Below are positions 1-64,000 of a stretch of 64,000 nucleotides of DNA, one piece after another. Positions within the stretch are counted from its first letter, which is position 1. Each line of letters starts with the position of its first letter. The translations under genes were made by a program, and so were the position numbers. Under the pieces are notes generated by a model that saw only the letters and a program-made list of their open reading frames with translations, was not told where the DNA came from and did not search any database. The DNA comes from a virus, in IMG/VR virus record IMGVR_UViG_3300047470_000343, positions 1 to 64,000 of that record. One strand, written 5' to 3'.

Positions 1-42
1 AGTGACGTGACGCGGGCCGTCAGGTGACCGCGTCACGTCACT
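1..42. repeat. 15-bp perfect inverted repeat (AGTGACGTGACGCGG / CCGCGTCACGTCACT)
   Basis: Arms at 1-15 and 28-42; the same GTGAC/GTCAC units recur at 31893-31986. Confidence 0.8.
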
Positions 43-145
43 TCATGGCTTCTTCTCCGGGCAGTTCTTGCTGCAGTTGCAGTAGCCGTGATCGCAGCAG
101 GCGCCGCTGTGCTCGTGTGCCATCGGGCTCCCCGCGCGGCGAACG

Positions 146-1000
146 TCACAGCGCATGGGCGGCCTCGATCTTCACCGCGGGGAAGATGCGGTGCCTGCGG
201 GCGATGTCGTCGAGCGCCATGCGGGTGTGGTCGAGGAGCGGGCGGACCTCCACCGGGGGGCGGACCTCCACGGCGATACCGAGGTCGGAGGTCGGCTCGG
301 GCGGGGGCGCCTGGTGGTCGAGGGGGCAGCACTCGGCATGCACCGCGTGGTAGTAGGCGCTGGTGAGCCGGATCGCTTCCAGTTCCGTGGTGGGCCCGCT
401 GGTGAGCGCGGCCATGAGCGGGAACACAGGGTGCCCGTCATGGGCGACGGCGGGCATACAGCCTTGCTCGCCCGTCACGGCCATGCGGCGGCGCAGCTCG
501 TTGCGGGCGTTCATGGCCCGGGTCAGGCGCTCCCGGAGCTCGGTCACCTCTTCCCCGGACTCGCGGGCCTTCAGCGCCCACTGGTGGGCTGTGGCCACGA
601 ACTGGATGAGCGAGGGCCACGGCGTGGACGCGGCGACCTGGAGCGTGTTCGCGAGGGCCTGGCGGCGCATCTCGTCCGCTCCGGCGGCCGGCTGGATGAC
701 CGGGCCCGTCATCGCGGCGAGCCGGTCCTCGGCTTCCTGCGCGCGGGTCTCGGCCTCCTGAACGGCGCTGTCGGTCGCGTCACGGACGCTCTTGAGTGCG
801 TCCGTCGTCTGCGTGAGGGAGCGGCGGGTCGCATCCGCGATGCGGATCTCCTCGCGCGTGTACGCGGCGACGATCGCGGACTCCTGCGGGCTGAGGGCGA
901 CGCCGCGTTCCATGCGGTCGAGGTAGACGCCGAGGGCGGCGCGGCGGTCGTTGCGGTCGTAGGTCTGCGGCTTGGGCGCGCGCTGTCCGCGGTGGCTCAC
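146..1000 (-). CDS. hypothetical coiled-coil protein
   Basis: GTG start with GGAG RBS, overlaps the upstream stop; helical E/R/A-rich segments. Confidence 0.7.
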   Translation of the reverse strand: MSHRGQRAPKPQTYDRNDRRAALGVYLDRMERGVALSPQESAIVAAYTREEIRIADATRRSLTQTTDALKSVRDATDSAVQEAETRAQEAEDRLAAMTGPVIQPAAGADEMRRQALANTLQVAASTPWPSLIQFVATAHQWALKARESGEEVTELRERLTRAMNARNELRRRMAVTGEQGCMPAVAHDGHPVFPLMAALTSGPTTELEAIRLTSAYYHAVHAECCPLDHQAPPPEPTSDLGIAVEVRPPVEVRPLLDHTRMALDDIARRHRIFPAVKIEAAHAL

Positions 1001-1161
1001 TGGCCCGTCTCCTTGTTGGTGCGGCACCGGCAGGTGGCCGAGCACTCGGGGATGTCGAGGGGGATCCGCTCGCCGGCCGTCGGGGCGGCTTCTTCCGCGG
1101 GGAGTCGGGAGGCCACGTAGTCGAGCAGGCCGTCGAGGGATGCGGGGCGCTTCACGGTCAT
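997..1161 (-). CDS. small hypothetical protein
   Basis: MTVKRPASLDGLLDYVA; AGGA RBS; coupled to neighbours. Confidence 0.5.
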   Translation of the reverse strand: MTVKRPASLDGLLDYVASRLPAEEAAPTAGERIPLDIPECSATCRCRTNKETGQ

Positions 1162-1282
1162 GGGGTGCGGGTCCTTCGGCTGGGCGGGGCAGTGAGGGGG
1201 CGGAGAGCGGCGGCCAGGAGGTGAGCGGCGATGCGGGGCGCGAGCTCGCACAGGGCGAGCGGCCACAGCAGCAGCGCGGACA

Positions 1283-1660
1283 TCAGCGGCGGCGCGGGCT
1301 GAGAGCCTTGGGCGCGGCCGGGGCGGGGGCCTTCGGCGGAGCAGCGATCTTCGGGGCGGCGGGCACCTTCGCGGCGGGCCGCTTCACGGTTGCCCCCGGG
1401 CGCGGCTTCGTCCCGGTGTGCGGGACCGTGCCGGAGCCGGTGCCGTGGTGCGATCCGGCGCCGTACAGCACGCACGGCCGGACACCGGACGGGACCATGT
1501 CCACTCCTGCAGCGCGGGACACCGGGCAGAGCGGCAGATCGTCGTCATCGTCGCCCGAGCTCACGACCAGGATCGCGCACGCGACGAGCACGAACAGTGC
1601 GGCGATACCGGCCAGGACCAGAGTCGAGTCCGGGCGGCGACGGTTGTAGTGGTTGTACAC
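1283..1660 (-). CDS. membrane-anchored protein with Pro/Lys/Ala-rich tail
   Basis: TM segment LVLAGIAALFVLVACAILVV; GAGAGG RBS. Confidence 0.65.
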   Translation of the reverse strand: MYNHYNRRRPDSTLVLAGIAALFVLVACAILVVSSGDDDDDLPLCPVSRAAGVDMVPSGVRPCVLYGAGSHHGTGSGTVPHTGTKPRPGATVKRPAAKVPAAPKIAAPPKAPAPAAPKALSPRRR

Positions 1661-1683
1661 CTGGTGCCTCTCTCGGGTGGTTC

Positions 1684-2121
1684 CTACAGGAGGGGTTGCG
1701 GCCACTGCTCGGCGTAGCCCAGGTCGCCGGGGAAGCCGCCCAACTTGTCGGGGGTGAGCACCTGCCAGACCACGGTGTCCGCGGGCAGGCTGAGGAATGC
1801 GGGATCGCCTACGCGGCGGAGCCGTACGCGGTAGCCGCCGTTCAGTACGCGGTCGAGCTCCAGGCCCTCGGCGGGGTCGAGGAAGTCGTCCGTGAGCTGT
1901 TCGCCGGTCTTCTCGATGACGTGCAGCGCGAGCCAGCAGCCGAGTCCGGTGGTGGCCAGTTCGAAGGCGCGGCCGGGCCGGGTGGCCAGGCCCTCGCTGT
2001 ACGTGCACGGCGGCAGGCCGCCATCGGGGTCGTGGACGTGGTGGACGGTGTGCCACGGCAGCCGGTCCGAGAGCCCGGACACAGAGATCTCCGGGGCAGG
2101 GAGTTCGGTGAGGGTGCCCAT
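1684..2121 (-). CDS. DUF4262-like protein
   Basis: YSEGL..ELATTGL and WQVLTPDKLGGFPG resemble DUF4262 motifs. Confidence 0.65.
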   Translation of the reverse strand: MGTLTELPAPEISVSGLSDRLPWHTVHHVHDPDGGLPPCTYSEGLATRPGRAFELATTGLGCWLALHVIEKTGEQLTDDFLDPAEGLELDRVLNGGYRVRLRRVGDPAFLSLPADTVVWQVLTPDKLGGFPGDLGYAEQWPQPLL

Positions 2122-2579
2122 CAGTGGGCCCCGGGGAGCAGCGCGTACGTGAGGGCCATGGCGACGGCGCGGCCCTCGGGTCCGCTGGTGCGGTCGAGGC
2201 GCGCGGCCTCGGCCTGGGCGTGCCCGTACGACGTGCTCAGCGCTTCGAGGCGGTTCCGGAGGTACGCGACGGTGTTGGCGTGGTCGAGTTCGGCGCACAT
2301 GGAGGCGGCCGCCATGGAGCGGACCAGGAGGCCGGCGAGCTGCATGCGCATGTCGGCGGTGGCGTGCCCGAGGACCCACAGCAGGTGTCCGCCGGTGGTC
2401 ATCGGGTCGTGCGGGCCGCAGGGTTCTTCTCCGGCGCGGAGCCGGGCGACTTCGGCGCGCAGCAGGTCGAGTTCGGCGGTGAGCTCTCTGCGGGTCCTGC
2501 GCGGCTCGGCGGCCGCCGCGGTGTCCTCGGTGTCCGTCTCGACGGGCAGGGCTGCGGCTTCGGTCTCGGTGGCGCTCAT
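2121..2579 (-). CDS. hypothetical protein
   Basis: MSATETEA start with AAGGA RBS; stop overlaps the next start. Confidence 0.65.
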   Translation of the reverse strand: MSATETEAAALPVETDTEDTAAAAEPRRTRRELTAELDLLRAEVARLRAGEEPCGPHDPMTTGGHLLWVLGHATADMRMQLAGLLVRSMAAASMCAELDHANTVAYLRNRLEALSTSYGHAQAEAARLDRTSGPEGRAVAMALTYALLPGAH

Positions 2580-2658
2580 GGGGTCCTTTCCCGGAGTGCG
2601 GTGGCTGTCGGGTAGACGGAGTGGGGTGCCCGATGCGTTACAGCCGGGCGTGCCGGGG

Positions 2659-2871
2659 TCATTGGCCGCGGGCCTCGATCTCTTCGGCGGCGTAGGCGGC
2701 GAGGCCTTGGAGGAGCCCGGTGGGCAGGGAGCGCAGGAGTCCGCGCATGCGGTCGAGGTCGTTGAAGAAGCCGATGGCTTCGATGCCGGGGGAGTAGTCG
2801 CCGAGGCCGGGCGCAGCGGCGCAGACGGGGACGCGGTCGGTGCCGACGTTGATGCTCGGGCCGAGAGCCAT
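2659..2871 (-). CDS. hypothetical protein
   Basis: MALGPSINVG start with AAGGA RBS. Confidence 0.55.
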   Translation of the reverse strand: MALGPSINVGTDRVPVCAAAPGLGDYSPGIEAIGFFNDLDRMRGLLRSLPTGLLQGLAAYAAEEIEARGQ

Positions 2872-2929
2872 GAGAGGGGTGTCCTTCCGGTCGCGGCCCG
2901 GGGCGATGTCCCCGGGCTGGCTGCGGGTG

Positions 2930-3898
2930 TCAGGTGTTGTCGGGCAGGGCGAGGACGGCCGCGGTGAACGTGCGGGCGATGGCCAGAGCTGGGCGGCGCC
3001 AGTGCGGGGAGCGGCAGATGAACTCCCAGTCGCCTTCGAGTAGGGCGACGTACTGCTTGCCCTCGAAGCCGGGGACCTGCCCGGGGTGGTGCGCGCCGTT
3101 GACGTCGACGAGCTTCCCGTCGGGGCGGACGACGACAACGTGTTCGAGGCGGCAGGCGCACAGTTCGTCGTCGCGGCTGTCGTCGCACAGGTCGGGGTCG
3201 TAGGAGCACTCGTCGGAGATGAGCACGGCCATGGGCCAGCCGGTGACGCCGGACAGTGCGCGTGCCATGGCGTGGCACTGGCCGCTGGTGAACGCGTTAC
3301 GGGCCTGGTCGTCGAGTTGGCCGGTGACGACGGTGAACGTCTCGCCGTCCGCGCCGGGGAACGTGACCTTCTGGCCGGGCGGGAGCGGGTACAGGGCTTC
3401 GAGCCGTCCCATGGCAGCGTCCAGGAAGTCGGCCGCCTCGATGGACACGGTGGTGCGGGCGTCGTCGTACTCGGTGTAAAAGTCCTCGTCCGCGTCGCCG
3501 GACGGGTCGCGGTACTTGTCCAGTGAGGCCTTGTGTTGGTTCGCGAGCTCCCGGAACTCGGCGAGGAGTTCGAGGACTGCGGCCTCTCGGGGTCCGGTGG
3601 CGTCCGCGGGCCGGCGGCCGGGCACGGCGTCGTCGGGGAGCAGCAGCGGCACGGGCTCAGGCGCGGTGACGTCGATGGCGGGAGGGAAGGCGGGCGGCTC
3701 GTCTCCGCGGTCTTCGCGGTCCGCACTGTTGTCGCGTTCGACGCGGTGCAGGATGACGTCCGCGGTCTCGGGGTCGAAGCACAGGAGGAGATCGGTGATC
3801 AGGTCGGAGGCCTGCCAGTCCTTGGGCTCGTGTATCTCGCCTTCACCGGTGCGGGTTGCGTACACGACGAGGGCCACGATGGCGTTCTCGCGGCTCAC
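2930..3898 (-). CDS. multidomain protein with C-terminal Cys-His-Asp (papain/transglutaminase-like) domain
   Basis: FTSGQCHAMARAL..GW..EHVVVVRPDGKLVDVNG. Confidence 0.6.
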   Translation of the reverse strand: MSRENAIVALVVYATRTGEGEIHEPKDWQASDLITDLLLCFDPETADVILHRVERDNSADREDRGDEPPAFPPAIDVTAPEPVPLLLPDDAVPGRRPADATGPREAAVLELLAEFRELANQHKASLDKYRDPSGDADEDFYTEYDDARTTVSIEAADFLDAAMGRLEALYPLPPGQKVTFPGADGETFTVVTGQLDDQARNAFTSGQCHAMARALSGVTGWPMAVLISDECSYDPDLCDDSRDDELCACRLEHVVVVRPDGKLVDVNGAHHPGQVPGFEGKQYVALLEGDWEFICRSPHWRRPALAIARTFTAAVLALPDNT

Positions 3899-4185
3899 TG
3901 GGCGGTCTCCTGCGGCTCGTCGCGCAGTGCGGCCATGGCGGCGATGACGGCCCGGGAGACGCTGCCGAGGAACGGGCCGTGTTCCCCGCCGGTGCGTTCG
4001 GCGAAGCGGGCGTTGGCGAGCCCCATGAACCGTGACGTGGGTTCGGTGCCGCCGGTGATGAGCACGGACAGCATGTCGGGCGTGGCCTGGTTGAGGTCTG
4101 CGGCCATCTCCCGGACGACGGGATGGTCGGTGAGGTCGCGTACGGACTGGTCGAATCCTGGGCTGATGGCGGTGACGGTTGTCAT
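3895..4185 (-). CDS. hypothetical protein
   Basis: ATG with GGAG RBS; overlaps the next start. Confidence 0.65.
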   Translation of the reverse strand: MTTVTAISPGFDQSVRDLTDHPVVREMAADLNQATPDMLSVLITGGTEPTSRFMGLANARFAERTGGEHGPFLGSVSRAVIAAMAALRDEPQETAQ

Positions 4186-4382
4186 CGGGTGGTGCTCCGT
4201 TCGCTGCGCGGTCCGGTGATGGCGCGGCGCAGCGTGTGGGGCGGGCACGGCTTACGTCGCGCGGTCCCGGCCGGGGTGCGGAGCACACGGGAGCGCCCCC
4301 GGGCCGGCTGTCGGCTCGGGGGCGCAGGAAGGTGACGGGCGGGGTGTCAGTCGGCGTCGCCGCGGGCGCCGGAGCGGCCCAT

Positions 4383-4402
4383 CCCGTCTCGCTCGTGACG
4401 GG
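4383..4402 (-). promoter_or_regulatory. ACGAGCGA-loop hairpin, copy 1
   Basis: CCCGTC-ACGAGCGA-GACGGG, intergenic. Confidence 0.75.
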
Positions 4403-4445
4403 CCGGGGCCCCGGCCGGAGTGCCGGCCGGGGCGCAGCGGGTGTG

Positions 4446-4745
4446 TCAGTTGTTGTGGGCGGCGACGAGCGCGCGGGCTTCCAGCCGGGCGTCGGCCCAG
4501 TCCCGTATGAGGGCGGCCCCGGCGTTACCCGCGGCTTCTCCGGCCGGTGCGCCGGACTCCAGCGCGGCCAGGAAGCGCCGCGCGGTCACCTCCAGCACGG
4601 ACGGGAGGGTGAACACGGCCACCAGGTCTTCAAGGGACAGGTGGGGCCATTCCTCGTGCAGGGCGCGGGCGGCCAACCCGACGATCCGGCCGACGTCTTC
4701 GCCGAGTTTCTGGGCCTGCTGTGCGGTGAGTGGAGCGGAGTACAT
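4446..4745 (-). CDS. hypothetical protein
   Basis: MYSAPLTAQQ start with GAAGG RBS. Confidence 0.65.
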   Translation of the reverse strand: MYSAPLTAQQAQKLGEDVGRIVGLAARALHEEWPHLSLEDLVAVFTLPSVLEVTARRFLAALESGAPAGEAAGNAGAALIRDWADARLEARALVAAHNN

Positions 4746-4818
4746 CGTGGGGCCTTCCGGTCGGTGCAGAGGGGAACGGGGAGCGCCCCGGCCGGAATGC
4801 AGGCCGGGGCGCAGGGGG

Positions 4819-5775
4819 CTACTGGCGGAAGGCCACGTTCTCGATGAACTCGATGGCGTTCTCCGTGTCCTCGAAGAGGTCCACCGGCGTCTCCCCGTCG
4901 CCGCTGATGAACACGGGGGCGCAGGTGGGCGGTACGAACTCGCCGTTGGCGTCCTTGCGGAAGATGCTCCAGCCGGTGTGTTCGTCCACGGGGTGGAACA
5001 GGGAGTGGGAGCGGTCGGCGATCTCCAGCGTTCCGGTGCCGCCGATGCGGTCGAGGTCGACGACCAGGAGCTCACCCCACGTCGGGTCGGCTTCCACGTG
5101 GAAGGGGATTCCGCGGGCGGCGAGGGTGGCGCCGAGGATGGCGCCCGGCCGGGAGTCGGGCAGGAAGTTGGCGATGGCTGCGGCGGCGGCCGCCGAGTCG
5201 GTGAGGCAGTCGACGCGCTCTGTGCCGTTGCCCGAGGAGTACAGCGGCCTGAGACCGTCGACGGGCGCGCCGTCGCCGTCGTAGAGGGCGATCACCCAAC
5301 CGGTGTGCTCTTCGGGGGCGTGCTCGGTCATCGGGGCGCGGTCCGCGATGAACAGGGCGTGCCCGTGGATGGTGAGCGGGACGGCGTAGGCGTACTCGTG
5401 GCGCTCGGGCTCGATGCCGTGGATGGTCAGCGCGGCGAGCAGCACCGTTCCGGCGGTCTTCGGCGCCGGGGTGTCGTCCTTGAGGGCGGCGACGGCTTCG
5501 GCGTAGGGCAGGATGCCCGCCTTCCGCGCGGCCTTGTCGATGCGGGCTTCGAGCTCGGCGGCGATGCGCTTGCCGAGGAAGCTGAGGACGAACCAGTTGA
5601 AGCCGCCGCGCCGGTTGCGGACTTCGCGGAGCAGCTTCTTCGAGTACAGGGCGTCAAGGGTGCGCCGGTGGACCGCGTACGGCACGCGGCCGTCGACGGC
5701 GGCGGCGGTCGAGAGGACCGCGTCACGCTGCTTGGGCGTCATGCCCGTGATGATCTTTGCGAGGTACGCGCTCAT
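4819..5775 (-). CDS. hypothetical protein with tandem duplicated ~100-aa domain
   Basis: Two copies of IADR..H..EHTGW....D..G......SG.G...VD. Confidence 0.8.
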   Translation of the reverse strand: MSAYLAKIITGMTPKQRDAVLSTAAAVDGRVPYAVHRRTLDALYSKKLLREVRNRRGGFNWFVLSFLGKRIAAELEARIDKAARKAGILPYAEAVAALKDDTPAPKTAGTVLLAALTIHGIEPERHEYAYAVPLTIHGHALFIADRAPMTEHAPEEHTGWVIALYDGDGAPVDGLRPLYSSGNGTERVDCLTDSAAAAAAIANFLPDSRPGAILGATLAARGIPFHVEADPTWGELLVVDLDRIGGTGTLEIADRSHSLFHPVDEHTGWSIFRKDANGEFVPPTCAPVFISGDGETPVDLFEDTENAIEFIENVAFRQ

Positions 5776-5815
5776 GGCGTGCCCTTTCTGATGGTTCGGA
5801 GCGGTTTTACCGGCC

Positions 5816-5861
5816 GCCTCGCTCGTGGCTTCCGATATGAGAACTGTACTCCATATCAACA
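5816..5861 (-). promoter_or_regulatory. early leader: TGTTGATATGG box, TACAGT -10-like hexamer, ACGAGCGA hairpin copy 2
   Basis: Aligns with the leaders at 8860 and 13470. Confidence 0.75.
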
Positions 5862-5901
5862 GACGGGGGGAGGGGTACGCCGCGATCTCTGCAACAGATC
5901 G

Positions 5902-6492
5902 TCAGCGGACGCGCCCCCGCGCCCACTCCAGTACCTCGGCGCGCCGATCCGCCACAAGCGGCCACCGGTGCGCCCCGAGCGCGGCCCCGCCATCCCCCGG
6001 CGCCGGATACCGGTGCACCGTCAGCGTTCCCCCGGGGAACACCTCGCACGGCTCGGAGATCTCGAACACCACCCGGGCCCGTCCGATGCGCCGTACCCAC
6101 GCGTACGACACGGCCCCGTGCTCCGGCACCTTGAACCGGGCCGGACCGATGCGCAGCCGGTAGCGGTCACAGGCGGAGACGACCGCGGGATGCCCGTGCT
6201 CGCCCGCCCAATGCCCGCACCGTCCGCACTCCGCCGTCCGCGGCGGCCGCGGGCACGGAGCGGCGAGCAGCACCCGGCGGCCGGCGGGCGGGTACTCCAG
6301 GCGCACCGCACCGTCCGGCGCCCGCACTTCCGTACGCCCGCCCGTACGGGACACCACCGCCACCAGGGCGCGCACCGCAGCCCGGGACACCGGCACGGCC
6401 CGCTCGGGCTCCCACGCGGCAGACAGGCCGTACGCGTCGCGGTCGACGTCCAGCGGCCCGGCCATGGGGCGATCAGGGGCAGCGGCAGTCAC
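5902..6492 (-). CDS. hypothetical protein with CxxC-H putative metal site
   Basis: CGRCGHWAGEH; GAAGGA RBS. Confidence 0.55.
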   Translation of the reverse strand: MTAAAPDRPMAGPLDVDRDAYGLSAAWEPERAVPVSRAAVRALVAVVSRTGGRTEVRAPDGAVRLEYPPAGRRVLLAAPCPRPPRTAECGRCGHWAGEHGHPAVVSACDRYRLRIGPARFKVPEHGAVSYAWVRRIGRARVVFEISEPCEVFPGGTLTVHRYPAPGDGGAALGAHRWPLVADRRAEVLEWARGRVR

Positions 6493-6563
6493 AGAACCAT
6501 CCTTCCGGAACACGGGAACGCCCCGCCCGTGCGCAGGGCACGACCGGGGCGCAGCGGGCGCGT

Positions 6564-7067
6564 TCAGCGCAGGGCACGGCGCGGAGTCCGCGGTACCCGG
6601 GCGACCACCCGGGCGGCCGCGGTGACGGGCGCAGCCGCGGTGACGGGCGCAGCCTCCGGCACGGGGGCGGGCTTCTCCTCGCGCGGCGCGTACCGGGAGA
6701 GGATCCGCTCTATCGCGGCCGCGGCCGTCCGGTCCTTGGAGTGCAAGTCACGCTCCCACCAAGCGGGCAGCGGCATCCCGCGCCGCTTCTCGTACTCCCC
6801 CAGGTAACCGAGGTCGCCCCACTCCGCACCGTCCGGGTAGTGCGTCCAGCACACCCAGCCGTACGCGTTCAGCTCCGCGTCGAGCTCCGTGACGACCAGA
6901 TGCCCCCACGGGGAGAAGTAGACGACGCACGGCGCCTTCTCCGGGGCCGGGCGCTCCTCCTTCGGCATCAGCTTCCGCAGCACGGCACTGCCCGGGAAGA
7001 AGGCGTGACCGCGCAACCGGCGCTGTGTCTCGAACAGCGGCCAACTCGACTCGGGGTGGAAGCGCAT
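6564..7067 (-). CDS. DUF2958-like protein
   Basis: YFSP..VTELD..YGWV..EWG..L.E..ERDLH pattern. Confidence 0.65.
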   Translation of the reverse strand: MRFHPESSWPLFETQRRLRGHAFFPGSAVLRKLMPKEERPAPEKAPCVVYFSPWGHLVVTELDAELNAYGWVCWTHYPDGAEWGDLGYLGEYEKRRGMPLPAWWERDLHSKDRTAAAAIERILSRYAPREEKPAPVPEAAPVTAAAPVTAAARVVARVPRTPRRALR

Positions 7068-7122
7068 GGGGTTCTCCATTCGGTGGCAGACAGCCGGCCC
7101 GGGGCGCAGCAGGGCGCCCGGG

Positions 7123-7338
7123 TCAGTCGTCGTCGAGTTCTGCGGTGTAGTTGGACTCAGCGCGCGCCAGGACCGCGAGGCCGCTTGCGGGGGCCTCCGT
7201 GTCGGCAAGGTGCGCGAGATCGGCGATCAGATCGGCGATGTCGTCGCCATGGCGCTCCCCGTACAGCTCCCACGCTGCTCGGGCGCGCTCGCCGCGCGAC
7301 TGGGGACTGTCGTTCACGTCCCGGGCGATGTCGTCCAT
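7123..7338 (-). CDS. small hypothetical protein (DLIADLAHLAD motif)
   Basis: GGAGG RBS; resembles the N-terminus of 2930-3898. Confidence 0.65.
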   Translation of the reverse strand: MDDIARDVNDSPQSRGERARAAWELYGERHGDDIADLIADLAHLADTEAPASGLAVLARAESNYTAELDDD

Positions 7339-7442
7339 GGGGGTTCCCTCCGTCGTACGGGCCCGGCGGGCGCCGGGGGCGGAGGGATGATGCAGGGGCG
7401 CGACGGTCAGCGTCGCGCCCCCGGGCCGGCGGTCGGGCGCAG

Positions 7443-8288
7443 CTACGGCCGGGTCAGGTAGTCGGCGATGTACGCGGCCACCCGCTCCGTCTCCCTGTAC
7501 GGCACGGTGAGCAGCGTCTCCGCCCACTTGCCCGCGCTGACGACGGACACCTGCCAGTCCGCCCGGCGGGCGCCGACCAACTCGTCCACGAACACCTCAT
7601 CGGCGCCGTCGACCAGGACGTCAGCGGTCAGGTACAGGCCGTTCTCGTCGCCGCCGTCGACCTGCGCGAGCGGGATGTGCAGCCACGAGTTCCCGCAGTC
7701 GTCATCGGTGTCCGCGGTGATGCCGTACGGCGCGAGCGCGGCCCGCATGGCGAACTCGGGGGTGTCGTCCATGTGCAGGGTGATCCGGTGCGCTTCCATC
7801 CGCCCCATCGAGTAGTAGGCGCCTTCCAGCGGGGGGAGCAGCGGGGAGCGGTCGGCGCCGCGGTACTCCTCGGCCCCGCGGGCGATCAGCCGCTGTACGT
7901 CGGACTGAACCTCCGGCTCGTCGCGCCAGTCCTCCCACTCCCACAGGTCGCCGATCAGGTACCGGCCCCACGGGTCGGGCGTGATGACCTTCCGGCCGCC
8001 CACGCCGTCGTTCTCGATCGTCCACTCGAAGGTGAGCGTGCCGTCCTCGGCGAACTCCCCGTACATGTGGCACTCGTCCTCGTGCAGGTCCTTCACGATC
8101 TGCTCGGCCGTCTCGCGGCTGAACAGGTGCTCGCTGCGCTCCGTCCACACGGAGCGCACCGGCAGACCGACGTACGGGCCGTAAGACGACTCCAGCACGG
8201 TGAACATCTGGGCGCTGAACAGCTCCCCCGTGGAGTGCCGGGGAACGGTCACCGCGGGCGGGGCGGGGAACAGTGCGGTCTGAGACAT
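7443..8288 (-). CDS. hypothetical acidic protein
   Basis: 281-aa ORF with GAGGA RBS; C-terminal domain resembles those of 4819-5775 and 14433-15428. Confidence 0.75.
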   Translation of the reverse strand: MSQTALFPAPPAVTVPRHSTGELFSAQMFTVLESSYGPYVGLPVRSVWTERSEHLFSRETAEQIVKDLHEDECHMYGEFAEDGTLTFEWTIENDGVGGRKVITPDPWGRYLIGDLWEWEDWRDEPEVQSDVQRLIARGAEEYRGADRSPLLPPLEGAYYSMGRMEAHRITLHMDDTPEFAMRAALAPYGITADTDDDCGNSWLHIPLAQVDGGDENGLYLTADVLVDGADEVFVDELVGARRADWQVSVVSAGKWAETLLTVPYRETERVAAYIADYLTRP

Positions 8289-8391
8289 GGGGTCGGGCGT
8301 CCTCTCGAAAGGGTCTGCGGGTGACGTGCGGGGCCCGGCGGGCGGGGCGCAGCGCGCACGATGGGCGCTGCGCCCGACAGCCGGCCGCGGG

Positions 8392-8670
8392 CTACTTCGC
8401 GTTGTCGCGGAGCCACTTGCAGGCGGGCTTGAACCCCTGCTCGCAGTCGTCGGCCTTCGCGTCGACCCATCCGTCGTTGTAGTCGGTGACCGGGTCGTGG
8501 CGCTCGACCGTGCTCGTCACCGTCGGGCGGGGCGCGCCGCCGTCGTCGGAGAAGGCGGCCGAGATGGACGCGCAGAGTGCGAGTGCGGTGATGGCGACGA
8601 TCAGCGCGGCCGTGCAGATGGCTTCCACGCGCTGCTTGATCTGCTGGGCGCGGCTACGGGTGCGGTTCAT
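8392..8670 (-). CDS. small membrane-anchored protein
   Basis: TM segment ICTAALIVAITALALCASI. Confidence 0.6.
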   Translation of the reverse strand: MNRTRSRAQQIKQRVEAICTAALIVAITALALCASISAAFSDDGGAPRPTVTSTVERHDPVTDYNDGWVDAKADDCEQGFKPACKWLRDNAK

Positions 8671-8714
8671 CACGGTTCGACTCTCTTTCGGTCGTTTGGG
8701 AGCGGACCGGAACG

Positions 8715-8793
8715 GCTCTGCTCGCTCGTGCAGCGCCGTCCCGGCATACCTAATCGTAGTTGCCCCATAGGCCAACTGACAACCACATCAACA
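8715..8793 (-). promoter_or_regulatory. leftward early leader: TGTTGATGTGG box and ACGAGCGA hairpin copy 3
   Basis: GCGCTGC-ACGAGCGA-GCAGAGC at 8715-8736; box at 8783-8793. Confidence 0.7.
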
Positions 8794-8859
8794 CGATTGA
8801 CCGAGACGAGCCCTCAGAGGCGCGAATTCCCGGGATTTCGGCGCAGGGGTGTTGCTCCC

Positions 8860-8948
8860 TGTTGATGTGGGGTACGTTTCTTCATGTCGAAAGGCACGAG
8901 CGAGCCGGACGACACCGCTCCCGAACACCCACCAGGAAGGGGCCCACC
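8860..8948 (+). promoter_or_regulatory. rightward early leader: TGTTGATGTGG box, TACGTT, ACGAGCGA hairpin copy 4
   Basis: GGC-ACGAGCGA-GCC at 8893-8906; ~90-nt similarity to the 13470 and 5861 leaders. Confidence 0.75.
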
Positions 8949-9200
8949 ATGGCCGCCGTCACCCTCGCGAAGCGCACCCCGTACGTCGTCATCACCACCG
9001 ACTCCGGCGACGTTCTCGCCGTAGAGCCCCGACTCGCCAACCCCCTGGACCGCGAGGCGCAGTTCATCGACGCGTTCGTGCACTGCCTGAACCTGCGCGA
9101 GGTCGACGCCACCAGCCCCGCCGACGCCGAAGCCCAGGTACGCGCCGCACTCGACGCCGAAGCCCGCGGCATGACGTCCATCCCGCTCGACCGGATCTGA
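8949..9200 (+). CDS. hypothetical protein
   Basis: GGAAGGGG RBS, ATG. Confidence 0.65.
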   Translation: MAAVTLAKRTPYVVITTDSGDVLAVEPRLANPLDREAQFIDAFVHCLNLREVDATSPADAEAQVRAALDAEARGMTSIPLDRI

Positions 9201-9257
9201 CACCCCACCGGGGCGCACCACCCGGTGCGCCCCCGCCGATCCGGAAAGAGCCGCACC

Positions 9258-9449
9258 GTGAAGATCCGCCTCCCGTTCTGCAAGCACTGCCGCGCGGCGC
9301 TCGTCTCCCCCTGCTCCCCGGGCGAGACGGAGCCGTATTTCGACCTCGAACCCGGCGAACCCGTCCCGGACTGCGAGCCCGGCAAGACCCACACCGTCAT
9401 CTGGGCCGCCGTCCGCGAAGAGGACATGGGCCTTCCCCTTCCCCGCTAG
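9258..9449 (+). CDS. small Cys-rich hypothetical protein
   Basis: CKHC..C..C..H; GTG start. Confidence 0.5.
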   Translation: MKIRLPFCKHCRAALVSPCSPGETEPYFDLEPGEPVPDCEPGKTHTVIWAAVREEDMGLPLPR

Positions 9450-9657
9450 CCGCACCCCCGCCCGGCCGCCGCGGCGCTGCTTCGCCCGGCGGCCGGCCCA
9501 CGGAACCCGGCCCCGCCCGCGCACGCGTAAGGCGGTCTCACGGGTTCCACACACGCACTTCCTTCCTGGTCAGCGCTTCGCCCCTCGGTTCGCCCGCGGG
9601 GCGGCGTCTGGCGCTCTTCTCTCCCCTTCTCTGCCCTTGGAGGCATCCGTGGCTTTC

Positions 9658-10323
9658 ATGTCCCCGTCCCTTGCTCCCATCCCGTTCGATCCGTTCGCGG
9701 TGGGCCACGAGTTCGGTGTCACGGCGGTGAACGCCCGCCTGTTGCAGGCCGGTACGCCGGAGACGCGCCGCGAGCACGACTACCTGAAGTTCCAGTTGGA
9801 AGCCGCCATGCAGCGTGCGGAGGACAAGGGTGTCCCGGAGGGGATGCCGCTCCGTGTCCGGTCGCTGAACGGCATGACCTACCTGACGTTCTCCTCCGGA
9901 CTCCTGGGCAGTGGCCTGATCGCCTCGGGGATCGACGCGCTGAGCGGCCGTTCCGTGTTCCAGGTGCGCGGTTCCGGTCTCGCCGCGCCCGTCGCCGCTT
10001 CGGTGCTTCGCGCCGTCCGTCAGTGCGTGATGGACATGGAGCCGCCCATGCAGGTGGTTACCCGCCCCGTCGGGCCCGCCGTGTACGACCCGGCGCTCTA
10101 CCGGCCGGAGCGGCTGATGGTGTTCCGCCCCCGGGGACTTGGGCGCACTGACGCTTCCCGGCTCGCCCGGGTCGACGTGTCCACGTGCTGGGTGGACAGC
10201 GCGTCGTGGCTGCTCGAAGCGCTGATCACGGGTGTGGAGGTCGCCCGGGAGGTCTCGGATCGGGAGTACAGCGCCGCCGTTGTCCACGCGTTCGCCGACG
10301 ACTCGGTGTGCCCCGGGTACTGA
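9658..10323 (+). CDS. hypothetical protein
   Basis: GGAGG RBS; plausible globular composition. Confidence 0.65.
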   Translation: MSPSLAPIPFDPFAVGHEFGVTAVNARLLQAGTPETRREHDYLKFQLEAAMQRAEDKGVPEGMPLRVRSLNGMTYLTFSSGLLGSGLIASGIDALSGRSVFQVRGSGLAAPVAASVLRAVRQCVMDMEPPMQVVTRPVGPAVYDPALYRPERLMVFRPRGLGRTDASRLARVDVSTCWVDSASWLLEALITGVEVAREVSDREYSAAVVHAFADDSVCPGY

Positions 10324-10501
10324 GTGCCGGCTGCGGGGGCGCGGTCTTGTGCCGCGCCCCCGCCATCCCCCCGCGTTCCGCTGTGTTCCGCAGTCGGCCG
10401 TAGGCGCCCCCGGGCGTCGCGGCCGTGTGCAGGGCGCGCCGTAACCGCGTCTGCCGGGCCATCATCCGGGCCCGTTCCCCCCTTGAGCCGTTGGAGGACT
10501 C

Positions 10502-11083
10502 ATGAGAGCCGTCGCCACGAAGGACAGCATGCGGAATCTGCTGACCGGCGGGCAGAACGCCGTACGGGCCGTGGAGGAGCGCGGTTCCCAGCACACGGGA
10601 GAGGCGCTGTTCGCGGCGCTGTGCAGTCTGCCGCTCCTGGACATGGACGACCGGGCGTACTGCCGTGTGCAGACGGCCATACGGGAGGTCGCCAAGGTGG
10701 AGGACTCGCCGGTGTGGGCGCTCCTCGACAGTGCGTCGTTCGCCGTGGCCGTGTGGGTGGACGACCCGGGCGCGGTCGGTGCCGCCGATGCCGCGCTGAC
10801 GATGGTGATGCGTCTCGCCGTGCACTGCTCGTACGCCTGCACCGGCGGTCGTATCGGCGGCCTGGAAGACAAGGCGTGGAAGCGTGCGCACCTTGCCGGG
10901 CTGACGGCCGTGCGCGCCATGGCCGGAGCGGCGAGCGGAAGCGACTTCCGGACGCTCGACAAGGCCATGTCGGAGTTCTCGGCCGCGGTACGCCGCGCGG
11001 TGCCGTATGTGGCCCTGTACACGGCCCGCACCGCGCTGGAGGAGTTCGCCCGCACCTACCGCGTCCCCGTCGACCAGGCCTGA
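10502..11083 (+). CDS. hypothetical helical protein
   Basis: GGAGG RBS, ATG. Confidence 0.7.
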   Translation: MRAVATKDSMRNLLTGGQNAVRAVEERGSQHTGEALFAALCSLPLLDMDDRAYCRVQTAIREVAKVEDSPVWALLDSASFAVAVWVDDPGAVGAADAALTMVMRLAVHCSYACTGGRIGGLEDKAWKRAHLAGLTAVRAMAGAASGSDFRTLDKAMSEFSAAVRRAVPYVALYTARTALEEFARTYRVPVDQA

Positions 11084-11152
11084 CCCGACCGCCGGCCGAG
11101 GCGCATCCCTTCGCCCCGGCCCCCTTCTCTTGATCCCTCGGAGGACTCGACC

Positions 11153-11551
11153 GTGAAGCCGAAGCCGCCCTACTGCCACATCACCGCCTACCCCATGCCG
11201 ATCGTGTCGGCGCCGCAGGCCATCTCCCTGGAAGGAGAGTTGCCGGGCGTCGAGGTCGACTTGGAGGCCCTGCCCGGTGACGCCTGGTGGGTGCTCTACG
11301 AGGTCGCCAGCCCGCACATCGGCCCCCACACGGGACGCGCACCGGCGCAACGCGGCGGGTTCCCGGCCATGACCACCGCCGACGTACGCGAGGAACTGAC
11401 CGGGGCCGCCACCGATGCTCGCGGTATGGGACGTAGGTGGCCGGGCCTGAAGACGTCGTTCGATGCGGAAGCCCAGGTCATCTACGTGCGGTTCGGCGCA
11501 TGGCTCTGGTCGCCAGCCACGGTCGAAGCGTACGTGCGCGTCGCCCCCTGA
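11153..11551 (+). CDS. hypothetical protein
   Basis: GGAGG RBS, GTG. Confidence 0.65.
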   Translation: MKPKPPYCHITAYPMPIVSAPQAISLEGELPGVEVDLEALPGDAWWVLYEVASPHIGPHTGRAPAQRGGFPAMTTADVREELTGAATDARGMGRRWPGLKTSFDAEAQVIYVRFGAWLWSPATVEAYVRVAP

Positions 11552-11674
11552 TTGCTGCCCCGCCCGGGGTGTTCTGTGCCCCGGGCCGGTCCGCTGCTTC
11601 CTCCCCTCGGCCGTACTGCGGCCGTGCGTAGGGCGCACCGTGCCCCCCGTGACTGACCTAGTGAGGAGACCGTC

Positions 11675-12313
11675 ATGCCCGTTCTGATCGCACCCCCCGC
11701 GCCGACGTTGGAGGCCACCGTGCCCGCGCCGGTGCCGCAACGGTTCTGGGTGGGCGACCGTGTGGTGCGCTGGATGGCGGACACCGGGACGGAGATCCGG
11801 CGCGATGAAGCGGCGTGGAGGTTCGCGGCGGACTCGCCCCGGCAGGTGACGACGTCCTTCGGGGACGCGCCGGTCCGGGCGGGCCTGTCGAAGGTGCTGG
11901 GCGACCAGCGGATGCGGTTCGTGCCGCGCTACGTCTCCACTGCCGACCCGCTCCCCGGGCTGCCGGTGAAGACGCGGACGGGTATGGAGTCAATCGCGCT
12001 GGACGCCGACAGTGTGATCCCGTTCGTCGCGTCGTTCGGGGAGTGCAAAGGGTTCTGGAGCCTGCGGGACCTGACCGCGCAGCAGGCCGGGGCCGACGCC
12101 GCTCTGTGCGTCCCCGCGGTGATGCCGGTCGAGCAGATGCGCGAGGCCCTGGCCGTGATGCTCGACGAGTACCCGGCCGCCGTGTCGTTTCACCGCCCGT
12201 CGGGCCGCTTCTACGCCCGGTACGAGACGTGGGGGGAGCGCGAGGAAGGCGGCCGCCCGCTCGTGCAGCTCCGCACGTTCGCGTACGTGCTCGCCGCTCC
12301 CGAGGGTCGTTGA
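11675..12313 (+). CDS. hypothetical protein
   Basis: GAGGAG RBS, ATG. Confidence 0.7.
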   Translation: MPVLIAPPAPTLEATVPAPVPQRFWVGDRVVRWMADTGTEIRRDEAAWRFAADSPRQVTTSFGDAPVRAGLSKVLGDQRMRFVPRYVSTADPLPGLPVKTRTGMESIALDADSVIPFVASFGECKGFWSLRDLTAQQAGADAALCVPAVMPVEQMREALAVMLDEYPAAVSFHRPSGRFYARYETWGEREEGGRPLVQLRTFAYVLAAPEGR

Positions 12314-12370
12314 CCCGTTCATTCGACGGCGGCCCCGTAGCGGGTCGCCTCTTCCCCTGGAGAGAGACCC

Positions 12371-12667
12371 ATGTCGACCCTGCACGAGCGGAACGCGCTC
12401 GCGGAGATTTTGCTGGACACCGTGAAGGAGCTGGTGGACGCGCTGGAGCCGTTCGGGCAGACGCTGCTGGCGATGGAGCCGGAGGCGTGGCCCGCGGACG
12501 CGGTGGCGGTGCGCGTCGCCTACGGCCGGTTCGAGCTCGCGCGGAAGGCCGCGACCGCGGTCGGGCACCGGCTGACGCTGGAACAGATCGCCGTCGAGTT
12601 CGAGCTCGTTGAGGCGTACTGGCGCAACGGGGGCCCGGTCCGTCTGGGCCCGCCGCCCCCGGGCTAG
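12371..12667 (+). CDS. hypothetical protein
   Basis: GGAGAG RBS, ATG. Confidence 0.65.
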   Translation: MSTLHERNALAEILLDTVKELVDALEPFGQTLLAMEPEAWPADAVAVRVAYGRFELARKAATAVGHRLTLEQIAVEFELVEAYWRNGGPVRLGPPPPG

Positions 12668-12732
12668 TAACGCCGCTTCCCCCGCCAGGCGGTGTCCGCC
12701 GCCCGGCCCCCTTCCCCTTCTTGGAGAGAACG

Positions 12733-13413
12733 ATGACAACTTCCCCTCACCGCACGCGGTCCCGGTCCGTGCTTGTGGCCGTGCTTCAGGCGCAGACGCT
12801 GGCGGACGCGCGGAAAGCGGTGGCTGCTGAGGTGCTGCCGTTCCTGGAGCGCGCCGACAGGCTGCTCGGGGACGGCATGGTGTGGTTGCGCCGCGAGGTG
12901 CACGACATCGCCCGGTACGGCGTGCCGGTCCAGCACGAGCGGATCGACGCCCTGGTCGACGTGGCGAACGCGCTGCTCCGCGGCGAGACGGTCGAGCAGG
13001 CCGGGCTCATGGCGGAGTACAAGACGCCCGAGCCCGCGTGGACCGGGGACTACAAAGTGCAGTGGATCCCGAAGAGCTCGGCTCCGGCCGTCGGCTACTT
13101 CCCGAACCCGGTGTGGCAGCAGAGCCCGCACCAGGGCGAGGCGATACGGCTGCTCACCGCGGCGGGTCTGATCCCGGCGCACTTCGGGGAGTACATCGGG
13201 ATCGGCGGATGGATGTGCGAGTCGGAGGGGTTCATGGTGAGCGCCGCGGACACGGACGACTCCAGCGTGCCCGGACTGTGGGTCAGTCCGGCCGGGAACT
13301 CGGCGGGCGAGCAACAGGCCCGAGTGCCGGCGGTCATGCGCGAGGCCGGGTGGCGTGTGCAGGATGACCCGGCGTGGCCGGGGACGTGGGAGGTGTTCCC
13401 GCCGGGCGAGTAG
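12733..13413 (+). CDS. hypothetical protein
   Basis: GGAGAG RBS, ATG. Confidence 0.7.
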   Translation: MTTSPHRTRSRSVLVAVLQAQTLADARKAVAAEVLPFLERADRLLGDGMVWLRREVHDIARYGVPVQHERIDALVDVANALLRGETVEQAGLMAEYKTPEPAWTGDYKVQWIPKSSAPAVGYFPNPVWQQSPHQGEAIRLLTAAGLIPAHFGEYIGIGGWMCESEGFMVSAADTDDSSVPGLWVSPAGNSAGEQQARVPAVMREAGWRVQDDPAWPGTWEVFPPGE

Positions 13414-13469
13414 CGGGACGTCAGGGAGGGGAGTGCCGGAGAAAGTTCGGTCGCTCCCCTCCCCCCTTT

Positions 13470-13557
13470 TGTTGATGTGGCGTACGCTTTTCACGTTGGC
13501 AGTCACGAGCGAGACGGCCGACGAAACGCTCCCGAACACGACCAGAAGGGGCACCCC
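13470..13557 (+). promoter_or_regulatory. early leader: TGTTGATGTGG box, TACGCT, ACGAGCGA hairpin copy 5
   Basis: GCAGTC-ACGAGCGA-GACGGC at 13499-13518. Confidence 0.75.
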
Positions 13558-14346
13558 ATGCCCGCAACGCTGCCCGGCGCGCGCATGTCCGCCGCCGCAG
13601 TCCTCCTCACCGCCCGACCGTTCCTCGGCAACGGCTGGCAGGCCTACCCCGCCCCCGACGGACAGTTCCGGGGGAGCCTTCGCTCCCACCGCGGACACGT
13701 CGTCACCTTCGACGGCGCCGCGGGCCGCATGGTGTTCGCTACCGCGCTCCTCCCCGACGGCACCCGCGTCCCGTACGCGGGCCAGGCCGCCGCCGAGACG
13801 GTCACCGCGTACGCCGAAGCCCTCGCGGACATCATCCGCACCACCCTCGCGCCGCTCCACGCCTCGCACTGCCGCGTGCACCAGGTGCTCCCCGAGCTCA
13901 GTGCAGCGCTCGGCCGCCGGCCGCACCGCACGGTGTGGGACCACGGCGCCGCCTACACGTCATGGACGCTGCCCGGCGGTGGCCGTGCCCGCGCGCAGTT
14001 CCACAACCCCGCCCGGCTCGCCAGGCACGCCGGAGCGAGCGCGTCCGTCTCCTTCGCCGACCCGACCGCCGAGGAAGCCGCGTCCGTCGTCCGGGCCATC
14101 GACACGACCAACGCCGACCCCCGCCAGTACGACACCGTCCACGGCCGCCTCGCGCACCTGCTGAAGGTCGCCGGTCCCGGACTGCGCCCCCTCGACGGCC
14201 CCGACGGGCTCACCGCCGCTCTCACGGTCGACGGGCTGCTCACCGTCGAGTTCGCCTACGCCGCCGGGTTCTCCGAGGCATGGGTGAGCCGCGTGACCGT
14301 CCACGGCTCCCTGCGCAACGTCCTCGCCGCCGCCCGCGCCATCTGA
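13558..14346 (+). CDS. hypothetical protein
   Basis: GAAGGGG RBS, ATG. Confidence 0.7.
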   Translation: MPATLPGARMSAAAVLLTARPFLGNGWQAYPAPDGQFRGSLRSHRGHVVTFDGAAGRMVFATALLPDGTRVPYAGQAAAETVTAYAEALADIIRTTLAPLHASHCRVHQVLPELSAALGRRPHRTVWDHGAAYTSWTLPGGGRARAQFHNPARLARHAGASASVSFADPTAEEAASVVRAIDTTNADPRQYDTVHGRLAHLLKVAGPGLRPLDGPDGLTAALTVDGLLTVEFAYAAGFSEAWVSRVTVHGSLRNVLAAARAI

Positions 14347-14432
14347 CCCACCTCCCTGGCATGCCGCCGCCCGGCCGGCTGCGCGCACCGTGCAGCCGCG
14401 CCCGGCCCTTCCCTCGAAACGGAGTCCCCGCC

Positions 14433-15428
14433 ATGACGACGCCCAACATCCTCGCCGCCCAAGCCACTCAGGCATCCATCACCGTGAAGCGGCGCCCCCT
14501 GCTGGCCGAGCTCCTCGAACTCGGGGAGCGGCTGACCAAGGCCAGCGAAGAGCGCGTGACCGCGACGCACACCGCGAACCGGGCCCGCGGTCTCCTCGAC
14601 AACGCCACGGCGCAGATGCGCGAGCACCAGGCGATGCTGCCCATGCTCCCCGCCGACCCGCGCCGCAACGAGCGGATCGCAGGCGAAGCGGTGGTGGTGG
14701 AGACCCTGCGCCAGGCACACCTCGACGCGCGGGCCCTGGCCGCCGCCACGGCCGTCGTGGAGGAAGCGCTCGCCATGGAAGTGGACTGGTGCAGGCAGCG
14801 CATCCTCAACCTGCACCGCCCCGGGACCGCCTCCCATGGCGAAGCCGTGCGCGTCACCGGCCGGGCGGAAGAGTTCGTGGTCGCCGCCGCCTACAGCGTG
14901 ACCCACTGGAGCGGTGGCGCGGAGAAGGGCACCCGTCACCTGACGCAGCGCAAGGCGGTCGGTCTGGTCGATGCGTGGCAGCGGACGGGGGCGCCGGTGC
15001 TGCGCGACGCCGTCGGCGGTCTGTTCATCGAGCCGGACGGACAGGTGATCGAGCTGCGGCCCGTCACCGCTCCGGCCGTGCGGCATGAGGCGCGCCCGCT
15101 GATGGCCGCGCTCGGCGTCTACGGCTGGAAGGCCTTCATCGACCACTGCAACGGCCGCTCCTTCCTCGCCGTGGCGCTCGACCCGGCCACGCCGGAAGCC
15201 GAGACGTACTCGGGCCCGTACCTGACGATCCAGTCCGGCCAGCACGCGACCCGGCTCGTCCAGGCCCATGACGAGCCGTGGACGCTCACCCCGTTCGACG
15301 CCGACGGCGCCAGCGGTGAGCCGCTGTACACCGGCGACCCGGGCCTGAGTCTCGCCGCGGACTCCGCAGCGTGCGCCCGCGCGGCCGCCGAGTACGCAGC
15401 GGCGGGGGACCGAGGACGGCCGAACTAA
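14433..15428 (+). CDS. hypothetical protein: N-terminal coiled coil, C-terminal shared domain
   Basis: GGAG RBS; C-terminal H..W....DADG...PLY....ADSAA. Confidence 0.75.
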   Translation: MTTPNILAAQATQASITVKRRPLLAELLELGERLTKASEERVTATHTANRARGLLDNATAQMREHQAMLPMLPADPRRNERIAGEAVVVETLRQAHLDARALAAATAVVEEALAMEVDWCRQRILNLHRPGTASHGEAVRVTGRAEEFVVAAAYSVTHWSGGAEKGTRHLTQRKAVGLVDAWQRTGAPVLRDAVGGLFIEPDGQVIELRPVTAPAVRHEARPLMAALGVYGWKAFIDHCNGRSFLAVALDPATPEAETYSGPYLTIQSGQHATRLVQAHDEPWTLTPFDADGASGEPLYTGDPGLSLAADSAACARAAAEYAAAGDRGRPN

Positions 15429-15451
15429 CTAACCGACTGGTCAGTAATAAA

Positions 15452-15483
15452 CAGCGGCCCCGGACTTTGGTCCGGGGCTGTTG
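15452..15483. terminator. GC-rich hairpin, probable terminator
   Basis: GCCCCGGAC-TTTG-GTCCGGGGC after the last gene of the array. Confidence 0.55.
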
Positions 15484-15717
15484 ACGTGGGGTTCGATCAA
15501 ACGCCAGACGCAGCAACGGTGTACGCGCGTAGAGCCCCTGTGAGCTCCGGTTTGAGTGACCTACGCACCCGTAACTAACGTTGACACTAGAGATCCGGCG
15601 GGGAAAGATCTCGGACAGTGGCGCAATGATCACGGGCCGAATCGGCATTTCGGACTCTGGTTTGGTGCCTCAAACACCTCCACATCTCCACCGTTCCACT
15701 TTCATGGAGGGCGCCGA

Positions 15718-16182
15718 ATGACCACCTTCCCGGATATGTCAGCAGCGCGGGACCGTCCCGCCTCCTGGCTCCACCTGCCGGACAAGGCCGCACTGAACGG
15801 CCTCGGTGTGACCCACCGCAGCCGGATCGCCGTGGCCGCCACCGCCGAGGCTCCGATGAAGGCCCGGACCGTAGCCCGCTCCGTGATGTCCCTCATGCTC
15901 GGAGCATCGGAAGCCTCCGCCGCGGTGAACAGGCAGGTACAGGCGTGCGTCTCCGAGCTCGCCGCCATCGCCTACACCCGGGCCGTCGGCTCGCATCTGC
16001 TGTGCGAACTGTGGCGCGACAGTGACCACGTCTTCGTGGCCGTGCAGCACGACGAGCCGCTCCCCCTGCTCCCCGACGACACCACGATCGGCCTGAACGT
16101 CGTGAAGGCCCTCGCCGACGACTACGGCTCCCACATGGTCGACGGCATGTCCCAGATGTGGGCAGCGATCCGGCTCCGCTGA
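15718..16182 (+). CDS. RsbW/HATPase_c-like protein with degenerate ATP-binding boxes
   Basis: AR..VSELAAIA..VAV..GLNVVKALADDYG..MWA matches the Streptomyces ATP-binding (anti-sigma) protein layout. Confidence 0.7.
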   Translation: MTTFPDMSAARDRPASWLHLPDKAALNGLGVTHRSRIAVAATAEAPMKARTVARSVMSLMLGASEASAAVNRQVQACVSELAAIAYTRAVGSHLLCELWRDSDHVFVAVQHDEPLPLLPDDTTIGLNVVKALADDYGSHMVDGMSQMWAAIRLR

Positions 16183-16223
16183 CACTGCTCCCCCGGGGAA
16201 CACCCCGGCCCGCGTGCAACGGC

Positions 16224-17678
16224 TCAGCCGTAGATCTGCCACCGACTCAGCTCCTGAGCAGGCAGCATCTCCCAGCAGTCCAGCCGCCCCTCCGACTCGA
16301 TGCGTTCGGCAGCTAGCGCTTCTACCTCGGCCCACAAGTCCTCGCCCGACCGGAATGCAGGGGCGTCCGCCGTCAGCGCGGCAATCTCCTGCGACGTGAG
16401 CAGAACCCGACTCGGGTCCGCGTCCTGAAGTCCACGAGGCACCCTCCGCTCCTTGCTGCGCCCGCGGCCGGCACTCGTGCGCACCTGCGCCCGCAGCGGC
16501 TGAGTTTCCTCCCACCGGCCCGCGAACTCGGGATTCCTCGCGGCCAGCCACGTGTCGTAGCGCTCCTCAGCGGTCGGAGCCTGCCGGTACGGGCGGACCG
16601 AGTCGTCAGGCAGGAACAGATCGCCGTTGTTCGCCCGGCGCCGGATCTCGGCCGACACGTACGCCGCGACGTTCCGCGGCCGCCAGGGGACCGCCCACCG
16701 CCCGAGCTCCCGGCCGATCTCCTCCCAGCTCCAGCCCGCGGCCATCAACGGGCGCAGCGCGTACGCGAACCTGCGCACGCAGAAGCCTTGGGCCCACCAG
16801 GTGTGCAACTGGACCTCCCGGGCCTTGAGCATGGCAAGGGAGGTCTGCTGCGGCGTCCACCGGGCCGAGCGGTGAGCGGTGCCGCGAGCAGCGCGCTTGC
16901 GCGTCGTGTCTGTAGATCTCTCACCAACAGTTGATGAAGTACGGGGCTTAGGTACACCCACAGAAGGGGTGCACCGGCCGGAGTTGTCCACAGGGCCTGA
17001 ACTGGGGTTATCCACAGGGGCGGAGGCCTGGTTCCCGGCCCGCTTCGCCCGCGCTTCGGCGACCGCGAGCGTGCGGCCCTGGTCGGTCACGCCGATGACC
17101 CGGGCTCGGTACCCGGTGCCGTCGAGCCGACGGCCGTGCGCCTGGTCCCAGACCGGTGGGGCCACGGGCGCGTAGATGGTCGCCGTCCGCTTGAAGCCGA
17201 TCCCCGGGCCGAATGCCTCGCCGTGCCGGGCCCGGAGTGCGTTGCGCCGCGAGCTGCCGCGCTCCATCCAGGCGAGCAGGCCGAGCGCCCGGAGGAACCC
17301 GACGTGCTGCGTGATGCACCGCCGGGACAGCTTCAGCCGGTCGACCATGCCGTCCAGGCAGTAGGCCACCGTGCCGTCCTGGCTGCCCGGCATCCGCACG
17401 GCGATGTCCTCGGCGACGCGCACGGTCGTCGCGTTCGCGCCCTGGCAGAACCCGGCCCCGACCATGAACGCCACAGCGGGCAGCCACTGTTCGGGCATAC
17501 GGATCCGGCGGGACGCGGTTCGGGCGACCCACTGGGCCGTCTCGTCGTCCACGAGATGGAAGCCGAGGGCAGGTTTCCCCTCGGTGTCCGAGGTCACGGC
17601 ATTGATTTGTCGGCGCGTCGCCGGGTTGGGCTGGCAGCGCGCGCGGGCATGCGGCATCATGGCTCCGAGCTCAGGCAT
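16224..17678 (-). CDS. plasmid-type replication initiator (wHTH); start uncertain
   Basis: HTH-like GMVDRLKLSRRCITQHVGFLRALGLLAW; TATIYA; internal DnaA boxes that translate as PVDN. Confidence 0.6.
   Translation of the reverse strand: MPELGAMMPHARARCQPNPATRRQINAVTSDTEGKPALGFHLVDDETAQWVARTASRRIRMPEQWLPAVAFMVGAGFCQGANATTVRVAEDIAVRMPGSQDGTVAYCLDGMVDRLKLSRRCITQHVGFLRALGLLAWMERGSSRRNALRARHGEAFGPGIGFKRTATIYAPVAPPVWDQAHGRRLDGTGYRARVIGVTDQGRTLAVAEARAKRAGNQASAPVDNPSSGPVDNSGRCTPSVGVPKPRTSSTVGERSTDTTRKRAARGTAHRSARWTPQQTSLAMLKAREVQLHTWWAQGFCVRRFAYALRPLMAAGWSWEEIGRELGRWAVPWRPRNVAAYVSAEIRRRANNGDLFLPDDSVRPYRQAPTAEERYDTWLAARNPEFAGRWEETQPLRAQVRTSAGRGRSKERRVPRGLQDADPSRVLLTSQEIAALTADAPAFRSGEDLWAEVEALAAERIESEGRLDCWEMLPAQELSRWQIYG
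16984..17016. promoter_or_regulatory. two DnaA boxes (TTGTCCACA, TTATCCACA)
   Basis: Exact consensus matches at 16984-16992 and 17008-17016. Confidence 0.7.
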
Positions 17679-18273
17679 CGAAAAAGGGCATGAAAAAGCC
17701 CCGCTTGAGTGCTCTGGTGGTAGTTCGGAGACTCGATCAGTTGATCGGATCTCCTCGTCGGATCTGGTAAATCCGGCGATGAAGGGCCGTGGGAGTCGCT
17801 GGGGGTGAGATCCCGGCGCTACGACCGCGGTTCAGCGGGAAGGGGCGGATGGTCCGAGGTGAGATTCGGGCCGGGGAGCCACTCCCGCGGGTAGCTAGGC
17901 GATAAGACCTCCGAGGGGGAGCGACGCACAGAACACGGGCACCAGGACCGCAGACAGCACACAAAGGCCCACCGGACGCCGGCGCACGACGCGCCGCCCG
18001 GTGGGCCTAGTCGTTGTTGCGTGATCCCCACCGTGGGCGGGTACATTGGTGCTCATCGAGACCGATCCTTCTTGTAGGTCTCCCAGGAAAGCCCCGCCAG
18101 GGACGCTCTGCTGCTGGTTTGGACGCCGGTGCAGTGTGAGCGTGGCGGGGTATTTCTGGTTCTGGTGGCTATTCAAGTTGACCGCGATGCTAGCGGTGGC
18201 CCTCAGACTAGACCGTCGGCAGTGCTCCGCGTGTCTATCCCACACAGCGTGCCGTCGTGTCGATGACTAGTCA

Positions 18274-18837
18274 TCACCGGCCCTTGCCCTTGCGGGCGGT
18301 GAACTTGTCGCTTGCCTGCTCGGCCTGGTACTCGGCGACGTGCTGCTCGGGCAAGTAGGCGACGGGCAGGCCGGTCTCGTTGTCGCAGATCGCCCAGGGC
18401 AGCAGCTTGCCGTCGTACCGCTGGTCGTCCTGCGGGCGGAACTGTGTGCCGTAGCGGGCGGGCGGCCGTCGGCGGTCGGAGAGGGGGCCCACCGACCGGA
18501 ACAGTCGGCTGATGCGCCGCTCCGTGTCGGGGGAGGCGGTCTCTTCCGCCGGGTCGCCCGCCGGGGCGGCCTCCGGGAGCGGTGGGGCCGGCCACTGGTT
18601 GGTGTCGATGCCGACCTTCCTCAGTTCCGCCAGCGGGGTGTGGGTGCTGCGCGCCAGGAGGTAGGTGTTCTGTTCCTCGCGCGTGCCCGCCTGCCGGTGC
18701 CCGAGCGAGACGTGCAGGGCCTGGAGATCCCCGCGGAGCCGCTCGGCGGTCGTGTGGTCGTCGTTGTACAGCGCGGCGAACAGGCGGTTGACCATGTCGG
18801 TCCGGTACTGGGCTATCGAGTGCTCGTCCACAGCCAC
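18274..18837 (-). CDS. hypothetical protein
   Basis: 187-aa ORF with AAGGA RBS. Confidence 0.65.
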   Translation of the reverse strand: MAVDEHSIAQYRTDMVNRLFAALYNDDHTTAERLRGDLQALHVSLGHRQAGTREEQNTYLLARSTHTPLAELRKVGIDTNQWPAPPLPEAAPAGDPAEETASPDTERRISRLFRSVGPLSDRRRPPARYGTQFRPQDDQRYDGKLLPWAICDNETGLPVAYLPEQHVAEYQAEQASDKFTARKGKGR

Positions 18838-18916
18838 ATCCTTGCTGGTTGACGGGCACTTACTCCGATGATCACCGGGTCTTCACTGGCTGGTCCGAAC
18901 ATCTCCGGGTGCTCGG

Positions 18917-19147
18917 TCACACCGCTACCTGGAGGCGCTGGGCCGGGAGCGGGTGGAGGCGGACGCGCTTGTAGCGGAGTTGGCCCTCGACGCGGCACAC
19001 CGTGATGGAGCCCCTCCGGCGGCCGGCGCGCAGCAGCTTGTCGGCTTCCCGGAGCGGCAGGCCGATGTGGCGGGCACTGTCCTCGGCGTCGAGCCAGGTT
19101 TCCCACGGAAGTCGGTTGATGCGCTGCGCCACGTTGTCAGCGTTCAT
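18917..19147 (-). CDS. small putative winged-HTH nucleic-acid-binding protein
   Basis: WLDAEDSARHIGLPLREADKLLRAG..basic wing. Confidence 0.55.
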   Translation of the reverse strand: MNADNVAQRINRLPWETWLDAEDSARHIGLPLREADKLLRAGRRRGSITVCRVEGQLRYKRVRLHPLPAQRLQVAV

Positions 19148-19177
19148 GGCATTGGCCCCCTTTCTTCTCCTGGTTGT

Positions 19178-19236
19178 GCCGGTTCGCTCGTACCGGCTCA
19201 GGGGTTGCGTGCCCACAGTAATGCACTCCACGTCAA
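19178..19236 (-). promoter_or_regulatory. leader with TTGACGTGGAGTGC box and ACGAGCGA hairpin copy 6
   Basis: GCCGGT-ACGAGCGA-ACCGGC at 19178-19197. Confidence 0.75.
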
Positions 19237-19548
19237 TCGCTAAGAGAAAGTGCCGATTGTTCGACCTGTCGACCGGTTTGGACGTAGGACGTGTGAACAC
19301 GCTGGAAACGTCTTGTCTCAACTTGGTAACTTTCCGGCCACCCCTCTGGCCCGAAATGATAAACGCCTTGGGCGACTTGCCCGGAATGCCTGACGGCTAA
19401 TCAGGACACATAAGACGACAGTTATTCACTTCTCCACCCACCCATCTCGTAGCTTTTCGATTATCTGTTCGAGTCAGTAGTACTCTAGCGCCACACCACT
19501 GACGGAAGATGGCCCTCAAGCAGCAACGACAGGGGAGCGGGGGAGCGG

Positions 19549-20265
19549 ATGAGCGACGCAAGAAGCGCGAGCTCGCGGCAGCCCGAAAGTGGCGCCGCAG
19601 CACATCCGCTGGAGGAGGCCGCCGCCCAGGCCGCGGCCAATCCCAGTGACAAAGCCGCTCTCGCCGAGCTCTTCAACGCGCTTTATGAGCCGGTCGTCCG
19701 CTACATGCAGGCCCGCGTCTACGACCCGTGCCTTGCGGAAGACCTGGCGCAGGACGTGTTCGTGAAGCTCGTGCAGGGCATCGGCCGCTACACCGGCGGC
19801 GGCATCTACGGATGGGTGTGGGCGATAGCCCGCAGCACCGCGGCGGACCACTTCCGCCCGATGCGCAATCGTGGCTACGAGACGCCCACCGGCGAGATCT
19901 GGCAACTCGACGCCCCGAGCGCCGACATGGGCCCGGAAGAACTCGCCGAATGGGCGGACCTTCGGGTGGCAATCAACAGAAAGCTCTCCAAACTCCCCGA
20001 CGATCAGCAAGAAGTGTTGCGACTGCGCCTGATCGCCGGACTCTCTACCGCCGAGGTCGCTGAGGTAATGGCGAAGCCTGCGGGTACCATTCGCGTATTG
20101 CAGTGCCGCGCCCTTGCGAAGCTGCGGAAGCTGATGCCGGAAGGCAACAGTTCCATGGCTTCACTCCTGCTCTCGGCTACAGACCCGCAGCAGGAACAGG
20201 CTTTGATGAATGCGGCGCCAGTGGTCGTGACGGTGAGGGAGATTAGGCATGCTGAGTCGCGATAG
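19549..20265 (+). CDS. ECF RNA polymerase sigma factor, BldN/SigD-like
   Basis: Region 2 AEDLAQDVF..WVWAIAR..ADHFR; region 4 LPDDQQEVLRLR..GLSTAEVAEVM..GTIRVLQCRAL. Confidence 0.9.
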   Translation: MSDARSASSRQPESGAAAHPLEEAAAQAAANPSDKAALAELFNALYEPVVRYMQARVYDPCLAEDLAQDVFVKLVQGIGRYTGGGIYGWVWAIARSTAADHFRPMRNRGYETPTGEIWQLDAPSADMGPEELAEWADLRVAINRKLSKLPDDQQEVLRLRLIAGLSTAEVAEVMAKPAGTIRVLQCRALAKLRKLMPEGNSSMASLLLSATDPQQEQALMNAAPVVVTVREIRHAESR

Positions 20266-20635
20266 TGGCCACGCCGCGGAGCGCCTTGACCGATGCCTGT
20301 CGGGCGACGCAGTCCCACACGACGCGGACACCCGCAACGCGGTGACGCTCGCCCGGCTGCTCATGCCGAAGCGCCCCATCAGCCAGGCCGCCCGCGACCA
20401 CGCCTTCGAGGCGATGATGCGTGAGGCGGACCGCGTCGGCCGCACCCCCTCGAACACCGAAGCCGCCCCCGCGGATGTTGTTGACCCTGGGGTCAACATT
20501 CGAACTGCGAGCGCCGGCCACGGGCTCACCCTGCGCGTCGCCGACATCGAACACGTCGACGACGCGCGTATGGAGGAGATCGCCGCCCGGGTCGCGGAGC
20601 GCCTCGGGCAGAGAGCACCGGATCGGAACCCGTGA
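20249..20635 (+). CDS. hypothetical protein coupled to the sigma gene
   Basis: Overlaps the sigma stop and the next start. Confidence 0.65.
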   Translation: MLSRDSGHAAERLDRCLSGDAVPHDADTRNAVTLARLLMPKRPISQAARDHAFEAMMREADRVGRTPSNTEAAPADVVDPGVNIRTASAGHGLTLRVADIEHVDDARMEEIAARVAERLGQRAPDRNP

Positions 20636-22311
20636 GCGGACTGCAAGAACTGCGGGTTCTCCAGGAGGACATGGGCTCGGACGCCGTCACGTTCGAGAAC
20701 ACCCAAGAGGGCGTCACCTACCTGTTCATCAACCCGAACCAGAGCTTTGAGTCCGCAGTCAAAAGCGTGATGAGGGCCTGCCCTGACCTCACCCTCACCG
20801 AGGTCCAGGAGCTCATCCGCAAGCACTGCCACGACATCGTCGAGATGAACGCACGGATGGGCGCCGCTCAGCAGCCCATCCCGCGCTTCGACACCCCCTA
20901 TGACCTCGCCCCGGTCCCGGCAGAGGACAAGGGAGCGCACCGGCGGCCCCGGCCGCCCAGGTGGGCCCGTATCGCCGCCGTCGCCGCCCCGGCCCTGGTC
21001 GGCGGCACGCTGATCGCCCACTTCTTCAGCCCCGCCGGGGACAACGCCCAGGGCGGCTCCGGCAACGGCATCACCGTCAGCCAGCAGGACACGGCCAGCG
21101 TCTTCGACGACCCCACGTACAAGCAGTTCGTGGCCGACGGCAGCCTGCGCTGCCAGCCGCTCGGACAGTACGCGGCCAAGTGCGTCGACGAGGACGGCCA
21201 GATCATGCTCTCCGAGGCGAGCGTGGGCGACTCCGCCGTGTTCACGTTCTCCTACGACGACGAGAAGATCGGCTTCCGAGTCTTCGAGGACGCCTCGGAC
21301 GCCAAGCTCTGGTACTCCGAGGACGGCAACCGCCGGCTCTACGACAACATGAAGATCGTCGGCCGGGTTGTGCTCTGGGGCACGGACACCAAGCGCGTAC
21401 GCGACTGGGGCAACGCCCTTGCCACGCAGTCCTCCAACCAGTCTTCCGTCATGGGACACCAGATCCCGCAGAGCGCACTCAGCGCCCTTCCCCCGCGCCT
21501 GGCCGTGCTCGCCTTGGGCACCCTCGGCATTGGTGACACGAGCAAGGTCAAAGCGCCCGCCGGGTCCATCCATGCGGCGCAGACCCTGCGCGCGGTGGAA
21601 TTGGTCATGGGCCTCGCCGAGGACGATGACGGCCGCGGTTACAGGAACGTTCCTGCGGGCCCCAGTGACGCGGTTGCCGTCGCGGCGGATGCGCCCCGGC
21701 CGCCGGTGTGGGGTGCGGGCAACGGTGTCGGCCCGAGCGCTGTCGCCAGCCCGTCACCGGTGACCGACCCGGTGAGTACGGCCACGGCCCCGGCTCCCGA
21801 GCCTCAGCCTCCGGCCGCTGCCTCTCCGGCGCCTGAGCCCCCGGCGTCCACCGCGCCGACGGCTCCGGCAGCCCCTCCGCCCGCGACCGCACCCCCGGCG
21901 AGCACGACACCGTCCGCCCCCGCGTCGGCGCCGCCCGCGAGCGTGAGATCGGAACCCCCGGCGGACATCACCACCACCACGCTGCCGCCGGCCGACGCGA
22001 CGACTCCGCCGGTAGCGGTGAGCGAACCGGCCCCCGCGCCGTCGGAGCCCGCGGCGCCGACGCCGGTGCAGCCGGTGGCGGATGCCCCGCAGCAGGACCC
22101 CGTGCCGGTGGCCCCGGCTTCGGGCGAACTGGCTCCCGTCGACCAGGCGCCCGCCGATCCGGCGCCCGTCGAGTCCATCGAGTCGGTTCCTGCCGATCCG
22201 GCGGCGACCGAACCGGCCGAGGAGACACCGGCACCGTCCGACGCAGCCGAGGAGGACGGGGGCAGCGACGACCTGCTCATCCTGGACTCCTCATGGACAG
22301 TCGGAGCCTGA
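20632..22311 (+). CDS. single-pass membrane protein with Pro/Ala-rich tail, candidate anti-sigma factor
   Basis: TM IAAVAAPALVGGTLIAHFF, extracytoplasmic domain, PA-rich C-terminus; same operon as sigma. Confidence 0.6.
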   Translation: MSGLQELRVLQEDMGSDAVTFENTQEGVTYLFINPNQSFESAVKSVMRACPDLTLTEVQELIRKHCHDIVEMNARMGAAQQPIPRFDTPYDLAPVPAEDKGAHRRPRPPRWARIAAVAAPALVGGTLIAHFFSPAGDNAQGGSGNGITVSQQDTASVFDDPTYKQFVADGSLRCQPLGQYAAKCVDEDGQIMLSEASVGDSAVFTFSYDDEKIGFRVFEDASDAKLWYSEDGNRRLYDNMKIVGRVVLWGTDTKRVRDWGNALATQSSNQSSVMGHQIPQSALSALPPRLAVLALGTLGIGDTSKVKAPAGSIHAAQTLRAVELVMGLAEDDDGRGYRNVPAGPSDAVAVAADAPRPPVWGAGNGVGPSAVASPSPVTDPVSTATAPAPEPQPPAAASPAPEPPASTAPTAPAAPPPATAPPASTTPSAPASAPPASVRSEPPADITTTTLPPADATTPPVAVSEPAPAPSEPAAPTPVQPVADAPQQDPVPVAPASGELAPVDQAPADPAPVESIESVPADPAATEPAEETPAPSDAAEEDGGSDDLLILDSSWTVGA

Positions 22312-22319
22312 ACACCCCG

Positions 22320-22350
22320 AAGGGGCCCCGGACATGGTCCGGGGCCCCTT
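22320..22350. terminator. bidirectional hairpin terminator
   Basis: AAGGGGCCCCGGAC-ATG-GTCCGGGGCCCCTT between convergent genes. Confidence 0.7.
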
Positions 22351-22368
22351 CGCGTGTCCTGTGCACGG

Positions 22369-22866
22369 TCAGAAAGGCGGCTCGTCGCCGTACGCGGCGG
22401 GCGTGCCCGCCGCACCCGTCCGGGCGGGCGCGCCGCCCGTGGCCCACGGGTCGTCGGCGGGCGGTCCCGACTGCTGACGCTGCTGGCTCTGGCCGCCGCC
22501 CCCAGACGTCTTGGTCACCTTCGCCGTGGCGTTCTTCAGGCTCGCGCCGACCTCCTCGACGTCCAGCTCGTACACGGTGCGCTTGACGCCCTCGCGGTCC
22601 TCGTACGAGCGCTGCTTGAGCCGTCCCTGAACGATGACGCGCATGCCGCGCTGGAGTGACTCCGCGGCGTTCTCCGCGGCTTGACGCCACACCGAGCAGG
22701 TCAGGAACAGGCTGTCGCCGTCCTTCCACTCGTTGGTCTGCCGGTCGAAGGTCCGCGGAGTCGACGCGATACGGAACTTGGCCACCGCGGCGCCGGACGG
22801 GGTGAAGCGGAGTTCTGGGTCGTCGACCAGGTTGCCGACGACGGTTATGACGGTCTCGCCTGCCAC
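22369..22866 (-). CDS. ssb: single-stranded DNA-binding protein
   Basis: [30 protein letters not shown], typical actinobacterial SSB. Confidence 0.97.
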
Positions 22867-22921
22867 AGGTGGGCCTTTCGAGGATGGCGGCCGGCCCGCG
22901 GATGCGGACCGGCCGGGTTGG

Positions 22922-23863
22922 TCAGGAGAACAGCAGCTTCCACGTGGCCGGGCCGGGGATGCCGTCCGCGTCGCCCTTCAGCGAGGCGTGCGCGAGCTGG
23001 AACGCCTTGGTGGCCTTCCGGTCGGACTCCGTCCACTTCGGGCCGGGGCCCGAACTGTAGTACTTGCCGTACCCCTTCTTCGTGAGCTGCCTGCCCAGCG
23101 CGGTGACGTGCACGTTCTTCTTGCCCGGCCCGAAGTACTGGCGGCCGGGGAACGGCGGCGCGGGCTTCGGGACGATCTTCGGGAAGTGCACGGGCGGAGT
23201 CGTCGGCTTGCTCGCCGTGTCGTCGCCCTTGGCCAGGGCGACGATCGTCTTGGCCTTCGCGAGGATCTTCCCGAACGGGATGCTGCCCGGGTCGCCGTGC
23301 CAGTTCTCGGGGGCGTGCATGTGCCCGCAGATGCCGGAGAACTTGTTCCACTCGGCGTACGACATGCGCACGCTGGTCGCGCCGTACGAGGACGGATAGG
23401 GCAGCCACTTGTCCGGCCCGGTGAGCGGGATGCCTTCGTTGAGGTGAAGCCAGGCGATGACCTCGGCCAGCTCGTCGTACGCCCACTCAGGGGCGTCCGG
23501 CCAGTAGATGTAATCCACCCCGGCCTTGAGCTTGCCCCACGACGTCTTGTGCGCCGGGTCGCAGGTGCCCACGAGCTCCAGTTGGATCACGTTCAGGGTG
23601 TTGGTCTCGACGCCGCCGCTCGCGTTCACCAGGGCCCGCGCGGAGCGGTTCAGCGCGAAGTGCTGGTACATCTCCAGCTTCTCCATGCTGATGAGCGGCA
23701 GGCCGGTCAGGTTCGGGGCTTCGGCTCCGTTGCTGTAGGAGACGACGCCCGTCCCCTCCGTCGTGTGCAGACACAGAACGTTGGGATCCATGAGGGATCC
23801 CTCGTACGTGTCGCCGTACCAGTGCGTGCCGCGTATCGCGCCGGGATACAGGGTGGTCGTCAT
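22922..23863 (-). CDS. endolysin: N-acetylmuramoyl-L-alanine amidase plus peptidoglycan-binding domain
   Basis: [27 protein letters not shown]; C-terminal [14 protein letters not shown]. Confidence 0.9.
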
Positions 23864-23935
23864 TGCGTGCGTCCTCCGAGACCGTGGGGCTTGGAGGACG
23901 CAGGGTGGCGACCGGAGAGGGTTAACGTCCCGGGC

Positions 23936-24535
23936 TCACTCCTCGCCCGGGTCGGCGTCGTCGGGGTACTGGAGGGCGTGCAGCGTCTCGGCGAGACGGG
24001 TCGCGAGGTCGGCGGCCGGGCCGGTCTGCTCGACTTGCAGCGGGCCCCCGGCGGCGCCGGTGAGCTCGACCTCCAGGTGGTCCTCCTTGCCGTACTGCTT
24101 GCGGTGCTGCCGCTCCAGATACCAGGCAGCCGCACGCCAGTCCGGGGGAGTCGTGATCGTCTCTTCGAGCACCTTCCCCGAGTGCGGGTCGAACTTCCTG
24201 TGCGTGGTGACGATGCCGCCGCGGCTGGCCCGGCGGATGTCGAGCGCTGCCGACAGCGCGGCCGCGGACCGGGCCCGCTCGATCTTCTCGAAGAACTCCA
24301 CGAACACGTCGAGCTCGGGGTCCGGGTCGGTGCCGGCCGCCCGGTCGACGCACTCCGTACGGCCGTAGGCCATCCACCGCAGGAACGTGGCCCGGGAAAT
24401 GCCCGCGTGAACGGCCGCCAGGTCCACGGCGAGACCCGCCCGGCTCGCCTCGATCAGCCGGTCCTCGACCTCGGGCGTCATCAGCCGCGCTCGCGCCGGA
24501 GTGGCGGAGCGGCGACGGTGCTTACGGCGAGCCAT
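23936..24535 (-). CDS. terminase small subunit-like protein
   Basis: HTH AAVHAGISRATFLRW; DWRAAAWYLER..YG; ELTGAAGGPL. Confidence 0.7.
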   Translation of the reverse strand: MARRKHRRRSATPARARLMTPEVEDRLIEASRAGLAVDLAAVHAGISRATFLRWMAYGRTECVDRAAGTDPDPELDVFVEFFEKIERARSAAALSAALDIRRASRGGIVTTHRKFDPHSGKVLEETITTPPDWRAAAWYLERQHRKQYGKEDHLEVELTGAAGGPLQVEQTGPAADLATRLAETLHALQYPDDADPGEE

Positions 24536-24561
24536 GGCGCGGACCGTAGATGATCACCTGG

Positions 24562-25194
24562 TTACTGTCCCGGCGTGAACAGATGCCCGCACTCCGGGCA
24601 GCACACGTTCTGGGAGCGCTCGTTGTCGCCGCTGTCGCCGTACCCGCGGTCGTCGAAGTCCTCACCGGTCAGGCGCTCCTGGGTTTCGTCGTCCTCGCCC
24701 GCAGGGCCTTGGGGCAGCTTCTCGGGGTCGACCTGCCGCAGGAGCTGTTCCATCTCGTCGTCGGTGTAGGCGAGCGAGTCGAACAGGTCGGCGTCGGACG
24801 TCGCGAGGTCTTCGAGGATCTCGGCGAGTGCAGCGGGGTACCAGCCGCCCGCCTCGCCCAGTCGGTTGAGGAGGATGAGCACGGCGTGCGCTTCACGGTC
24901 GTGGCTGGAGTACCAACCGCGGGTCACGGGCACCAGCCATCCGCCGTCGTCGTCCACCAGCAGCCCGTCGGGCATGGACTCGCCGCGGACCTGCATCTCG
25001 ATCAGCGCGGCGCGGCGGCCGTGCCCGGCGATCGTCAGGCCGGTGCGTTCGTCGACCACAGGCGTGTTGATGAACCCGTGCTCGATGATGCTCGCAATGA
25101 TCCGCTCGATCTCGTGCTTCTTCGGGTTCGCGGGGTCCGGCGGCAGGTCGGTCAGCGGGATGTACGAGATGTAGCGGGGCGCCTCAAGTGGCAT
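24562..25194 (-). CDS. ParB/Srx N-terminal domain protein with C-terminal Zn ribbon
   Basis: DPANPKKH..GFINTPVVD..IAGHGRRAAL; CPECGHLF. Confidence 0.8.
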   Translation of the reverse strand: MPLEAPRYISYIPLTDLPPDPANPKKHEIERIIASIIEHGFINTPVVDERTGLTIAGHGRRAALIEMQVRGESMPDGLLVDDDGGWLVPVTRGWYSSHDREAHAVLILLNRLGEAGGWYPAALAEILEDLATSDADLFDSLAYTDDEMEQLLRQVDPEKLPQGPAGEDDETQERLTGEDFDDRGYGDSGDNERSQNVCCPECGHLFTPGQ

Positions 25195-25483
25195 GTGCTG
25201 CGGCTCCTGACGCGCAGTGGGTGAGAGGTGGGGAGCGGCCAGCGGCCTCGCGAGCCCGCGGACTTCTACCGCGGCATCCCGGCTCGCTACCGGGACATGC
25301 CGTCATGGCCTGGCCGTCGGGCCGCTCCCCATGGCCGGCGTCGCCTCACAAGTCCGGAAGAGACGGCGCCGGTGCCCGCAGCGGGTCCGGCGGAACGCGT
25401 CTCCGCCGGGCTCACTGAGGGCGAGGCGGAACGTAAGCCACGACGCGCGCTTGTGTCTTGCGCTCCGCCTCTGGCAAATGCCG

Positions 25484-25539
25484 GTTGACCTGGTGTACGT
25501 TTGCCCGGTGTAGCTGTACGAGCGAACAGCCGCACCGGG
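25484..25539 (+). promoter_or_regulatory. replication-operon leader: TTGACCTGGTGTACGTT box and ACGAGCGA hairpin copy 7
   Basis: CCCGGTG-TA-GCTGT-ACGAGCGA-ACAGC-CG-CACCGGG. Confidence 0.75.
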
Positions 25540-25653
25540 TCTGTTGTAACGAATTCCGGCCTCACTCCGTCCATAGGGCGAGAGATCAACCGGCGGCAGA
25601 CCCCCAGCTCCAAAGCCGGTACGACACCGGCACGCCAGAAGGGGATGACCTGC

Positions 25654-26229
25654 ATGTCCGAGGAAACGTCGAGCGGCGCGTCCGAGCAGACGCCGCCCGA
25701 GCCGACCCCCCAGGAACTCGCGCTGCGCGCCGCCTTGGCGTACCGCGTGATGGCCTGGTGGGAAGCCATGTGTGGCCCGATCATCAAGACCAACGCCGAG
25801 CGGATCCGGGACACCCCCGGAATGCTGACCACCCTGGCCGAGGTCGACGGCGCCCGGGTTGCGACGTTCACCGAGAGCAAGAGGCGCCCGTTCTTCGAGA
25901 TCACCGACCGGGACAAGTTCTTTGACTGGGCGGACGAGCAGGGCGAGACCGAGTGGGTCATCCGCAAGTCCTTCGAGAACGCGATCCTCAAGAAGCGTGC
26001 CCGGTGGAACGCGGCGACCGGTGAAGCGGTCGACTCCATCACCGGCGAGGTGATCCCCGGCGTGGTCCAGAACCCGGGCGGGGCGCACATCTCCGTACTG
26101 CCCACGTTCACGGACGCCGGGGCGGAACTCCTCGACAACGCCCTGAACGCCATCTTCGGGCAGGCTGCTGCCGCCCTGCCGATGCTCGGCGCGGCCCCGG
26201 CCGCCGAGGACGCGGAGGCCGGCGCATGA
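25654..26229 (+). CDS. phage hypothetical protein
   Basis: First gene of the replication operon; VDSITGEVIPGV motif common in phage recombination-region proteins. Confidence 0.65.
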   Translation: MSEETSSGASEQTPPEPTPQELALRAALAYRVMAWWEAMCGPIIKTNAERIRDTPGMLTTLAEVDGARVATFTESKRRPFFEITDRDKFFDWADEQGETEWVIRKSFENAILKKRARWNAATGEAVDSITGEVIPGVVQNPGGAHISVLPTFTDAGAELLDNALNAIFGQAAAALPMLGAAPAAEDAEAGA

Positions 26230-26519
26230 GCACGGCACCCAACTTCCGCTTCGCGCCCTGCGCCACCGTCGACCCCGAGGCCATGTTCCCGCTCCCGACG
26301 GACGAGGACGGCGTCGCCGCAGCCAAGCGGATATGCGGAGACTGCGACTTCCGCGCCCAGTGCCTGGAGTGGGCCCTGTCGCCCACCACCCGGGCCAACG
26401 AGGGCGTGTTCGGCGGCGCGTCGGAGAACGAGCGGCGCCGGATGAAGCGCGGCCGCAAGGTCCCGTACCGGATCGGCCCCATGCCCTCGAAGCAGCAGCG
26501 CCACGCCATCGACGCATGA
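26226..26519 (+). CDS. WhiB-family (Wbl) transcription factor
   Basis: C..DPEAMFP..AKRICGDC..QCLEWAL..GVFGG..ERR. Confidence 0.92.
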   Translation: MSTAPNFRFAPCATVDPEAMFPLPTDEDGVAAAKRICGDCDFRAQCLEWALSPTTRANEGVFGGASENERRRMKRGRKVPYRIGPMPSKQQRHAIDA

Positions 26520-26584
26520 CCACTGATCGGCCGTCCACCCCCGGCGTCAGCCGGGGGGCCGGGCACCACACGCAAGGAACCGCC

Positions 26585-26908
26585 GTGATCTCTCCAGACC
26601 TTCGCCTGCGGCTGATCGACCAGGCCACCGACCAACTGGGCGCCGAGCTCAGTCAGACCACGCTGGCCCTGTACGTGCGCCACCTGCGCCGCACCGACCT
26701 CGACGTCACCGAGTGGCACCGCTGCGCCGACCTCGCCGAGTCCGGCCAGTGCAGCCACCACCAAGCGCGCGTTGCTGCCGCCCAACTCGTCCGCGCCGGA
26801 CTGCTGGAGCGCACCAACGTCCCGCGCCGCGTCCGCGGGCAAGACGGCCGCTACACCGCCTACCGGCTCGTCCTGCCCGCCCACGGTCAAGAAGGAGCGG
26901 CGCTGTGA
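26585..26908 (+). CDS. HTH-like hypothetical protein
   Basis: AQLVRAGLLER..R.QDGRY..Y pattern. Confidence 0.55.
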   Translation: MISPDLRLRLIDQATDQLGAELSQTTLALYVRHLRRTDLDVTEWHRCADLAESGQCSHHQARVAAAQLVRAGLLERTNVPRRVRGQDGRYTAYRLVLPAHGQEGAAL

Positions 26909-27963
26909 TCGACCCCATGGACGAGCTCGACGAGCAGCTCGAAGTCGTCGCCGGGCGCAAGGCCCCGTACAGCACCGTCCCGGACTGGGTGACCCTGTTC
27001 CCCGGGAAGGCGCTGTCCCCGACCGCCAAGGCCGTGTACGCAGTGCTGGCCATGCACGTCAACGTCTCCAAGCGCGATGACGCGTGCTGGCCCTCGCGCA
27101 AGGAGATCGCCAACATTCTCGGCTTCTCGCGCGAGCAGTCCGTGGACAAGTACCTCGAAGAACTCGACTCCGTGGACGCCATCGAGCGCGAGCCGGTGAC
27201 CCGCCCCAACGGCGCCCGCGGCGTGCGGTACATCGTCCACCAGACGCCGCCCCCCGGGTTCAAGGGGGAGCAGACCATCGCCGAGTACTACATGCGCCGC
27301 CGCAAGGAGCGCGCCGAGGAGGGCACCCCCAAGCCGGGCCGCCCCCGCAAGACCGCTGCGCCGGCCGCCGCGCCCGCGCCCAAGGACACCCCGGCCGCGG
27401 AGGCGCCCGAGGAGAAGCCGACGGCCGCCCGGAGGGCCCCGGCCAAGAAGACCGCTCCGGCCAAGACGACCGCCGCGAAGAAGGCGCCCGCGAAGAAGGC
27501 CGCCGCTGCGAAGCCCGAGCCGAAAGAGCTCACCCCCGAGCAGCAGGCCCTCAAGAAGCTCGTGGACGCCGCAGCCGACGGTTGGTGGACGGAAGCCAAG
27601 CGGCTCGTCGAGGAGAAGAAGATGGGCCCGCTCATGGGCAGCCCGCGGGCGAGGAGCGGCTACTTCCTGAACCTGCGCACCCGGATTCAGGAAGCGTTCG
27701 AGGCCGGATACGACCGATACGCCGTCTGGCACGCCCTGCACGCGGTGGGCGAGTGGTCCCCCGCGAAGCGCGAGTTCGACCGCGCGCTCCGGGCGGCCGC
27801 CGGGATCGACGTGCCCGGTCGGCGCAGGAACGGCCCCACCCCCCTGTTCCGCAACGACCAGTGGAAGCAGGACAAGCCCACCCACGACACGACCACCCCG
27901 GCCACGACCGGCCCGGCGCGGCCGAACCTCGACGCGTTCGGCGTCGACGCCCAGCCTGCGTAA
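26905..27963 (+). CDS. phage replication initiator (HTH) with PAKK repeats
   Basis: LSPTAKAVYAVL..CWPSRKEIANILG..SVDKYLEEL; upstream of a DnaC-like ATPase. Confidence 0.8.
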   Translation: MIDPMDELDEQLEVVAGRKAPYSTVPDWVTLFPGKALSPTAKAVYAVLAMHVNVSKRDDACWPSRKEIANILGFSREQSVDKYLEELDSVDAIEREPVTRPNGARGVRYIVHQTPPPGFKGEQTIAEYYMRRRKERAEEGTPKPGRPRKTAAPAAAPAPKDTPAAEAPEEKPTAARRAPAKKTAPAKTTAAKKAPAKKAAAAKPEPKELTPEQQALKKLVDAAADGWWTEAKRLVEEKKMGPLMGSPRARSGYFLNLRTRIQEAFEAGYDRYAVWHALHAVGEWSPAKREFDRALRAAAGIDVPGRRRNGPTPLFRNDQWKQDKPTHDTTTPATTGPARPNLDAFGVDAQPA

Positions 27964-27974
27964 GTGAGACGAGA

Positions 27975-28802
27975 ATGGAGCCGGACGACATGGCGATGAT
28001 GGCGACTGCGCCCGACGTGGACATCGCAGGCATGGCCCCCGTGGGCGGCAGCATCGGGAAGTTGGCCGCCATCCTGCAACGGAGGGGCTTGGACCCCGCC
28101 GCGGCACGCTTCACCGAGGACCGGCCCGACGACACCGACGAGTACCAGACGCAGGTGTACCGGCAGGCATGGGAGAACTCCCTGCGCCGCTCCGAGCACC
28201 ACGACTACCTGCGCTACCAACTCGCCAACCTCGAAGAGGACGAGCGGGAATTCCTCCAGACGTACGTCGACCAGCACGTCGCCGTACGGAAGATGCAGCG
28301 GCAGCAGAACAAGCTGCCGCCGGAGGAGCGTCAGCACCTGCGCCCCAACATCCTCAACGTGATCCTTGCCGGAAGCGTGGGGGCGGGGAAGACGGTCGCG
28401 GCCGCGGCCGCCGCCCGGTACGCCGTCGACAACGGCCTGATGGCCCGGTTCGTGCCGCACACCCTCTATCTGGACTGGCTGCGCCCGGACCGTGCCCCGT
28501 CGGGGATGACGGCGCTCAGCGTGGTCGAGTTCTACGAGCGGTGCGACCTCCTCGTACTGGACGACCTGGGGCACGAGATGGAGCAGTACGCCACCAACCA
28601 CGTGCGCACCAAGACGTCCGAGCTGATCACCGCGCGGATCAACTCCAACCGGCCGACCCTGTTCACCACGAACCTGACGTCGGAACAGATCACTGAAGTC
28701 CTCGGCGACGCGCTGTTCTCCCGGATCGGGATGCGCGCCGAGGTCTGGGAGATGACCGGAGTCGACCGCAGGCAGCCGAAACAGTGGGGCAAACGCCGCT
28801 AA
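27975..28802 (+). CDS. DnaC/IstB-like helicase loader ATPase
   Basis: Walker A GSVGAGKT, Walker B LLVLDDLG, RPTLFTTNL, SRI. Confidence 0.88.
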   Translation: MEPDDMAMMATAPDVDIAGMAPVGGSIGKLAAILQRRGLDPAAARFTEDRPDDTDEYQTQVYRQAWENSLRRSEHHDYLRYQLANLEEDEREFLQTYVDQHVAVRKMQRQQNKLPPEERQHLRPNILNVILAGSVGAGKTVAAAAAARYAVDNGLMARFVPHTLYLDWLRPDRAPSGMTALSVVEFYERCDLLVLDDLGHEMEQYATNHVRTKTSELITARINSNRPTLFTTNLTSEQITEVLGDALFSRIGMRAEVWEMTGVDRRQPKQWGKRR

Positions 28803-28870
28803 CCGCGCTGGTAGCGGAATGGATCGGTGACGCGGGGCCGCGGGTGATCTACCCTGGGCGATTGCACCGG

Positions 28871-28890
28871 GCGCTCACGAGCGAGGGCGC
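28871..28890 (+). promoter_or_regulatory. ACGAGCGA hairpin copy 8
   Basis: GCGCTC-ACGAGCGA-GGGCGC (one G:U pair). Confidence 0.7.
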
Positions 28891-28915
28891 CTGACTGACG
28901 CTCAGGAGGACACCC

Positions 28916-30124
28916 GTGGCCCAGTCGCATACCGTCACGGCGCTACCGCGCCGGGCTCTCGCCAACATGAGCGAGAAGGAACTACGAGCGGCGGAACGCA
29001 CGCTCGCGAACGGCACTTGGGCCATCACCGTCGGGGCGATCGTGCTCAGCATGATCACAGTGACGCCTCTCGTCATGATGGTCACCCCCGACAAGTACGA
29101 CTGGACCGCGCCGATTCTGCCGCTCGTCGTGGACGCCGCCGTGGTCATCGTCATCCGCCTCGACGCGATCATCAGCCGACTCGGTGACACCGGAGGCTTC
29201 TGGCCGGCACTGCTGCGCTGGATGACCGGCGCCATGACCGTGGCCCTGAACGTCGGCCTGTCCTGGCTTCACGGCGACTGGGTCGGCGTCGCCGTGCACT
29301 CGGTCGCCCCACTTCTCCTCATCGTCACGGCCGAGTCCTCGCTCGCCTACCGCCGGGCGATCACGCGCTCCCTCGACCGCATCGCCGGCGAGGCGGAGAA
29401 GGCAGCCGAGAAGAAGCGCGCCGACGCCAACGCCGCCGCAGAGAAGCAGCGCGTGGAGCGCGAGCGGGAAGACGACCGCCAGGAAGCCAAGGCCCAGGCT
29501 ATCCGCGAGCGAGCCGAGAAGCAGGAGCAGGACCGCCAGGAGGGCGAGGAGCGGCGGCTCCGCGAAGAGCGCGAGTACGAGCGGCAGATGGAGCAGGACC
29601 GGGCGGACCGCGAGGAGCGGCAGAAGCAGCAGGAGCGTGACCACCTTCTCCGGCTGGAGCAGGAGCGCACCGCCCGGGACGCCGCCGCGCGCCAGGCCGA
29701 ACAGGCGAGGGAGGAGCGCGAGCGCAAGGAGGCCGCTGCCGCTGCTGCTCGCGCGGCCGCGGAGAAGGCGGTGTCTCGCCAGCCGGTCACGGTCGCGGCC
29801 GAGTCGGTGAAGCCGCGTCGAGTGGTGATCCGGGACGTGAGCGTGGACGAGTTCCCCGGCCTGGGTGACGACGAGAAGGAAGCTGCGCTGTACGCGATCT
29901 ACCGGCAGGCCCGGGATGAGAGCGCGTACGAGGACTGGGCAGATGACCCGCGCTTCAAGCAGGGTGGCGATCTGAACGGTTCCCAGCTCGGTGTCCGGCT
30001 CGGGCGTACGCCCGCGGCGGGCCGTACCAACGTGAAGCCCAAGTTCGAGCGTTGGTACAAGGAGGAGTTGGAGAGGCGGCAGCAGGAGGCCGGCGTCGAG
30101 GAGAAGGAGCTCGTGTCGGCCTGA
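28916..30124 (+). CDS. DUF2637/SpdB-like membrane protein with coiled coil
   Basis: About 4 TM helices (ILPLVVDAAV, ALNV, HSVAPLLL), then a charged coiled coil. Confidence 0.7.
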   Translation: MAQSHTVTALPRRALANMSEKELRAAERTLANGTWAITVGAIVLSMITVTPLVMMVTPDKYDWTAPILPLVVDAAVVIVIRLDAIISRLGDTGGFWPALLRWMTGAMTVALNVGLSWLHGDWVGVAVHSVAPLLLIVTAESSLAYRRAITRSLDRIAGEAEKAAEKKRADANAAAEKQRVEREREDDRQEAKAQAIRERAEKQEQDRQEGEERRLREEREYERQMEQDRADREERQKQQERDHLLRLEQERTARDAAARQAEQAREERERKEAAAAAARAAAEKAVSRQPVTVAAESVKPRRVVIRDVSVDEFPGLGDDEKEAALYAIYRQARDESAYEDWADDPRFKQGGDLNGSQLGVRLGRTPAAGRTNVKPKFERWYKEELERRQQEAGVEEKELVSA

Positions 30125-30142
30125 CTCTCTCAGTACCAAGTC

Positions 30143-30183
30143 GCGGCGGGCGCCCGGGAGTCACCGGGCGCCCGCCGCTTTTG
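30143..30183 (+). terminator. intrinsic terminator
   Basis: GCGGCGGGCGCCCGG..CCGGGCGCCCGCCGC-TTTT. Confidence 0.75.
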
Positions 30184-30275
30184 TGTGCCCACACCCCTCC
30201 CCCTCGTGACTGTCCACATGTAAACTGTAATCCAGCGCAATGGCGGGGACGTAAGCCCAACCAGCCGCGCAACAT

Positions 30276-30299
30276 GCCCCGGCACGAGCGAGCCGGGGC
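30276..30299 (+). promoter_or_regulatory. ACGAGCGA hairpin copy 9
   Basis: GCCCCGGC-ACGAGCGA-GCCGGGGC. Confidence 0.75.
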
Positions 30300-30335
30300 G
30301 CCACGCTCCGCAGGACAACAGGAGGACGGTCGACC

Positions 30336-31895
30336 ATGACCGCAGGCACCGCCGAGAAGGCCCCCGACGAGACCGCCCCCGAGCCCGCCGAACAGTGGCC
30401 CCCCACCCGGCATCTCACCGTCGACGAGGCCATGGTGGCTGTCATGCGCGAGATCGGCGGCGTCGGCAAGAATGGGTGGAACAAGGCCCACGAGTACCAC
30501 TTTCGCGCCCAAGAGGACATCGTGGCTGCCGTCCGCGTGCCGATGGCCAAGTACGGGCTGCGGATGCTTCCCCGCGTCATTGAGCAGCAGCATTTTCTGC
30601 GCGGCCGGTCCAACGTCGCCATCCTGACGATGGAGTACGTCGTGCGCGGCCCGGGTGGCGACGTGATGGAGCCGTCCATCATCGTCGTCGGCGAGGGCGC
30701 GGACGTCTCCGACAAGGCGTCGAACAAGGCGATGACGGCGGCCAAGAAGTACGCGCTCGTCCAGGCCTTCGAGATCGCCAGCGAGAACGTTGCCGACGGA
30801 GACCGCGAAAGCCCGGAAAGCCTGGCCACGCCGCTCGACCCGTACGTCGAGGAACTCATGAAGCGGAGCGTCTGGTGCGACCGCGGTGCGCTCGGTGTTC
30901 TCCGTCAGCGCGCCATGGAGAACGGGCACGCCCACCTGGTGATGCAGGACGGATCGGGTAGGACGCTGCTCCAGACCATCGAGGCCCGCGGCGACGAACT
31001 CCTCGCGCAGCAGCGGGACGCCGAGCAGAAGCAGCGCGCAGCAGGAGAAGCGGCCTCCGGCGATCAGCCGCGGGCCGATCAGCCGGAGTACCACCGGTCG
31101 TCGCCTGACGGCGATGTCTGGGACCGGCCGCCGGCCAACTCGCCGAAGCGCCCGCAGCCCGCGCCCGCGCCGGAGCAGAACCTGCCCGACCCGCAGGAGA
31201 TCGAGGGGCGTCTCGCCGACGCCGTGAAGGACCCGGCGACCGCGGTGAAGGCGCTGAACGACATCCGCAAGCACTACACGCCCGCCGTACTCAAGATGGT
31301 CCAGGTCCCGACGCAATGGGGGCAGGTGGACGGGAACTCGGCGATCACGTTCGCGCTGAGGGAGGTCGCACAGCAGGGCGCTCGACCGGCCCCGGCCGCC
31401 CGCCCCGCGGTCGAGGCGCCCCCGCGGGCCCCGGAGCCCGAGCCGGAGCCGGAGGAGGCGCCCCAGGCCCCCGAGCGGCCGGAGGCCGTGCAGCCGGAGC
31501 CGGAGGCCGCGGCGGCGGCCGAGAAGGAGCCGGAGAAGCCGACGTGGCCGCCAGTGCGGGAGTTTGCCCCGGCGCCTGACGGCCAGAGCAAGACGGAGCG
31601 GGCCCGCTGGCTGCTCGATCGGGAAGCCGAGTTCCAGGCGCAGGTGCTCGGGATGCTCACGCTGGAGTACGTCGCGGATCTCCTCCCGGCCGGAGCGACC
31701 GGCATCGAGGACATCCCCGGCAACGTGAAGCTCCAGAACCTCATTGTCGAGAACCGTCCGCGGGTGGTCGCCGCTCTGATCGGAGCGGGGATGAAGCGGC
31801 AGGCCGAGGAGTACGCCGCCTTGGGTGAGCGAGCACCGGCGCGGAACATCGAAGCCATCATCAGGAGCGCGCTCTCGTTGCAGTCGAGTCTCTGA
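30336..31895 (+). CDS. ERF-family ssDNA annealing protein with long C-terminal extension
   Basis: VGKNGWN..YHFR..GEGADVSDKASNKAMTAAKKYAL. Confidence 0.85.
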   Translation: MTAGTAEKAPDETAPEPAEQWPPTRHLTVDEAMVAVMREIGGVGKNGWNKAHEYHFRAQEDIVAAVRVPMAKYGLRMLPRVIEQQHFLRGRSNVAILTMEYVVRGPGGDVMEPSIIVVGEGADVSDKASNKAMTAAKKYALVQAFEIASENVADGDRESPESLATPLDPYVEELMKRSVWCDRGALGVLRQRAMENGHAHLVMQDGSGRTLLQTIEARGDELLAQQRDAEQKQRAAGEAASGDQPRADQPEYHRSSPDGDVWDRPPANSPKRPQPAPAPEQNLPDPQEIEGRLADAVKDPATAVKALNDIRKHYTPAVLKMVQVPTQWGQVDGNSAITFALREVAQQGARPAPAARPAVEAPPRAPEPEPEPEEAPQAPERPEAVQPEPEAAAAAEKEPEKPTWPPVREFAPAPDGQSKTERARWLLDREAEFQAQVLGMLTLEYVADLLPAGATGIEDIPGNVKLQNLIVENRPRVVAALIGAGMKRQAEEYAALGERAPARNIEAIIRSALSLQSSL

Positions 31896-31995
31896 CGTGG
31901 CGTGACGTGTCCAGGGGTGCGGCCCTTCCGGCGGCCCCTGGACGCTTGATCCGCTCTTCGGCTTCGCGTCACGTCACGTCACGTCATTGAGAGGG

Positions 31996-32594
31996 GGGTT
32001 CGCCCGGCGCACCCCTCCGGCAGGGTTCGCCCTCTCGGGGTTCGCCTTCGAGGGGTTCGCCCCCGGGGTTCGCCCCCGGGGTTCGCCTTGCAGGGTTCGC
32101 CTTGGGGTTCGCCTTCGAGGGGTTCGCCTTCAAGGGTTCGCCCTGGGGGTTCGCCTTGCGTGCGCCCCGGGGGTTCGCCTTCCCAGGGTTCGCCTTCCGG
32201 GGTGCGCCCCTGCTCTCTCGCGCCAGGGCGAAACCGTACGCCGCCGCCGGCCGCCGGGCTGTGCCCCCGGGGAACACCCCGCGCGCTCGCCCCGCACCCG
32301 CAGGCGCACCTCATTTGACCTGCGCAGACAAGGCGAACCCTCCGGCCCGCCGCGTCAAAGGTGAACCCGAACCCGAACCCTCGAAAGGCGAACCCGTTCG
32401 CCGAACCCTCCCGGGGCGCACCCCACGCCGAAGGCGAACCCGAACCCCGCCGCGAAAGGCGAACCCGTGCGCCTTTCGCGGGCGGGGGGTTCGCCCTGCC
32501 GGAAGGCGAACCCCCCGCCGAGGGTTCGCCTTCCGGCGCCCACACGAAAGGCGCACCCCCGAGGGGATGCGCCTTTGGAGTCGCAGGGTTCGCC
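31996..32594. repeat. GGGTTCGCC / GGCGAACCC 9-mer array (about 21 exact copies)
   Basis: 13 direct copies at 31996-32194 (mostly 12-15 bp period), inverted copies at 32332-32466, mixed orientation to 32594. Confidence 0.9.
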
Positions 32595-33166
32595 TACTTC
32601 GAGCGTCTCGTCTTCCGGCGCTCGCGCGCTTCGGCCGCCGTCCGTTCCTTGTCCGCGGCCCGCTCCTCCGCGAGGAGTTCGAGGAACCGCTCGGGGTACT
32701 CGTCGGCGAGCCGGCGCCGGGCCCGGCTGCGCGGAGACGGGTCCGGCAGGAAGTAGCCGTTGCGGGCGGCCTCACCGGCGAGGACCGCGTGAAGGAACTG
32801 GTCTTCCTTCTCCGCCCGGGACCGCACGGTCCCGATCCTCTTGAGGTACGCGCCGCGGCTCTCCCCCTCGGGGATGCCCAGATACTTGTCGGGCTCTCGC
32901 ACGATGCCCGGGATCGCCCGGCGGGCTTTGCGCGCCAACTGCGGCGAGCGGATCGCGCGCGCCTGGAGCTCGTAGTCCTCGCCGCGCGAGGCGTCGGGCC
33001 TCGCCCCGGCCTGAATGAACACCGCGACGGCCTCGGCGAACTCCTCGCCGCTCATCGACCGGTACAGCTCGATCTGCTCGGCAACAGCAGCGGGATCCGG
33101 CTCTGGCCGCCGGGGGCGCTCTCGCCCCTCGCTCGCAGGACCGGAGATCTGTTGCGATGCCGCCAT
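32594..33166 (-). CDS. hypothetical basic helical protein
   Basis: GGAGG RBS; stop abuts the repeat array. Confidence 0.7.
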   Translation of the reverse strand: MAASQQISGPASEGRERPRRPEPDPAAVAEQIELYRSMSGEEFAEAVAVFIQAGARPDASRGEDYELQARAIRSPQLARKARRAIPGIVREPDKYLGIPEGESRGAYLKRIGTVRSRAEKEDQFLHAVLAGEAARNGYFLPDPSPRSRARRRLADEYPERFLELLAEERAADKERTAAEARERRKTRRSK

Positions 33167-33448
33167 ACGGGCTGGCCCTCCTGGAGTCACTCACGGCCGG
33201 CCGCGCCGACGGGGCTTGTACAGGACGAGGTGACCGCGCCTCCCGTGTGCCGGATCGTCCCGGGAGCGACCAGTCCCCGGCCCCTGGGCCCTCGCGGGCG
33301 CAGTGGGCTCGACGCTCTTTCCCGCAGCCGCTCCCGGGACCACCAGGGGGCCCGGAGCTGCGGAACGCTGTCTTCGACGGTTAGGCGGCGGCCACCTCTT
33401 CCAGCGGATGATACCCGCGCGTACAGTGACCGCCGCACGGGTGAGTCA

Positions 33449-33766
33449 CTATCCGGACGTATCCGACGCCGAGGAAGTCATGGCCTCCACGATGGGTGCG
33501 ATCATGCTCGGCTTCCACACCAGGTCGTACGTGGTCTGCGAAGCCGCGAGGACGGCCAGGACCGTACCGACGGCCGGGATGTGCTTGAACTGATCCAGGC
33601 CGCCCGTCGCCGCGAGGGTCGCGAGGCTGCCCAGCAGCGACGCGAGGACAGCCACGGTCCGCTTGGTGTTCGCGGACCACTTCGGCTTCTGGATGATGGC
33701 GGTCAGGGGCGGGAGGAGCGCGCCTACCGCGGACCCGGTGACGATGGAATCGAGAGTGCTGCTCAT
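33449..33766 (-). CDS. putative holin
   Basis: Small protein with about 3 hydrophobic segments at the end of the tail genes. Confidence 0.65.
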   Translation of the reverse strand: MSSTLDSIVTGSAVGALLPPLTAIIQKPKWSANTKRTVAVLASLLGSLATLAATGGLDQFKHIPAVGTVLAVLAASQTTYDLVWKPSMIAPIVEAMTSSASDTSG

Positions 33767-33842
33767 GAGGCCTTCCCTTGGCTGGATGGAGTGAGGCACC
33801 CCGGACCATGCCCGCAGGCCGGCGCTTGCGTCCCGGGCCGCG

Positions 33843-34244
33843 TCAGTCGTCCGCCAGGTCCCCAGCGATCTCCGCGGGCGGCTCCGGCGCCGGAGCGTCG
33901 GTCAGGTTCGCGATCATCCGGCGAAGGCGGTGGATGTGCTCGACCGCGGCCGCCTTCCAGCGACGCCACTGCCGCTGTTCCTCCTCCAGGCGCTCGACGC
34001 GGGACTCCAGCGTCGTCACCCGCTCCAGCGTCGCCGCGTTCGTCTCACGCTGCTGCTCCAGGAGCTGGGTGAACCCGTTCGTCACCGTCTGCACCGCGTT
34101 CACGTAGGTGCTGGCCTCGGCCGTGTGTGCGTCCGTGTCGGTCTTGTGCCTGTTCTGGCGGTACACCAGCCAAGCGCCGCCCAGCACGCCGAGCATGCCG
34201 AACACGGGCGTCAGGATGGGCGCCAGGGGGATAAGCCAGGCCAT
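33843..34244 (-). CDS. membrane protein with coiled coil (lysis-cassette type)
   Basis: N-terminal TM plus LERVTTLESRVERLEEE. Confidence 0.65.
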   Translation of the reverse strand: MAWLIPLAPILTPVFGMLGVLGGAWLVYRQNRHKTDTDAHTAEASTYVNAVQTVTNGFTQLLEQQRETNAATLERVTTLESRVERLEEEQRQWRRWKAAAVEHIHRLRRMIANLTDAPAPEPPAEIAGDLADD

Positions 34245-34357
34245 GGCGCCTCCTCGGTCGATGGTCGGTCAGGGTGCGCGGGGGCCGGGGCCGAAGCCCG
34301 CGGCCCCCCGCAGCCTGCACGCTGCACGACCGCGCCCGTTTACGTCCCGGGCGGCCG

Positions 34358-34573
34358 TCAGGGCGTCAGCGTCTCGGCCGGCACGATGTCCGCGACGAGG
34401 ACTCCGCACTGCCCGCAGACCGCACGCCAGATCGGCTCAGTGGCGTTGGGGTACATCGGCACGAGGTACGTGACCCCGTTCTCCTGACAGTCCTCCTTGA
34501 TGTTCTTCTCCTCGTCGGCCACGGTGCGGCAAGTGACCGCCATACGCACCGATGTGGGCTCCTCGTCGGCCAT
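34358..34573 (-). CDS. small phage protein with Cys motifs
   Basis: TCRT..C.ENG..VCGQCG; follows the tail fibre. Confidence 0.6.
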   Translation of the reverse strand: MADEEPTSVRMAVTCRTVADEEKNIKEDCQENGVTYLVPMYPNATEPIWRAVCGQCGVLVADIVPAETLTP

Positions 34574-34666
34574 TGGCCCTCCGTCTCTCGTCTCCGGGCC
34601 GCCGGGGAGAAGTCCCCGGGGCGGCTGGAGAGTGGAGGGACGGAGGGCCTAGCGTCCCGGGGCCGG

Positions 34667-37600
34667 TCAGCTCGCCATACCGATGTAGTCGATGCTGGTC
34701 GCTGTGGTGTTCGTGCGGGTCAGCCAGATCGTCACCGAGGACGTGCTGACGTCCGAGCAGCCGACTCCGAGAACTGAGGTACCTGGCACCTGCGTTGACG
34801 CGGTGGCCACGAACCGCGGGCTGCTGCCGTTGATGTTCAGGCCAGTGACCGTCAACGAGGTCGGGACGTTGGCCGCAGACGGCGTGATGCTCACCCGGCC
34901 GGTCACGATGCTGCTCGCGTGGAAGGTGCCGACGACGTAGGTGTCGGGAGCGGTGATGGTGGCCTGGATCTTGGTCATCGAAATGCGGGGCGTGTCCGGG
35001 ACGATTGCCCCGAAGGGGGTCACTATGCGTGCCCGTTCGGTGACCCATGTGTCCTTGCCCATGTACGTGCGCCACCGGTACGTGTTGCTATCCGCCGTGT
35101 CGACGAAATCGCCGCTGTATGTGTAGAGGCTTGCGGCGTCACCGCTGCCGTTCACCTGCAAGTACGCCTCGTTCGTCCCGTCGTCGGACGTGAGGTAGAT
35201 ACGGGGCGACGGAGTCGATGCGAACAGCGGGAGGTAGTCCGGCTGAATGACGATCTTCTGCGTGGCTGTTGCGCCGCCGTACGCGGAGAACTTTGAGGCG
35301 TCGAGGACGATGCGAGACCCGGTGGCAGCGGTCTGCACGATGGCGCCGGTGATCGTCTTGCCGTTGATCGCGGCCGCGTCCAGCTTGTTCGCCGTGATCG
35401 CGCCGTCCGCGATCAGGACATCGGACATGACGGGCTGGATCGAGGCGTTGTCGAAGGAGACCGTTCCAGCGGTCGCATCGTAGGACGCGAGGCGGAACTC
35501 CGCGGTGACCGTGCCCACCGGCGCGGTGACCGTGCCCGCGAGGTTCGTCCACGAGCCCTTCGTGGGGGTCGTGTTCGTGACGAACCCGAACGTCACACCG
35601 CCCGCCGAGTCGATCCACCGGGCGTAGAAGCGGACCGACGTCCCGTTCCAGTCCGTCGACGGGTTCACATCGGTCGCGATCCTGAACGCCTGCCCCGGCA
35701 GGACAGGGAACGTCGCCACGGTCAGAGTGCGGATGACCGCGGTCGCGTTGACCGCGTTGACCTGGGCGCTCTTCAAGGAACCGTTGCCGGTGTTGGCGAT
35801 CGACCAGAACGACTGTCCGGCGACCAGAGCCGCGCCGCCCGCGCCCTCGAAACTGGGGTCCGGCAGCATGTTCGAGCCGCCGGTGATCGCGAGCCGGTCC
35901 GCGGTGATCGCCCCGGCCTTGATGTGCGTGGCGTCGATGGAGCCCGCCGAGATGGCCGTAGCCGTCACAGCTCCAGCCGAGATGGCCGTCGCTGTCACCG
36001 AGTTCGCCGCGAGCTGCGCGGCCGTCACCGACAGCGCGCCGAGCTGCGCCGTCGTGATCGAGCTGCCGACGATCCGGTCCGCGTTCAGGGTGCCGGCCGT
36101 GATGCGGTCGCCCTGGATCGAGCCCGCGACCATCTTCGGCGTCGTGATGGCGCCGTCCTGGATGTTCACGGTCTGCACGGCCCCGGTCTCGACGACCTCG
36201 ATCGTGAACATCCCGATCTCGGCGGTGCCGTCGCCGCCGGTGTAGTTCGCATAGAACAGGGGCGAGATGTAGCGGGCGTTCGCGTGGAGCACGCTCGGCG
36301 CCGTCGGCGTGGGAGAGGCGACCTGGGTGCCGTTCACACCGGCGCCCGCGTAGCCCTTGAGGTAGCCGGTGAAGCGCTGCCAGCCGCCACCGGCCGTCAG
36401 GTTCTGCGCGGCCACGGCCACGTAGTGCTGGGAGGCGACGCTCGCAGCCCCGCTGACGTTGACGAGCGTCGTACCGTCGGCGGCGACGCCCACAACGCCC
36501 GCATAGCAACGCTGGTTGGCGGTGTTACTGGACGCCACGGTCTGCCGGATGGTGAAGCTGATCCGGTACAGGACGTTCGGGTCGAAGGGGATCAGGATGT
36601 CGGGGCGCCAGCCGCCGCTGAAGCCCGCGACCGCGCGCATCACGTAGCCGCCGGACTGCGCGTCGGACACCTGGACCGACGTCAGGTTCCCTGGGGCCGT
36701 CGCGGTGGTGGTGCTGGTGCCGTTGACCTTCCACCGGGCAGCGTCCGCACCGGCGTCGTACATCTTCTGCACGATCGACGCGGCCGTGGTGACGCTGAGT
36801 TGGCTCGTCGTGATGGACCCGGCCACGATGCGGTCCGCGGCCACACTGCCGGCCGCCAGACGGTCTCCTTGGATGGTGCCCGCCGTCATGGCGGCCGTCG
36901 TGACCGCTCCGGCCGAGATCGACCCTGCCGTGACCGAGTTCGCCGCCATGGCCGTTGCCGTGACCGCGTTCGCGGAGATCTCTGTTGCGGTGACGGAGTT
37001 CGCGGCGAGCTCGCGCGCCGTGATGGCGTCTGCCGCGATCTTTCCCGCCGCCACGGCGTCTGTCGCCAGGGCTGCGGTCTGGATGGATCCTGCGGCGATC
37101 GAGGCCGCCGTGACTGAGTTCGCCGCGAGCTGCCCGGCTGTGATGGTGTTCGCTGCTATGTGCGAAGCCGTGATGACACCGGCCGCTATCTCGGCTGCGG
37201 TGACGGAGTTCGCCGCGAGTTCCCGCGCCGTGATGGCGTCGGCGGCCACCTTCCCGGCCGTCACGGCGTCTGTCGCCAGGGCCGCCGTGGTCACCGACCC
37301 GGCGAACAGTGCGGTTGCCGTGACTGCGCCCGCGGAGATCTCGGTCGCGGTGACCGAGTTCGCCGCAAGTTCCCGCGCCGTGATGGCGTCCGCGGCCACT
37401 TTCCCGGCCGCCACGGCGTCCGCCGCCAGGGCCGCCGTCTGCACGCTCCCGGCGGCAAGCTGAGTTGCCGTGACGGAGTTCGCCGCCAGTTGCCCGGCCG
37501 TGATGGTGCCAGCCGCAATGGCTGCCGCAGTGACCGACCCTGCGGACAGCTCTGCTGCCGTGACGGAGTTCGCCGCCAGTTCCCGCGCCGTGATGGCGTC

Positions 37601-39499
37601 CGCCGCGATCTTCCCAGCGATCACCGCGTCCGCCGCGATGGCCGGGGCAGTGACCGCGCCCGACGCCAGGTTGATCGTGTCGACGACGCCGGTTTTCAAG
37701 GCCTCGATCGCGACGTAGTCCACTTGCATCGTCGAGGCCGCGGCCGACTGCTGGTTGTAGTTGAGCCAGACGTACGGACTGATGAACCGCACACCCGCGT
37801 TCACCAGGCCCGGGGAGCGCGGGTCGTTGTTCGGACCGGCGGACCCAGCGACACCGGTACCGGCCCGGCCCTTCAAGAACCCGATGACGGTGACCCAGCC
37901 GTCCGAGTTGGCGACGGCCTTCCCTCCCGCGGCCGCGTAGTAGTGCGAGTTCATCGAGTTGACGCCGTCGCGGTTGACCAGCGTGGTGCCGTCCGCGCCG
38001 ATGCCGAGGACGCCGACATACACCGCGTCGGATGTGCCGGCCTGCGGCATCCGGACCCGAGCGGACACGCGATACAGGACGTCGGGGTCGTACGCGATCT
38101 GGGTGTTGCCCCGCAGACGCGCGAACCCGGTGGCCTGGCCGACGGTCTGGCCGGTGTAGGCGTCGGTGACACCGGTCAGGAAGCTGAAAGAGCCTCCGGG
38201 GCCGAGAGCGGCCACCGTCCACGTGGACGAGTCGCCCAGCGTGTCGACCCACCGCTGGGTGGCGGTGTCGGCAAGGGAGCTGGACAGGGTGGCCAGCGTG
38301 ACGGCCTGCGCGGCGAGCTTGCCCGTCGTGACCGCGGCTGCGCCGATCTTCTGCGCCGTCACGGCGAGGTCTGCGAGCTTTGCCGAGTCGATCGCGGCGG
38401 CCGCGACCTTCGCCGCGGTGACAGCCGAGTCCGCGAGCGCAAGCTCGGTGACCGCGCCGTTGGCGAGCTTCGCCTGAGTGACGGCGTTCGCGCCCAACTT
38501 GGCGGCGAGGACCGCGCCGTCGGCGAGCCGGGTCGAGTCGATCGCGCCCGTGGCCACCTTGGCGGTGGTGACCGCGGCGTCGCCGATCTTCTGCGCGGTG
38601 ACCGCGAGGTCGGCGAGCCGGGTCGAGTCGATGGCGGCCGCCGCGACCTTCGCCGCGGTGACCGCCGAGTCCGCGAGCGCGAGCTCCGTCACCGCGCCGG
38701 CGGCCAGCTTGGACTGAGTCACCGCGTTCGCGGCCAGCTTCGCGTTGAGGACCGCACCGTCCGCGAGCGCCCAGGACTCCACCGCGCCCGCGGCGAGCTT
38801 CGCCGCAGTGACCGCATCGTCCGCCAGGAGTAGATCGGTGATGGCCCCCAGCGCCACCTTTTCGCTGGTGACAGCGGCCGCGGCGAGCTTCGCCGCGGTG
38901 ACAGCTTCCGCGGCCAACTTGACGTCGGTGACAATCCCGTCGATCAAGTCCTGTGACACGGCCTGCCGCGGCGTGCCCTGCACCGCCACGGACGCATCAC
39001 CGGTCAGCAGCGCCGTGTTCTGCGCGACCAGGCGCACCCACACCGGGGCGTAGCCCTCGACATGGACGGTGGCCGTGCCGCCGAGCAGCGCCGTGATCGT
39101 CGCTATCTGCGTGGTCAGGGACGGGGTGAAGTCCTCGGCCGGACCGACGTGGACCTGCACGAGGGAGAAGTCGGCGGGGGCCGCGTCGGCATCCGCCCAC
39201 TGGCCGTCCCAGTCGATGACCAGACCGGCCAGCGCTTCCGTGACGGTCGGGGCAGAGGGTGTGGGCGGCGGCTCGGTGTTGACCGGGTCGGGGACCAGGG
39301 CGACGGTGCCGTCGGACTGCACGCCGACGGAGCCCTTGAGCGTCCCCTCCTCGTCGTAGATGTCGAGGCTGCCACCCTCGATCGAGGCGTAGTTGAGCTG
39401 GTTGGGGCGCTCCAGCGCCGACAGTCGGTCTTCGAGCGCCTTGAAGTACCCGGCGAACTGCTTCGCCTTCTCGCGCTCGTCCAAGCGGAAGGAGGACAC
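34667..39499 (-). CDS. tail fibre/spike with 10-residue repeats and carbohydrate-binding-like domains
   Basis: AVTAAKLAA/ITARELAANSV repeats; duplicated DPxVLYR..ADGTTLVN..ISP domain; NMLPDPSFEG. Confidence 0.85.
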   Translation of the reverse strand: MSSFRLDEREKAKQFAGYFKALEDRLSALERPNQLNYASIEGGSLDIYDEEGTLKGSVGVQSDGTVALVPDPVNTEPPPTPSAPTVTEALAGLVIDWDGQWADADAAPADFSLVQVHVGPAEDFTPSLTTQIATITALLGGTATVHVEGYAPVWVRLVAQNTALLTGDASVAVQGTPRQAVSQDLIDGIVTDVKLAAEAVTAAKLAAAAVTSEKVALGAITDLLLADDAVTAAKLAAGAVESWALADGAVLNAKLAANAVTQSKLAAGAVTELALADSAVTAAKVAAAAIDSTRLADLAVTAQKIGDAAVTTAKVATGAIDSTRLADGAVLAAKLGANAVTQAKLANGAVTELALADSAVTAAKVAAAAIDSAKLADLAVTAQKIGAAAVTTGKLAAQAVTLATLSSSLADTATQRWVDTLGDSSTWTVAALGPGGSFSFLTGVTDAYTGQTVGQATGFARLRGNTQIAYDPDVLYRVSARVRMPQAGTSDAVYVGVLGIGADGTTLVNRDGVNSMNSHYYAAAGGKAVANSDGWVTVIGFLKGRAGTGVAGSAGPNNDPRSPGLVNAGVRFISPYVWLNYNQQSAAASTMQVDYVAIEALKTGVVDTINLASGAVTAPAIAADAVIAGKIAADAITARELAANSVTAAELSAGSVTAAAIAAGTITAGQLAANSVTATQLAAGSVQTAALAADAVAAGKVAADAITARELAANSVTATEISAGAVTATALFAGSVTTAALATDAVTAGKVAADAITARELAANSVTAAEIAAGVITASHIAANTITAGQLAANSVTAASIAAGSIQTAALATDAVAAGKIAADAITARELAANSVTATEISANAVTATAMAANSVTAGSISAGAVTTAAMTAGTIQGDRLAAGSVAADRIVAGSITTSQLSVTTAASIVQKMYDAGADAARWKVNGTSTTTATAPGNLTSVQVSDAQSGGYVMRAVAGFSGGWRPDILIPFDPNVLYRISFTIRQTVASSNTANQRCYAGVVGVAADGTTLVNVSGAASVASQHYVAVAAQNLTAGGGWQRFTGYLKGYAGAGVNGTQVASPTPTAPSVLHANARYISPLFYANYTGGDGTAEIGMFTIEVVETGAVQTVNIQDGAITTPKMVAGSIQGDRITAGTLNADRIVGSSITTAQLGALSVTAAQLAANSVTATAISAGAVTATAISAGSIDATHIKAGAITADRLAITGGSNMLPDPSFEGAGGAALVAGQSFWSIANTGNGSLKSAQVNAVNATAVIRTLTVATFPVLPGQAFRIATDVNPSTDWNGTSVRFYARWIDSAGGVTFGFVTNTTPTKGSWTNLAGTVTAPVGTVTAEFRLASYDATAGTVSFDNASIQPVMSDVLIADGAITANKLDAAAINGKTITGAIVQTAATGSRIVLDASKFSAYGGATATQKIVIQPDYLPLFASTPSPRIYLTSDDGTNEAYLQVNGSGDAASLYTYSGDFVDTADSNTYRWRTYMGKDTWVTERARIVTPFGAIVPDTPRISMTKIQATITAPDTYVVGTFHASSIVTGRVSITPSAANVPTSLTVTGLNINGSSPRFVATASTQVPGTSVLGVGCSDVSTSSVTIWLTRTNTTATSIDYIGMAS

Positions 39500-39590
39500 C
39501 GCCACTCCCTCCACTGCTCCGCGGCCGCCGGGATGTCCGGGGCAGAGCGGGAGAGTGGAAGGAGGGACCCGTTAGCGTCTCGGGCGCAGG

Positions 39591-40796
39591 TCAGCCGTAG
39601 AAGTCGCTTCGGGTCAGGGACAGGACGGCAGTGCCGGCGGCCGGGTCGATCTCCTCGGCCGTGATGCGGTGCCAGATCGCGAGCTCCCCGAGCCACGGCA
39701 CCTCGACCTGGACGAGGATGCGGTCCCCGAGCCCCCACGAGCCGATTGGCGCATTGGGGTGGTGACGGACCGCGATGGACGGGATGGTGAGCTGTTCGGA
39801 GTGCTTGGCTCGCACGGTGCGGCCGTACGTGGCCAGAGACTTGGCGTTGGCCGTGCTCTTGTGGGTGACGATCTTGGCCCGGCGCACCCGCTTGTCGTCG
39901 ACGACGACGCGCGCCCGAGCGGTCTTGGCGCCGGTGCCCTTGCCGAGGACGTAGATGTTGTTGGCGAAGAAGTCGCCCTGGCCGCCCGGCGTGGCCAGCT
40001 CGATGATGTTCTCGCCCTGAGCGAAGCGCAGATCCTTACGGGTCTTGCCGAGCCGTCGTTTCCCCAAGTCGATGTGGTGAAGGATCTTCTCCTTCGACCC
40101 GTCCCAGTAGTGGTGTTCGAGGTAGTCGGCGTGGGCCTGGCCCATGACGTCGCTGATCACCTGCCCGCAGTCCGGGCTGTCCCACCACTGGAGCTCCCAC
40201 GGGTCCTTGCCGTTCGTGTGGCCGAGCTTGTACCCGGAGTCGTGGCCGTCGATGGTGATGCCGAGCTTGCCCTGCTTGTAGCTCTGGAGATGCGACCAGA
40301 CTGCCCGGTACACGTCGAAGGCGTCCCACCGGCTGGAGATCGTGTTCGCGGGCCGCGGGGGCATCTTCCGCTTCGGATGGGTGCCGTCGATGTAGCCGTC
40401 GTGGTTCTTGTCCTTGCCGTCGTACGCCCATTTCTTCGGGATGGTGGCGCCCGAGCGGATCGTCGGCCCCAGGTAGGGCATCTCGGCCGGGTACGCCGCG
40501 TAGCCCGCGCACGTCACCTTCATGGCCTGGCCCTCGTAGGCGATGTTCGTGACGATGCCGCCCCACCGGATCCGGCCCTCGAACTCGGCGAAGATGCTCG
40601 TGGCCCACTCGGCGATGACGGGCAGGCCGTCGGGCTTGGCCATCAGCCGCATGTACTCCGGGTGGATGCTGCCCTGTAGCTGCCCCGGCCCGTTCAGCTC
40701 CCGGCGGGGCGGCCCGTCCGGGTCGAAGGGCACATCCCAGTCGAGGAAGTCCTGCCCGACCGTCCGCATCGCTATGTAGCGCCAACCGTGGCCCAT
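39591..40796 (-). CDS. minor tail protein (hub/Tal-like)
   Basis: RELNGPGQL, WGGIV, WGLGDRI motifs; position in the tail module. Confidence 0.75.
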   Translation of the reverse strand: MGHGWRYIAMRTVGQDFLDWDVPFDPDGPPRRELNGPGQLQGSIHPEYMRLMAKPDGLPVIAEWATSIFAEFEGRIRWGGIVTNIAYEGQAMKVTCAGYAAYPAEMPYLGPTIRSGATIPKKWAYDGKDKNHDGYIDGTHPKRKMPPRPANTISSRWDAFDVYRAVWSHLQSYKQGKLGITIDGHDSGYKLGHTNGKDPWELQWWDSPDCGQVISDVMGQAHADYLEHHYWDGSKEKILHHIDLGKRRLGKTRKDLRFAQGENIIELATPGGQGDFFANNIYVLGKGTGAKTARARVVVDDKRVRRAKIVTHKSTANAKSLATYGRTVRAKHSEQLTIPSIAVRHHPNAPIGSWGLGDRILVQVEVPWLGELAIWHRITAEEIDPAAGTAVLSLTRSDFYG

Positions 40797-41764
40797 CAGG
40801 CGCTCACCGGCTCCTGCGAGTAGGTCACCTCAAGGCCCAGGACCGTCCGCGCGTCCGCGCGCAGCACCCCCGTGAACGTGGCTGTGCCGATGCCCTCCAC
40901 GGCGATGGCCATGACGGTGCCGCGGTCGGCCGGCGCGACGGCGAACTTGTGCCCGGCCTGCACGGACAGCCGCCCGGCCTGCGTGATGCCGTACGGCATC
41001 GCTGCGCCGTGCTGCTCGCCGAGCGATACGCGGACCTGCCCGCGGGCTTCGGTGGTGTCGGGGTGGAGTACGCCCGTCACGAGGACGTGGATGCTTGCGT
41101 GCGTCGCCCACTCCGGGACCGTGTCCGACCAGCTCGCACCCAGCGGCCAGATCTCCCAGTCGTCGGTGATGGCGCCGACGTCGTCCGGGCTCGACCAGGC
41201 GCCCGCCAGGTAGCGGCGCGAGGTCTGGGAGCGGGGGCGCACCATCTGCCGCAGGTCGGTGACCATGCCCGAGGTGATAGTGGCCGACGACACCGGGATG
41301 TCGATGCGGGCCAGCGTGATGGCGGTGGAGTCCGGGTCGATGTCGAGGATGCTCGTCGTGCCCGGCGGCACATCGGAGATCACTCGGGTGTAGACGTACG
41401 GGCCGACCTCGGGGTCCTCGGGCGCGGGCCACGTCTCCCCGCCGTACGGGTCCTCAATGCGGACGATGATCAGGTCGGAGCGGCCGCCGTCGACGCCGGT
41501 CGGCTCCAGGTCCACCTGCTCCGTCGTGGGCATCCGCGCCGCGTACGACTGGTTCCCACCCCCCGCGACAGCCCGCTTCTTCGCGACCATCGCCCCCGGG
41601 GCGACCTGGACGGCCATGCCCGGGGCGACCAGGGCGCTCACGAGGAGGTCAGCAGGCCCGACGATGCCCTCCCCGCCGCTCGCCGCCGTCTCGGCGATCA
41701 GCCGGAGCGTCTCCTCGGATGCTGCGGTGCCTTCTACGAACCAGGGGACGCCATCCCACGTCAT
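40796..41764 (-). CDS. minor tail protein
   Basis: RSDLIIVRIED, ITLARIDIP..IT..MVTDLR. Confidence 0.75.
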   Translation of the reverse strand: MTWDGVPWFVEGTAASEETLRLIAETAASGGEGIVGPADLLVSALVAPGMAVQVAPGAMVAKKRAVAGGGNQSYAARMPTTEQVDLEPTGVDGGRSDLIIVRIEDPYGGETWPAPEDPEVGPYVYTRVISDVPPGTTSILDIDPDSTAITLARIDIPVSSATITSGMVTDLRQMVRPRSQTSRRYLAGAWSSPDDVGAITDDWEIWPLGASWSDTVPEWATHASIHVLVTGVLHPDTTEARGQVRVSLGEQHGAAMPYGITQAGRLSVQAGHKFAVAPADRGTVMAIAVEGIGTATFTGVLRADARTVLGLEVTYSQEPVSA

Positions 41765-41829
41765 GCGCTCTCTCCTTCTGCGAGCCGGAGAGCAGAGAGT
41801 GGGCGGCCGGGCGGTCTACTGTCGCCCGC

Positions 41830-42867
41830 TCACCACCATGTGAAGGCATCCCGCCAGGCGATGCGCACCCGCGGCCCGGCGAACGCCCTGGTCGTCGACT
41901 TCGTGTAGGACAGCGACGCCGTCCAGTAGCCGGGCGGGATGAACATGTTCCGCAGGAGCGGGGAGGCCCGGGTCAGCTTGTCCGCGACGGACTTCGAGGA
42001 GCCGTCCTTGTAGTGGGTGACGGTCCGGATCCACGGGCGGGCGTCGATCTGGACGTAGTCCCCTTCGTCGATCGTCACGTTGACCTGCACCGCCCACAGG
42101 TCCGGGCCCAGCGTGATTTTCGGGTTCTTGCACGGCCCGTGGATCTCGATGTACGGGTGCGTGATGGTCTTGCCGAGCTGCTTGATGCCGGTCGACTTCT
42201 GCGACCCGAGCCCGACCGGCGGCATGTAGCGGCCTGGCCGCGAGGGAAGGGTGACGAACAGGTGGTCATACAGGCTCGCCTCCTTCTCCGTGTCGTCGTA
42301 AAACCGGTCGTCGATCGCGACGAAATCAGCAACGACCGGGACGTACCCCTGGTCGGCCAGTCGGGAGTGCGAGACCGCGAACTTCCGCGGCCGGCCGTAC
42401 AACCGGCGCGTACGGCCCGCCGTCCGGTGGGTCAGCCACGAGACACGGCCCGCCTTCCCCCGGATCGCGTCGGCCCGCCACACCTGCCGCATCATGTCCA
42501 CGCCGTCCAGGACCCGCTCGGCCGGCCCCTGATTCTTCTTGAAGAGGGCAGCCACCAGCTCGGTGTCCGACCAGTCACCGATCCGGGCCCCGCGTGACCA
42601 CGGGCGCATCGGCCAGTGCCGGTCGACCAGCTTGTCCACGCCGTCGACACCTATCTCGAAGGTCACCACGGCGCTGCGCTGGTAGTCGCGGCCCATGCGG
42701 ACGCCGTCCTCGCCGGGCAGGTTGGCGTCGGCGACCTCCGGGTCGGCGAAGGCGATGTCCGGCTCCGACAGGGTGTACATGCCGGACGACATGCGGCCGA
42801 ACGTCAGCGCCGCCCCGGGGTAGTTGTCGTAGTCGTAGTACCCGAGGTACCAGTCGCCGTCTTTCAC
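41830..42867 (-). CDS. distal tail (Dit)-like protein
   Basis: LYGRPRKF, PYIEIHGPCKNP; directly after the tape measure. Confidence 0.75.
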   Translation of the reverse strand: MKDGDWYLGYYDYDNYPGAALTFGRMSSGMYTLSEPDIAFADPEVADANLPGEDGVRMGRDYQRSAVVTFEIGVDGVDKLVDRHWPMRPWSRGARIGDWSDTELVAALFKKNQGPAERVLDGVDMMRQVWRADAIRGKAGRVSWLTHRTAGRTRRLYGRPRKFAVSHSRLADQGYVPVVADFVAIDDRFYDDTEKEASLYDHLFVTLPSRPGRYMPPVGLGSQKSTGIKQLGKTITHPYIEIHGPCKNPKITLGPDLWAVQVNVTIDEGDYVQIDARPWIRTVTHYKDGSSKSVADKLTRASPLLRNMFIPPGYWTASLSYTKSTTRAFAGPRVRIAWRDAFTWW

Positions 42868-45800
42868 GGAGTGCCTCCCAGGCGAATGCGGCGCAGCTCG
42901 AACATCGCGTCTTCAAGCGCGGTGCCGGTGCTCTCAACGGCGCCGATGTTCATGTTGAGATCGCCGCCGACCAGCGCGCCGGCGCCCTGCGGCGTGGACG
43001 CGCGCGAGGCGACGGTGCGGGTGGATGCGGAACGAGCTGAGGCGACAGCGCCGTTGGCGTAGCCCTTGAGCGCGCCCTGACCGGGGTAGACGACCATCCC
43101 GCCGAAGATCTTGGCGACCGCGTCGAGGATGGCCGCGCTGCGCTTGCGCTTCTTAGGCGATAGGGGTACATAAGCTTCGCCCCCGGTCTCTTCTTCACTC
43201 CATAGGCGCAGGTCACCGGCCTTGCTGATCTGGGCAATGTGGTTCTCGGCGCCGTTGGCGAAGGCCTTGACGCGTGCGCCGATGGCGTTGATGCCGCCTT
43301 CGGCGTAGCGCAGGATGCCGCCGTTGGCCTGCCGCTGCACGACGGACGGCTTGCCCTTCTCGCTGTACTGCACGGTCACGTGGACCGTCGTGCCGGTCAG
43401 GTTGTTGATCCGGTCCTGGATCCTCTGGACCTGCGCAAGCGGCGTCGCGTTCGGGGCGGTGATCCGCACCTTCTTGCCGTCCGAGCCATCCACGGTCTTG
43501 ATCTTGTAGCCGAGATCTTTCAGCGCCTGCTGTGCGGTCTTCGTCGGCGCCTTGATCTCGACACTCTTGCCCTTGGGTAGCCCCGCGACCTTGTCCCGGA
43601 CGGTCCGCAGATCCTCGGCGGCCCGCTTGATGATCGTCTCAACGGTGACTTTCTTCCGGTCCGGCGCAGCGATGATGTCCGCCACGAGCGCGCCGATATT
43701 GAAGCGGGCCACGCCCGTCGGGGCGGTGATCGTGACCTTGCTGCTCTTGGGAACCTGCTTGATCTTGAAGCCCAGGTCTTCGAGCTGCTTCTGCGCGCCC
43801 TGCGTGGGCGCCTTGACCGTGATGGTGTTTCCGTTCTTGAGGCCGTCGAGCTTCGCGCGCAGCAGCGCCAGGTCGACGTTCGCCGGGTCCACACCGTCCA
43901 GAGAGATCAGCGAGGTGACGTCGTCGGGGATCAGGCCCATCTGATCCGCGAGTTCCGCGGCCTTGTCCGCCGGGATATGGAAGGCCTCCGCGAGCGCAAT
44001 CGCCTTCGCACGAGTGTCCTTGGCCGCATCCCGGGTGGTGCTCATCGCCTCCGACAGAGGCATGAGGTCGTGGTCGGCGGCGTCGCGCGCACTCCCGGCG
44101 ACGCTGAGCAGGCCGTCGCGCAGCTCCTGAAGCTGCGAGTTGAGCGTCTGGCCGTTCTTCGTGGACGTCTTGACCAGCTTGTCGGCGCCGATGAGCGACT
44201 CGCCCCAGCCCTCGCCGTGCTTGATGTCGCCCTTCATCGTGTCGCCGACCTGGAGCATCGTCTGGTCGAGTCTCGCCGTCGCGTCGTGGACCGACATCAC
44301 GTTGCCCTGGAGCTCGTCCAGAGCCGTCTTCAGGGCATTCACCCGGTCGTCAGACGACGCGGCCTCGTCGTTGAACGTCTTGACCGCGTTCTTCAGCCGC
44401 GTGTAGGAGTCCGTCCCCGTACCGGCGCTGTTGGCCAGCGCCTCGCCCTGCTCCTTGGCGTCCCGCTTGCCCTTCTGAAGCTCGCCGTTCATCTTGCCGA
44501 GAGCGTCAGCGGCGTCCTTGTACCGCTGGCCGGTCTTGCTGTACTTCCCTATGCCTGACTTGTCGGCTGCCGCGCCGTTGTAGTCCTTGTTCGCTTCCGC
44601 CAGGGCCATGAGCTTCTTCTGGAGGTCGCCAACGCTGCCGTCCTGCTCCAGATAGGCGTTCGTCAGATCCTTCAGGGACACTTTCGCGTCCCGCATGATG
44701 TCGACCAGATGCGTCTTGCCGTCGGCCAGCGTCGCGTCCTGGAGCGTCGACACCGCCTGGGCACGCACGTTCGCGTCGATGATGCCGTTGGAGTCCGCAA
44801 GCGCCTTCGTCAGCCCCTCCACACGCTCCTGGTGGGCCTGCGCGGCTCGCGCGCTCTCCTCCTGCTTACTGACCCACCAGCCGAGAAGGACGGTGGCACC
44901 CGCGATGGCGACGCCGAACGGGCCGCCGAGCGCGCCCGTCAGGCCGCCGAGCATCCGCTTCATGCCGCCGCCTGCGGTACGCATGCCGCTCATGACGCCA
45001 CTCAGCCGGCCGCCTTCCGTTGCGGCACCGCGGTAGGACGTGGCGACCCCCGCGAAGCCGGTGGTGATGCTGGTGCCGAACTTCCGCATGACGCCGGCGA
45101 CGCTGCCCATGACCTTGAGCGCGAGGACCGTTCCGAGGAATGTGGCCAGCACCGTATTGGCGTGCGGGATAAGGGTCATGAGCACGTTGAACCCGTGTAT
45201 GAGACCGCTGAAAGACACCATCAGCACGCCGAGCCCGCTGCCCGCTGCGGAGAGATTCCCGAAGGCGGTCGCCAGGTTCGAGATGAGGCTGATCAGTGCG
45301 GGTCCCACACTGTGGCCCAGAGCGCTGAAGAACGTGCCAAGCGCGGGGCCGAGCTCCGTACGGATCTGCCGGATCAGGTCCCTGACCCCGCTGTCCCGCG
45401 CGGCCCGGCCGAAGCTGCGGAAGAAGTCGCCCACGAGCATGTTGAGTTCGTGGAACGTGCCCGCAGAGTCGTCGAAGAACTGTTGCATCACCTTCTGGCC
45501 GGGCTTGCTGTTCGCCCACCGGTTGAAGCGGATCATCGTGCCTTCGAGGCCGTCGAGGAGTCCGTTCCCGACGTCCATTCCGGCCCGGCCGATACCACCG
45601 AAGCCCTTGATCATGTCCCGCGCGGAACGGCCCAACTGCGCGGCCTTGTCCCCGGCGTGGTCCAAGAACTTGGCGAGAGAGCCGGTCTCGCGCCCTGCCT
45701 GAACGGAAGCCCGCATCCACTGCGTCATCCGCTCCGCGCCCGCGCCCACCCGCTCGACGAACGGCCCGGAGGCGACCAGGAAGTCCAGCGAAGCGTGACC

Positions 45801-47936
45801 GAGGTTCGCGAGCCCGTCCGTCATGTGCCCCACGACGGAACTGTTCGTGGACGCGATCTTCTTGAAGTCACGGCGGAACACACCGGACTGCATGAACTCG
45901 GCGCCCCGGTGGGCGAGCTCGCCCATCTGGGCTGCGGAGTCACCCAGCGCGCCCTTCAGCAGCGGGAACACGCTCGTCGCCAGAGGCTTGATGTCACTGG
46001 CGACCTTGGAGAAGAACCGTTCGGAGACGGCAATCTTCACCTTGGACCAGGCGCCGGAAAGCGAGGAGACGGCCGAGACAGCTTTCTTGGCCGACGGCGC
46101 GAGAGCGTCCATCGCCTGCTTCAGCTTCTCCTGCTGCGCCTTGGTCACCTTGCCGTCCGCGGCGAGCTGCTGCTGCGCGACGGCCGACTGCTTCAAGGCC
46201 TCGCCGAAGCCGCTGAACGCGACCTTCGTGCCGATGAAAGCCGAGCCGATCGCGGCGACGATGCCGGGGATCGCGCCCAGAACGCCGACGGCCGGCGCGG
46301 CGGCCGACACGAGTGCGGTGAGCCCGTACATGTACGCGCTCAGGGCCGCGGCCGCAGGCTGTAGAAGCGCGAGCAGTGAGCCGATCAGCGCCATCCGGAA
46401 GCGGCGCCGCCCGCGCATACCCCCGCGTCCCGAGATGTCCGGGGTGACGGGCACGTTGATGGAAAAGCGGCTCGCGAGGGACTGCCCGGCGCTGATCAGG
46501 GACCGCACGCCGCGCATGAACAGGCCGCCGCGGTCGCCGTCGGCACGGACCCGGGCCCGGACGACGGACGTCGCGGCACGGGAGGCGCGGGCGACGATGC
46601 TGGACACGCCGCGCGTCAGGCTGGAGACCGCCCGGACCGCAGGCTGAACAGCGACCCGGACCGCGCTGCGGGTGTCACGGGCCGCGGTCGCGGTGATGCG
46701 GCGCAGGTCCCGGGCCAGGCCCGTGACAGCCGCACGGGCGGGCTGCGTGAGGACCCGCACCCGGGCGGCAACGGCACTGCTGTACGGGGAGATGGCGCTG
46801 CGGATGCTGCGGCCGAACGACATGACGGAGTTGCGGGAGGAGTCCGCTGCCATCCGCACGCCGACCGTGAACTGGGTGCGGTAGCGGCTGGCCATGTCCC
46901 GCACGGACCGGGCGAAGCCGGTGGCGGAGCGGCGGGACATGTCCGCGCCGACCCGCACGCGCACAGCGAAGTCGCGCAGCGGCCCGAAGATCATGCTGTC
47001 CAGCCATCCGGAGCCGCCCAGCCGGCCGCCGAACGCGACGCGCAGCGCGTCGGCTGCCTCCTCGCCGAGTCGGCGCATCTGGCGGCCGATAGCCCGGAAA
47101 TCGGTGCTCCGTACGCGCAGCCCGGCGATCCTGACCCGCAGGGACAGATCGCGGCCGTACGTCGTGAGGAAGTGGCGGGCCTCGCCGAGGAAGGTGCGTA
47201 TCGCGTCGCCGGTGTCGGCGACGCCCAGCCGGATTCGGGCGCCGAGGCTGCGCACCAGGCCGGCGTTCTTGCCGAGCATGGTGAAGAACGAACGGCTGAA
47301 CGCCCGCCCGGTGTCCCGGCCAGCGGTGACCGCGATACGGCCCATCTCCCGGACGAACGTGCGCAGCACGCCCCGGGTAGGGGCAAGCGCCGACCGTGTG
47401 ACCACCCGTAGCTGCCGTAGCGCCACGGTGGCGATCCGGGAGAGGGAGCCGCCGAGCTGACGCTCCGAGTCTCGGTCCGGCGCGACCCGTACCCGGACCG
47501 TGGAGGCCGCCGGGTCCCGGGCCACCCGGGTGAGCAGACCTCGCAGCGAACCGCGGAGCCTGCCCACCAGACGGCCCAGGCCGCCGCCACCGCCACCACC
47601 GCTTCGGGTGTTGCCGTCCTCGTCGTCGCCCAGGCGCACGGGCAGGTTCACCGCCGCGCCCTGCGCGGCGTTGTCGGCCACGGCGGACACCTCACGGCGA
47701 AGCCGGTTGGTGTCCTCCTCGACCTTGACCTTGACCTTCGCGTAGACGCCCTTGGACGCCTCCTCGACAGCCCGCTTCAACTGCTTGCGCAGTCCCTTGC
47801 TGTCGACCTTGACGGCGATCTTGGCGGCCACACCCTCGGCGGCCGCCTCCACCTTCGTGCGCAGCTCCCGGGCGAACCCTTCGAGGGAGGCGACAACGGT
47901 GACTTCAAGGCGTCCTGCCTGCATGCCCTCAGCCAC
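42864..47936 (-). CDS. tape measure protein
   Basis: 1690 aa, Ala/Gly-rich helical; C-terminal ANGG..ETGGEAYVPL. Confidence 0.9.
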   Translation of the reverse strand: MAEGMQAGRLEVTVVASLEGFARELRTKVEAAAEGVAAKIAVKVDSKGLRKQLKRAVEEASKGVYAKVKVKVEEDTNRLRREVSAVADNAAQGAAVNLPVRLGDDEDGNTRSGGGGGGGLGRLVGRLRGSLRGLLTRVARDPAASTVRVRVAPDRDSERQLGGSLSRIATVALRQLRVVTRSALAPTRGVLRTFVREMGRIAVTAGRDTGRAFSRSFFTMLGKNAGLVRSLGARIRLGVADTGDAIRTFLGEARHFLTTYGRDLSLRVRIAGLRVRSTDFRAIGRQMRRLGEEAADALRVAFGGRLGGSGWLDSMIFGPLRDFAVRVRVGADMSRRSATGFARSVRDMASRYRTQFTVGVRMAADSSRNSVMSFGRSIRSAISPYSSAVAARVRVLTQPARAAVTGLARDLRRITATAARDTRSAVRVAVQPAVRAVSSLTRGVSSIVARASRAATSVVRARVRADGDRGGLFMRGVRSLISAGQSLASRFSINVPVTPDISGRGGMRGRRRFRMALIGSLLALLQPAAAALSAYMYGLTALVSAAAPAVGVLGAIPGIVAAIGSAFIGTKVAFSGFGEALKQSAVAQQQLAADGKVTKAQQEKLKQAMDALAPSAKKAVSAVSSLSGAWSKVKIAVSERFFSKVASDIKPLATSVFPLLKGALGDSAAQMGELAHRGAEFMQSGVFRRDFKKIASTNSSVVGHMTDGLANLGHASLDFLVASGPFVERVGAGAERMTQWMRASVQAGRETGSLAKFLDHAGDKAAQLGRSARDMIKGFGGIGRAGMDVGNGLLDGLEGTMIRFNRWANSKPGQKVMQQFFDDSAGTFHELNMLVGDFFRSFGRAARDSGVRDLIRQIRTELGPALGTFFSALGHSVGPALISLISNLATAFGNLSAAGSGLGVLMVSFSGLIHGFNVLMTLIPHANTVLATFLGTVLALKVMGSVAGVMRKFGTSITTGFAGVATSYRGAATEGGRLSGVMSGMRTAGGGMKRMLGGLTGALGGPFGVAIAGATVLLGWWVSKQEESARAAQAHQERVEGLTKALADSNGIIDANVRAQAVSTLQDATLADGKTHLVDIMRDAKVSLKDLTNAYLEQDGSVGDLQKKLMALAEANKDYNGAAADKSGIGKYSKTGQRYKDAADALGKMNGELQKGKRDAKEQGEALANSAGTGTDSYTRLKNAVKTFNDEAASSDDRVNALKTALDELQGNVMSVHDATARLDQTMLQVGDTMKGDIKHGEGWGESLIGADKLVKTSTKNGQTLNSQLQELRDGLLSVAGSARDAADHDLMPLSEAMSTTRDAAKDTRAKAIALAEAFHIPADKAAELADQMGLIPDDVTSLISLDGVDPANVDLALLRAKLDGLKNGNTITVKAPTQGAQKQLEDLGFKIKQVPKSSKVTITAPTGVARFNIGALVADIIAAPDRKKVTVETIIKRAAEDLRTVRDKVAGLPKGKSVEIKAPTKTAQQALKDLGYKIKTVDGSDGKKVRITAPNATPLAQVQRIQDRINNLTGTTVHVTVQYSEKGKPSVVQRQANGGILRYAEGGINAIGARVKAFANGAENHIAQISKAGDLRLWSEEETGGEAYVPLSPKKRKRSAAILDAVAKIFGGMVVYPGQGALKGYANGAVASARSASTRTVASRASTPQGAGALVGGDLNMNIGAVESTGTALEDAMFELRRIRLGGTP

Positions 47937-48351
47937 TGACCTGCACCATTCCTCTCCGGGCAGCGGCCGCCAACATCTTGCGGTGGCCGGTCATACGGGG
48001 CTGCCGCGGGCTGTTCCCCTGGGGAACAGCGGCGGCGTCATCAAGGGCCGGCGGCCGGTGGACCGACACGGGCTCCTTGCGGCGCCTCTCCGCGGCGAGA
48101 ATCGACACTTCCTCGATCACCTGCGCCAGGAGTTCCTTGGTCACCGTCCAGCCACCAACGGGGGTGGACATGACGCAGGAGTCCTCCGGCAGTCCGTCGA
48201 GGAGTGACGTCAGTCGCCGGAGTCCGATGAATCCGGGCTGTCCTGGTCGGAGCCAGACTCGTCGGGCGTCGATGCGGTGGTAGCGGGAGAGGTCGGACTC
48301 GACGTCTGCGAATCGCTCGCGGAGGAGCCGCCCAGTCCGAAGAGCTTTCCC
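47929..48351 (-). CDS. tail assembly chaperone, -1 frameshift extension (gpT-like)
   Basis: Frame open from the GGGAAAG slippery site: DVESDLSRYHRID..LLDGLPEDS..GWT..ELLA. Confidence 0.8.
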   Translation of the reverse strand, partial: GKALRTGRLLRERFADVESDLSRYHRIDARRVWLRPGQPGFIGLRRLTSLLDGLPEDSCVMSTPVGGWTVTKELLAQVIEEVSILAAERRRKEPVSVHRPPALDDAAAVPQGNSPRQPRMTGHRKMLAAAARRGMVQVSG

Positions 48352-48764
48352 AGTTCCACCCCGTAGACCATGGCGAGGGCCTTGGTCAGGCGTACGTACT
48401 CGGGGACCGACGGCTTGTGCGCCTTGAAGTCCTCGAACGCGTCCTCGCCCAGGAGCGCCTTGTAGATCTCCTTCACCGCGGCGATGAGCTGGCCGGGAAG
48501 GTTGCCGTGCCGGAACACGAGATCGACGATGGCGCCGGTGCCGATGTCGCCCGAGGAGTTCATGGCCTCGCCGAGCAGCCCCATCAGATTGAGGTCGTCA
48601 TCCAGCAGCGGGTCCAGCGCATCGGCCGGGAGCTCCGCCGGGAACAGGAGATCCCAGTCGTCACGCACCTTCACGGTGATGCCGTGAGGGAACTTCACCT
48701 CACGCCGGTCGGCAGAGATGTCGATGGCGTACGTCGCGTCGGTCTTGGCCGTCTTGGCGGTCAT
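48210..48764 (-). CDS. tail assembly chaperone (gpG-like)
   Basis: GGAGG RBS; upstream of the tape measure; contains the slippery site. Confidence 0.8.
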   Translation of the reverse strand: MTAKTAKTDATYAIDISADRREVKFPHGITVKVRDDWDLLFPAELPADALDPLLDDDLNLMGLLGEAMNSSGDIGTGAIVDLVFRHGNLPGQLIAAVKEIYKALLGEDAFEDFKAHKPSVPEYVRLTKALAMVYGVELGKLFGLGGSSASDSQTSSPTSPATTASTPDESGSDQDSPDSSDSGD

Positions 48765-48875
48765 GGGTCGGGTCCTCCCGGTGGGTGTCGAAGCACCGGG
48801 AAGGTAGGAACCCTGATCGGCTTGCGTCTCGGGGTGCGCCGGACCGCCGGAATTCCGCACCTGGGCAAGATCGTT

Positions 48876-48902
48876 CCCGTGTCTCTCAGTGAGAGACACG
48901 GG
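48876..48902. repeat. 27-bp palindrome, parS-like site 1
   Basis: CCCGTGTCTCTCA-G-TGAGAGACACGGG. Confidence 0.8.
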
Positions 48903-49020
48903 CCGGGAAGCGCGCGGGCCGAGCTTCCCGCCGCGAGACATGACTCTTTCGGTTACAGCCCATGGGGGTCTGCCGCCTTGATAATCGTTCGGCTGGCAGA
49001 ATGCGAGCGATCTGTTCGCC

Positions 49021-49938
49021 GTGCCTGGAAGGGGCGACGTCGTGACCATCATGCCTATGTCAGCCGTAGATCTCGGCGTCGACTACGGGCTCTTCAGCCA
49101 CGTGACCGTCTTCGCCAGCGGTAAGGGAGGCGTCGGCAAGACCACCTTGACCGGCAACAACGCCACCCGGACCGCCAGCAAGGGAATCCCCACGCTGGCC
49201 ATCGACGCCAACGGCCAGGGCAATCTCCGGCGCGAGTTCGGCATGGCCGAGGGCGACAAGGGCGAGGCCTTCTACGAGGCCTTGAAGAACGGCACCCCGC
49301 TGGTGCCCATCAAGAACGTGCGCCCCAACCTCGACGTCGTCGTGGGCGGCAGCGAACTCCGACAGATCACCAGCCTGTTCATGGAGCTCGCGACGCGAGA
49401 GGGCCCCTACGCAGCCTTCTGCCGCCTCGCGCAGTGCCTGCAACCGCTGCTCCCGAACTACGGCGTCGTCTGGATGGACGCCCCGCCGGAGAACCCGAAC
49501 ATCCTCACCCTGTGCCTGTGCGCAAGCCGCTGGCTCGTCGCCCCGGTGAAGATGGACGTGTGCTCGCTGGAGGACGCGCTCAAGGACATCTCCGACGCCT
49601 TCCGCGCCGCGAAGCAGGTCAACCAGCTCCTCGAACTGCTGGGCGTCGTCCACTTCGGATCGCCGAACAAGTCGAGCAGCATCCACAAGGAAGTCGTCCA
49701 CGAGGCCCGCAAGATGCTCGGCGCGAACACCCACGTGTTCGACGAGACCGTTCACGCCTCCTCCAAGACCGCCCAGCTCGCCCGCAAGCTCGGCGTCTCC
49801 GTCTGGGAGCTCGAAGAGCTGAAGCGGCCCGAGGACAAGGGTTTTGAAGACACGATTGCCAAGCTCGCCAAGGCTCACGACAAGCTGACAACCGCGATGC
49901 TGCTGCGCATGAGGAGCCGACTGGAGATGGCCGCATGA
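49021..49938 (+). CDS. parA: ParA-family partition ATPase
   Basis: Deviant Walker A SGKGGVGKTT, IDANGQGN, MDAPP. Confidence 0.92.
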   Translation: MPGRGDVVTIMPMSAVDLGVDYGLFSHVTVFASGKGGVGKTTLTGNNATRTASKGIPTLAIDANGQGNLRREFGMAEGDKGEAFYEALKNGTPLVPIKNVRPNLDVVVGGSELRQITSLFMELATREGPYAAFCRLAQCLQPLLPNYGVVWMDAPPENPNILTLCLCASRWLVAPVKMDVCSLEDALKDISDAFRAAKQVNQLLELLGVVHFGSPNKSSSIHKEVVHEARKMLGANTHVFDETVHASSKTAQLARKLGVSVWELEELKRPEDKGFEDTIAKLAKAHDKLTTAMLLRMRSRLEMAA

Positions 49939-50822
49939 CCACGAACACCGAAGACGAGCGCGGCGAACTGGAAGACGCCTTCAACGGCACGGCGTCGCCC
50001 GAGGTGGACCCGTTCGCCTTCCTGAAGCTGGGGGGCAGCGGCCTCCCCGAGCAGCAGACCGGCGCCCCGGCGGCGGCCCCGGCCGCGGAGGTCGCAGTAC
50101 GCGCCACGGCCGAGGCCGCGATCGATCCCGAGCCGGAGGTCGATCCCGAGCCGCCGGCCGATGCGCCCAAGAGTGAGCGTCTCGCGTACTTCGAGGGCGT
50201 CGTCCACCGCGAACGGGAGCTGTTCAAGGACACCGTCGCTGCGGCCGATCAGCGGTTCGTGGAGCGGGCGAGTGGCCCGCTGTACGCGATCAACAGGGAG
50301 AGCCTGTATCTGGAGATGAGGTCGGACGCGACCGGGGAGCCGTTCACCCGGTTCCGGGACTACCTCCAGGAGCGATGGGGCATTTCCCGCGCCCACGGAT
50401 ACCGGATCCTCAACGAGTACCCGGTGATGACGGCCCTCGATGACTTGGCCCCGGACAAGCTCACCACCCGGCAGGTCCCGAAGCTGCTCGCCATCCTGCG
50501 CTCACGTGGCGCGGAAGATGTTCGCACCGTGTGGGAGCAGTCGGAGGAGAAGACCCCGGCAGGCTTGCAGGCGACCATCGACCGCCTTGGCTGGGGCGAC
50601 CCCGAAGCCGAAGCGCTCGATGACCTCAGCGAGTCCGACCGGGAACGCGTCGCGCTGGTGGACCGCTGGGACAAGGTGATGGAGACACTCGACCCTGCGA
50701 AGGCCCGGCAGCACCTGTCCCGCAACCCCGAGGACGCGCAGCGGCTCCTTGACCGGCTCAAGCCGTTTGTCGACGTCCTGGAAGAAGTCGCTCAGCTCCC
50801 GCCCGGCAAGGGCAAAAAGTAG
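49935..50822 (+). CDS. ParA partner, non-canonical HTH centromere-binding protein
   Basis: Coupled to parA; FRDYLQERWGISRAHGYRIL HTH; no ParB GxxR box seen. Confidence 0.7.
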   Translation: MTTNTEDERGELEDAFNGTASPEVDPFAFLKLGGSGLPEQQTGAPAAAPAAEVAVRATAEAAIDPEPEVDPEPPADAPKSERLAYFEGVVHRERELFKDTVAAADQRFVERASGPLYAINRESLYLEMRSDATGEPFTRFRDYLQERWGISRAHGYRILNEYPVMTALDDLAPDKLTTRQVPKLLAILRSRGAEDVRTVWEQSEEKTPAGLQATIDRLGWGDPEAEALDDLSESDRERVALVDRWDKVMETLDPAKARQHLSRNPEDAQRLLDRLKPFVDVLEEVAQLPPGKGKK

Positions 50823-50840
50823 CGCCGACCGCTGTCCGGA

Positions 50841-50913
50841 GCCCCGTGTCTCTCAGTGAGAGACACGGGGCTTTCCGCTTCCCCGGCCCGTGTCTCTCAC
50901 TGAGAGACACGGG
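50841..50913. repeat. 27-bp palindromes, parS-like sites 2 and 3
   Basis: Copies at 50843-50869 and 50887-50913, identical to site 1 except the central base of copy 3. Confidence 0.8.
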
Positions 50914-50919
50914 ACTCGA

Positions 50920-51513
50920 TCACCGCGCCGGAGCGAACGCCGGGTCGTCGGTGAGCAGGTACCAGGCGTCGGCGTCGTCGCCGCCCTGCACGGCCAGGCG
51001 CAGCGGCAGCACGGCCTCCTTCGACTTCTGGAGGTCCGACTGCACGCCCTCCATCTGCATGGCGCGCGGCACGACGTACCGGTAGTGCTTGCCGCCGTCG
51101 ATGACCTCGACCACGGCCGCGATTTCGCCGCGGCCGCCGACGCGAGGCGGCACGAACTTGTAGTGCTTCGGGGTGCCGCCGCCACCGGCAGGCGTGATTT
51201 CGGTGATCTCGCCGCCGCCGAACACCGCCGTGAAGTTGGCGCCGTTCCACTGCTGGAGGTCGACCTCGATCGTCGCCGCGTCCGAGGTCTGGAAGGTGCG
51301 CGACGGGTAGTCCGACTGCGCGCTCTTCACGGTCTCGAACTGGGGCTCTTCGTTGAACTTGAGCGAGTCCTCGGTGGTGAGGCCGACGCTGTACCAGCCG
51401 GAGCCCATGACGGCGGTTGCGTCCGCCGGGGCCGCGGTGCCGACGGGCGCAAGCCATACCTGGGTGCGTGCGGGGATGACGATCTGGGTGTTGTTCGTGA
51501 TGTCGCCACTCAT
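50920..51513 (-). CDS. major tail protein
   Basis: VWLAPVGTAAP..WYSVGLTTED pattern; position. Confidence 0.85.
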   Translation of the reverse strand: MSGDITNNTQIVIPARTQVWLAPVGTAAPADATAVMGSGWYSVGLTTEDSLKFNEEPQFETVKSAQSDYPSRTFQTSDAATIEVDLQQWNGANFTAVFGGGEITEITPAGGGGTPKHYKFVPPRVGGRGEIAAVVEVIDGGKHYRYVVPRAMQMEGVQSDLQKSKEAVLPLRLAVQGGDDADAWYLLTDDPAFAPAR

Positions 51514-51571
51514 GGCGGTGCTCTCCTCGGGCCGGGGTTAAAGGCCCGGCCACGATGGAGAGCGGGAGGGG

Positions 51572-51772
51572 TTACCGTCCCGGGCTCACCCTTGGCGCGG
51601 GCCCCAGGAGCGGCAGCGGGACGCCGAACGCGGCCGCCACGATCTGCCGGACACGGTCCCGTTCCAGGAACTCGGCGATCGTCCGCCGCGTGGCTGCGCA
51701 CACCGGATGCTGGAAGCGGATGACACGCACCGGCACCGGGAACTGCCAGACGTGGACTTCGTGCTCGGTCAC
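51572..51772 (-). CDS. small hypothetical protein
   Basis: GTG overlapping the upstream stop, with AGGAG RBS. Confidence 0.4.
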   Translation of the reverse strand: MTEHEVHVWQFPVPVRVIRFQHPVCAATRRTIAEFLERDRVRQIVAAAFGVPLPLLGPAPRVSPGR

Positions 51773-52212
51773 GGGCTCTCCTGCGGCGGGTGGATGGTGA
51801 GGAGCAGCCCGAAGATCCATCGGGGCTGACCGGTCTCCAGCGGCGAGTCGATGACCATGCCGGACGGCCGGACGGCCGAGAGAACGGGCTGACCGGGCGC
51901 GGGGTCCTGGTCGACGAGCTCCTTCGCCGCGAGCGCGCACACGAGCAGCGCACGCCGCAGCGCAGCCGGGCCGGGCCAGCCGCTCGGGTCGCCGATGAGC
52001 TCCAGCGACACGTTCGGCTCCGTCGCCCATCGCATGTCCCGCAGGTCTCCGCCGGGGCCGGCCGAGATCCGAAGGTGCGGCCACGGCGCCTCGATTGCGC
52101 CGGAGACATGGCCGGGCCCGCCGAGCACCTCTTGAACCTTGGGGTGCGCGGCGAGCCACGGCAGCAGCAAGCCGACCGGGTCGGCGTCGGCGAGCGCGTA
52201 CGGATCGGCCAT
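51769..52212 (-). CDS. tail terminator-like protein
   Basis: Size and position before the major tail protein; C-terminal QPRWIF. Confidence 0.6.
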   Translation of the reverse strand: MADPYALADADPVGLLLPWLAAHPKVQEVLGGPGHVSGAIEAPWPHLRISAGPGGDLRDMRWATEPNVSLELIGDPSGWPGPAALRRALLVCALAAKELVDQDPAPGQPVLSAVRPSGMVIDSPLETGQPRWIFGLLLTIHPPQESP

Positions 52213-52216
52213 GGGA

Positions 52217-52474
52217 TCAGCCGCGGGCGGCGTAGCCGTTGCGGCGGAGCTGACGGGCGTAGTCGGGGCTCACGAGCACCGTCGAGCCCGGCAGGTACTC
52301 CTTCGCCCCAATGCGCAGGTGATGCGCGAGGGTCAGCTTCTCCGGCTTCTGCCCCGGGCGCAGCGGCGGCCCGGCGATAGCCACGGTCTCCTCGGCGGGC
52401 GCTTCCGCCGGCGCTACGGTCTCGGTCGTCTTGGCGTCCGTCTCAGCGGGCGTCTTCCTGGTGTTGGTCGTCAT
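52217..52474 (-). CDS. small virion-associated hypothetical protein
   Basis: YLPGSTVLVSPDYARQLRRNGYA. Confidence 0.6.
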   Translation of the reverse strand: MTTNTRKTPAETDAKTTETVAPAEAPAEETVAIAGPPLRPGQKPEKLTLAHHLRIGAKEYLPGSTVLVSPDYARQLRRNGYAARG

Positions 52475-52521
52475 GAGGCAGAAGAGTGCCGACGCCGACC
52501 GCTACTGTCGCGCGCTGCGGG

Positions 52522-53052
52522 TCAGCGGCTCGCGGCGACTGCCGCCGCGGCCCGCGCCATGTAGAACACGCCCGGCGCGATCAGGTTCCCTGGGTAGACG
52601 GTGCCGACCTCCGCAGCCACAACCCAATCGCCTTCGGCGATCACCTTCACGGTCACGGTCGTCCCCGCCACCACGGGCGGCAGGGTACGGATGTTCTTGG
52701 AGATGCCGTCGGGGATCGTGTCCGCGCGGCACTCGCAGTTCTTCAGGTTGGCGACCGCGCGAGAGGACTCGTCCCGCGGGAACTTCATGTATGTCTTCGG
52801 CCCGACGCCGCGGTGGTCGCGGTCCCACTGCATGGAGTTGATCTCGAAGCGCAGGTTGTCGGGGCGCTCCTGGCCGTGCGCCTGAATGTGCGTGCGCCGC
52901 ATGTCGTGATCGGCGACGGTCACCCACTTCTTCGTCGGCGGAGCGAAGATCTTCGCCTGCCGCTCGACCCGGCGGCCGATCTCCTCGACCCGCGGGGCGA
53001 TCATCACCGCGAGGCGCTGCTCCAGCCCCGGCGATACATGGAACTTGGCCAT
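52522..53052 (-). CDS. neck protein (HK97 gp10-like) with inserted MuF-like motif
   Basis: AKIFAP..EVGT..YMARA frame enclosing KKWVTVAD..RRTH..HGQ..FPRD..NCECR. Confidence 0.6.
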   Translation of the reverse strand: MAKFHVSPGLEQRLAVMIAPRVEEIGRRVERQAKIFAPPTKKWVTVADHDMRRTHIQAHGQERPDNLRFEINSMQWDRDHRGVGPKTYMKFPRDESSRAVANLKNCECRADTIPDGISKNIRTLPPVVAGTTVTVKVIAEGDWVVAAEVGTVYPGNLIAPGVFYMARAAAAVAASR

Positions 53053-53381
53053 CACGGCACCTCCGGCGGGTTCAGGGTCGCGGTGACGGCGATGTAGTCG
53101 GCGGCCCCGTACCCGGGCACCGTCTTGTGCAGCGCGGTCACCACCGTCCACATGCGGGTGCCGTCCCCGATGACGTCACCGGGCCGGACCCGCCACGCCG
53201 CGGGATCCACCCGCAGCGTCCATGTCCCGTCCGACTGCTCGATGGCCGCGCCCGGCCACGTGCCGCGCGCGGCCGGCCGGGCGTCCGGCGGAGGGGGCAC
53301 GGGCACGCCGTGCGCATCACGCCCCCAGGGGTGATCGAGGACGTACACCGTGAGATCCCGGTCCGGGAGGAGGACGGCCAC
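53052..53381 (-). CDS. head-closure/head-tail joining protein
   Basis: Position; GRDAHGVP, VRPGDVI..WTV. Confidence 0.6.
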   Translation of the reverse strand: MAVLLPDRDLTVYVLDHPWGRDAHGVPVPPPPDARPAARGTWPGAAIEQSDGTWTLRVDPAAWRVRPGDVIGDGTRMWTVVTALHKTVPGYGAADYIAVTATLNPPEVP

Positions 53382-53384
53382 GGC

Positions 53385-54020
53385 TCAGCCCGCCACAGCC
53401 GTGACGAGAGCCTTGGAGATGCCCAGCTTCACCGCGGTCGCGTACGTCGTGAACGCCGTCGTGCGGTTCCCGCGGTTGGCCCGGTTCGTGTCGCCGCCGG
53501 TGAAGAACGCCTGTCGCTGCGCCGTGGTCAGCTCCAGTTGGACGCCCATGCCCCTGGTCGTGCGGTTGCAGATGTTCGCGGGGTCGTTGCCGTTCAGCTC
53601 CTCGGAGGCGACGCTCACCGTGAAACCGGCGTCTTTGAGGCACTGCCCGATCTGGTCGCGGAGGTTGTAGTCGGCGCCGCCGAGGAACGTCGCCGCGGTG
53701 GTGCCGCTCGCGCCGTGGAACGACACGGCGTGCGTGGCGGCCGCCGCCATCTTCAAGGCCTGCGCCTCGTCGTAGCGGGTCGACGTGACGTGCAGGTCAT
53801 CGTTGGTGCCCGCGGTCTTGAACCCGTCGAGGGCATAGAAATTGTGGATGTCTCCGGCGACGACGTCCGCGATCTCCTGAGAGCCGGGCTCGATACCGCC
53901 GCCGTGGATCGCGAAGCACACCAGTGTCGACACCTGGGAGAGTCGCCACAGCCGTTGAAAGTCGATGCCCTCGATCTGGGCGGCTGCCAACTGCGCGTAG
54001 GAGCTGTAGAGGTCGGGCAT
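53385..54020 (-). CDS. poly-gamma-glutamate hydrolase family protein (PghP/DUF867)
   Basis: AIHGGGIEPGSQEIA, LHVTSTRYDE, VSFHG, NICN..GVQLEL. Confidence 0.85.
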   Translation of the reverse strand: MPDLYSSYAQLAAAQIEGIDFQRLWRLSQVSTLVCFAIHGGGIEPGSQEIADVVAGDIHNFYALDGFKTAGTNDDLHVTSTRYDEAQALKMAAAATHAVSFHGASGTTAATFLGGADYNLRDQIGQCLKDAGFTVSVASEELNGNDPANICNRTTRGMGVQLELTTAQRQAFFTGGDTNRANRGNRTTAFTTYATAVKLGISKALVTAVAG

Positions 54021-54044
54021 CAATCCTGCCTTGTCGGGTCGGGG

Positions 54045-54914
54045 CTACCAGCGGGAGTAGCGGCGGCCGCCGTACGGCCATGGGCTTGCGGGGGCGGTGG
54101 CGATCGTCCGCCACAGGCGTTTGCGGTAGTCGCCCAGGGAGTCCAGCGTCGGCAGCGCACCGGCCTGCCCCGCTACCGGGGAGGCTTCGTAGCTGATCGA
54201 CTGGCCATCGGCCGACACCGAGGACACCCGGCGCCCGCCTGCGGCCGCTTCCCCGGCCGGGCTGTTGCGGTGCCGCTCAGCGGCGTGCGCCACCACGTAG
54301 CGGACGATCGGCTCTTCAGCGGCCGCGTTCAGGCCGACAAGGATCCGCACCGTGTACGTCTCGTCGTCGTTCTGCTCCCAGCCCGCCACGCTCACCGAGT
54401 CGTCCACGTCCGGGAGAGGCCAGGCGCGCGCGTCGGACAGCGGATAGAACGGGCGCAGCCCCACGTTCCGCAGCACCATCGGCTTCGGCACGAGCGGCCG
54501 CTTCAGGTACCCGGCGACGTCTGCCTGCGCCTTGGCCAGGCTGTCGCGGAAGGTCTCGCGCTGGACGGCGTCCAGCGGCAGCGGCACGCCGAGCTCGTCG
54601 GCGAGCTGCTCGGGTGAGGCGATCAGCCCGGTGCCCAGCGGCAGGTCCAGGCGCACAGTGCGGTCGGTGGCCGGGGAAGTCTCCGCCGCGGGAGTGAAAG
54701 CGACGGTGCACCAGTACCGGCCGTCAGGCAGGTTGTCAGGGATCGTGAACCGGTACTCGTTCTCACCGACACGCACGGCTGGGCCCGCGGTAGCCACCAC
54801 GGTCCCCGACCGGTCAGGAGCCGAGTACAGGTCGATCCGGCTGACCTCCCCGCCCTCGGGCTCGGGATCGCACAGCACCCCGCCCCACACGGGCCGGTAC
54901 AGGTACACCGCCAC
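54045..54914 (-). CDS. head-tail adaptor with N-terminal Ig-like domain
   Basis: ASPEQLADELG..AQADVAGYLKR; SVSADGQSISY. Confidence 0.65.
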   Translation of the reverse strand: MAVYLYRPVWGGVLCDPEPEGGEVSRIDLYSAPDRSGTVVATAGPAVRVGENEYRFTIPDNLPDGRYWCTVAFTPAAETSPATDRTVRLDLPLGTGLIASPEQLADELGVPLPLDAVQRETFRDSLAKAQADVAGYLKRPLVPKPMVLRNVGLRPFYPLSDARAWPLPDVDDSVSVAGWEQNDDETYTVRILVGLNAAAEEPIVRYVVAHAAERHRNSPAGEAAAGGRRVSSVSADGQSISYEASPVAGQAGALPTLDSLGDYRKRLWRTIATAPASPWPYGGRRYSRW

Positions 54915-54926
54915 AGTCCCTCTCCT

Positions 54927-55448
54927 CTACTCGCCGAGCTGCGCGCGCAGGGTGGCGACGATGTGCTCGGCGTCCTGGCGCTGGACTTCCGCACCGACCG
55001 ACAGCAGGAGCCGCGAAGCCGGCGTGCGGTAGGGGCCCATGCTGATGTGCTCGATCAGCCGCTTCGTGGAGCGCCAGACGTTGCCGTACGGCGGTACGGG
55101 CTCGAACACGCCGTCGGGGTCGGTAGGTGCGAGGCCGGTCAGCTCGTCGACGATGCAGTCGCCGATCTCCGCGGGCAGGAGGGCATCGGGGCCGACAGGC
55201 TTCGGCGGGGCCGTCGCCCTGGTCGGCGCGGGCGGGGCCTCCAGCGGAGCGACCTCCGGCGCCTTCGTCTCGACCTCGGCAGCGGAGACGGCCTTGTTCT
55301 CGATCTCGGCTGTGCCGGTCTCGGTGTCGTCCGCGACGGCCTTCGCCTCCGCCGGGGCAGTCTCCGCCTCGACTACGGGCACGGTCTCCTCTACGACGGG
55401 CGCGGGTTCCGCCGCGGCCGCAGCCTTGCGGGTTCGGGGTGTTGCCAC
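54927..55448 (-). CDS. hypothetical protein
   Basis: GGAGG RBS; acidic Ala/Pro-rich N-terminus. Confidence 0.65.
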   Translation of the reverse strand: MATPRTRKAAAAAEPAPVVEETVPVVEAETAPAEAKAVADDTETGTAEIENKAVSAAEVETKAPEVAPLEAPPAPTRATAPPKPVGPDALLPAEIGDCIVDELTGLAPTDPDGVFEPVPPYGNVWRSTKRLIEHISMGPYRTPASRLLLSVGAEVQRQDAEHIVATLRAQLGE

Positions 55449-55554
55449 AGCATCCTCCAGTTGAGCGGGGTTGGGGCGACACCCTGACCCGCGGGGTTCG
55501 TTTACGTCGCGCTGTGCCGTCCCCGGGGGTCCGGCACAGCGCGACCGTCAGGGG

Positions 55555-56037
55555 TTAGGAGTAGGTGAAGCCGTTCGTCTTGGTCACGGCCCCCGCGTCG
55601 TCGCCGACGATGACGTTCTTCGCACCGGCGGTACCGGCCGGAGTGGTGACCTGGATGGCCTCGGACGACAGGATCTTGAGGTTGGTGCCCGCCGTGCTGC
55701 CGAACTTGACGTCGGCGACGCCGTCGAGGTTCGTGCCGGTGATGGTCACCACCGTTCCGCCGGCGGCCAGGCCGGTGGCCGGGGACACCGTCGCGACGGT
55801 CGCCGCAGGGAACAGCTTGTCGATCTGCGACTGACGCACCACCTGCCCGGCCCGGAACATGATCGTCTTGATCGAGCCCTCGGGAGCGCGGTCACGGCTG
55901 TTCGTGGGGCGGGTGCCCTCGTCGAACCGGCGCGTGGCGTACACGTCCTGGGTGACGACCAGCTCGGGGTCGGATACTGCACTGGTCGGGAAGGCGGCCT
56001 TGGTGATGCGGGCACCAGCGGCGTTGTACAGGCCCAT
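55555..56037 (-). CDS. IPT/TIG (Ig-like) domain protein, probable virion decoration
   Basis: VSPATGLAAGGTVVTITGTNL..VKFG..TPAG..FTY. Confidence 0.85.
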   Translation of the reverse strand: MGLYNAAGARITKAAFPTSAVSDPELVVTQDVYATRRFDEGTRPTNSRDRAPEGSIKTIMFRAGQVVRQSQIDKLFPAATVATVSPATGLAAGGTVVTITGTNLDGVADVKFGSTAGTNLKILSSEAIQVTTPAGTAGAKNVIVGDDAGAVTKTNGFTYS

Positions 56038-56114
56038 GAGGAGCCCCTTTCTCAGGTGTGGTCGAGTGCCGCAGCGTGCCCGACGAGAGGCCCTACAGTC
56101 CCCGCCTGGGGCCG

Positions 56115-57362
56115 TCACAGGATGCGGAGGTCGTCCCACCCGTTCTTCGTGACGGAGAAGACCAGCAGACCCGGCTGGGACACCTCGCCCGAGCGCATCG
56201 CGTACCAGTCCGAACCGTTGTCCAGAGTCGGCGCCTGCACCCACAGCCGGCCCGCGCCGAGCTGCTGCGCACGGAAGTGGTGGAAGTGCCCGGACACGAG
56301 GATCCGGGCGTCCGCGATCGGCTGACGGCCGAACGTCTGCCCCTTCCACCAGTCCGGCGCCTTCTCCGGGCGGGCGTACTGGTGGCCGTGGTTGAGGCCC
56401 ACGACGGTGCCCGCCATGTCGAGGCTGACGGTGTCGCGCCAGGGCTCCGGCGTCACGAACGACACGTGCCCGTACGCGTTCTGGTTCTTGGCGTACGCGT
56501 CCGCGATCTGGCTCATGACCTCGATGCCCCAGTCGTCCTCCGGGGGCCCCACAGGGTCCTTCCCGCGCCGTACGCGGGCATGGTTGCTGCCGCACGTCGC
56601 GGCGACCACCCGAGGGAACGCTGTCGCGAGACGGTCCAGGCCCTCGAACGTCATCCGCCGGTGCACGCGCACCATCTGCGTGAGCGTCAGATCGTTGGTG
56701 AACGCCTGGCTCGCCACGTTCTCGAACCCCTCGATGCAGTCACCTGCGTCGAGCCAGTACGCGGAGTCGGGGGCGCGGCCGACCTTGCCGAGGTCACGGA
56801 CGTGGTCCTCAAGCCGGTCGAATCGCTCGGCGACACGGGCCACGAGTTCCTTGGTCCCGCCGTCCCGGCCGACCTTCCCGGCCTGCGGGTCGGCGTACAC
56901 CACGGCGAGCGCCCGCTCGGTCGTCTCGGCCGGAGTGCGGGGGGTGCGGCGGCGCCGCATCGCGTCCTTGATCAGGCTGTTGAGGTCTTCCGCGGACGCC
57001 CACCCGGGCGCCGACGGCTCGATCAGGTAGCGGCAGCGCCACACCGGCCGGGTCACGGCGTCCTCGCCCTGCGCGTCGCGATGCCACGCGGCCGGGTCGT
57101 GCCGGGCTTCCACCAGCCGGACCCGGTAGCCCTCGGGCACGACCAGGCCGAGCTCCTCCACCCGCGCACGCCACCCGAGTTCGTCCTGGCCCGGCGCCTC
57201 GGCGGCCGGCGCGGTGACGAGCATCGACCCGCCCGGCTCGTAGCGCACTCCGGGCTCCCAGCCCTTCGGCGCCGCGGTGGTGGGACGGGTCGTCTCCGGC
57301 GGTGTGGTCTGCTCCGCAGAGGCGGGCGCCAGGAGCGCATCTAGCTGTTCGTCAAGACTCAT
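56115..57362 (-). CDS. calcineurin-like metallophosphoesterase
   Basis: ADPQ, AGDCIEG, GSNH, HGHQ, SGHFHH. Confidence 0.85.
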   Translation of the reverse strand: MSLDEQLDALLAPASAEQTTPPETTRPTTAAPKGWEPGVRYEPGGSMLVTAPAAEAPGQDELGWRARVEELGLVVPEGYRVRLVEARHDPAAWHRDAQGEDAVTRPVWRCRYLIEPSAPGWASAEDLNSLIKDAMRRRRTPRTPAETTERALAVVYADPQAGKVGRDGGTKELVARVAERFDRLEDHVRDLGKVGRAPDSAYWLDAGDCIEGFENVASQAFTNDLTLTQMVRVHRRMTFEGLDRLATAFPRVVAATCGSNHARVRRGKDPVGPPEDDWGIEVMSQIADAYAKNQNAYGHVSFVTPEPWRDTVSLDMAGTVVGLNHGHQYARPEKAPDWWKGQTFGRQPIADARILVSGHFHHFRAQQLGAGRLWVQAPTLDNGSDWYAMRSGEVSQPGLLVFSVTKNGWDDLRIL

Positions 57363-57628
57363 CGCGGGCACCTGCATCCGTTCGAGGCGCCGCGGCGCCG
57401 GTGCCGTGCCACAGACGGGGCCTGCACGGGATAGCCGCTGGCCGTGAGCGTGTCCGCGATCCGCGTGGACGTCACCATGTGGGTGTCGAGCAGCCCGTTC
57501 AGCTTCTCCGCGGTCGCGGCGTCGAGAGACGCCAGGATGTCGCCGACTGTGCAGCGTGCGCCGCGGCGTGGGGCGGGCTCGGTCATGAGCTGGGTCAGGG
57601 CCGTGCTCAGCCCGTCGGTGTCTGCCAC
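57359..57628 (-). CDS. small Cys-containing protein coupled to the phosphoesterase
   Basis: RCTVG..VARHRRR..CRC; 4-bp overlap. Confidence 0.65.
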   Translation of the reverse strand: MADTDGLSTALTQLMTEPAPRRGARCTVGDILASLDAATAEKLNGLLDTHMVTSTRIADTLTASGYPVQAPSVARHRRRGASNGCRCPR

Positions 57629-57728
57629 GGCGGTTCCTCGCTCTCTCATGGGTACGGGGCCGGACCGTATGGCCCGGCCCCGTATTACGTCGCCGTCATC
57701 GGGGCCCGGTGTGCGGGCCCCGGCTCGC

Positions 57729-59030
57729 TTAGACCGGGTCGGTCCACGTGCCGATGACGAACGACTCCGGGCGGCTGACCTCCAGGGCCAGACGCTCGTC
57801 GGCGCGGAACGTGAGGACGCCGCGCTCGAAGTTGTCGCTGTTCTCCGAGGAGACGGTGACCGAGACGTTCTCCCGGTCGTAGATCTGGGCGCCCATGCCG
57901 AAGGAGCCGAGGAGGTACTTGTCGTCGGGCATGGCCGTGGTCTCGACGACGTTGACGCGCCACACGCGCTTCTGGGCGCCGACGGCGACCTGGAGGGCGA
58001 CGCGGAAGGCGCCGTTGTCGTCGGTCTCGACCTCGACCTGCTCCCACATGGTGGGGCTCAGCACGACGCCGGTCGGCTCGTACTCCGCCAGGAGCGCCTT
58101 GGTCATGGCCCGGCGCATCTGGATGCTGAACTTGTCGCTGTTCTGACCGGTGTACGTCTGCACGCCGGTCGTGTTGAACAGGCCGGTGATCTTGGTGCCG
58201 TCGGTGCCGACGCTGTGGAGCAGGTCCCAGTCCTCGGCGAACTTGATGCCCTCGATGAGACGCGAGTTGATGAACTGCTTCAGGCGCGGCTCGTCGCTGA
58301 GGATGTTCTTGTGGCCGTCGAGCATGTGGGCGATCTCGCTGACCGGGAAGGACACCGGCTGGAGGGTCAGCTTCGAGCGGGGGGCCCGCCCGAACACGTC
58401 GGTGTCGAGGCCGGTCGGCGCGGACGTGCCGTCGGCCGCGCGACGCTCGGCGACCTGCGCGGCGTTGTTCACCCAGCCGGTCTCGCGGATGCCCTGAAGT
58501 ACCGCGTTCTTCGTGGTCGCCTTCGGGAACAGGTCCCGAATGTGGAACTTGCGGCGCTGCGCGTCGGTGATCCCGAGATCCTGGACGCCGCCGAGGGCCG
58601 CGTGGGTCTGGGTGCCGGCCGTCAGGGAGAAGATCGACTTCCCCTCCATCTCGGCGCGGATGAACGGGCGGTCCTTGAACTGCGCGCGGGCCGCGGCCTG
58701 GTAGGCGTCGGACGCGACGAACATGTCGCCGAGGGTCTTGACCTCGGTGTCGGAGCCGGAGCCGCCGCCGCCGTAGTACTGACCCGCGGCCGAGGAGCCA
58801 GCGGGGGCGTCGAGGTACTGGCCGAGGGCTTCGGCGCCGGTCGCGGCGTCGATCAGGCCCTTGATCTCCTGGGCGTCCTTGACCGCCTTGACGTAGGCGT
58901 TGCGCTGCTCGGTCGAGACGACGAATGCGCCGTTCTCTTCTTTGAACGTCCCTGCGATGCGCTCGGCTTCGGCGGACTTCTCGTTGAGCTGGCTCTTCAG
59001 TGAGCGCAGAAGGCTCTGGTCGGTAGGCAT
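57729..59030 (-). CDS. major capsid protein, HK97 fold
   Basis: N-terminal delta-like domain; IRDLFP, FRADERLALEVSRPESFV. Confidence 0.93.
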   Translation of the reverse strand: MPTDQSLLRSLKSQLNEKSAEAERIAGTFKEENGAFVVSTEQRNAYVKAVKDAQEIKGLIDAATGAEALGQYLDAPAGSSAAGQYYGGGGSGSDTEVKTLGDMFVASDAYQAAARAQFKDRPFIRAEMEGKSIFSLTAGTQTHAALGGVQDLGITDAQRRKFHIRDLFPKATTKNAVLQGIRETGWVNNAAQVAERRAADGTSAPTGLDTDVFGRAPRSKLTLQPVSFPVSEIAHMLDGHKNILSDEPRLKQFINSRLIEGIKFAEDWDLLHSVGTDGTKITGLFNTTGVQTYTGQNSDKFSIQMRRAMTKALLAEYEPTGVVLSPTMWEQVEVETDDNGAFRVALQVAVGAQKRVWRVNVVETTAMPDDKYLLGSFGMGAQIYDRENVSVTVSSENSDNFERGVLTFRADERLALEVSRPESFVIGTWTDPV

Positions 59031-59196
59031 TTTGGTTGCACTCCCTGTGCTGGACGGGCGATGGCGTGCGCATCACGCCCGGCCAGCACCGGGACGTCTC
59101 AACGCTGGGGCGCATGGAAAGGCACAGGGGGTGTTTGCGTCTCGGGCTCCCGGCCACGCAGGGACGCGCAGCGGGGAGCCCGAGGGAAACCGCAGG

Positions 59197-61194
59197 TCAG
59201 AGTGCGAGTGCGGCCAGTGCCGCCTTGACCTCCGTGGGGTCCAGGTGCACGGTGTCGTCCTCGTCCGGCTCGTCGTCGGGCTCGTCGGCCGGGGTGTTCC
59301 CCGGGGGAACAGCCGTGTCCGCGTAGGGGATCGTGCTGTCGGCCGGTCCGTCGTCGGCGGTGGCGCTGTCGGCGAGTTCGTCATAGGCGGCGGGATCGTC
59401 GTCCTCGTCGTCGGGCCAGCCGTCGGTGATCGAGTACTTGTCCAGCCACGAGTCGGAGTCGTCCGCGTCCGCGTCGTCGTCCATGGGGACGCCCTTCTTC
59501 GAAAGGGCGTCGAGGAGTTTCCCGATGGTGGGCCGCAGGTGTTCCAGGTGCGCGGGTCCGGCGTCGGACACCTCGATCAGCGCCGTGGCGTCCTGGAGAG
59601 CCCGGTCGGTCGGCTTGATGAACCGCTCGCGGGTGGTCTCCGTGGCGTCGGCCAGTCGCTCCGGCCCGGCAACAGGGGTGGCCACGGTGGTGAGTTCCAC
59701 CTGAACCGGCACGCCCAGGTCCACGTCCCGGCCCGACACGGTGTACGGGATCGCGTACGTGTCCGTGTCGCCGTCGTCGTAGCGGCTGACGATGATCCGG
59801 TCGGGGTAAGTCGCCTCGATCGCCACCCAGCAGCATTCCGGCTGCTCGGGGCCGCCGCGGTCGTCGTTGTCCGAGGCGAGCAGTGCGCGCGCGGCCTTGC
59901 TGAGCTGGTCGCGGAGCTGCTCGTAGGAGTAGGGCATGGGTGTGCTCATGAGTCGCTCCGGGAGCTGAATGGGTTCGGCGGACTTGGCCTCGATCACGAT
60001 CTGCGCGGCCGACTTCTGTTCCAGGCCCGCGGCGGCGTTGGCCGACTTCGCCTCCATCACGATCTGCGCCGCCGACTTCGCCTCCATCGGGGCAGCGGGT
60101 GCGGCCGCGGTCTCGTCGGGGGCCGCACCGAGCGGCACCTCGAACTCGTCACCGCCGCGGACCACGTGGAGCGTCGTGAAGGTGACCGGTGTGGCCGGCA
60201 CCGGGTCGGGGCCGTTCAGGTCGTAGCCGAGGGTCACGTGCGGGGTGAACCCGTGGTCGTCGCGGACCGCTTCGGAGTACGGGGACCCGGACAGGGCGAG
60301 TACAACCTGCTGCCGCAGTTCCGCGAGGCCCGGCACGTCGACCGGCACCCACGTGGGTACGCCGTCCCCGGTGTCGGGGAAGACGCCGATGCCGCCGAGA
60401 GTGCCCGCCAGCGGGCCCGTGTCGTTCACGGCCGGGGTGACGATGTCGCGGAGATCGTCCGGGTGCCCGCCGAGTTCGCCGACGTCGCCGAGGTAGGCGA
60501 GCGTGATGTGCAGGTTCTCCGGGGCGGTGCCGTCGGGCTGGGCGATCGTCTCGGCGACGTCTGCGGGGATCTTCAGCGCGATCATCACGCCGCGCCCTAC
60601 CTGCGACTCGGCGGCCTTCAGCTCGATCGCCGACCACGTGGCCTTGCGCTCCAGTTCGTTGCGCGCCCGGGTCGCGGCCTTCACCTCGATACTGCGGGTC
60701 ATCGGGTGCGCGCCGTGCAGCACGGGGCTCACCTCGTACAGGTCCAGGTCGTGGATGATGCGGACGCCGTCGTGGCGCTTGGATGCGCCGCCCGGCGGGA
60801 CCTTGAAGCCGATGGAGAACTGCGCTTCGCCGTTCTCGTGCCACTGGCGGACCTGTTCGTAGGCGTCGCGGCCGCGGGTGGTGCGCAGGTTGTACTGGCA
60901 GGTCGCGACGAGCGCCCCGGCCTCCTTGGGCCACACGGAGCCGCCCGGGATCGAGGCGAAGCGCGGATCCCCCGGCATCCATTCCTCGATCGACAGGACA
61001 CTGCCGACCGGCTCTTTCCAGTCGTGGCTCCACACCGGCTTCACTCGGCGCGTGGCCAGGGTGCGGGTGAACGCTCCGGGGATGATGAGGTCTTCGACAT
61101 CGTCGACCACGCCGGTGACTGCGAAGATGGCGCGGACGATGCCCTTTCCGCCGCGGGCGCGGCGCAGCATTGCAGTGGGCGGCGGGCTCGGCAC
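59197..61194 (-). CDS. HK97-type prohead protease fused to a 2H phosphoesterase domain
   Basis: WSHDW..FSIGF..LYEVSPV protease motifs; HITL and HVTL 2H motifs. Confidence 0.88.
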   Translation of the reverse strand: MPSPPPTAMLRRARGGKGIVRAIFAVTGVVDDVEDLIIPGAFTRTLATRRVKPVWSHDWKEPVGSVLSIEEWMPGDPRFASIPGGSVWPKEAGALVATCQYNLRTTRGRDAYEQVRQWHENGEAQFSIGFKVPPGGASKRHDGVRIIHDLDLYEVSPVLHGAHPMTRSIEVKAATRARNELERKATWSAIELKAAESQVGRGVMIALKIPADVAETIAQPDGTAPENLHITLAYLGDVGELGGHPDDLRDIVTPAVNDTGPLAGTLGGIGVFPDTGDGVPTWVPVDVPGLAELRQQVVLALSGSPYSEAVRDDHGFTPHVTLGYDLNGPDPVPATPVTFTTLHVVRGGDEFEVPLGAAPDETAAAPAAPMEAKSAAQIVMEAKSANAAAGLEQKSAAQIVIEAKSAEPIQLPERLMSTPMPYSYEQLRDQLSKAARALLASDNDDRGGPEQPECCWVAIEATYPDRIIVSRYDDGDTDTYAIPYTVSGRDVDLGVPVQVELTTVATPVAGPERLADATETTRERFIKPTDRALQDATALIEVSDAGPAHLEHLRPTIGKLLDALSKKGVPMDDDADADDSDSWLDKYSITDGWPDDEDDDPAAYDELADSATADDGPADSTIPYADTAVPPGNTPADEPDDEPDEDDTVHLDPTEVKAALAALAL

Positions 61195-61282
61195 GGCGGG
61201 TTCCTCCTAGGCGGGGCTCTCGATGCGCGCACCGTGCCCCGCCCGGGGGGTTAGCGTCCCGTCGTGCCCTTCCGGCCGGGCC

Positions 61283-61912
61283 TCACTCCCACGGCTTGCC
61301 CTTCTTCTTCTTGGGCTTCTTGGGGTCCTCGCCGTCGTCCGGCTCCTCTTCCGGGTCCTCGGTCGAGCCGTCGTCCGCCGCGGCGTAGGGGTCCTCTTCG
61401 TCGTCCGCGGCCGGGTCGTTGGGCACGGCTTCGTCCGCGGTGCCGTAGTCCAGCGAGAGGCCGCCGTCATCCGCGGCCGCCGGATCCGCGGCGGGATCGC
61501 CGGCCGCCGGGTCCTGCATCGCCGGGTCCTGCGCTGCGGGATCCATCGCGGGGTCCGGCTGGTCGCCGGTGCCGCCGGACTGCGCCATAGCGGCGTCGTC
61601 CACGTCGATGGCCCACGTGTCCGGGTCGGAGTAGCGCCACACCTGCCCGGACTCGTCACGGACCCAGCCCGTCAGCGTGCCGTCCTCCGCCTTGTCCAGC
61701 CACGCCTGTTCGCCGTTGCTGCCGGTGAAAGAGGCGTACGCCTGCGCCGGATCGGTCTCGTCGCCCTCGTCGTAGGCGTCGCCCGCCCACGGCCGGGCGT
61801 CATCCTGATGCGGTGGCTGGAGCTCCGGCGGCTGCTCGGCAGCCGGGTCCATGCCCTGCGCCGCCGGGTCCTGGGACGGGGGCAGCGCCTTCACCTCGAA
61901 TCTGTAGTCCAC
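61283..61912 (-). CDS. acidic low-complexity head-associated protein
   Basis: Starts FEVKA; DPA repeats; lies in the head module. Confidence 0.65.
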   Translation of the reverse strand: MDYRFEVKALPPSQDPAAQGMDPAAEQPPELQPPHQDDARPWAGDAYDEGDETDPAQAYASFTGSNGEQAWLDKAEDGTLTGWVRDESGQVWRYSDPDTWAIDVDDAAMAQSGGTGDQPDPAMDPAAQDPAMQDPAAGDPAADPAAADDGGLSLDYGTADEAVPNDPAADDEEDPYAAADDGSTEDPEEEPDDGEDPKKPKKKKGKPWE

Positions 61913-62015
61913 GCCGCGGACAGTGAGGGCGCGCCCGGTCTTGTGTCCCGGGCGGCCCGCGCCGACCCTTCCCGAACCGGTTGTAGCGCCTCGTACGGGT
62001 CGCTACGCTTCTCGT

Positions 62016-62252
62016 ATGAAGCAGATCAATGTACGAGTGGACGACGATGCCGCCGCCGGAATCGAGAGGCGGGCCGAGGCCGCGGGCCTGACCGTGCCGG
62101 AGTACGCCAAGCAGGTACTCACCGACGAGGGCAACGACGTGCGGCACCGCTTCCTCGCCGCGGGCGCGCACTTCGTGGACGAGTTCGCGGACGCCTTTGC
62201 GGAGGAGTTCGGGACCCCTGCCGCCGACCGCGGGTCGGCGGCCGCCGCGTGA
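62016..62252 (+). CDS. ribbon-helix-helix antitoxin
   Basis: MKQINVRVDD..RAEAAGLTVPEY; coupled to a Doc-like gene. Confidence 0.75.
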   Translation: MKQINVRVDDDAAAGIERRAEAAGLTVPEYAKQVLTDEGNDVRHRFLAAGAHFVDEFADAFAEEFGTPAADRGSAAAA

Positions 62253-62623
62253 TCGTCCGCATCGACCGCGAATGGATGCTGGACCTTGCCCACCGCCACC
62301 TTCCCGGAGATCCCGGCGTGACCGACTTCGGCACGCTGGCAGCCGCGGCCGCCCGGCACGTCGACACGGTCATGGACACCCCCGTTTACACCGAGGCACA
62401 TCACCGCGCGGCCGCCCTCATGGTTCAGCTCATCCGCTGCCCGGCGCTGGAGCACTCCAACGAGCTGTTCGGCGCTGTCGTCGCCGCCACCTACCTGACG
62501 GTGAGCGGCGTCATCGTGGACGTGCAGCCCAAGCAGGCCGTCGCTCTCGCGGCCCGGATCAGTCGCGACGCTCTGGACGTGCGGAGCGTCGCGACTGAGC
62601 TCAAGGGATGGGCCGCCCGCTGA
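62249..62623 (+). CDS. Doc/Fic-family toxin with degenerate motif
   Basis: DFGTLAAAAARH..VY..RAAAL..PALEHSNELF. Confidence 0.75.
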   Translation: MIVRIDREWMLDLAHRHLPGDPGVTDFGTLAAAAARHVDTVMDTPVYTEAHHRAAALMVQLIRCPALEHSNELFGAVVAATYLTVSGVIVDVQPKQAVALAARISRDALDVRSVATELKGWAAR

Positions 62624-62632
62624 ACCGGCCGC

Positions 62633-62860
62633 TCACGGTCTGACCTCGACCACGCTGGTCTTCTGCCTCAGCAGAGCCAGCACCGCATCCGCGTCGCCCG
62701 CATCGAGATCCCGCCAGGGCCCGAGGGGGCCGAGCAGCACCGGAGTGCTGGCGTACTGCTCGACCATCGCCCTCACCCGGCGGGACCCGGTGACCGGGCC
62801 CCCGCCGGGGATCTGGACCTGATAGGCGGAACCGTCCTCCATCGTGCCCGTCACTAGCAT
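62633..62860 (-). CDS. small hypothetical protein
   Basis: ATG with purine-rich RBS after the upstream gene. Confidence 0.5.
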   Translation of the reverse strand: MLVTGTMEDGSAYQVQIPGGGPVTGSRRVRAMVEQYASTPVLLGPLGPWRDLDAGDADAVLALLRQKTSVVEVRP

Positions 62861-62877
62861 GCTTGCCTGCCTTCCTG

Positions 62878-64000
62878 TCACCGAGTGGCGAGCAGTCCCA
62901 GAAGGAACGCCCGCAGGTCGTCATCCCTGTACCAGTCGCCCGAGAACATCGTCGCGAGCCCGCGAGCCACGATCTGGTCATCGGTGACGTCCTCCGCCCG
63001 GCCGCCGAACAGCCGCTCCAGCAGCGCATCCAGTGCGCTGCGCCGGGCCCCGGGCCGTCCGGTGTGGGTCCGGGTGAACCCGAACACCTCCTGCGCGGCC
63101 ACCAGATCCGGGTAGGAGCGCTGGAGGTGAGCCACCAGAGCGTTCACCGCGGTGCCCCGGCCGCCGTCGCCGAGGTCAGCGACCGTGGCCGTACCGGAGT
63201 CGGCGTCGTACGAGCCCGCGTCACCGTCGACCGCGGTCACGAACCGTGCAGTGCGGTCCGCGAGCCACTCCCGCGGCACGTAGCCCGCCGCATCGGCGAG
63301 CGCTCGCGCCGCCGCCTGGTCGCTGTTGTGGCTCAGCGTCAGCCGGTTCCTGCCGCCGGGGCCCATCTCGCGGACCTGCGCGAGGGTGTCACGCACCGCG
63401 CCGGGCAGCGCGGCCGTGTACGCCTGGTGGAGCCGGTCGGCTTCCTGCCGGGCGTGCTGGGCTTCCACCTGCGCCGCGGCGATCTCCGGACCGAGGTCCG
63501 GGGCGCCCTGGCCGGCCGCCACCGCCCGCAGGTTCCGCACGCGGGCCTCCGCCCGGTCCTGGTAGCGGCGGGCGTGCCGCACCGTGCCGTGCGGGTCGTC
63601 GCCGAGCTCCGGCGCGGCCGCCATCAGCCGTGCCACGACATCGGCGTCCACGTCCGTACCAGCCGCGCGCACCGCGGCGAGATGCCGCAGGGCGTACCGC
63701 CCGGGTCCGCGGTCCGCAGCCCGGTCCATCGTCCAGCCCGTGCCGTCCTGCACACCGGGGAGCTGACCCGCGGCGAGCGAGGACCGGGTGGCCGGCCGGT
63801 ACCAGCGGCGGCGCCGGGAGACCTGACCGAAGTGGCCCGGGGCGGGCAGCAGCCGCGCCCAGTGCGCCACCTGGTCGGCCAGCGACATGCCGTCACCGTG
63901 CCGGGGCAGGGAGCGGGCAGCGGCCGCGATACGGCGCAGGCGCCGAGTCTCCGGCCACGACCGCACCCGCCGCACCAGAGCCTTGCGGAACCGGTTGATG
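62878..64000 (-). CDS. 3' part of a large head-module protein (truncated by the window edge)
   Basis: Frame stays open to the window end (INRFRKALVRR..). Confidence 0.65.
   Translation of the reverse strand, partial: INRFRKALVRRVRSWPETRRLRRIAAAARSLPRHGDGMSLADQVAHWARLLPAPGHFGQVSRRRRWYRPATRSSLAAGQLPGVQDGTGWTMDRAADRGPGRYALRHLAAVRAAGTDVDADVVARLMAAAPELGDDPHGTVRHARRYQDRAEARVRNLRAVAAGQGAPDLGPEIAAAQVEAQHARQEADRLHQAYTAALPGAVRDTLAQVREMGPGGRNRLTLSHNSDQAAARALADAAGYVPREWLADRTARFVTAVDGDAGSYDADSGTATVADLGDGGRGTAVNALVAHLQRSYPDLVAAQEVFGFTRTHTGRPGARRSALDALLERLFGGRAEDVTDDQIVARGLATMFSGDWYRDDDLRAFLLGLLATR

Follow-up and report, generated by a model that had tools for sequence, protein, structure and literature searches.

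A dispersed family of hairpins with a conserved loop and compensating stems upstream of early genes in Streptomyces phage-plasmids

Results

The 64-kb window, by which we mean the whole stretch of viral DNA analysed (64,000 nucleotides), carries nine copies of a hairpin which belong to a real family with its structure under selection. We put the probability at roughly 45% that these hairpins are cis-acting stem-loops at or near the 5' ends of early mRNAs, whose loop is read by a specific factor and which set the fate of the early messages. An earlier note on this DNA had described nine intergenic copies in sense orientation with an identical 8-nt loop and complementary arms, and an exact scan of both strands for the loop octamer ACGAGCGA confirmed all nine of them, each being intergenic and sense-oriented relative to the downstream gene. 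The copies lie 31–48 nt upstream of the start codon, except for those with loops beginning at 25518 (119 nt) and 4389 (about 100–140 nt), and the proposed tie to early and replication genes was supported. The copies are as follows:

4375..4410 (−), hairpin copy 1, loop 4389–4396, arms CCCGTC/GACGGG, no promoter, directly after a terminator-like GC hairpin at about 4405–4430
5805..5840 (−), hairpin copy 2, loop 5819–5826, inner GCC/GGC, AA/GG internal loop, outer CGG/CCG; heads gene 4819–5775
8708..8743 (−), hairpin copy 3, loop 8722–8729, 4 bp, G.A mismatch, 4 bp; heads gene 8392–8673
8882..8917 (+), hairpin copy 4, loop 8896–8903, GGC/GCC, 3x3 internal loop, outer GTCG/CGAC; heads gene 8949–9200
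13491..13526 (+), hairpin copy 5, loop 13505–13512, 3 bp, A.G mismatch, 5 bp; heads gene 13558–14346
19170..19205 (−), hairpin copy 6, loop 19184–19191, GCCGGT/ACCGGC, no CGCTCC; heads the winged-helix gene 18917–19147
25504..25539 (+), hairpin copy 7, loop 25518–25525, GCTGT/ACAGC plus outer CCCGGTG/CACCGGG, no CGCTCC; at the start of the long structured leader of the Gam-like gene 25645–26229
28863..28898 (+), hairpin copy 8, loop 28877–28884, arms including a G:U pair; heads the DUF2637-like gene 28916–30124
30270..30305 (+), hairpin copy 9, loop 30284–30291, arms GCCCCGGC/GCCGGGGC; heads the Erf-like gene 30336–31895

The number of octamers is unremarkable per se, because 5.3 ± 2.2 are expected by chance and at least nine were reached in 9 of 100 shuffles. 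What distinguishes the sites is their surroundings: all nine are flanked by at least three complementary pairs, compared to 2.4% of random positions, and none of the 62 one-mismatch 8-mers of ACGAGCGA in the window has a stem. The only other exact match in the 93.8-kb genome (93293–93300, minus strand) lies inside a coding sequence and has no stem. The arms quoted earlier were correct, but they represent merely the inner part of the stems, most of which run over 9–12 positions and are often interrupted by a purine mismatch (A.G or G.A) or by a small internal loop. Minimum-energy folding formed the 8-nt-loop hairpin in eight of the nine window leaders, and a covariance model scored the nine copies at 33–48 bits, with the next best site at 13.9 bits. 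All six pairs analysed among the window copies covary, as had been proposed. None of the Rfam 15 covariance models matched the window at gathering score, and at E ≤ 5 the sole match near any of the nine loci was that of the terminator-like stem beside copy 1 to the 3' end of sRNA P15. The hairpin thus matches no Rfam family, and the earlier note had not recognised it as a described one.

The same family was found in 10 related Streptomyces phage-plasmids of about 130 kb, with 4–12 copies each and about 85 copies in total. Stem-pairing statistics were calculated from 73 distinct copies of 11 elements, using a 10-bp stem. The stem cells were paired in 81% of cases, compared to 52 ± 1.4% in shuffles and 32–43% with slid partners, and 186 cells showed double changes, compared to 68 ± 5.6 in shuffles. 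Compensatory changes occurred at all ten stem pairs, while the centre was conserved. In five whole host genomes (7.7–10.7 Mb), all 20 model hits at E ≤ 0.01 fell on the phage-plasmid contig; the hairpin is confined to the element and was not found on the host chromosomes. Family-wide, 83 of 87 copies have a same-strand start codon downstream, which in about 68 of these 83 lies 25–49 nt from the loop. Promoter, hairpin, leader and Shine-Dalgarno sequence recur together as a block. Nearly all early transcription units begin with the hairpin, and most copies are the only one in their unit, so that the individual cistrons do not each have their own. A second repeated hairpin was seen before each of the tandem cassettes of the relative G001.

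The loop is less rigid across the family than in the window. We counted ACGAGCGA 61 times, ACGAGCAA 12 times and AAGAGCGA 8 times, with GCGAGCGA and ATGAGCGA being rare, and only GAGC is invariant. In the relative G004, all eight structured copies carry AAGAGCGA, orthologous sites included: the copies before its Erf-like, DUF2637-like and winged-helix genes have the same arms as their orthologues elsewhere and a changed loop. The cultured phage Gilgamesh contains about 10 copies with the loop AGAGCA, and its loops measure 6–7 nt. Because the loop changed lineage-wide in G004 and Gilgamesh, these sequences argue for a reader that co-evolves with it. They also provide natural loop variants, which differ in base (C or A at position 2) or in length (8 or 6 nt).

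Promoters and the 5' end

Upstream of the hairpins we recognised four −10-like promoter types, the hexamers of which end about 5–13 nt before the outermost hairpin pair; one is a sigma-70-type match (TTGTCA-18-TACGAT). The elements listed here are consensus matches only:

8873..8878 (+), −10-like hexamer TACGTT, inside the box TGGnGTACnnTT
5843–5848 (−), 13483–13488 (+), 25496–25501 (+) and 19220–19225 (−, TGCATT), equivalents of the TACGTT type
8753–8758 (−, TACGAT, with TTGTCA at 18-nt spacing), 28850–28855 (+) and 30252–30257 (+), other −10-like types

Because of the short distance between these matches and the hairpin base, the hairpin is probably located at the 5' end of the mRNA. The stem-loop has no U tract, and its place behind the −10 element is fixed. 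Between early genes there are also GC hairpins that lack a U tract, e.g., at 4405–4430. The usual signature of a fold in the sense RNA is missing, because G.U pairs (38) are not commoner than A.C combinations (31) in the stems, and the sense stems are more stable than the antisense stems by only 0.8 kcal/mol (p = 0.04). We infer action as RNA.

The downstream CGCTCC box

A second short motif follows most copies. CGCTC is found 12–17 nt past the loop in seven of the nine window copies (it is absent at the copies with loops at 19184 and 25518), and CGCTCC follows 72 of 87 copies family-wide. The boxes in the window are:

8916..8921 (+), CGCTCC box, complement of the loop GAGCG
4371–4376 (−), 5798–5803 (−), 8699–8704 (−), 13527–13532 (+), 28899–28904 (+, CGCTCA) and 30304–30309 (+), equivalent boxes

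The earlier note had pointed to CGCTC at 8916–8920, 28899–28903 and 30304–30308, all of which we located, and had suggested that its pairing with the loop constitutes a two-state switch. The complementarity stands, but the switch itself is not supported: loop variants with G7 changed to A retain an unaltered CGCTCC, i.e., there is no compensatory change, the box is missing from five of eight G004 copies and from all Gilgamesh copies, and the alternative loop:CGCUC pairing was the minimum-energy fold in only one of nine leaders (copy 8). A switch or pseudoknot via CGCTCC is unproven.

A candidate reader

The small gene that had been proposed to encode the reader, and whose own leader carries copy 6, indeed codes for a predicted winged-helix protein:

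18917..19147 (−), winged-helix protein gene, 76 aa, basic, pI 11.3; candidate reader

Its structure was predicted with a pLDDT of 87. The best Foldseek matches, which are weak, were SelB winged-helix domains (E 2.5e-3, 28–30% identity), while most of the structural neighbours are of the ArsR/SmtB type and bind dsDNA. SelB winged-helix domains bind an mRNA hairpin. The protein family has an invariant Arg cluster, and homologues are present in all nine relatives tested and in Gilgamesh (gp93). A hairpin with a GAGC loop precedes the gene in each leader examined, namely in G000, G001, G004, G011 and Gilgamesh. Because the winged-helix family was found in this one clade only, its co-occurrence with the motif is not independent evidence, and the modelled protein is the best but unproven candidate for a loop reader.

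Discussion

In the explanation we favour, every early transcription unit, together with some internal cistrons, would be tagged by the hairpin as part of a single regulon. The stem would need pairing only. The loop, in which GAGC is invariant and the flanks are purine-rich (ACGAGCGA here), would be recognised by a factor with sequence specificity, which co-evolves with the element and is most likely encoded by it. Binding of this factor would decide the fate of the early message, through an effect on translation initiation, on mRNA stability as governed by the 5' end, or on both; we prefer these outcomes because the hairpin is placed at the predicted 5' end and less than 50 nt from the start codon, at the edge of the ribosome footprint. 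With placement once per transcription unit, a role at the level of the transcript (antitermination or stability, for example) is no worse a fit than a translational operator. Early genes may be turned off, or protected, during the early-to-late switch or while the element persists as a plasmid, and in this clade the CGCUCC box, which starts 11–17 nt past the loop and can pair with GAGCG, may tune access to the loop.

The hairpin resembles the lambda nut site (boxA and boxB, read by N) as a small leader hairpin with free stem and fixed loop downstream of early promoters, next to a short linear box starting with CGCUC, and in coordinating an early regulon. A nut-like processive antitermination system, with the hairpin as boxB, the CGCUCC(C)GAAC box as boxA and a hairpin-first order as in rrn leaders, is nevertheless unlikely. 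The bound factor would let RNA polymerase pass the terminator-like GC hairpins interspersed in the early operons, and such hairpins lacking U tracts do occur there (e.g., 4405–4430), with about one site per early transcription unit straight after the promoter. CGCUC also equals the first five bases of lambda boxA, CGCUCUUA, which adjoins boxB and corresponds to the NusB/NusE site of the host, and GCUCCCGAACAC shares its length and the GCUC...AAC frame with the E. coli rrn boxA. However, several copies lie immediately past a terminator-like hairpin, too late for suppressing it, and the earlier comparison with boxB does not extend to membership: boxB is a hairpin of about 15 nt with a GNRA-like loop of 5 nt, whereas the loop has 8 nt here (6 in Gilgamesh) and the stems have 9–12 positions. 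The box follows the hairpin on its 3' side, and some lineages do without it (Gilgamesh and five of eight G004 copies), there are 9–12 copies per genome instead of two, and the host rrn leader, with its CGTTCCTTGAGAAC and boxA-like CGTTCCTTGAGAACTCAACAG, is only loosely similar to the box. N is a small, early-encoded protein with an arginine-rich motif; family searches of the element proteins gave no N-like or NusG-like gene, and the sole Arg-rich small early protein is the predicted winged helix.

We regard it as quite unlikely that the conserved 8–10 bp (C-ACGAGCGA-G) act as DNA, i.e., as an asymmetric operator or a 'stoperator' shortly past the early promoters, at which the winged-helix protein would block elongation as a prophage repressor and loop variants would define immunity groups. 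This would agree with an orientation following transcription and a site at about +10 to +30 relative to each early promoter, with the mostly dsDNA-binding fold neighbours of the winged-helix protein and with the lack of preference for G.U over A.C, and the lineage-wide change of the site in G004 and Gilgamesh resembles operator-repressor co-evolution. Dispersed asymmetric operators have precedents in the gp71 stoperators of mycobacteriophage L5 and the C1 operators of P1, which likewise occur as many transcription-oriented copies of lineage-dependent sequence in a temperate phage or phage-plasmid. Those are duplex sites of 13–17 bp and require no flanking complementarity, whereas the conserved core here is short, with GAGC alone invariant, and the strongest feature of the family, arms that differ per copy yet are complementary, would stay unexplained. 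The CIR operators of the Streptomyces phage phiC31 are similar in being regulatory, repeated and located in the early region, but consist of a sequence-conserved palindrome, CCTACTCACGTGAGTAGG, the repressor operator; no enrichment of GAGC-loop hairpins was seen in phiC31.

Very unlikely is a role of the structure only, in which a portable promoter-leader cassette would carry the hairpin to stabilise the 5' end or to mark a processing boundary, with no dedicated reader and the loop kept by common descent and recombination among copies. Hairpins within about 0–4 nt of the 5' end do stabilise bacterial mRNAs, with the E. coli ompA and B. subtilis aprE leaders as examples, and the hairpins described here are likewise predicted to lie a few nt from the 5' end, with an unstructured leader and a strong Shine-Dalgarno sequence behind them. 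The stabilisers have no conserved loop and form no multi-copy family with lineage-specific loops. The recurring promoter-hairpin-leader-Shine-Dalgarno block and the G001 tandem cassettes, each behind its second hairpin, would suit such a cassette, but the arms have wholly diverged without any change to GAGC in about 85 copies or in Gilgamesh, orthologous G004 copies changed the same loop position in parallel, and the hairpin stands behind four unrelated promoter types. A precedent is given by the PeSL cassettes of the T4-type phages RB49 and phi1, which recur between the genes of plastic regions and place a sigma-70-like early promoter together with a terminator stem-loop and a Shine-Dalgarno sequence before many small early genes (PMC2839356). 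Both are repeated intergenic cassettes and plausible sites of modular shuffling; however, the stem-loop of a PeSL cassette is a G-tract/C-tract terminator whose position within or ahead of the promoter varies (PMC2839356), whereas ours follow the −10 element, lack a U tract and combine free arms with an invariant loop core. The SAS/ESAS repeats of Cluster K mycobacteriophages are also actinophage-specific, in one orientation, upstream of the start codons of a gene subset and of subcluster-specific consensus, but ESAS has conserved 17-bp inverted-repeat arms around a variable spacer without compensatory changes (PMC3203893, PMC12699233), the inverse of the design here with variable, compensating arms (10 of 10 pairs) and a conserved centre.

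Finally, DNA hairpin promoters of the phage N4 type, extruded and read by a non-canonical and possibly virion-delivered RNA polymerase hidden in the roughly 4,700 residues without family match of the 8,179-aa DarB-like protein encoded among the head genes, are hardly credible: some copies do lie right after a terminator-like hairpin, where a promoter is expected, and have no recognisable one, but Pfam, PHROGs, a PDB sequence search and a DxDGD scan found no RNA polymerase domain or motif in this protein, most copies have a −10-like element upstream at fixed distance, and the 8-nt loop and 9–12 bp stems differ from the 3-nt loop and 5–7 bp stem that the single-subunit RNA polymerase of N4 reads. 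If it were true, an actinobacterial phage-plasmid would deliver the machinery for its early transcription by injection, and those 'promoter-less' copies that lie past terminators would be complete transcription units.

If the favoured explanation of a factor-read stem-loop on early mRNAs is correct, an element of about 30 nt with four fixed loop bases would offer one handle on the early regulon, both in the cultured phage Gilgamesh and throughout a family of Streptomyces phage-plasmids. Streptomyces engineering would then gain a useful tool, namely a portable leader by which expression is coupled to a phage factor.

Hairpins in the window

The earlier note had described a dispersed family of hairpins with a fixed loop and covarying stems, and our scan bore this out. 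The exact loop sequence ACGAGCGA occurs nine times in the window, with loops at the following positions (lower coordinate), given with what lies upstream:

4389 (-), directly 3' of a GC-rich terminator-like hairpin
5819 (-), box TGGnGTACnnTT
8722 (-), canonical TTGTCA-18-TACGAT match
8896 (+), box TGGnGTACnnTT
13505 (+), box TGGnGTACnnTT
19184 (-), variant of box TGGnGTACnnTT
25518 (+), box TGGnGTACnnTT
28877 (+) and 30284 (+), two further -10-like types, both conserved in relatives

By itself this number is unremarkable (5.3 expected). At all nine sites the loop is flanked by at least three complementary pairs, compared with 2.4% of random positions, and none of the 62 one-mismatch 8-mers in the window has such a flanking stem. 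The sole exact copy without a stem is a tenth one in the whole genome, which lies inside a coding sequence. All nine copies are intergenic and in sense orientation to the next gene, as had been noted before. They scored 33-48 bits with a covariance model, all other sites reaching at most 13.9 bits, and six of six stem pairs covaried within the window. The stem arms quoted previously were correct but too short: the real stems comprise 9-12 positions and are often interrupted, 4-6 positions from the loop, either by a small internal loop or by a mismatch (A.G or G.A).

The element and its relatives

The window covers the first 64 kb of a 93,785-bp IMG/VR virus record of ~70% G+C, estimated as 69% complete by CheckV. 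The record codes for head, protease and tail proteins, a ParA-like protein, a replication initiator, an IstB-like loader, Erf-like and Gam-like proteins, SSB, an ECF-type sigma factor, a WhiB protein and an 8,179-aa DarB-like protein. Relatives found via the Erf-like protein and the small terminase subunit are contigs of ~126-138 kb in Streptomyces, one being the named 135-kb plasmid of S. kronopolitis CA-126529. This gene set and these relatives identify the element as a Streptomyces phage-plasmid. Its structural genes share 40-77% amino-acid identity with those of the cultured phage Gilgamesh, and the stretch similar to this phage at the DNA level is 22510-23169 (SSB and lysin C-terminus) rather than the winged-helix gene treated below. 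Further features are:

1-42, record start, near-perfect 15-nt inverted repeat AGTGACGTGACGCGG ... CCGCGTCACGTCACT
15718-16182 (+), protein resembling an anti-sigma kinase, with a match to a 'transcriptional regulator' family of PHROG
19549-20265 (+), ECF-type sigma factor
20342-22311 (+), conserved unknown proteins of 97 and 559 aa, 3' of the sigma gene, an order shared with Gilgamesh gp92-gp90
26226-26519 (+), WhiB protein
62878-64000 (-), 8,179-aa protein, a single ORF among head genes continuing to 87414 of the genome

The giant protein combines a DarB-like antirestriction region (methylase and SNF2) with a UvrD-like helicase, while ~1,100 N-terminal and 3,600 C-terminal residues are without family match. 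The opposite genome end carries a G6C10 run, which together with the terminal inverted repeat may represent genome-end features or assembly boundaries.

Hairpin copies number 4-12 in each of ten further elements and 1-2 in one fragment, giving ~85 intergenic copies. Among 73 distinct 36-nt copies, the 10-bp stem is 81% paired, compared with 52 +/- 1.4% in shuffles and 32-43% with slid partners, and both-side changes occur at all ten pairs. When the best 150 candidates from each of five whole host genomes were scored, all 20 hits at E<=0.01 were located on the phage-plasmid contig. A scan of IMG/VR with the pattern CACGAGCGAG-N(6-20)-CGCTCC gave structured copies at 9 of 117 loci among the matches listed, most matches being due to chance; clear family members among them were genome G005 itself (L288) and the loci L282 and L320. 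No GAGC-loop hairpin family was found in phiC31. Rfam gave no match at either gathering score or permissive thresholds, in agreement with the earlier view that this is not a described family. The hairpin family is real, conserved and uncatalogued.

Position in the early leaders

In the commonest layout, the -10-like hexamer (TACNNT in boxes of the TGGnGTACnnTT type) ends ~5-13 nt 5' of the outermost stem pair. If these elements are promoters, the hairpin would begin within roughly the first five nucleotides of the mRNA (+1 to +5). The conserved early box, TTGAY-N5-6-GTACnnTT (TGGnGTACnnT), lies at 8862-8880, 5841-5860 (-), 13472-13490, 25485-25503 and 19218-19240 (-); a gap of only 5 nt separates its -35-like TTGAY from the -10-like hexamer, unlike the spacing in sigma-70 promoters. 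Counterparts in the relatives and Gilgamesh read GGACrTGGTGTACAGT and GGTGTACTATT.

Copies lacking a -10-like element lie directly 3' of a GC-rich terminator-like hairpin, examples besides copy 4389 being three tandem copies in the relative G001 and copies 5' of an MPR...-type gene in several relatives. The G001 copies (L127 ~14220-15560, -) form three tandem intergenic cassettes, each with a second repeated hairpin (loop GCACGCC or GCACGCT) 5' of the GAGC-loop hairpin, and look like duplicated regulatory cassettes. The distance from loop to start codon is 25-49 nt in ~68 of 83 copies; most genes inside operons have no copy, which amounts to about one hairpin per transcription unit.

Further structures in the early region are:

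30143-30178 (+), 15-bp all-GC stem followed by TTTT, 3' of the DUF2637-like gene; it is the early region's one canonical intrinsic terminator and immediately precedes the Erf-like gene's promoter and hairpin
25526-25650 (+), 120-nt leader of the Gam-like gene, strongly structured (z = -3.9), with the core GGTCTGkTGTAACGAATTCCGGCCTCACTCCGTCCATAG kept in relatives
~25611-25632, end of this leader, degenerate second hairpin GCCGGT-ACGAC-ACCGGC, replaced in G009 and G012 by an intact ACGAGCAA hairpin

Loop sequence and CGCTCC box

The loops comprise ACGAGCGA (61 copies), ACGAGCAA (12), AAGAGCGA (8), GCGAGCGA (2-3) and ATGAGCGA (1), and only GAGC is invariant. All eight AAGAGCGA loops belong to a single genome, G004, in which structured ACGAGCGA copies are absent. 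Its hairpins 5' of the Erf-like, DUF2637-like and winged-helix genes retain the arms of their orthologues but differ at loop position 2; therefore, the same change occurred at several orthologous sites. Gilgamesh contains ~10 hairpins in sense orientation whose loop is the 6-nt AGAGCA and whose spacing to the start codon is similar to that in the element, at least four with a GGTGTAC-type box 5' (GGCGTACTGT ahead of gp93). The annotated start of its gene 137 (DNA methylase; L212 ~48224, record 118223) lies inside such a promoter-plus-hairpin module, and the true start looks like the ATG ~40 nt past the loop, after a GAGGAA Shine-Dalgarno sequence.

Of 87 copies, 72 have the sequence CGCTCC, complementary to the loop GAGCG, 11-17 nt 3' of the loop. 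The two-state switch proposed from this complementarity gained no support: loop and box are both almost invariant, and because the 12 loops with a G7-to-A change retain CGCTCC, there is no compensatory evidence for the pairing. The box is missing from five of eight G004 copies, all winged-helix-gene leader copies and all Gilgamesh copies. Minimum-energy folds gave the main hairpin with an unpaired box in eight of nine leaders, the alternative pairing being preferred by copy 28877 only, and a classical H-type pseudoknot would have little room, the linker beyond the 9-12-bp stem being only ~2-6 nt long. We treated CGCTCC as an auxiliary element of the clade and the hairpin as the core. The box resembles boxA of lambda and E. 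coli, but its likeness to the host rrn leader boxA is only loose. A nut-like antitermination site, with this box as boxA, is a rival reading that we consider unlikely.

Candidate reader and proposed function

The small gene at 18917-19147 (-), suggested previously as encoding the reader of the hairpin and carrying copy 19184 in its own leader, indeed codes for a protein confidently predicted to fold as a winged helix (76 aa, pI 11.3, invariant Arg cluster). The best Foldseek matches, all weak, were SelB winged-helix domains, which bind an mRNA hairpin, followed by many DNA binders of the ArsR/SmtB type. Homologues occur in all relatives and also in Gilgamesh (gp93), and the gene's leaders in G000, G001, G004, G011 and Gilgamesh each contain a GAGC-loop hairpin without CGCTCC. 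Because all 42 homologue clusters come from Streptomyces, most of them from contigs of ~128-138 kb, and the family is restricted to the clade, co-occurrence with the motif provides no independent evidence. The co-transcribed gene (18274-18837) encodes a 187-aa protein whose confident partial model had no fold match, and no RNA-binding or NusG-like signature was found in other early proteins.

A duplex operator bound by the winged-helix protein, which we regard as improbable, would suit the ArsR/SmtB-type matches. Action at the RNA level is favoured by the strict sense orientation, the leader position after four putative promoter types, arms needing only to pair and a small gain in sense-strand stability (0.8 kcal/mol over antisense, p=0.04, from related sequences). 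The wobble test for the folding strand was neutral (38 G.U vs. 31 A.C, not significant). The concerted loop change in G004 and Gilgamesh fits a co-evolving sequence-specific reader, which would produce it, and a cassette in which only structure counts appears very unlikely. An N4-like hairpin promoter is scarcely credible, as searches of the giant protein against Pfam, PHROGs and PDB sequences revealed only DarB-like methylase, SNF2 and UvrD-type helicase domains, with no RNA polymerase domain and no convincing DxDGD motif.

We interpret the hairpin as an RNA tag that marks the 5' leaders of the early regulon, in which the stem would need only to pair and the GAGC loop would be read by a factor evolving with the element. 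The likeliest outcome, at a probability of roughly 45%, is that binding of this factor to the leader would set the translation and/or 5'-end-dependent stability of the early mRNAs.

Follow-up and report, generated by a model that had tools for sequence, protein, structure and literature searches.

The middle promoters of phage T4 combine a MotA box with the -10 element of the host sigma-70, and cascades built on phage sigma factors are known from SPO1 (gp28 and gp33/34) and phiEco32 (gp36). Mycobacteriophage L5 (stoperators) and the cluster K phages (start-associated sequences) carry ~20-30 asymmetric, co-oriented intergenic copies of short sequences; to our knowledge, the L5 stoperators have no associated -10 block. 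The canonical -35 element of ECF sigma factors reads GGAAC. BldN promoters are given as CGTAAC-N16-CGTTGA in PMC2375139, and ShbA promoters as CGTAAC-N16-CGATGA (PMC12019637).

Here we analyse the putative late promoters of a phage from a common family that turns up in dozens of Streptomyces genomes, either in the form of plasmids of ~125-138 kb or integrated as a prophage, of which phage Gilgamesh is one isolated member, and among whose relatives capsid identity is 45-64%. The window (i.e. the whole stretch of DNA analysed) comprises 64,000 nucleotides of IMG/VR record IMGVR_UViG_3300047470_000343.

Results

The pattern G[ACG]GAC-NN-[TA]A[AG]-N13-14-[CT]ANNNT (class 1) matches the window 16 times, 15 on the minus strand and once on the plus strand (Table 1), against a mean of 0.245 and a maximum of 2 matches in 200 first-order Markov simulations of the window. 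The repeated two-block motif reported by the first-pass annotation is hence real, and 15 of the 17 sites listed there match the pattern exactly, the other two (57664 and 59114) being the ones already flagged as variants. Across 28 related loci, 148 matches lie on the gene strand vs none on the opposite strand, and three distant loci scanned for the pattern gave zero matches. Taken by itself the upstream half shows no window-wide enrichment (20 matches vs 14.2 expected), and therefore the specificity of class 1 resides in both blocks combined. A position weight matrix (PWM) trained on relatives only (20 null runs, maxima 6.8 to 18.8) recovered 18 sites in the genome at a score of at least 18.7.

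Among 192 distinct family sites the spacer is N14 in 170 and N13 in 22, and two blocks whose spacing is fixed within 1 nt are a feature of bipartite promoters of the sigma-70 family. When each motif position was left free in turn, G3, A4, C5 and A9 proved near-invariant across these 192 sites, as did A and T in the second block. The second block opens with C, not T, in 167/205 sites, and T never occupies positions 1-2 (0/235 and 0/192). Position 8 is T in 74/197 sites, and the block at ECF-type distance reads S-G-T, with C in 62/170. The CGTAAC of BldN promoters, to which the motif had been likened, is in print (PMC2375139), but across the family the resemblance is weak: an A occupies position 10 in only 51/201 sites, because of which the trinucleotide AAC is a minority form. 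Class 1 accordingly carries neither a GTAAC -35 element (TAAC being the minority form across the family) nor, 16-17 nt past GTAAC, a -10 element of the CG(A/T)TGA or CGT type.

As regards placement, a class-1 match is found in 14/19 late-arm gaps of at least 40 nt, and only 4/81 sites (four genomes) fall inside predicted genes; the sites are intergenic and oriented to the downstream gene, as promoters are. Structural, lysis and packaging genes are preceded by many separate copies, which upholds the earlier proposal of many separate late promoters. Furthermore, the start codon (ATG or GTG) of an ORF with at least 50 codons stands 5-8 nt past the second block in 27/81 class-1 sites (17 at 7 nt, 6 at 8, 3 at 6 and 1 at 5), with none among the 81 at offsets of 3, 4 or 9-12 nt and a control rate of ~1.3% per offset. 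These phased starts are also the ones annotated for gp56, gp62, gp71, gp146 and gp149 of Gilgamesh and for one Thermobispora gene, and the distances noted earlier at 24543, 52483 and 61920 (7, 8 and 7 nt) are correct. The RNA downstream of leaderless class-1 sites is unusually unstructured (mean z +1.35). What we observe directly is the motif, together with its conservation, its location and the phasing of start codons; judged from sequence, the phasing has the look of leaderless mRNAs from real promoters, and class 1 is best read as ~20 real late promoters per genome.

Four Streptomyces genomes carry 11-19 class-1 matches each inside the phage, and ~3-6 in the remainder of each 7-8 Mb genome (reversed-pattern control: 0-10 per genome). 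The motif is thus not above control level in these four host chromosomes.

Table 1. Promoter-like sites and candidate regulatory genes (window coordinates unless stated otherwise)
Feature	Position	Strand	Context and evidence
Class-2 site	2613..2642	-	upstream of 2121-2579; homologous site in G002 at 92005
Class-1 site, absent from earlier list	4231..4260	-	regex; PWM 28.9; overlaps ORF 3895-4248 at its predicted start
Phage ECF-type sigma factor gene	19549..20265	+	Pfam r2, r4 and Sigma70_ECF
Class-1 site	23902..23931	-	upstream of endolysin gene 22922-23863 (PHROGs); regex, PWM; syntenic copies in sigma-neighbourhood loci
Class-1 site, N13 spacer	24543..24571	-	small terminase gene 23936-24535 (PHROGs), its ATG 7 nt past second block; regex, PWM
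Class-1 site, A at position 1	25430..25459	-	upstream of ParB-like gene 24562-25194 (PHROGs); PWM 25.2; homologous site in G002; not in earlier list
Class-2 site TGTAACG-N-CGTCCA	25545..25573	+	upstream of rightward replication operon (25645 onward)
WhiB-like gene	26226..26519	+	PF02467, E 1.8e-16
Class-1 site, sole plus-strand copy	30246..30275	+	upstream of ERF recombinase gene 30336-31895; regex, PWM; followed by early-type hairpin
Class-1 site	33805..33834	-	upstream of 33449-33766; regex, PWM
Class-1 site	34319..34348	-	upstream of 33843-34244; regex, PWM; followed by very stable hairpin (-34.2 kcal/mol)
Class-1 site	34629..34658	-	upstream of 34358-34573; regex, PWM
Class-1 site	39552..39581	-	upstream of 1612-aa gene 34667-39505; regex, PWM
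Class-1 site	41796..41825	-	upstream of 40796-41764; regex, PWM
Class-1 site	48801..48830	-	upstream of 48210-48764 (matches Gilgamesh at tail assembly chaperone genes); regex, PWM
Class-1 site	51552..51581	-	upstream of 50920-51513 (matches Gilgamesh gp64); regex, PWM
Class-1 site, N13 spacer	52483..52511	-	ATG of 52217-52474 8 nt on; regex, PWM
Class-1 site	55481..55510	-	upstream of 54927-55448; regex, PWM
Class-1 site	56073..56102	-	upstream of 55555-56037; regex match, PWM weak (14.9)
Variant site, T at position 10	57664..57693	-	overlaps strong hairpin after capsid gene; regex failed at one position, PWM <12; one-mismatch copies kept in close relatives (L003, L004, L006, L007), regex match in L002
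Variant site	59114..59143	-	upstream of major capsid gene 57729-59030; PWM halves: upstream 17.8 (strong), second block -4.1 (poor); upstream half kept 5' of capsid gene in 27/27 IMG/VR relatives
Class-1 site	61231..61260	-	upstream of gene 59197-61170 (prohead protease fusion); regex, PWM 32.8
Class-1 site	61920..61949	-	GTG of 61283-61912 7 nt on; regex, PWM
Class-1 sites beyond window, absent from earlier list	genome positions 87395, 91131	-	

The product of the sigma factor gene possesses regions 2 and 4 only, as ECF (group IV) sigma factors do, and scores 90 bits (cut-off 42.9) with the ECF superfamily model TIGR02937 (NCBIfam); it stays below the cut-offs of the BldN equivalog TIGR02952 (103 bits, cut-off 206.45) and of the ShbA model (106 bits, cut-off 209). 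Its best PDB matches are 6dxo_A and 9isn_F, which we take to be BldN and ShbA, and unlike ShbA it is without the residues aligned to ShbA H93 and K94. Homologs occur in every near-complete or integrated Streptomyces family member tested, and the sigma is the sole recognisable transcription factor common to the four whole genomes. The homologs form two clades (A and B) with only ~37% identity between them and with specificity loops that differ in sequence; the class-1 motif is identical between the clades, i.e. it does not co-vary with them.

Another type of site (class 2: TGTAAC-N16/17-CGT(C/A/T)) has the architecture of a textbook ECF-type promoter, with both a GTAAC -35 element and a CGT-type -10 element at 16-17 nt, and is rarer than class 1 (3-8 sites per genome). 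The site at 25545..25573, upstream of the replication operon that includes the WhiB-like gene, has a syntenic copy in 23/23 sigma-neighbourhood loci that differs by sigma clade, reading CGTC in 10/10 clade-A and CGTA in 13/13 clade-B loci; genome-wide, CGTC is read in 10/11 class-2 matches of clade A vs 0/12 of clade B, a co-variation that reflects a single phylogenetic split and counts as one event. All four matches to the clade-A form lie on the S. kronopolitis phage-plasmid, with 0 on four host chromosomes. Moreover, in 4/4 whole genomes examined, class-2 sites stand before the replication operon and before the gene of a small, conserved, Cys-rich protein.

A related phage-plasmid of Thermobispora yielded 0 matches to the sigma in a profile search and 0 to PF04542 (positive controls: G007 and Gilgamesh), and its class-2 matches are at chance level (2 vs null 2.0); it nonetheless holds 11 class-1 copies vs 0.66 expected. 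The shorter N13 spacer is found in 10/11 of these copies vs 22/192 in the Streptomyces family, and therefore the Thermobispora sites may be read differently. Several transposases are present on this element, which could have lost its sigma recently.

Discussion

We favour, at a probability of roughly 0.5, a reading in which host RNA polymerase with HrdB, probably together with a putative phage factor, reads class 1, and the phage sigma reads class 2; the start sites, the class-1 reader and the cascade given below are the most likely ones that we infer from the sequences. In keeping with sigma-70-family geometry, GSGAC would lie at -35, with W-A-R 2 nt on and CANNNT 13-14 nt further at -10, the invariant bases being GAC in the -35 element and A and T in the -10 element. 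Transcription would most likely start 7-8 nt past the last T, so that approximately one third of class-1 transcripts would be leaderless, and the head, tail, lysis and packaging genes would each be under class-1 promoters of their own, not in one operon. These promoters would most likely be read by the host polymerase carrying its primary sigma HrdB, aided by a putative phage late factor that probably recognises the extended upstream block; a second block that opens with C and the absence of T from positions 1-2 are not traits of a plain HrdB promoter. The phage ECF-type sigma, probably not the class-1 reader, would most likely target class 2 and thereby drive the middle genes.

A small zinc-ribbon-like protein that re-targets the host primary-sigma polymerase to the late promoters is a tentative possibility. 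The candidate is the 144-aa product of genome positions 91335-91769, a homolog of Gilgamesh gp44, which matched no known fold or family and whose invariant residues include H36, W38, C75, C78, C90, G101, G102 and R107 (H98 nearly so). By tblastn it is present in both G000 and the sigma-less Thermobispora element, and it is the sole match shared by these two that has no recognised role in the virion, in packaging or in partition; the three Streptomyces-family whole genomes carry it as well. Its gene has a class-2 promoter in 4/4 whole genomes, and its control by the phage sigma may be conserved; the cascade would then have three tiers (host sigma, phage sigma and late activator). The plasmid-borne cellular homologs of the protein match a scripted GTAAC-N17-CGTC in two of four cases. 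By eye, a third one has a near match (ATAAC).

The first-pass annotation had looked to the element's own sigma as the reader of class 1. Under such a model, GSGAC or the TAA(C/G) after it would act at -35 and the CANNNT region at -10. The conservation of the sigma in every near-complete Streptomyces relative and every integrated prophage tested, the phage specificity of the motif and the likeness of GSGAC to the canonical ECF element would fit such a role, as would the invariant D100 of the sigma family, which aligns with ShbA D97 (a residue contacting the C:G pair at -12; PMC12019637), given the predominance of C at the start of the second block. We nevertheless regard direct reading by the sigma as quite unlikely: the sigma-less Thermobispora relative keeps its 11 sites, class 1 does not follow the sigma clades in spite of their divergent specificity loops, and a better-fitting ECF-type class exists that does co-vary with them. 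Furthermore, a TAAC-N16 arrangement to a CGT-type -10 would leave only 4 nt between the six-base -10 and the leaderless start codon. The other reader proposed there, the WhiB-like protein acting with a host sigma, is hardly credible, for although the gene genuinely belongs to the Wbl family, whose proteins bind the primary sigma at its region 4 (PMC10243135), PF02467 is found in only 2/5 records and is missing from the motif-bearing relatives G007, G006 and Gilgamesh (3/5), with no tblastn match to the protein in G007 and Gilgamesh. What endures of the earlier interpretation is the promoter nature of the motif and the separateness of its copies; neither proposed reader is supported.

It is also unlikely that HrdB reads class 1 unaided, with the upstream block serving mainly as the operator of a prophage repressor that silences each late promoter in the plasmid state, much as L5 stoperators do. 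The geometry and the invariant bases do fit the degenerate HrdB consensus YSWMS-N16-18-YANNNT (as quoted in PMC12019637), the motif survives where the phage sigma is missing, and a repressor would suit both a family living as plasmid-like prophages and sites that are asymmetric, co-oriented, intergenic and ~20 per genome. On the other hand, class-1 sites are near-absent from host chromosomes despite abundant HrdB promoters there, and therefore do not represent the ordinary HrdB promoter pattern; positions 1-2 avoid T and the -10 block preferably opens with C, and operator-repressor pairs would, we infer, rarely remain unchanged at the capsid identities seen in this family.

A map of three promoter classes, precise enough in sequence for start sites to be predicted, offers a testable model of gene timing in the family and corrects several annotated start codons. 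Phage-specific, host-silent promoters and a matching ECF sigma are, moreover, possible orthogonal expression parts for Streptomyces. The sigma, although the obvious candidate, probably does not read the 20-copy late promoter, and the question of what does is thereby sharply posed.

Seen against the described systems, class 2 resembles BldN and ShbA promoters in its GTAAC -35 element, 16-17 nt spacer and CGT-type -10, whereas class 1 shares with them only a partial TAA(C) and has CANNNT, not CG(A/T)TGA, as its -10 block. As in SPO1 and phiEco32, a phage-encoded sigma would redirect the host core polymerase to phage-specific promoters; unlike in these phages, it seems to own a small class (3-8 sites per genome) and not the large late one. 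T4 middle promoters are like class 1 in having a phage box at -35 whose spacing to a host-type -10 does not vary, and in standing in many copies before one temporal class of genes, but class 1 differs in keeping the GAC core of the -35 element. Many co-oriented copies of a short motif in the intergenic gaps of an actinobacteriophage are likewise common to class 1 and to the L5 stoperators and cluster K sequences; unlike these, class 1 possesses a second block whose spacing is fixed and, in one third of its sites, a start codon phased 7-8 nt past that block, which points to initiation rather than to repressor binding or translation signals.

The element and its relatives

The window covers the opening 64 kb of a high-GC virus record of 93,785 bp, whose closest relative among isolated phages is Gilgamesh, a Streptomyces phage of 129 kb. 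Relatives of its capsid protein were recovered from IMG/VR (27, at 64-99% identity) and from Streptomyces genomes (32, many of them on separate contigs of ~125-138 kb), one such contig being an S. kronopolitis plasmid that is complete and named, and PLSDB yielded 7 full-length capsid matches (63-86% identity) on Streptomyces plasmids of 125-133 kb. Because its capsid relatives are found on Streptomyces contigs and plasmids of this size, the element is, judged by these sequence matches, a member of a phage-plasmid family that is widespread. In a gene map based on third-position GC, the minus strand between ~62 kb and 22 kb, and once more past the window, carries the genes for head, tail, lysis and packaging, and the genes that could be named by Pfam and PHROGs comprise capsid, prohead protease, ERF, SSB, endolysin, small terminase, ParB-like, DnaC-like and WhiB-like ones; Rfam and tRNA scans of the whole window gave no match. 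The near-perfect palindrome that opens the record (Table) hints, in combination with the par genes and with relatives of plasmid type, at a replicon end of a special kind.

The structural module is held in common with a Thermobispora bispora plasmid (capsid 45.6% identical; portal, giant gene, protease and tail genes), an element that carries transposases and may be decaying. The first ~37 kb of its sequence (NZ_CP039125.1) recurs at the end with the same protein accessions (unique length ~108 kb), a repetition that either terminal redundancy or concatenation during assembly could explain.

A two-block motif in front of the late genes

The first-pass annotation had described a repeated promoter-like motif, G(A/C/G)GAC-NN-(T/A)A(A/G)-N13-14-(C/T)ANNNT (hereafter class 1), and the motif proved to be real: 15 of its 17 listed sites match this pattern and the other two are variants that it had already flagged. 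The window contains 16 matches as compared to 0.245 expected (maximum of 2 in 200 simulations), and sites beyond that list were found both within the window (Table) and past its end (two further ones). On its own, the upstream half shows no enrichment (20 matches vs 14.2 expected); the class-1 signal comes from the pair of blocks, set a fixed distance apart, and from where they are placed. A position weight matrix trained without this genome scored 18 sites at 18.7 or higher, the top of 20 null maxima being 18.8. Across Gilgamesh and 27 IMG/VR loci, the unchanged pattern has 148 gene-strand occurrences and 0 on the opposite strand; three distant loci gave 0 matches, four whole genomes carry 19, 20, 19 and 23 sites, and, with regard to a possible host regulon, the N14 form is no more frequent than the control in four host chromosomes.

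When each position was freed in turn in the family sites, position 1 was occupied by G 192, A 33, C 10 and T 0 times, and position 2 by C 128, G 44, A 20 and T 0 times, with G3, A4 and C5 being kept at 96-98% and A9 in 192/215; the second block opens with C (167), T (25) or G (13) and closes with T in 192/197. The unconstrained flanks show A at -4, G at -3 and C immediately 5' of the motif. At the capsid-gene site (59114) the upstream half is kept in 27/27 IMG/VR relatives and the second block is different and T-rich, and site 57664 is a one-mismatch form that is kept in close relatives. A strong GC-rich hairpin directly 3' of the capsid gene overlaps the latter; more distant relatives have a hairpin at this place without the class-1 motif. 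Separately, the 5' leader of the capsid gene contains a ~30-nt block with a short hairpin, invariant in 27 relatives with capsid identity down to 64% and recognisable in the Thermobispora plasmid, which has no Rfam match and may represent a cis-regulatory RNA.

The geometry of class 1 is that of a sigma-70-family promoter. The proposal that many separate copies precede the late genes is borne out, since 14 of the 19 late-arm gaps of at least 40 nt hold a class-1 site (two more hold variants and one a site of class 2, a second and rarer ECF-type promoter-like motif, TGTAAC-N16/17-CGT(C/A/T)); the genes behind class-1 sites include the endolysin, small terminase, protease, capsid and tail genes and a giant gene of 8175 aa. 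Among 81 sites in four whole genomes, 27 are followed 5-8 nt past the second block by the ATG or GTG of an ORF that is 50 codons or longer (the distance is 7 nt in 17 of them, and 0 lie at 3, 4 or 9-12 nt), as compared to ~1.3% per offset in shifted control windows. Several of these phased starts are independently annotated starts in Gilgamesh and in the Thermobispora plasmid, and the RNA immediately 3' of the phased-start sites is less structured than background. Leaderless mRNAs are common in actinobacteria, and phased starts with less structured RNA make up the picture that would be expected of them. A 5' hairpin as part of class 1 was discarded (54 leadered sites, 40-nt downstream windows, mean z 0.14 relative to genome background, 15% below -1), as was the WhiA GACAC motif, because of 170 sites only 50 have its A and 96 its C after GAC (positions 6 and 7); for the sepX complex, WhiA binding is described as lying upstream of the -35 element (PMC10243135).

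Coordinates of the features in the window and, where stated, in the whole genome
Feature	Position	Strand
ECF-type sigma gene	19549-20265	+
WhiB-like gene (PF02467)	26226-26519	+
144-aa protein gene	L200:5335-5769 = genome 91335-91769	-
Class-1 site beyond the first-pass list	4231	
Class-1 site beyond the first-pass list	25430	
Terminal palindrome, ~42 nt	1-42	
Conserved block 5' of sigma gene	19420-19500	+
Hairpin 3' of capsid gene	57640-57700	-
Capsid-gene leader block	59031-59110	-
Common-loop hairpin	5826	-
Common-loop hairpin	8729	-
Common-loop hairpin	8896	+
Common-loop hairpin	13505	+
Common-loop hairpin	19191	-
Common-loop hairpin	25518	+
Common-loop hairpin	28877	+
Common-loop hairpin	30284	+

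The phage sigma and class-2 promoter-like sites

The sigma gene encodes an ECF-type protein that scores under both the BldN and ShbA family cut-offs, and whose nearest solved relatives are 6dxo_A and 9isn_F (which we take to be BldN and ShbA, respectively). Homologs were found in 6/6 relatives at least 90% complete, in Gilgamesh and adjoining 5/5 integrated prophages, and split into two clades (A and B, ~37% identical to one another) with different predicted specificity loops. Class-2 sites read TGTAACG, 16-17 nt, CGTC(C/T)A in clade A and TGTAACA(G), ~15-16 nt, CGTT or CGTA in clade B, and number 3, 8, 8 and 4 per whole genome (nulls 1.2-1.7); the Thermobispora plasmid has 2 (null 2.0), with extended similarity absent. 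CGTC is present in 10/11 class-2 hits of clade A and 0/12 of clade B. A syntenic copy ~6 kb downstream of the sigma gene was recovered in 23/23 family loci, with CGTC in 10/10 clade-A and CGTA in 13/13 clade-B loci and with spacer and flank that are also clade-specific, a co-variation that amounts to one phylogenetic split. The clade-A form has 4 matches on the S. kronopolitis phage-plasmid and 0 on four host chromosomes. In architecture, class-2 sites are the same as the BldN (CGTAAC-N16-CGTTGA, PMC2375139) and ShbA (CGTAAC-N16-CGATGA, PMC12019637) promoters.

In the region upstream of the sigma gene itself, blocks are conserved, and neither class 1 nor class 2 has a plus-strand site. Clade-A relatives keep there a block with partial palindromic symmetry (TTTCGAT...CGAAT) and the word CTGACGGAAGAT, perhaps as operator and leader element.

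Recognition of the class-1 sites

It had been proposed that the phage sigma itself reads class 1, and its conservation across near-complete relatives, Gilgamesh and integrated prophages fits this idea. Moreover, the sigma family keeps an aspartate aligned with the one by which ShbA contacts the C:G pair at -12 (PMC12019637), which would fit a C-initial block in either class. What speaks against it is that the Thermobispora plasmid, in which no sigma-70-family gene is present (0 hits in the sigma profile search; 0 for PF04542, as compared to 1 each in Gilgamesh and the relative G007), still carries 11 class-1 sites (0.66 expected), located before the giant gene, protease, tape measure, tail and lysin genes. 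These sites may be read differently, since their spacer is one base shorter (10/11 are N13; the N14-form scan alone gave 1 match), and only one 26%-complete fragment was found as a further sigma-less relative of this lineage. Furthermore, class 1 is essentially identical in both sigma clades despite their differing predicted specificity loops (co-variation was sought and rejected, the only shift being G to C at position 2), and these genomes possess a second promoter-like class of textbook ECF form, which does track the clades.

The invariant class-1 bases, GAC and in the second block an A and a T at a four-base distance, also speak against the phage sigma as the class-1 reader, being the ones that primary sigmas read. 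The whole motif fits the degenerate HrdB consensus as quoted in PMC12019637. The absence of T at positions 1-2 and the C favoured at the start of the second block are odd for a plain HrdB promoter, and because of them class 1 suggests sites built to need a helper. The WhiB-like protein, put forward earlier as the alternative factor, does not qualify, as PF02467 is present in 2/5 relatives and absent from G007, G006 (another class-1-bearing relative) and Gilgamesh.

An unlikely but nameable candidate for such a helper is a 144-aa protein encoded beyond the window (Table), the sole tblastn match common to this genome and the sigma-less Thermobispora element for which no role in virion, packaging or partition is recognised. 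A homolog is present in all Streptomyces family genomes, and the CxxC...C...H pattern is conserved, as is a basic tail, across 229 representative clusters of the protein family (invariant residues H, W, CxxC, C, GG and R; H98 nearly invariant); the family has no Pfam or PHROGs family and, by profile search, no PDB match. One homolog, on a 53-kb plasmid, occupies a non-phage gene setting with the class-1 site absent. Of the four plasmid-borne homologs, two have GTAAC-N17-CGTC just upstream (scripted pattern) and a third has a near match (ATAAC) recognised by eye.

A putative expression cascade

We propose that early genes would be expressed from a separate box followed by a hairpin, presumably read by the host polymerase, and that the phage sigma would next read the class-2 promoters, which in 4/4 whole genomes precede the replication operon and the 144-aa gene (the latter just upstream of the portal region). 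Class-1 promoters would fire last, their reader most likely being the host polymerase with HrdB, assisted by a phage factor with specificity for the extended upstream block.

Hairpins with the common loop ACGAGCGA are scattered along the window (Table), and several have a conserved box (TTGAYN, 5 nt, TACNNT) ~33 nt upstream and CGCTCC on their 3' side, with which the loop could pair as a pseudoknot; by its sequence, the box-hairpin unit looks like an early promoter and leader RNA.

In our literature search, we found neither the class-1 motif nor the Gilgamesh group described. Promoter classes specific to a phage, and cascades of phage sigmas, have ample precedent, and this family of common, unstudied Streptomyces phage-plasmids is a new instance of them; less ordinary is that the encoded sigma seems to own a small promoter class rather than the 20-copy late class.

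Follow-up and report, generated by a model that had tools for sequence, protein, structure and literature searches.

Why does the gene for a prohead protease carry a 2H phosphoesterase between the protease and its C-terminal domain, and what becomes of this enzyme when the head matures? This question is raised by a locus near the end of the 64,000-nucleotide stretch of viral DNA analysed here (the window), in which the gene order runs portal (with MuF), SNase, giant protein, small acidic protein, polyprotein and capsid. The polyprotein starts with a GTG codon, 8 nt behind an AGGAGG ribosome-binding site at 61203-61208, and we are inclined, with modest confidence, to read it as a self-processing head-assembly protein from a Streptomyces phage-plasmid that resembles Gilgamesh and measures about 130 kb. 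Its parts, from the N- to the C-terminus, follow the two genes in the list below, in which a slash marks a candidate cut.

59197..61194, minus strand: whole polyprotein gene, 665 aa (stop codon 59197-59199, GTG start 61194)
57729..59030, minus strand: major capsid protein of HK97 fold, 433 aa, delta/scaffold domain at the N-terminus (Pfam PF05065, E 3.2e-29)
60691..61194, minus strand: S78 (HK97 gp4-type) prohead serine protease domain, residues 1-168 (Pfam PF04586, phrog_80)
60610..60690, minus strand: linker 1, residues 169-195, with the three candidate sites IEVK/A, LERK/A and IELK/A
60109..60609, minus strand: 2H phosphoesterase domain (LigT/ThpR-like), residues 196-362 (PF13563, PF02834, AF2, Foldseek, VIA)
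60502-60510, minus strand: HxT motif 1, H229-I-T231, within LHITL at residues 228-232
60232-60240, minus strand: HxT motif 2, H319-V-T321, within PHVTL at residues 318-322
59980..60108, minus strand: linker 2, residues 363-405, with the candidate sites MEAK/S, MEAK/S, LEQK/S and IEAK/S
59485..59979, minus strand: domain X, residues 406-570, a helix, a five-stranded sheet (generic cystatin/NTF2-like) and a two-helix hairpin
59245..59484, minus strand: acidic low-complexity tail, residues 571-650, poorly conserved, with gap-rich columns
59200..59244, minus strand: C-terminal peptide LDPTEVK/AALAALAL, with a candidate site 8 residues before the end

That this gene encodes a prohead protease polyprotein carrying a 2H domain had been proposed in an earlier note, and the proposal is borne out by Pfam matches to Peptidase_S78 (PF04586), 2_5_RNA_ligase2 (PF13563) and LigT_PEase (PF02834), by PHROGs matches to head maturation protease and 'RNA ligase' (2H) families, and by the presence of both HxT motifs and of all eight lysine sites the note had listed. 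The protease match is well above threshold (PF04586: E 1.1e-12, 48.9 bits against a curated cutoff of 21; phrog_80: E 5.5e-23, residues 13-195). BLAST against HK97 gp4 aligns His57 (61024-61026) with HK97 His65, and by motif comparison Ser127 (60814-60816), in an S-I-G-F motif, is the counterpart of HK97 S114-V-G-F; the pairwise alignment is unreliable past the His region, so that the call of Ser127 rests on motif identity and conservation. His65 and S114 are the catalytic residues of HK97 gp4. Both His57 and Ser127 are invariant or near-invariant among the 121 polyprotein homologues of our comparative set, and also among 61 homologues of the wider family.

The 2H domain is equally well supported by Pfam (PF13563: E 2.1e-11, 44.5 bits against a cutoff of 27; PF02834: 26.3 bits against 23.3) and was modelled by AF2 with a pLDDT of 89. 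Across the 118 sequences used for its catalytic residues, both His residues of the HxT motifs are invariant and both Thr residues at least 90% conserved; judged by these residues, the domain appears catalytically intact and of LigT/ThpR type. The best matches in sequence as well as in fold are the bacterial and archaeal LigT/ThpR 2',3'-cyclic phosphodiesterases (D. radiodurans CPDase 5h7e, E. coli LigT 5ldm, T. thermophilus 1iuh), which likewise carry two HxT motifs in an H-x-T-L-x-[FY]-L-G context. For 5h7e, phmmer gave E 4.3e-7, Foldseek E 2.6e-9 and VIA Z 18.0 (rmsd 2.7 over 156 residues, 26% identity), while the VIA scores were Z 15-16 for E. coli LigT and Z 15-18, at 20-26% identity, for LigT/ThpR proteins overall.

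The substrate is not readable from the 2H fold, and the earlier note had looked to Acb1 as the nearest analogue; in that case the packaged 2H would be an anti-CBASS nuclease cleaving 3'-5' cyclic oligonucleotide signals. The fold is indeed common to Acb1 (7t26: Foldseek E 1.2e-4; VIA Z 10.3, 19% identity, 128 residues aligned), a single distant protease-fusion relative out of 61 has a weak match to the Acb1 Pfam family PF23474 (E 1.7e-4), and signal degradation has been predicted for head-fused 2H domains (Iyer et al. 2017; PMC5512222). However, 7t26 is placed only at rank 36 by VIA, behind LigT/ThpR, Usb1, AKAP18 and the viral 2',5'-PDEs, PF23474 is not among the Pfam hits of the polyprotein at E <= 0.1, and the motifs HITLAYLG and PHVTLGY are LigT-like. 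The analogy is weak, and we regard an Acb1-type activity as very unlikely.

Behind linker 2, domain X was modelled by AF2 with a pLDDT of 85.6, but it has no match in Pfam or PHROG and nothing in the PDB with Foldseek at E <= 0.001; its top VIA score, Z 7.7 with cystatin/NTF2-like folds, is at the level of generic background. In BFVD only weak matches were found (E >= 0.012), several of them named 'prohead protease'. More informative is the profile search, which retrieved 303 clusters: 96 of the best 150 have an N-terminal S78 protease, so that domain X appears from these matches to be a widespread C-terminal partner of S78 proteases. The 'further domain' of the earlier note is therefore not obviously extra cargo, and is probably a scaffold or capsid-docking part; since it is a common partner of the protease, the 2H domain between the two would sit in an insertion slot. 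Domain X and the tail together make up the predicted fragment 405-657, of 27.4 kDa and pI 4.1.

The C-terminal peptide is a candidate capsid-docking helix. Its E-V-K-A is kept in 109 of the 121 homologues, whereas in the wider family outside the Streptomyces/Kitasatospora clade the pattern LDP....A.L..L is conserved and the E-x-K is not; because the helix pattern outlasts the lysine motif in this way, the last 'site' may be a docking element and not a cut. Two stretches of the giant protein resemble this peptide, LDPKQVRNDLA at position 3311 and DAPVKLDAGQVRNDLAAL at position 4675, with BLAST E of only 0.4-0.8, and neither of them was matched by an HMM made from the tails of 109 proteases.

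The eight sites are IEVKA169, LERKA181, IELKA190, MEAKS370, MEAKS380, LEQKS391, IEAKS401 and TEVKA654. The pattern [ILMT]-E-x-K-[AS] holds 8 of the 21 lysines of the polyprotein; the slightly wider [ILMVFT]ExK[AST] occurs there 8 times against a mean of 0.10 and a maximum of 3 in shuffled sequences, and not one of 100,000 shuffles reached 8. In the polyprotein and the capsid protein taken together, 10 of 42 lysines lie in ExK[AST], compared with 13 of 821 in the 53 other called genes of the contig (odds ratio 19, p = 1.8e-8). Within linker 1, the E-x-K is kept in 120, 121 and 67 of the 121 homologues at IEVK/A, LERK/A and IELK/A, respectively; linker 2 has two pairs of sites, with 10 residues between the members of each pair, which are kept, in order, in 118, 96, 92 and 117 of the 121. 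Family-wide, ExK[AST] accounts for 73-89% of the lysines of these segments (281/361 in linker 1, 409/562 in linker 2, 108/122 at the C-terminus), while in the domain cores it claims 0 of 687 lysines in the protease, 0 of 184 in the 2H domain and 5 of 339 in domain X. The position of the motif is retained in homologues down to 47% identity, with E (P3), K (P1) and a small P1' strictly conserved and P2 varying freely. That the domains of this polyprotein are set apart by conserved candidate E-x-K/[AST] sites thus has comparative support.

The same motif is met in the capsid protein. Its PF05065 match begins at residue 154, leaving about 130 N-terminal residues, and near the boundary of this delta domain TEVKT95 and MEGKS128 are present, as had been noted before, and conserved in relatives; a third candidate, QEIKG54, is conserved as well. 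All three candidate cuts, QEIK/G (K57), TEVK/T (K98) and MEGK/S (K131), are kept in the 8 related Streptomyces loci that we used for synteny and neighbour-gene comparison, including Gilgamesh (65% identity), and the boundary site reads [MI]EGK/S across these relatives. In the BLAST alignment with HK97 gp5 (E 2e-36), K131/S132 lies five residues before the position aligned with HK97 K103/S104, the known maturation cut of HK97, which is likewise Lys/Ser. The predicted mature N-terminus of the capsid protein would be Ser132. By alignment, then, the conserved motif [LIVM]-E-x-K, with Ala, Ser or Thr as the next residue, is found in every linker between domains, in the C-terminal peptide and at the boundary of the capsid delta domain; if the sites are indeed cut, the comparative data would define a candidate recognition motif for this clade of S78 proteases. 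Not every E-x-K of the neighbourhood belongs to this set. The FEVKA of the upstream gene, also put forward earlier, was rejected as a conserved site, its Glu varying among homologues (YAVKN, FSVKA, FDVKN, FAIKA). The gene p173 (54927-55448) contains three ExK motifs, only one of which, VETK/A, is roughly conserved and is missing in Gilgamesh; it was left as a candidate.

It should be considered whether these repeats are cut at all. They could be structural or binding elements, such as linker helices or binders of the capsid interior comparable to parts of the delta domain, with the polyprotein staying intact, either tethered in the head or removed whole. The final motif, lying within a conserved helical peptide and losing its E-x-K in distant relatives, would agree with this, and the motif in the capsid delta domain could reflect shared interactions. 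On the other hand, a strict P3 and P1 with a small P1' and a free P2 is the typical subsite pattern of a protease, E and K at i and i+2 form no helix salt bridge, tandem sites stand at every domain border while the cores are nearly or wholly devoid of them, and the capsid site is so near to the homologous HK97 cut, with the same Lys/Ser. We consider the absence of cleavage quite improbable.

Comparison with relatives argues that the place of the 2H domain is a slot. In gp52 of Gilgamesh, a NUDIX domain replaces the 2H domain between the corresponding linkers, and in longer relatives a phrog_6439 module of about 70 aa stands between the two site pairs of linker 2. Among the 96 representatives combining the protease with domain X (from the best 150 of the 303 clusters), the slot is empty or nearly so in 35, and 61 carry 110 aa or more of inserted sequence: a 2H domain in 27-28, NUDIX in 10, PG_binding_1 in 4 and an intein in 2, the rest having no Pfam hit. 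As far as domain matches can tell, the slot between the protease and the C-terminal module is thus empty or filled by other enzymes in relatives. More than 100 actinophages carry a homologous 2H domain; in many Gordonia phages, for example Clown, the 2H is a gene of its own adjoining the protease, and in others it is fused to MuF/protease proteins (BayC gp11, Hans gp20, Edmundo gp18), Edmundo differing in that it uses another protease family (S78_2/XkdF) and has the 2H at the N-terminus. A ligase of RtcB or Rnl type was not found on this record, which is 69% complete, so that a partner could sit in the missing part; none was found either on the element contigs of three fuller relatives, where such genes lie on other contigs.

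Taken together, we find it on balance probable that the polyprotein is a protease-released head cargo system. It is the best reading because conserved motifs separate the domains, the same motif stands at the capsid delta boundary and the catalytic residues of the 2H domain are kept. The polyprotein would enter the procapsid via its C-terminal module, as the HK97 protease does via its C-terminal part. The activated protease would then cut after the Lys of each motif, destroying the delta domain of the capsid protein and splitting the polyprotein into a protease of about 19 kDa, a 2H domain of about 18 kDa, domain X with the tail of about 27 kDa and short peptides, with the last 8 residues removed. 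The 2H domain would stay in the head, since it is predicted to be folded and has no internal sites; with about 60 copies of the protease per Prohead 1 in HK97 and about 90 in D3 (PMC12749128), a similar loading would place tens to about 100 copies in each head. It would exit with the DNA, and its targets soon after entry into the next cell would be 2',3'-cyclic phosphates or related nucleotides or RNA. The degradation of a host defence signal is likelier than a part in RNA repair, given that the 2H domain has no phage RNA ligase beside it and that NUDIX can replace it.

Some points count against this reading. The retention of a fragment is, by analogy, not the default: the HK97 protease reportedly digests itself and leaves the capsid (Duda et al. 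2013, cited in PMC12749128). The closest structural relatives of the modelled 2H domain are housekeeping RNA-end enzymes (LigT/ThpR) and not proven anti-defence nucleases, and injection may need an 18 kDa folded domain to pass a siphovirus tail. The E-x-K sites could accordingly be cut without any delivery, the 2H domain working only in the producer cell or procapsid, or being degraded or expelled like the HK97 protease; it would then be scaffold mass, or an enzyme of late-infection RNA or nucleotide metabolism co-expressed by fusion. The prohead protease gave only a faint signal in virions of P1 and lambda (PMC9024508), which would fit such a loss, and the many Gordonia phages with a separate 2H gene beside the protease do not require packaging. 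But the 2H core is purged of the motif, which looks like protection from digestion, its catalytic residues have been maintained, and it would be hard to see why an enzyme acting purely in the cytoplasm should be placed between a protease and a docking domain. Moreover, the slot also holds NUDIX, a kind of hydrolase tied to early counter-defence in the literature (PMC9503650). Processing without delivery therefore seems to us unlikely.

The proposal of head-packaged release can be widened. It is possible, though we put it forward tentatively, that the clade combining the protease with domain X offers a plug-in slot, in which any insert flanked by E-x-K would be co-assembled at the stoichiometry of the protease, freed, kept and injected, the 2H, NUDIX, phrog_6439, PG-binding and unnamed inserts being interchangeable counter-defence cargo. 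If release and delivery hold true, there would be a concrete rule by which some siphophages load tens to about 100 ready-made enzyme copies per head, with the protease and domain X as anchor, E-x-K/[AST] as the motif for release and a cargo site whose content can be swapped, and the general prediction of head-fused effector injection would become a mechanism with mappable sites. The 2H, NUDIX and unnamed inserts would then be candidate early counter-defence enzymes of Streptomyces phage-plasmids, and the slot could be used for packaging foreign proteins in phage capsids. Should the reading fail, the gene would be a well-annotated protease fusion of ordinary interest.

Among known systems, HK97 gp4 is the nearest for the protease itself: both share the Pfam S78 match, the aligned histidine and the Ser-x-Gly-Phe motif, and the polyprotein gene likewise lies directly upstream of a gene for an HK97-fold capsid protein with an N-terminal delta domain. 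HK97 gp4, however, has 225 aa and no enzyme insert, as compared with 665 aa including 2H, domain X and the acidic tail, and it is in the polyprotein's own linkers that the explicit E-x-K/[AST] motif is repeated. Among sequenced phages, the closest relative is Gilgamesh (MN234216) with its 'hydrolase' gp52, with 53% identity over the matched parts, a shared protease, domain X, tail and E-x-K linkers, and a common synteny of giant protein, small acidic protein, polyprotein, capsid and metallophosphoesterase; it differs in having NUDIX in the place of 2H. Our literature search returned no paper on Gilgamesh, none on the BCSR5 phage phosphodiesterase and none describing a fusion of 2H with a prohead protease or an E-x-K specificity, nor any report of virion proteomics, N-termini, activity or ejection for the 2H/protease family. 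The LigT/ThpR enzymes differ from the 2H domain described here in being free-standing cellular proteins, whereas the latter is a module of a predicted virion polyprotein. Acb1 (phage T4/FBB1) is, like it, a phage-encoded member of the 2H superfamily, and either could degrade nucleotide signals, but it is clearly the more distant match; as far as we know, Acb1 occurs free in the cytoplasm and is not joined to any head protein.

In herpesviruses, the protease-scaffold precursor is cut so that the N-terminal protease is separated from the C-terminal scaffold part, and a further cut near the C-terminus detaches the capsid-binding tail; in the polyprotein, too, an N-terminal protease stands apart from a probable C-terminal scaffold, and its near-terminal cut would free a capsid-binding tail. 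Some of the T4 internal proteins (IPs), SPN3US and phiKZ ejection proteins and P1 Dar proteins are delivered to the host and counter its defences (PMC9024508, PMC10052503, PMC7411985). What these systems and the herpesviruses would have in common with the polyprotein is a targeting element (in the T4 IPs a capsid-targeting sequence) leading into the procapsid and a prohead protease trimming at a short consensus, a likeness of functional analogy only and not of homology. The cargo of T4, phiKZ and P1 comes as an independent protein that bears a signal of its own, whereas here it is built into the chain of the protease, and the proteases of T4 and phiKZ cut after Glu, whereas the candidate motif ends in Lys.

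The idea of head-packaged enzymes fused to head-assembly proteins is already in print (PMC5512222, PMC9503650), and the 2H domain found here, fused to a prohead protease whose gene adjoins the capsid gene, shares with such polyvalent or head-fused effectors the fusion to a virion-assembly protein of the late/head module. For a Nudix domain fused to a capsid-processing serine peptidase, packaging into the head and injection have been predicted (Iyer et al. 2022; PMC9503650); that insert is Nudix and not 2H, and neither cleavage motifs nor the domain X slot were described there. The same was predicted for 2H domains fused to MuF or portal proteins (Iyer et al. 2017; PMC5512222), where, as in our case, the 2H domain is found in a virion-assembly module and has no RNA ligase as partner; in the polyprotein, however, it is placed between an S78 protease and a C-terminal domain and is bracketed by conserved candidate sites.

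The strongest result of this analysis is the way in which the E-x-K motif is split between the linkers and the domain cores of the polyprotein. Of the homologues in the protein database (333 at E <= 1e-5), the best 120 were used together with the query, giving 121 sequences for site counts; these 120 all stem from Streptomyces or Kitasatospora, many lying on contigs of 120-137 kb, some of which are labelled plasmid. The E-x-K sites recur at corresponding positions among the 121 sequences, down to 47% identity; their consensus is [LIVM]-E-x-K with Ala, Ser or Thr next and often Ala after that, and the restriction of this conserved motif to the linkers and C-terminus is well supported.

Lysines lying in E-x-K-[AST] (family-wide) and conservation of the single E-x-K sites, from N- to C-terminus
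Protease core: 0/687 lysines
Linker 1: 281/361 lysines; first, second and third site after the protease in 120/121, 121/121 and 67/121 homologues
2H core: 0/184 lysines
Linker 2: 409/562 lysines; the four sites after the 2H domain in 118, 96, 92 and 117 of 121 homologues
Domain X: 5/339 lysines
Acidic tail: 0/82 lysines
C-terminus: 108/122 lysines; the site near the C-terminus in 109/121 homologues

All eight E-x-K sites listed in an earlier note on this phage were found in the polyprotein, where they use 8/21 lysines; in shuffled polyprotein sequences the pattern [ILMVFT]ExK[AST] occurred 0.10 times on average and three times at maximum, and eight occurrences were reached in 0/100,000 shuffles. 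On the contig, 10/42 lysines of protease and capsid protein lie in ExK[AST] versus 13/821 across the remaining 53 called genes (odds ratio 19; p = 1.8e-8). Alternatively, the motifs could be structural or docking elements instead of cuts, which is most plausible for the last motif, since in distant relatives its E-x-K is lost while the helix pattern is kept.

The window covers the initial 64 kb of an IMG/VR virus record of 93,785 bp (completeness 69%, CheckV; G+C ~70%). The coordinates that had been assigned to the polyprotein are right, as its GTG start is preceded by AGGAGG 8 nt upstream. Downstream of the capsid gene follow, in order, a metallophosphoesterase, a TIG-domain protein, a 173-aa protein and the head-tail adaptor; upstream of the polyprotein gene lie a 209-aa acidic protein and then an 8,175-aa ORF extending past the window, beyond which a portal-MuF fusion is located.

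Genes of the head and tail region
Contig 87400-93785 (locus L016, outside the window): stretch that includes a portal with C-terminal MuF-like part, 819 aa
62878-64000 in the window and on to contig 87405, minus strand: giant 8,175-aa ORF, a single open frame just upstream of the head module
59197-61194, minus strand: polyprotein ORF, 665 residues
57729-59030: HK97-fold capsid protein, adjoining the polyprotein gene downstream (PF05065, E 3.2e-29)
56115-57377, minus strand: metallophosphoesterase between capsid gene and head-tail adaptor (phrog_284 'exonuclease', E 3.6e-58)
55558-56100, minus strand: head-module protein with C-terminal IPT/TIG domain (PF01833, E 1.1e-13)
54927-55448, minus strand: 173-aa protein with ExK motifs AEAKA33, IENKA49 and VETKA59 in its low-complexity N-terminal part
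53385-54023, minus strand: poly-gamma-glutamate hydrolase among neck and tail genes of this Streptomyces phage (PF05908, E 1.7e-56)
50920-51513, minus strand: tail tube protein (PF25681, E 3.3e-36)
42864-47936, minus strand: very large tail-region ORF, 1,690 aa, no Pfam match
34667-39514, minus strand: very large tail-region ORF, 1,615 aa, no Pfam match

Three sites are retained in the capsid homologues of eight syntenic relatives (E-I-K|G/S, E-[VIE]-K|S/T and [MI]EGK|S), among them the two proposed earlier for the capsid protein; one of the eight relatives is Gilgamesh, with 65% identity. Aligned with HK97 gp5 (BLAST, E 2e-36), the capsid candidate K131|S132 falls five residues before the position matching K103|S104, likewise a Lys|Ser junction, and the presence of the motif at the delta boundary is well supported. 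The FEVKA of the gene upstream of the polyprotein was dropped, because its homologues lack a conserved motif and have YAVKN, FSVKA and the like. Judged by its sequence, the 173-aa protein is a possible further substrate; of its motifs, VETKA59 alone is roughly kept among relatives, as E-[TS]-K with T, I or A next, and Gilgamesh lacks it. The giant ORF revealed no ExK[AST] enrichment (3/311 lysines) and no Pfam match in its last 373 residues, the sole part inside the window; its homologues in relatives are partly captured, with frames of 1,854-2,916 aa, and Gilgamesh gp48 has ~4,625 aa. Two stretches of the giant ORF resemble the C-terminal peptide of the polyprotein, at weak E values only, and an HMM of the protease tails missed both; a docking helix shared by the two proteins is a lead compatible with the proposed docking role rather than support for it. 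Residues 22-26 of the portal read AESK|T, a possible site of N-terminal processing. A staphylococcal-nuclease-like gene adjoins the portal gene, and farther along lies a PCMT-type methyltransferase. The metallophosphoesterase is the best-conserved module gene among relatives (75-90% identity), above most capsid homologues, and may be another virion-associated enzyme; the IPT/TIG protein may be a capsid decoration protein.

The architecture of the polyprotein is well supported. Pfam matches to Peptidase_S78 (E 1.1e-12), 2_5_RNA_ligase2 (E 2.1e-11) and LigT_PEase each lie above the curated cutoff, and PHROGs returned head-maturation-protease families as well as 2H families called 'RNA ligase'; the phrog_18402 profile covers both protease and 2H parts, and fused forms are therefore already present among sequenced phages. 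The catalytic residues are intact: His57 aligns with His65 of HK97 gp4, Ser127 lies within S-I-G-F (S114-V-G-F in HK97), and both are kept throughout the family. Across 118 aligned sequences of the 2H domain, H229 and H319 of the HxT motifs are invariant, and T231 and T321 are each conserved to 90% or more.

The 2H fold and its catalytic residues are established (AlphaFold model of residues 196-365, mean pLDDT 89), confirming this half of the earlier proposal; the likeness to Acb1 proved weak. LigT/ThpR enzymes of bacteria and archaea match the model best, namely D. radiodurans CPDase 5h7e (26% identity; VIA Z 18.0 with rmsd 2.7 across 156 residues; Foldseek E 2.6e-9), T. thermophilus TT0787 (Z 16.6) and E. 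coli LigT (Z ~15). A specifically Acb1-type activity is a rival reading to which the match to Acb1 (7t26; Z 10.3, 19% identity) would speak; this match ranks only 36th and the Acb1 Pfam family is not among the Pfam matches of the polyprotein, and the 2H domain is LigT-like rather than Acb1-like.

Behind the 2H domain, residues 406-570 (domain X) are predicted to form a helix, a five-stranded sheet and a two-helix hairpin (pLDDT 85.6), without any informative family or fold match. What had been noted simply as a further domain is thus confidently folded in the model and, beyond that, a widespread C-terminal partner of S78 proteases: a domain X profile searched against 1.84 billion representatives gave 303 clusters at E <= 0.001, and among the best 150, which were inspected, 96 have an N-terminal S78 protease. 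Of these 96, 35 have domain X at most 110 residues behind the protease, and the other 61 carry an insert of 110 residues or more: by Pfam, 2H in 27, NUDIX in 10, PG_binding_1 in four and intein/LAGLIDADG in two, the rest having no Pfam match. Because inserts differ or are missing, protease and domain X look like the basic unit, with the 2H domain in an insertion slot, and the exchangeable cargo position is well supported. In Streptomyces phage Gilgamesh, the closest sequenced phage, gp52 (L001:6986-8911; GenBank product 'hydrolase') is really an S78 prohead protease whose E-x-K linkers, domain X and tail are those of the polyprotein, with NUDIX replacing 2H. Many relatives' polyproteins further contain, exactly between the two site pairs of linker 2, a phrog_6439 module of ~70 aa with GDFDRCV...GYCNLRHH motifs (L009:11195-11413 and L010:11144-11359 in Streptomyces relatives); it is missing from this phage and resembles an additional small cassette for cargo. 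Homologous 2H domains occur in >100 actinophages, as a separate gene beside the protease in Gordonia phage Clown and as MuF or protease fusions of differing arrangement in BayC gp11, Hans gp20 and Edmundo gp18.

Based on these sequences, a packaging-and-release mechanism is plausible. The polyprotein would enter the procapsid via its C-terminal module and the protease would cut after each E-x-K, with predicted fragments of 19.0, 18.4 and 27.4 kDa besides peptides of 9-12 residues and a released 8-residue C-terminal piece; the site-free 2H domain would be retained in the head, delivered with the DNA and act early. A rival reading accepts the processing and omits the delivery. As to the role of a delivered 2H domain, no RtcB or Rnl-type RNA ligase was found on the record (69% complete), and in three fuller relatives such genes sit on contigs other than the element's. 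Degradation of nucleotide-derived defence signals is favoured over RNA repair, since the ligase partner is absent and NUDIX can fill the slot; of the steps proposed, this one is the least secure.

Our literature search found no description of a 2H domain within an S78 protease, of the slot between protease and domain X, or of conserved E-x-K|[AST] bracketing common to polyprotein and capsid, while homologous proteins are already in databases as 'HK97 family phage prohead protease' or '2'-5' RNA ligase family protein'. Fusions of 2H domains to MuF or portal are known from Iyer et al. 2017, who proposed them to be RNases or to degrade nucleotide signals and who found no ligases accompanying head-associated 2H domains (PMC5512222); the lack of a ligase on this record and on the element contigs of the three relatives agrees with this. 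For Nudix fused to the capsid-processing peptidase, packaging in the head and injection have been predicted (Iyer et al. 2022, PMC9503650). Protease copies per procapsid amount to ~60 in HK97 and ~90 in D3 (PMC12749128), which by analogy suggests a similar scale of loading, and targeted, protease-trimmed head cargo exists experimentally in the T4 internal proteins, P1 Dar and the SPN3US ejection proteins (PMC9024508, PMC10052503, PMC7411985).
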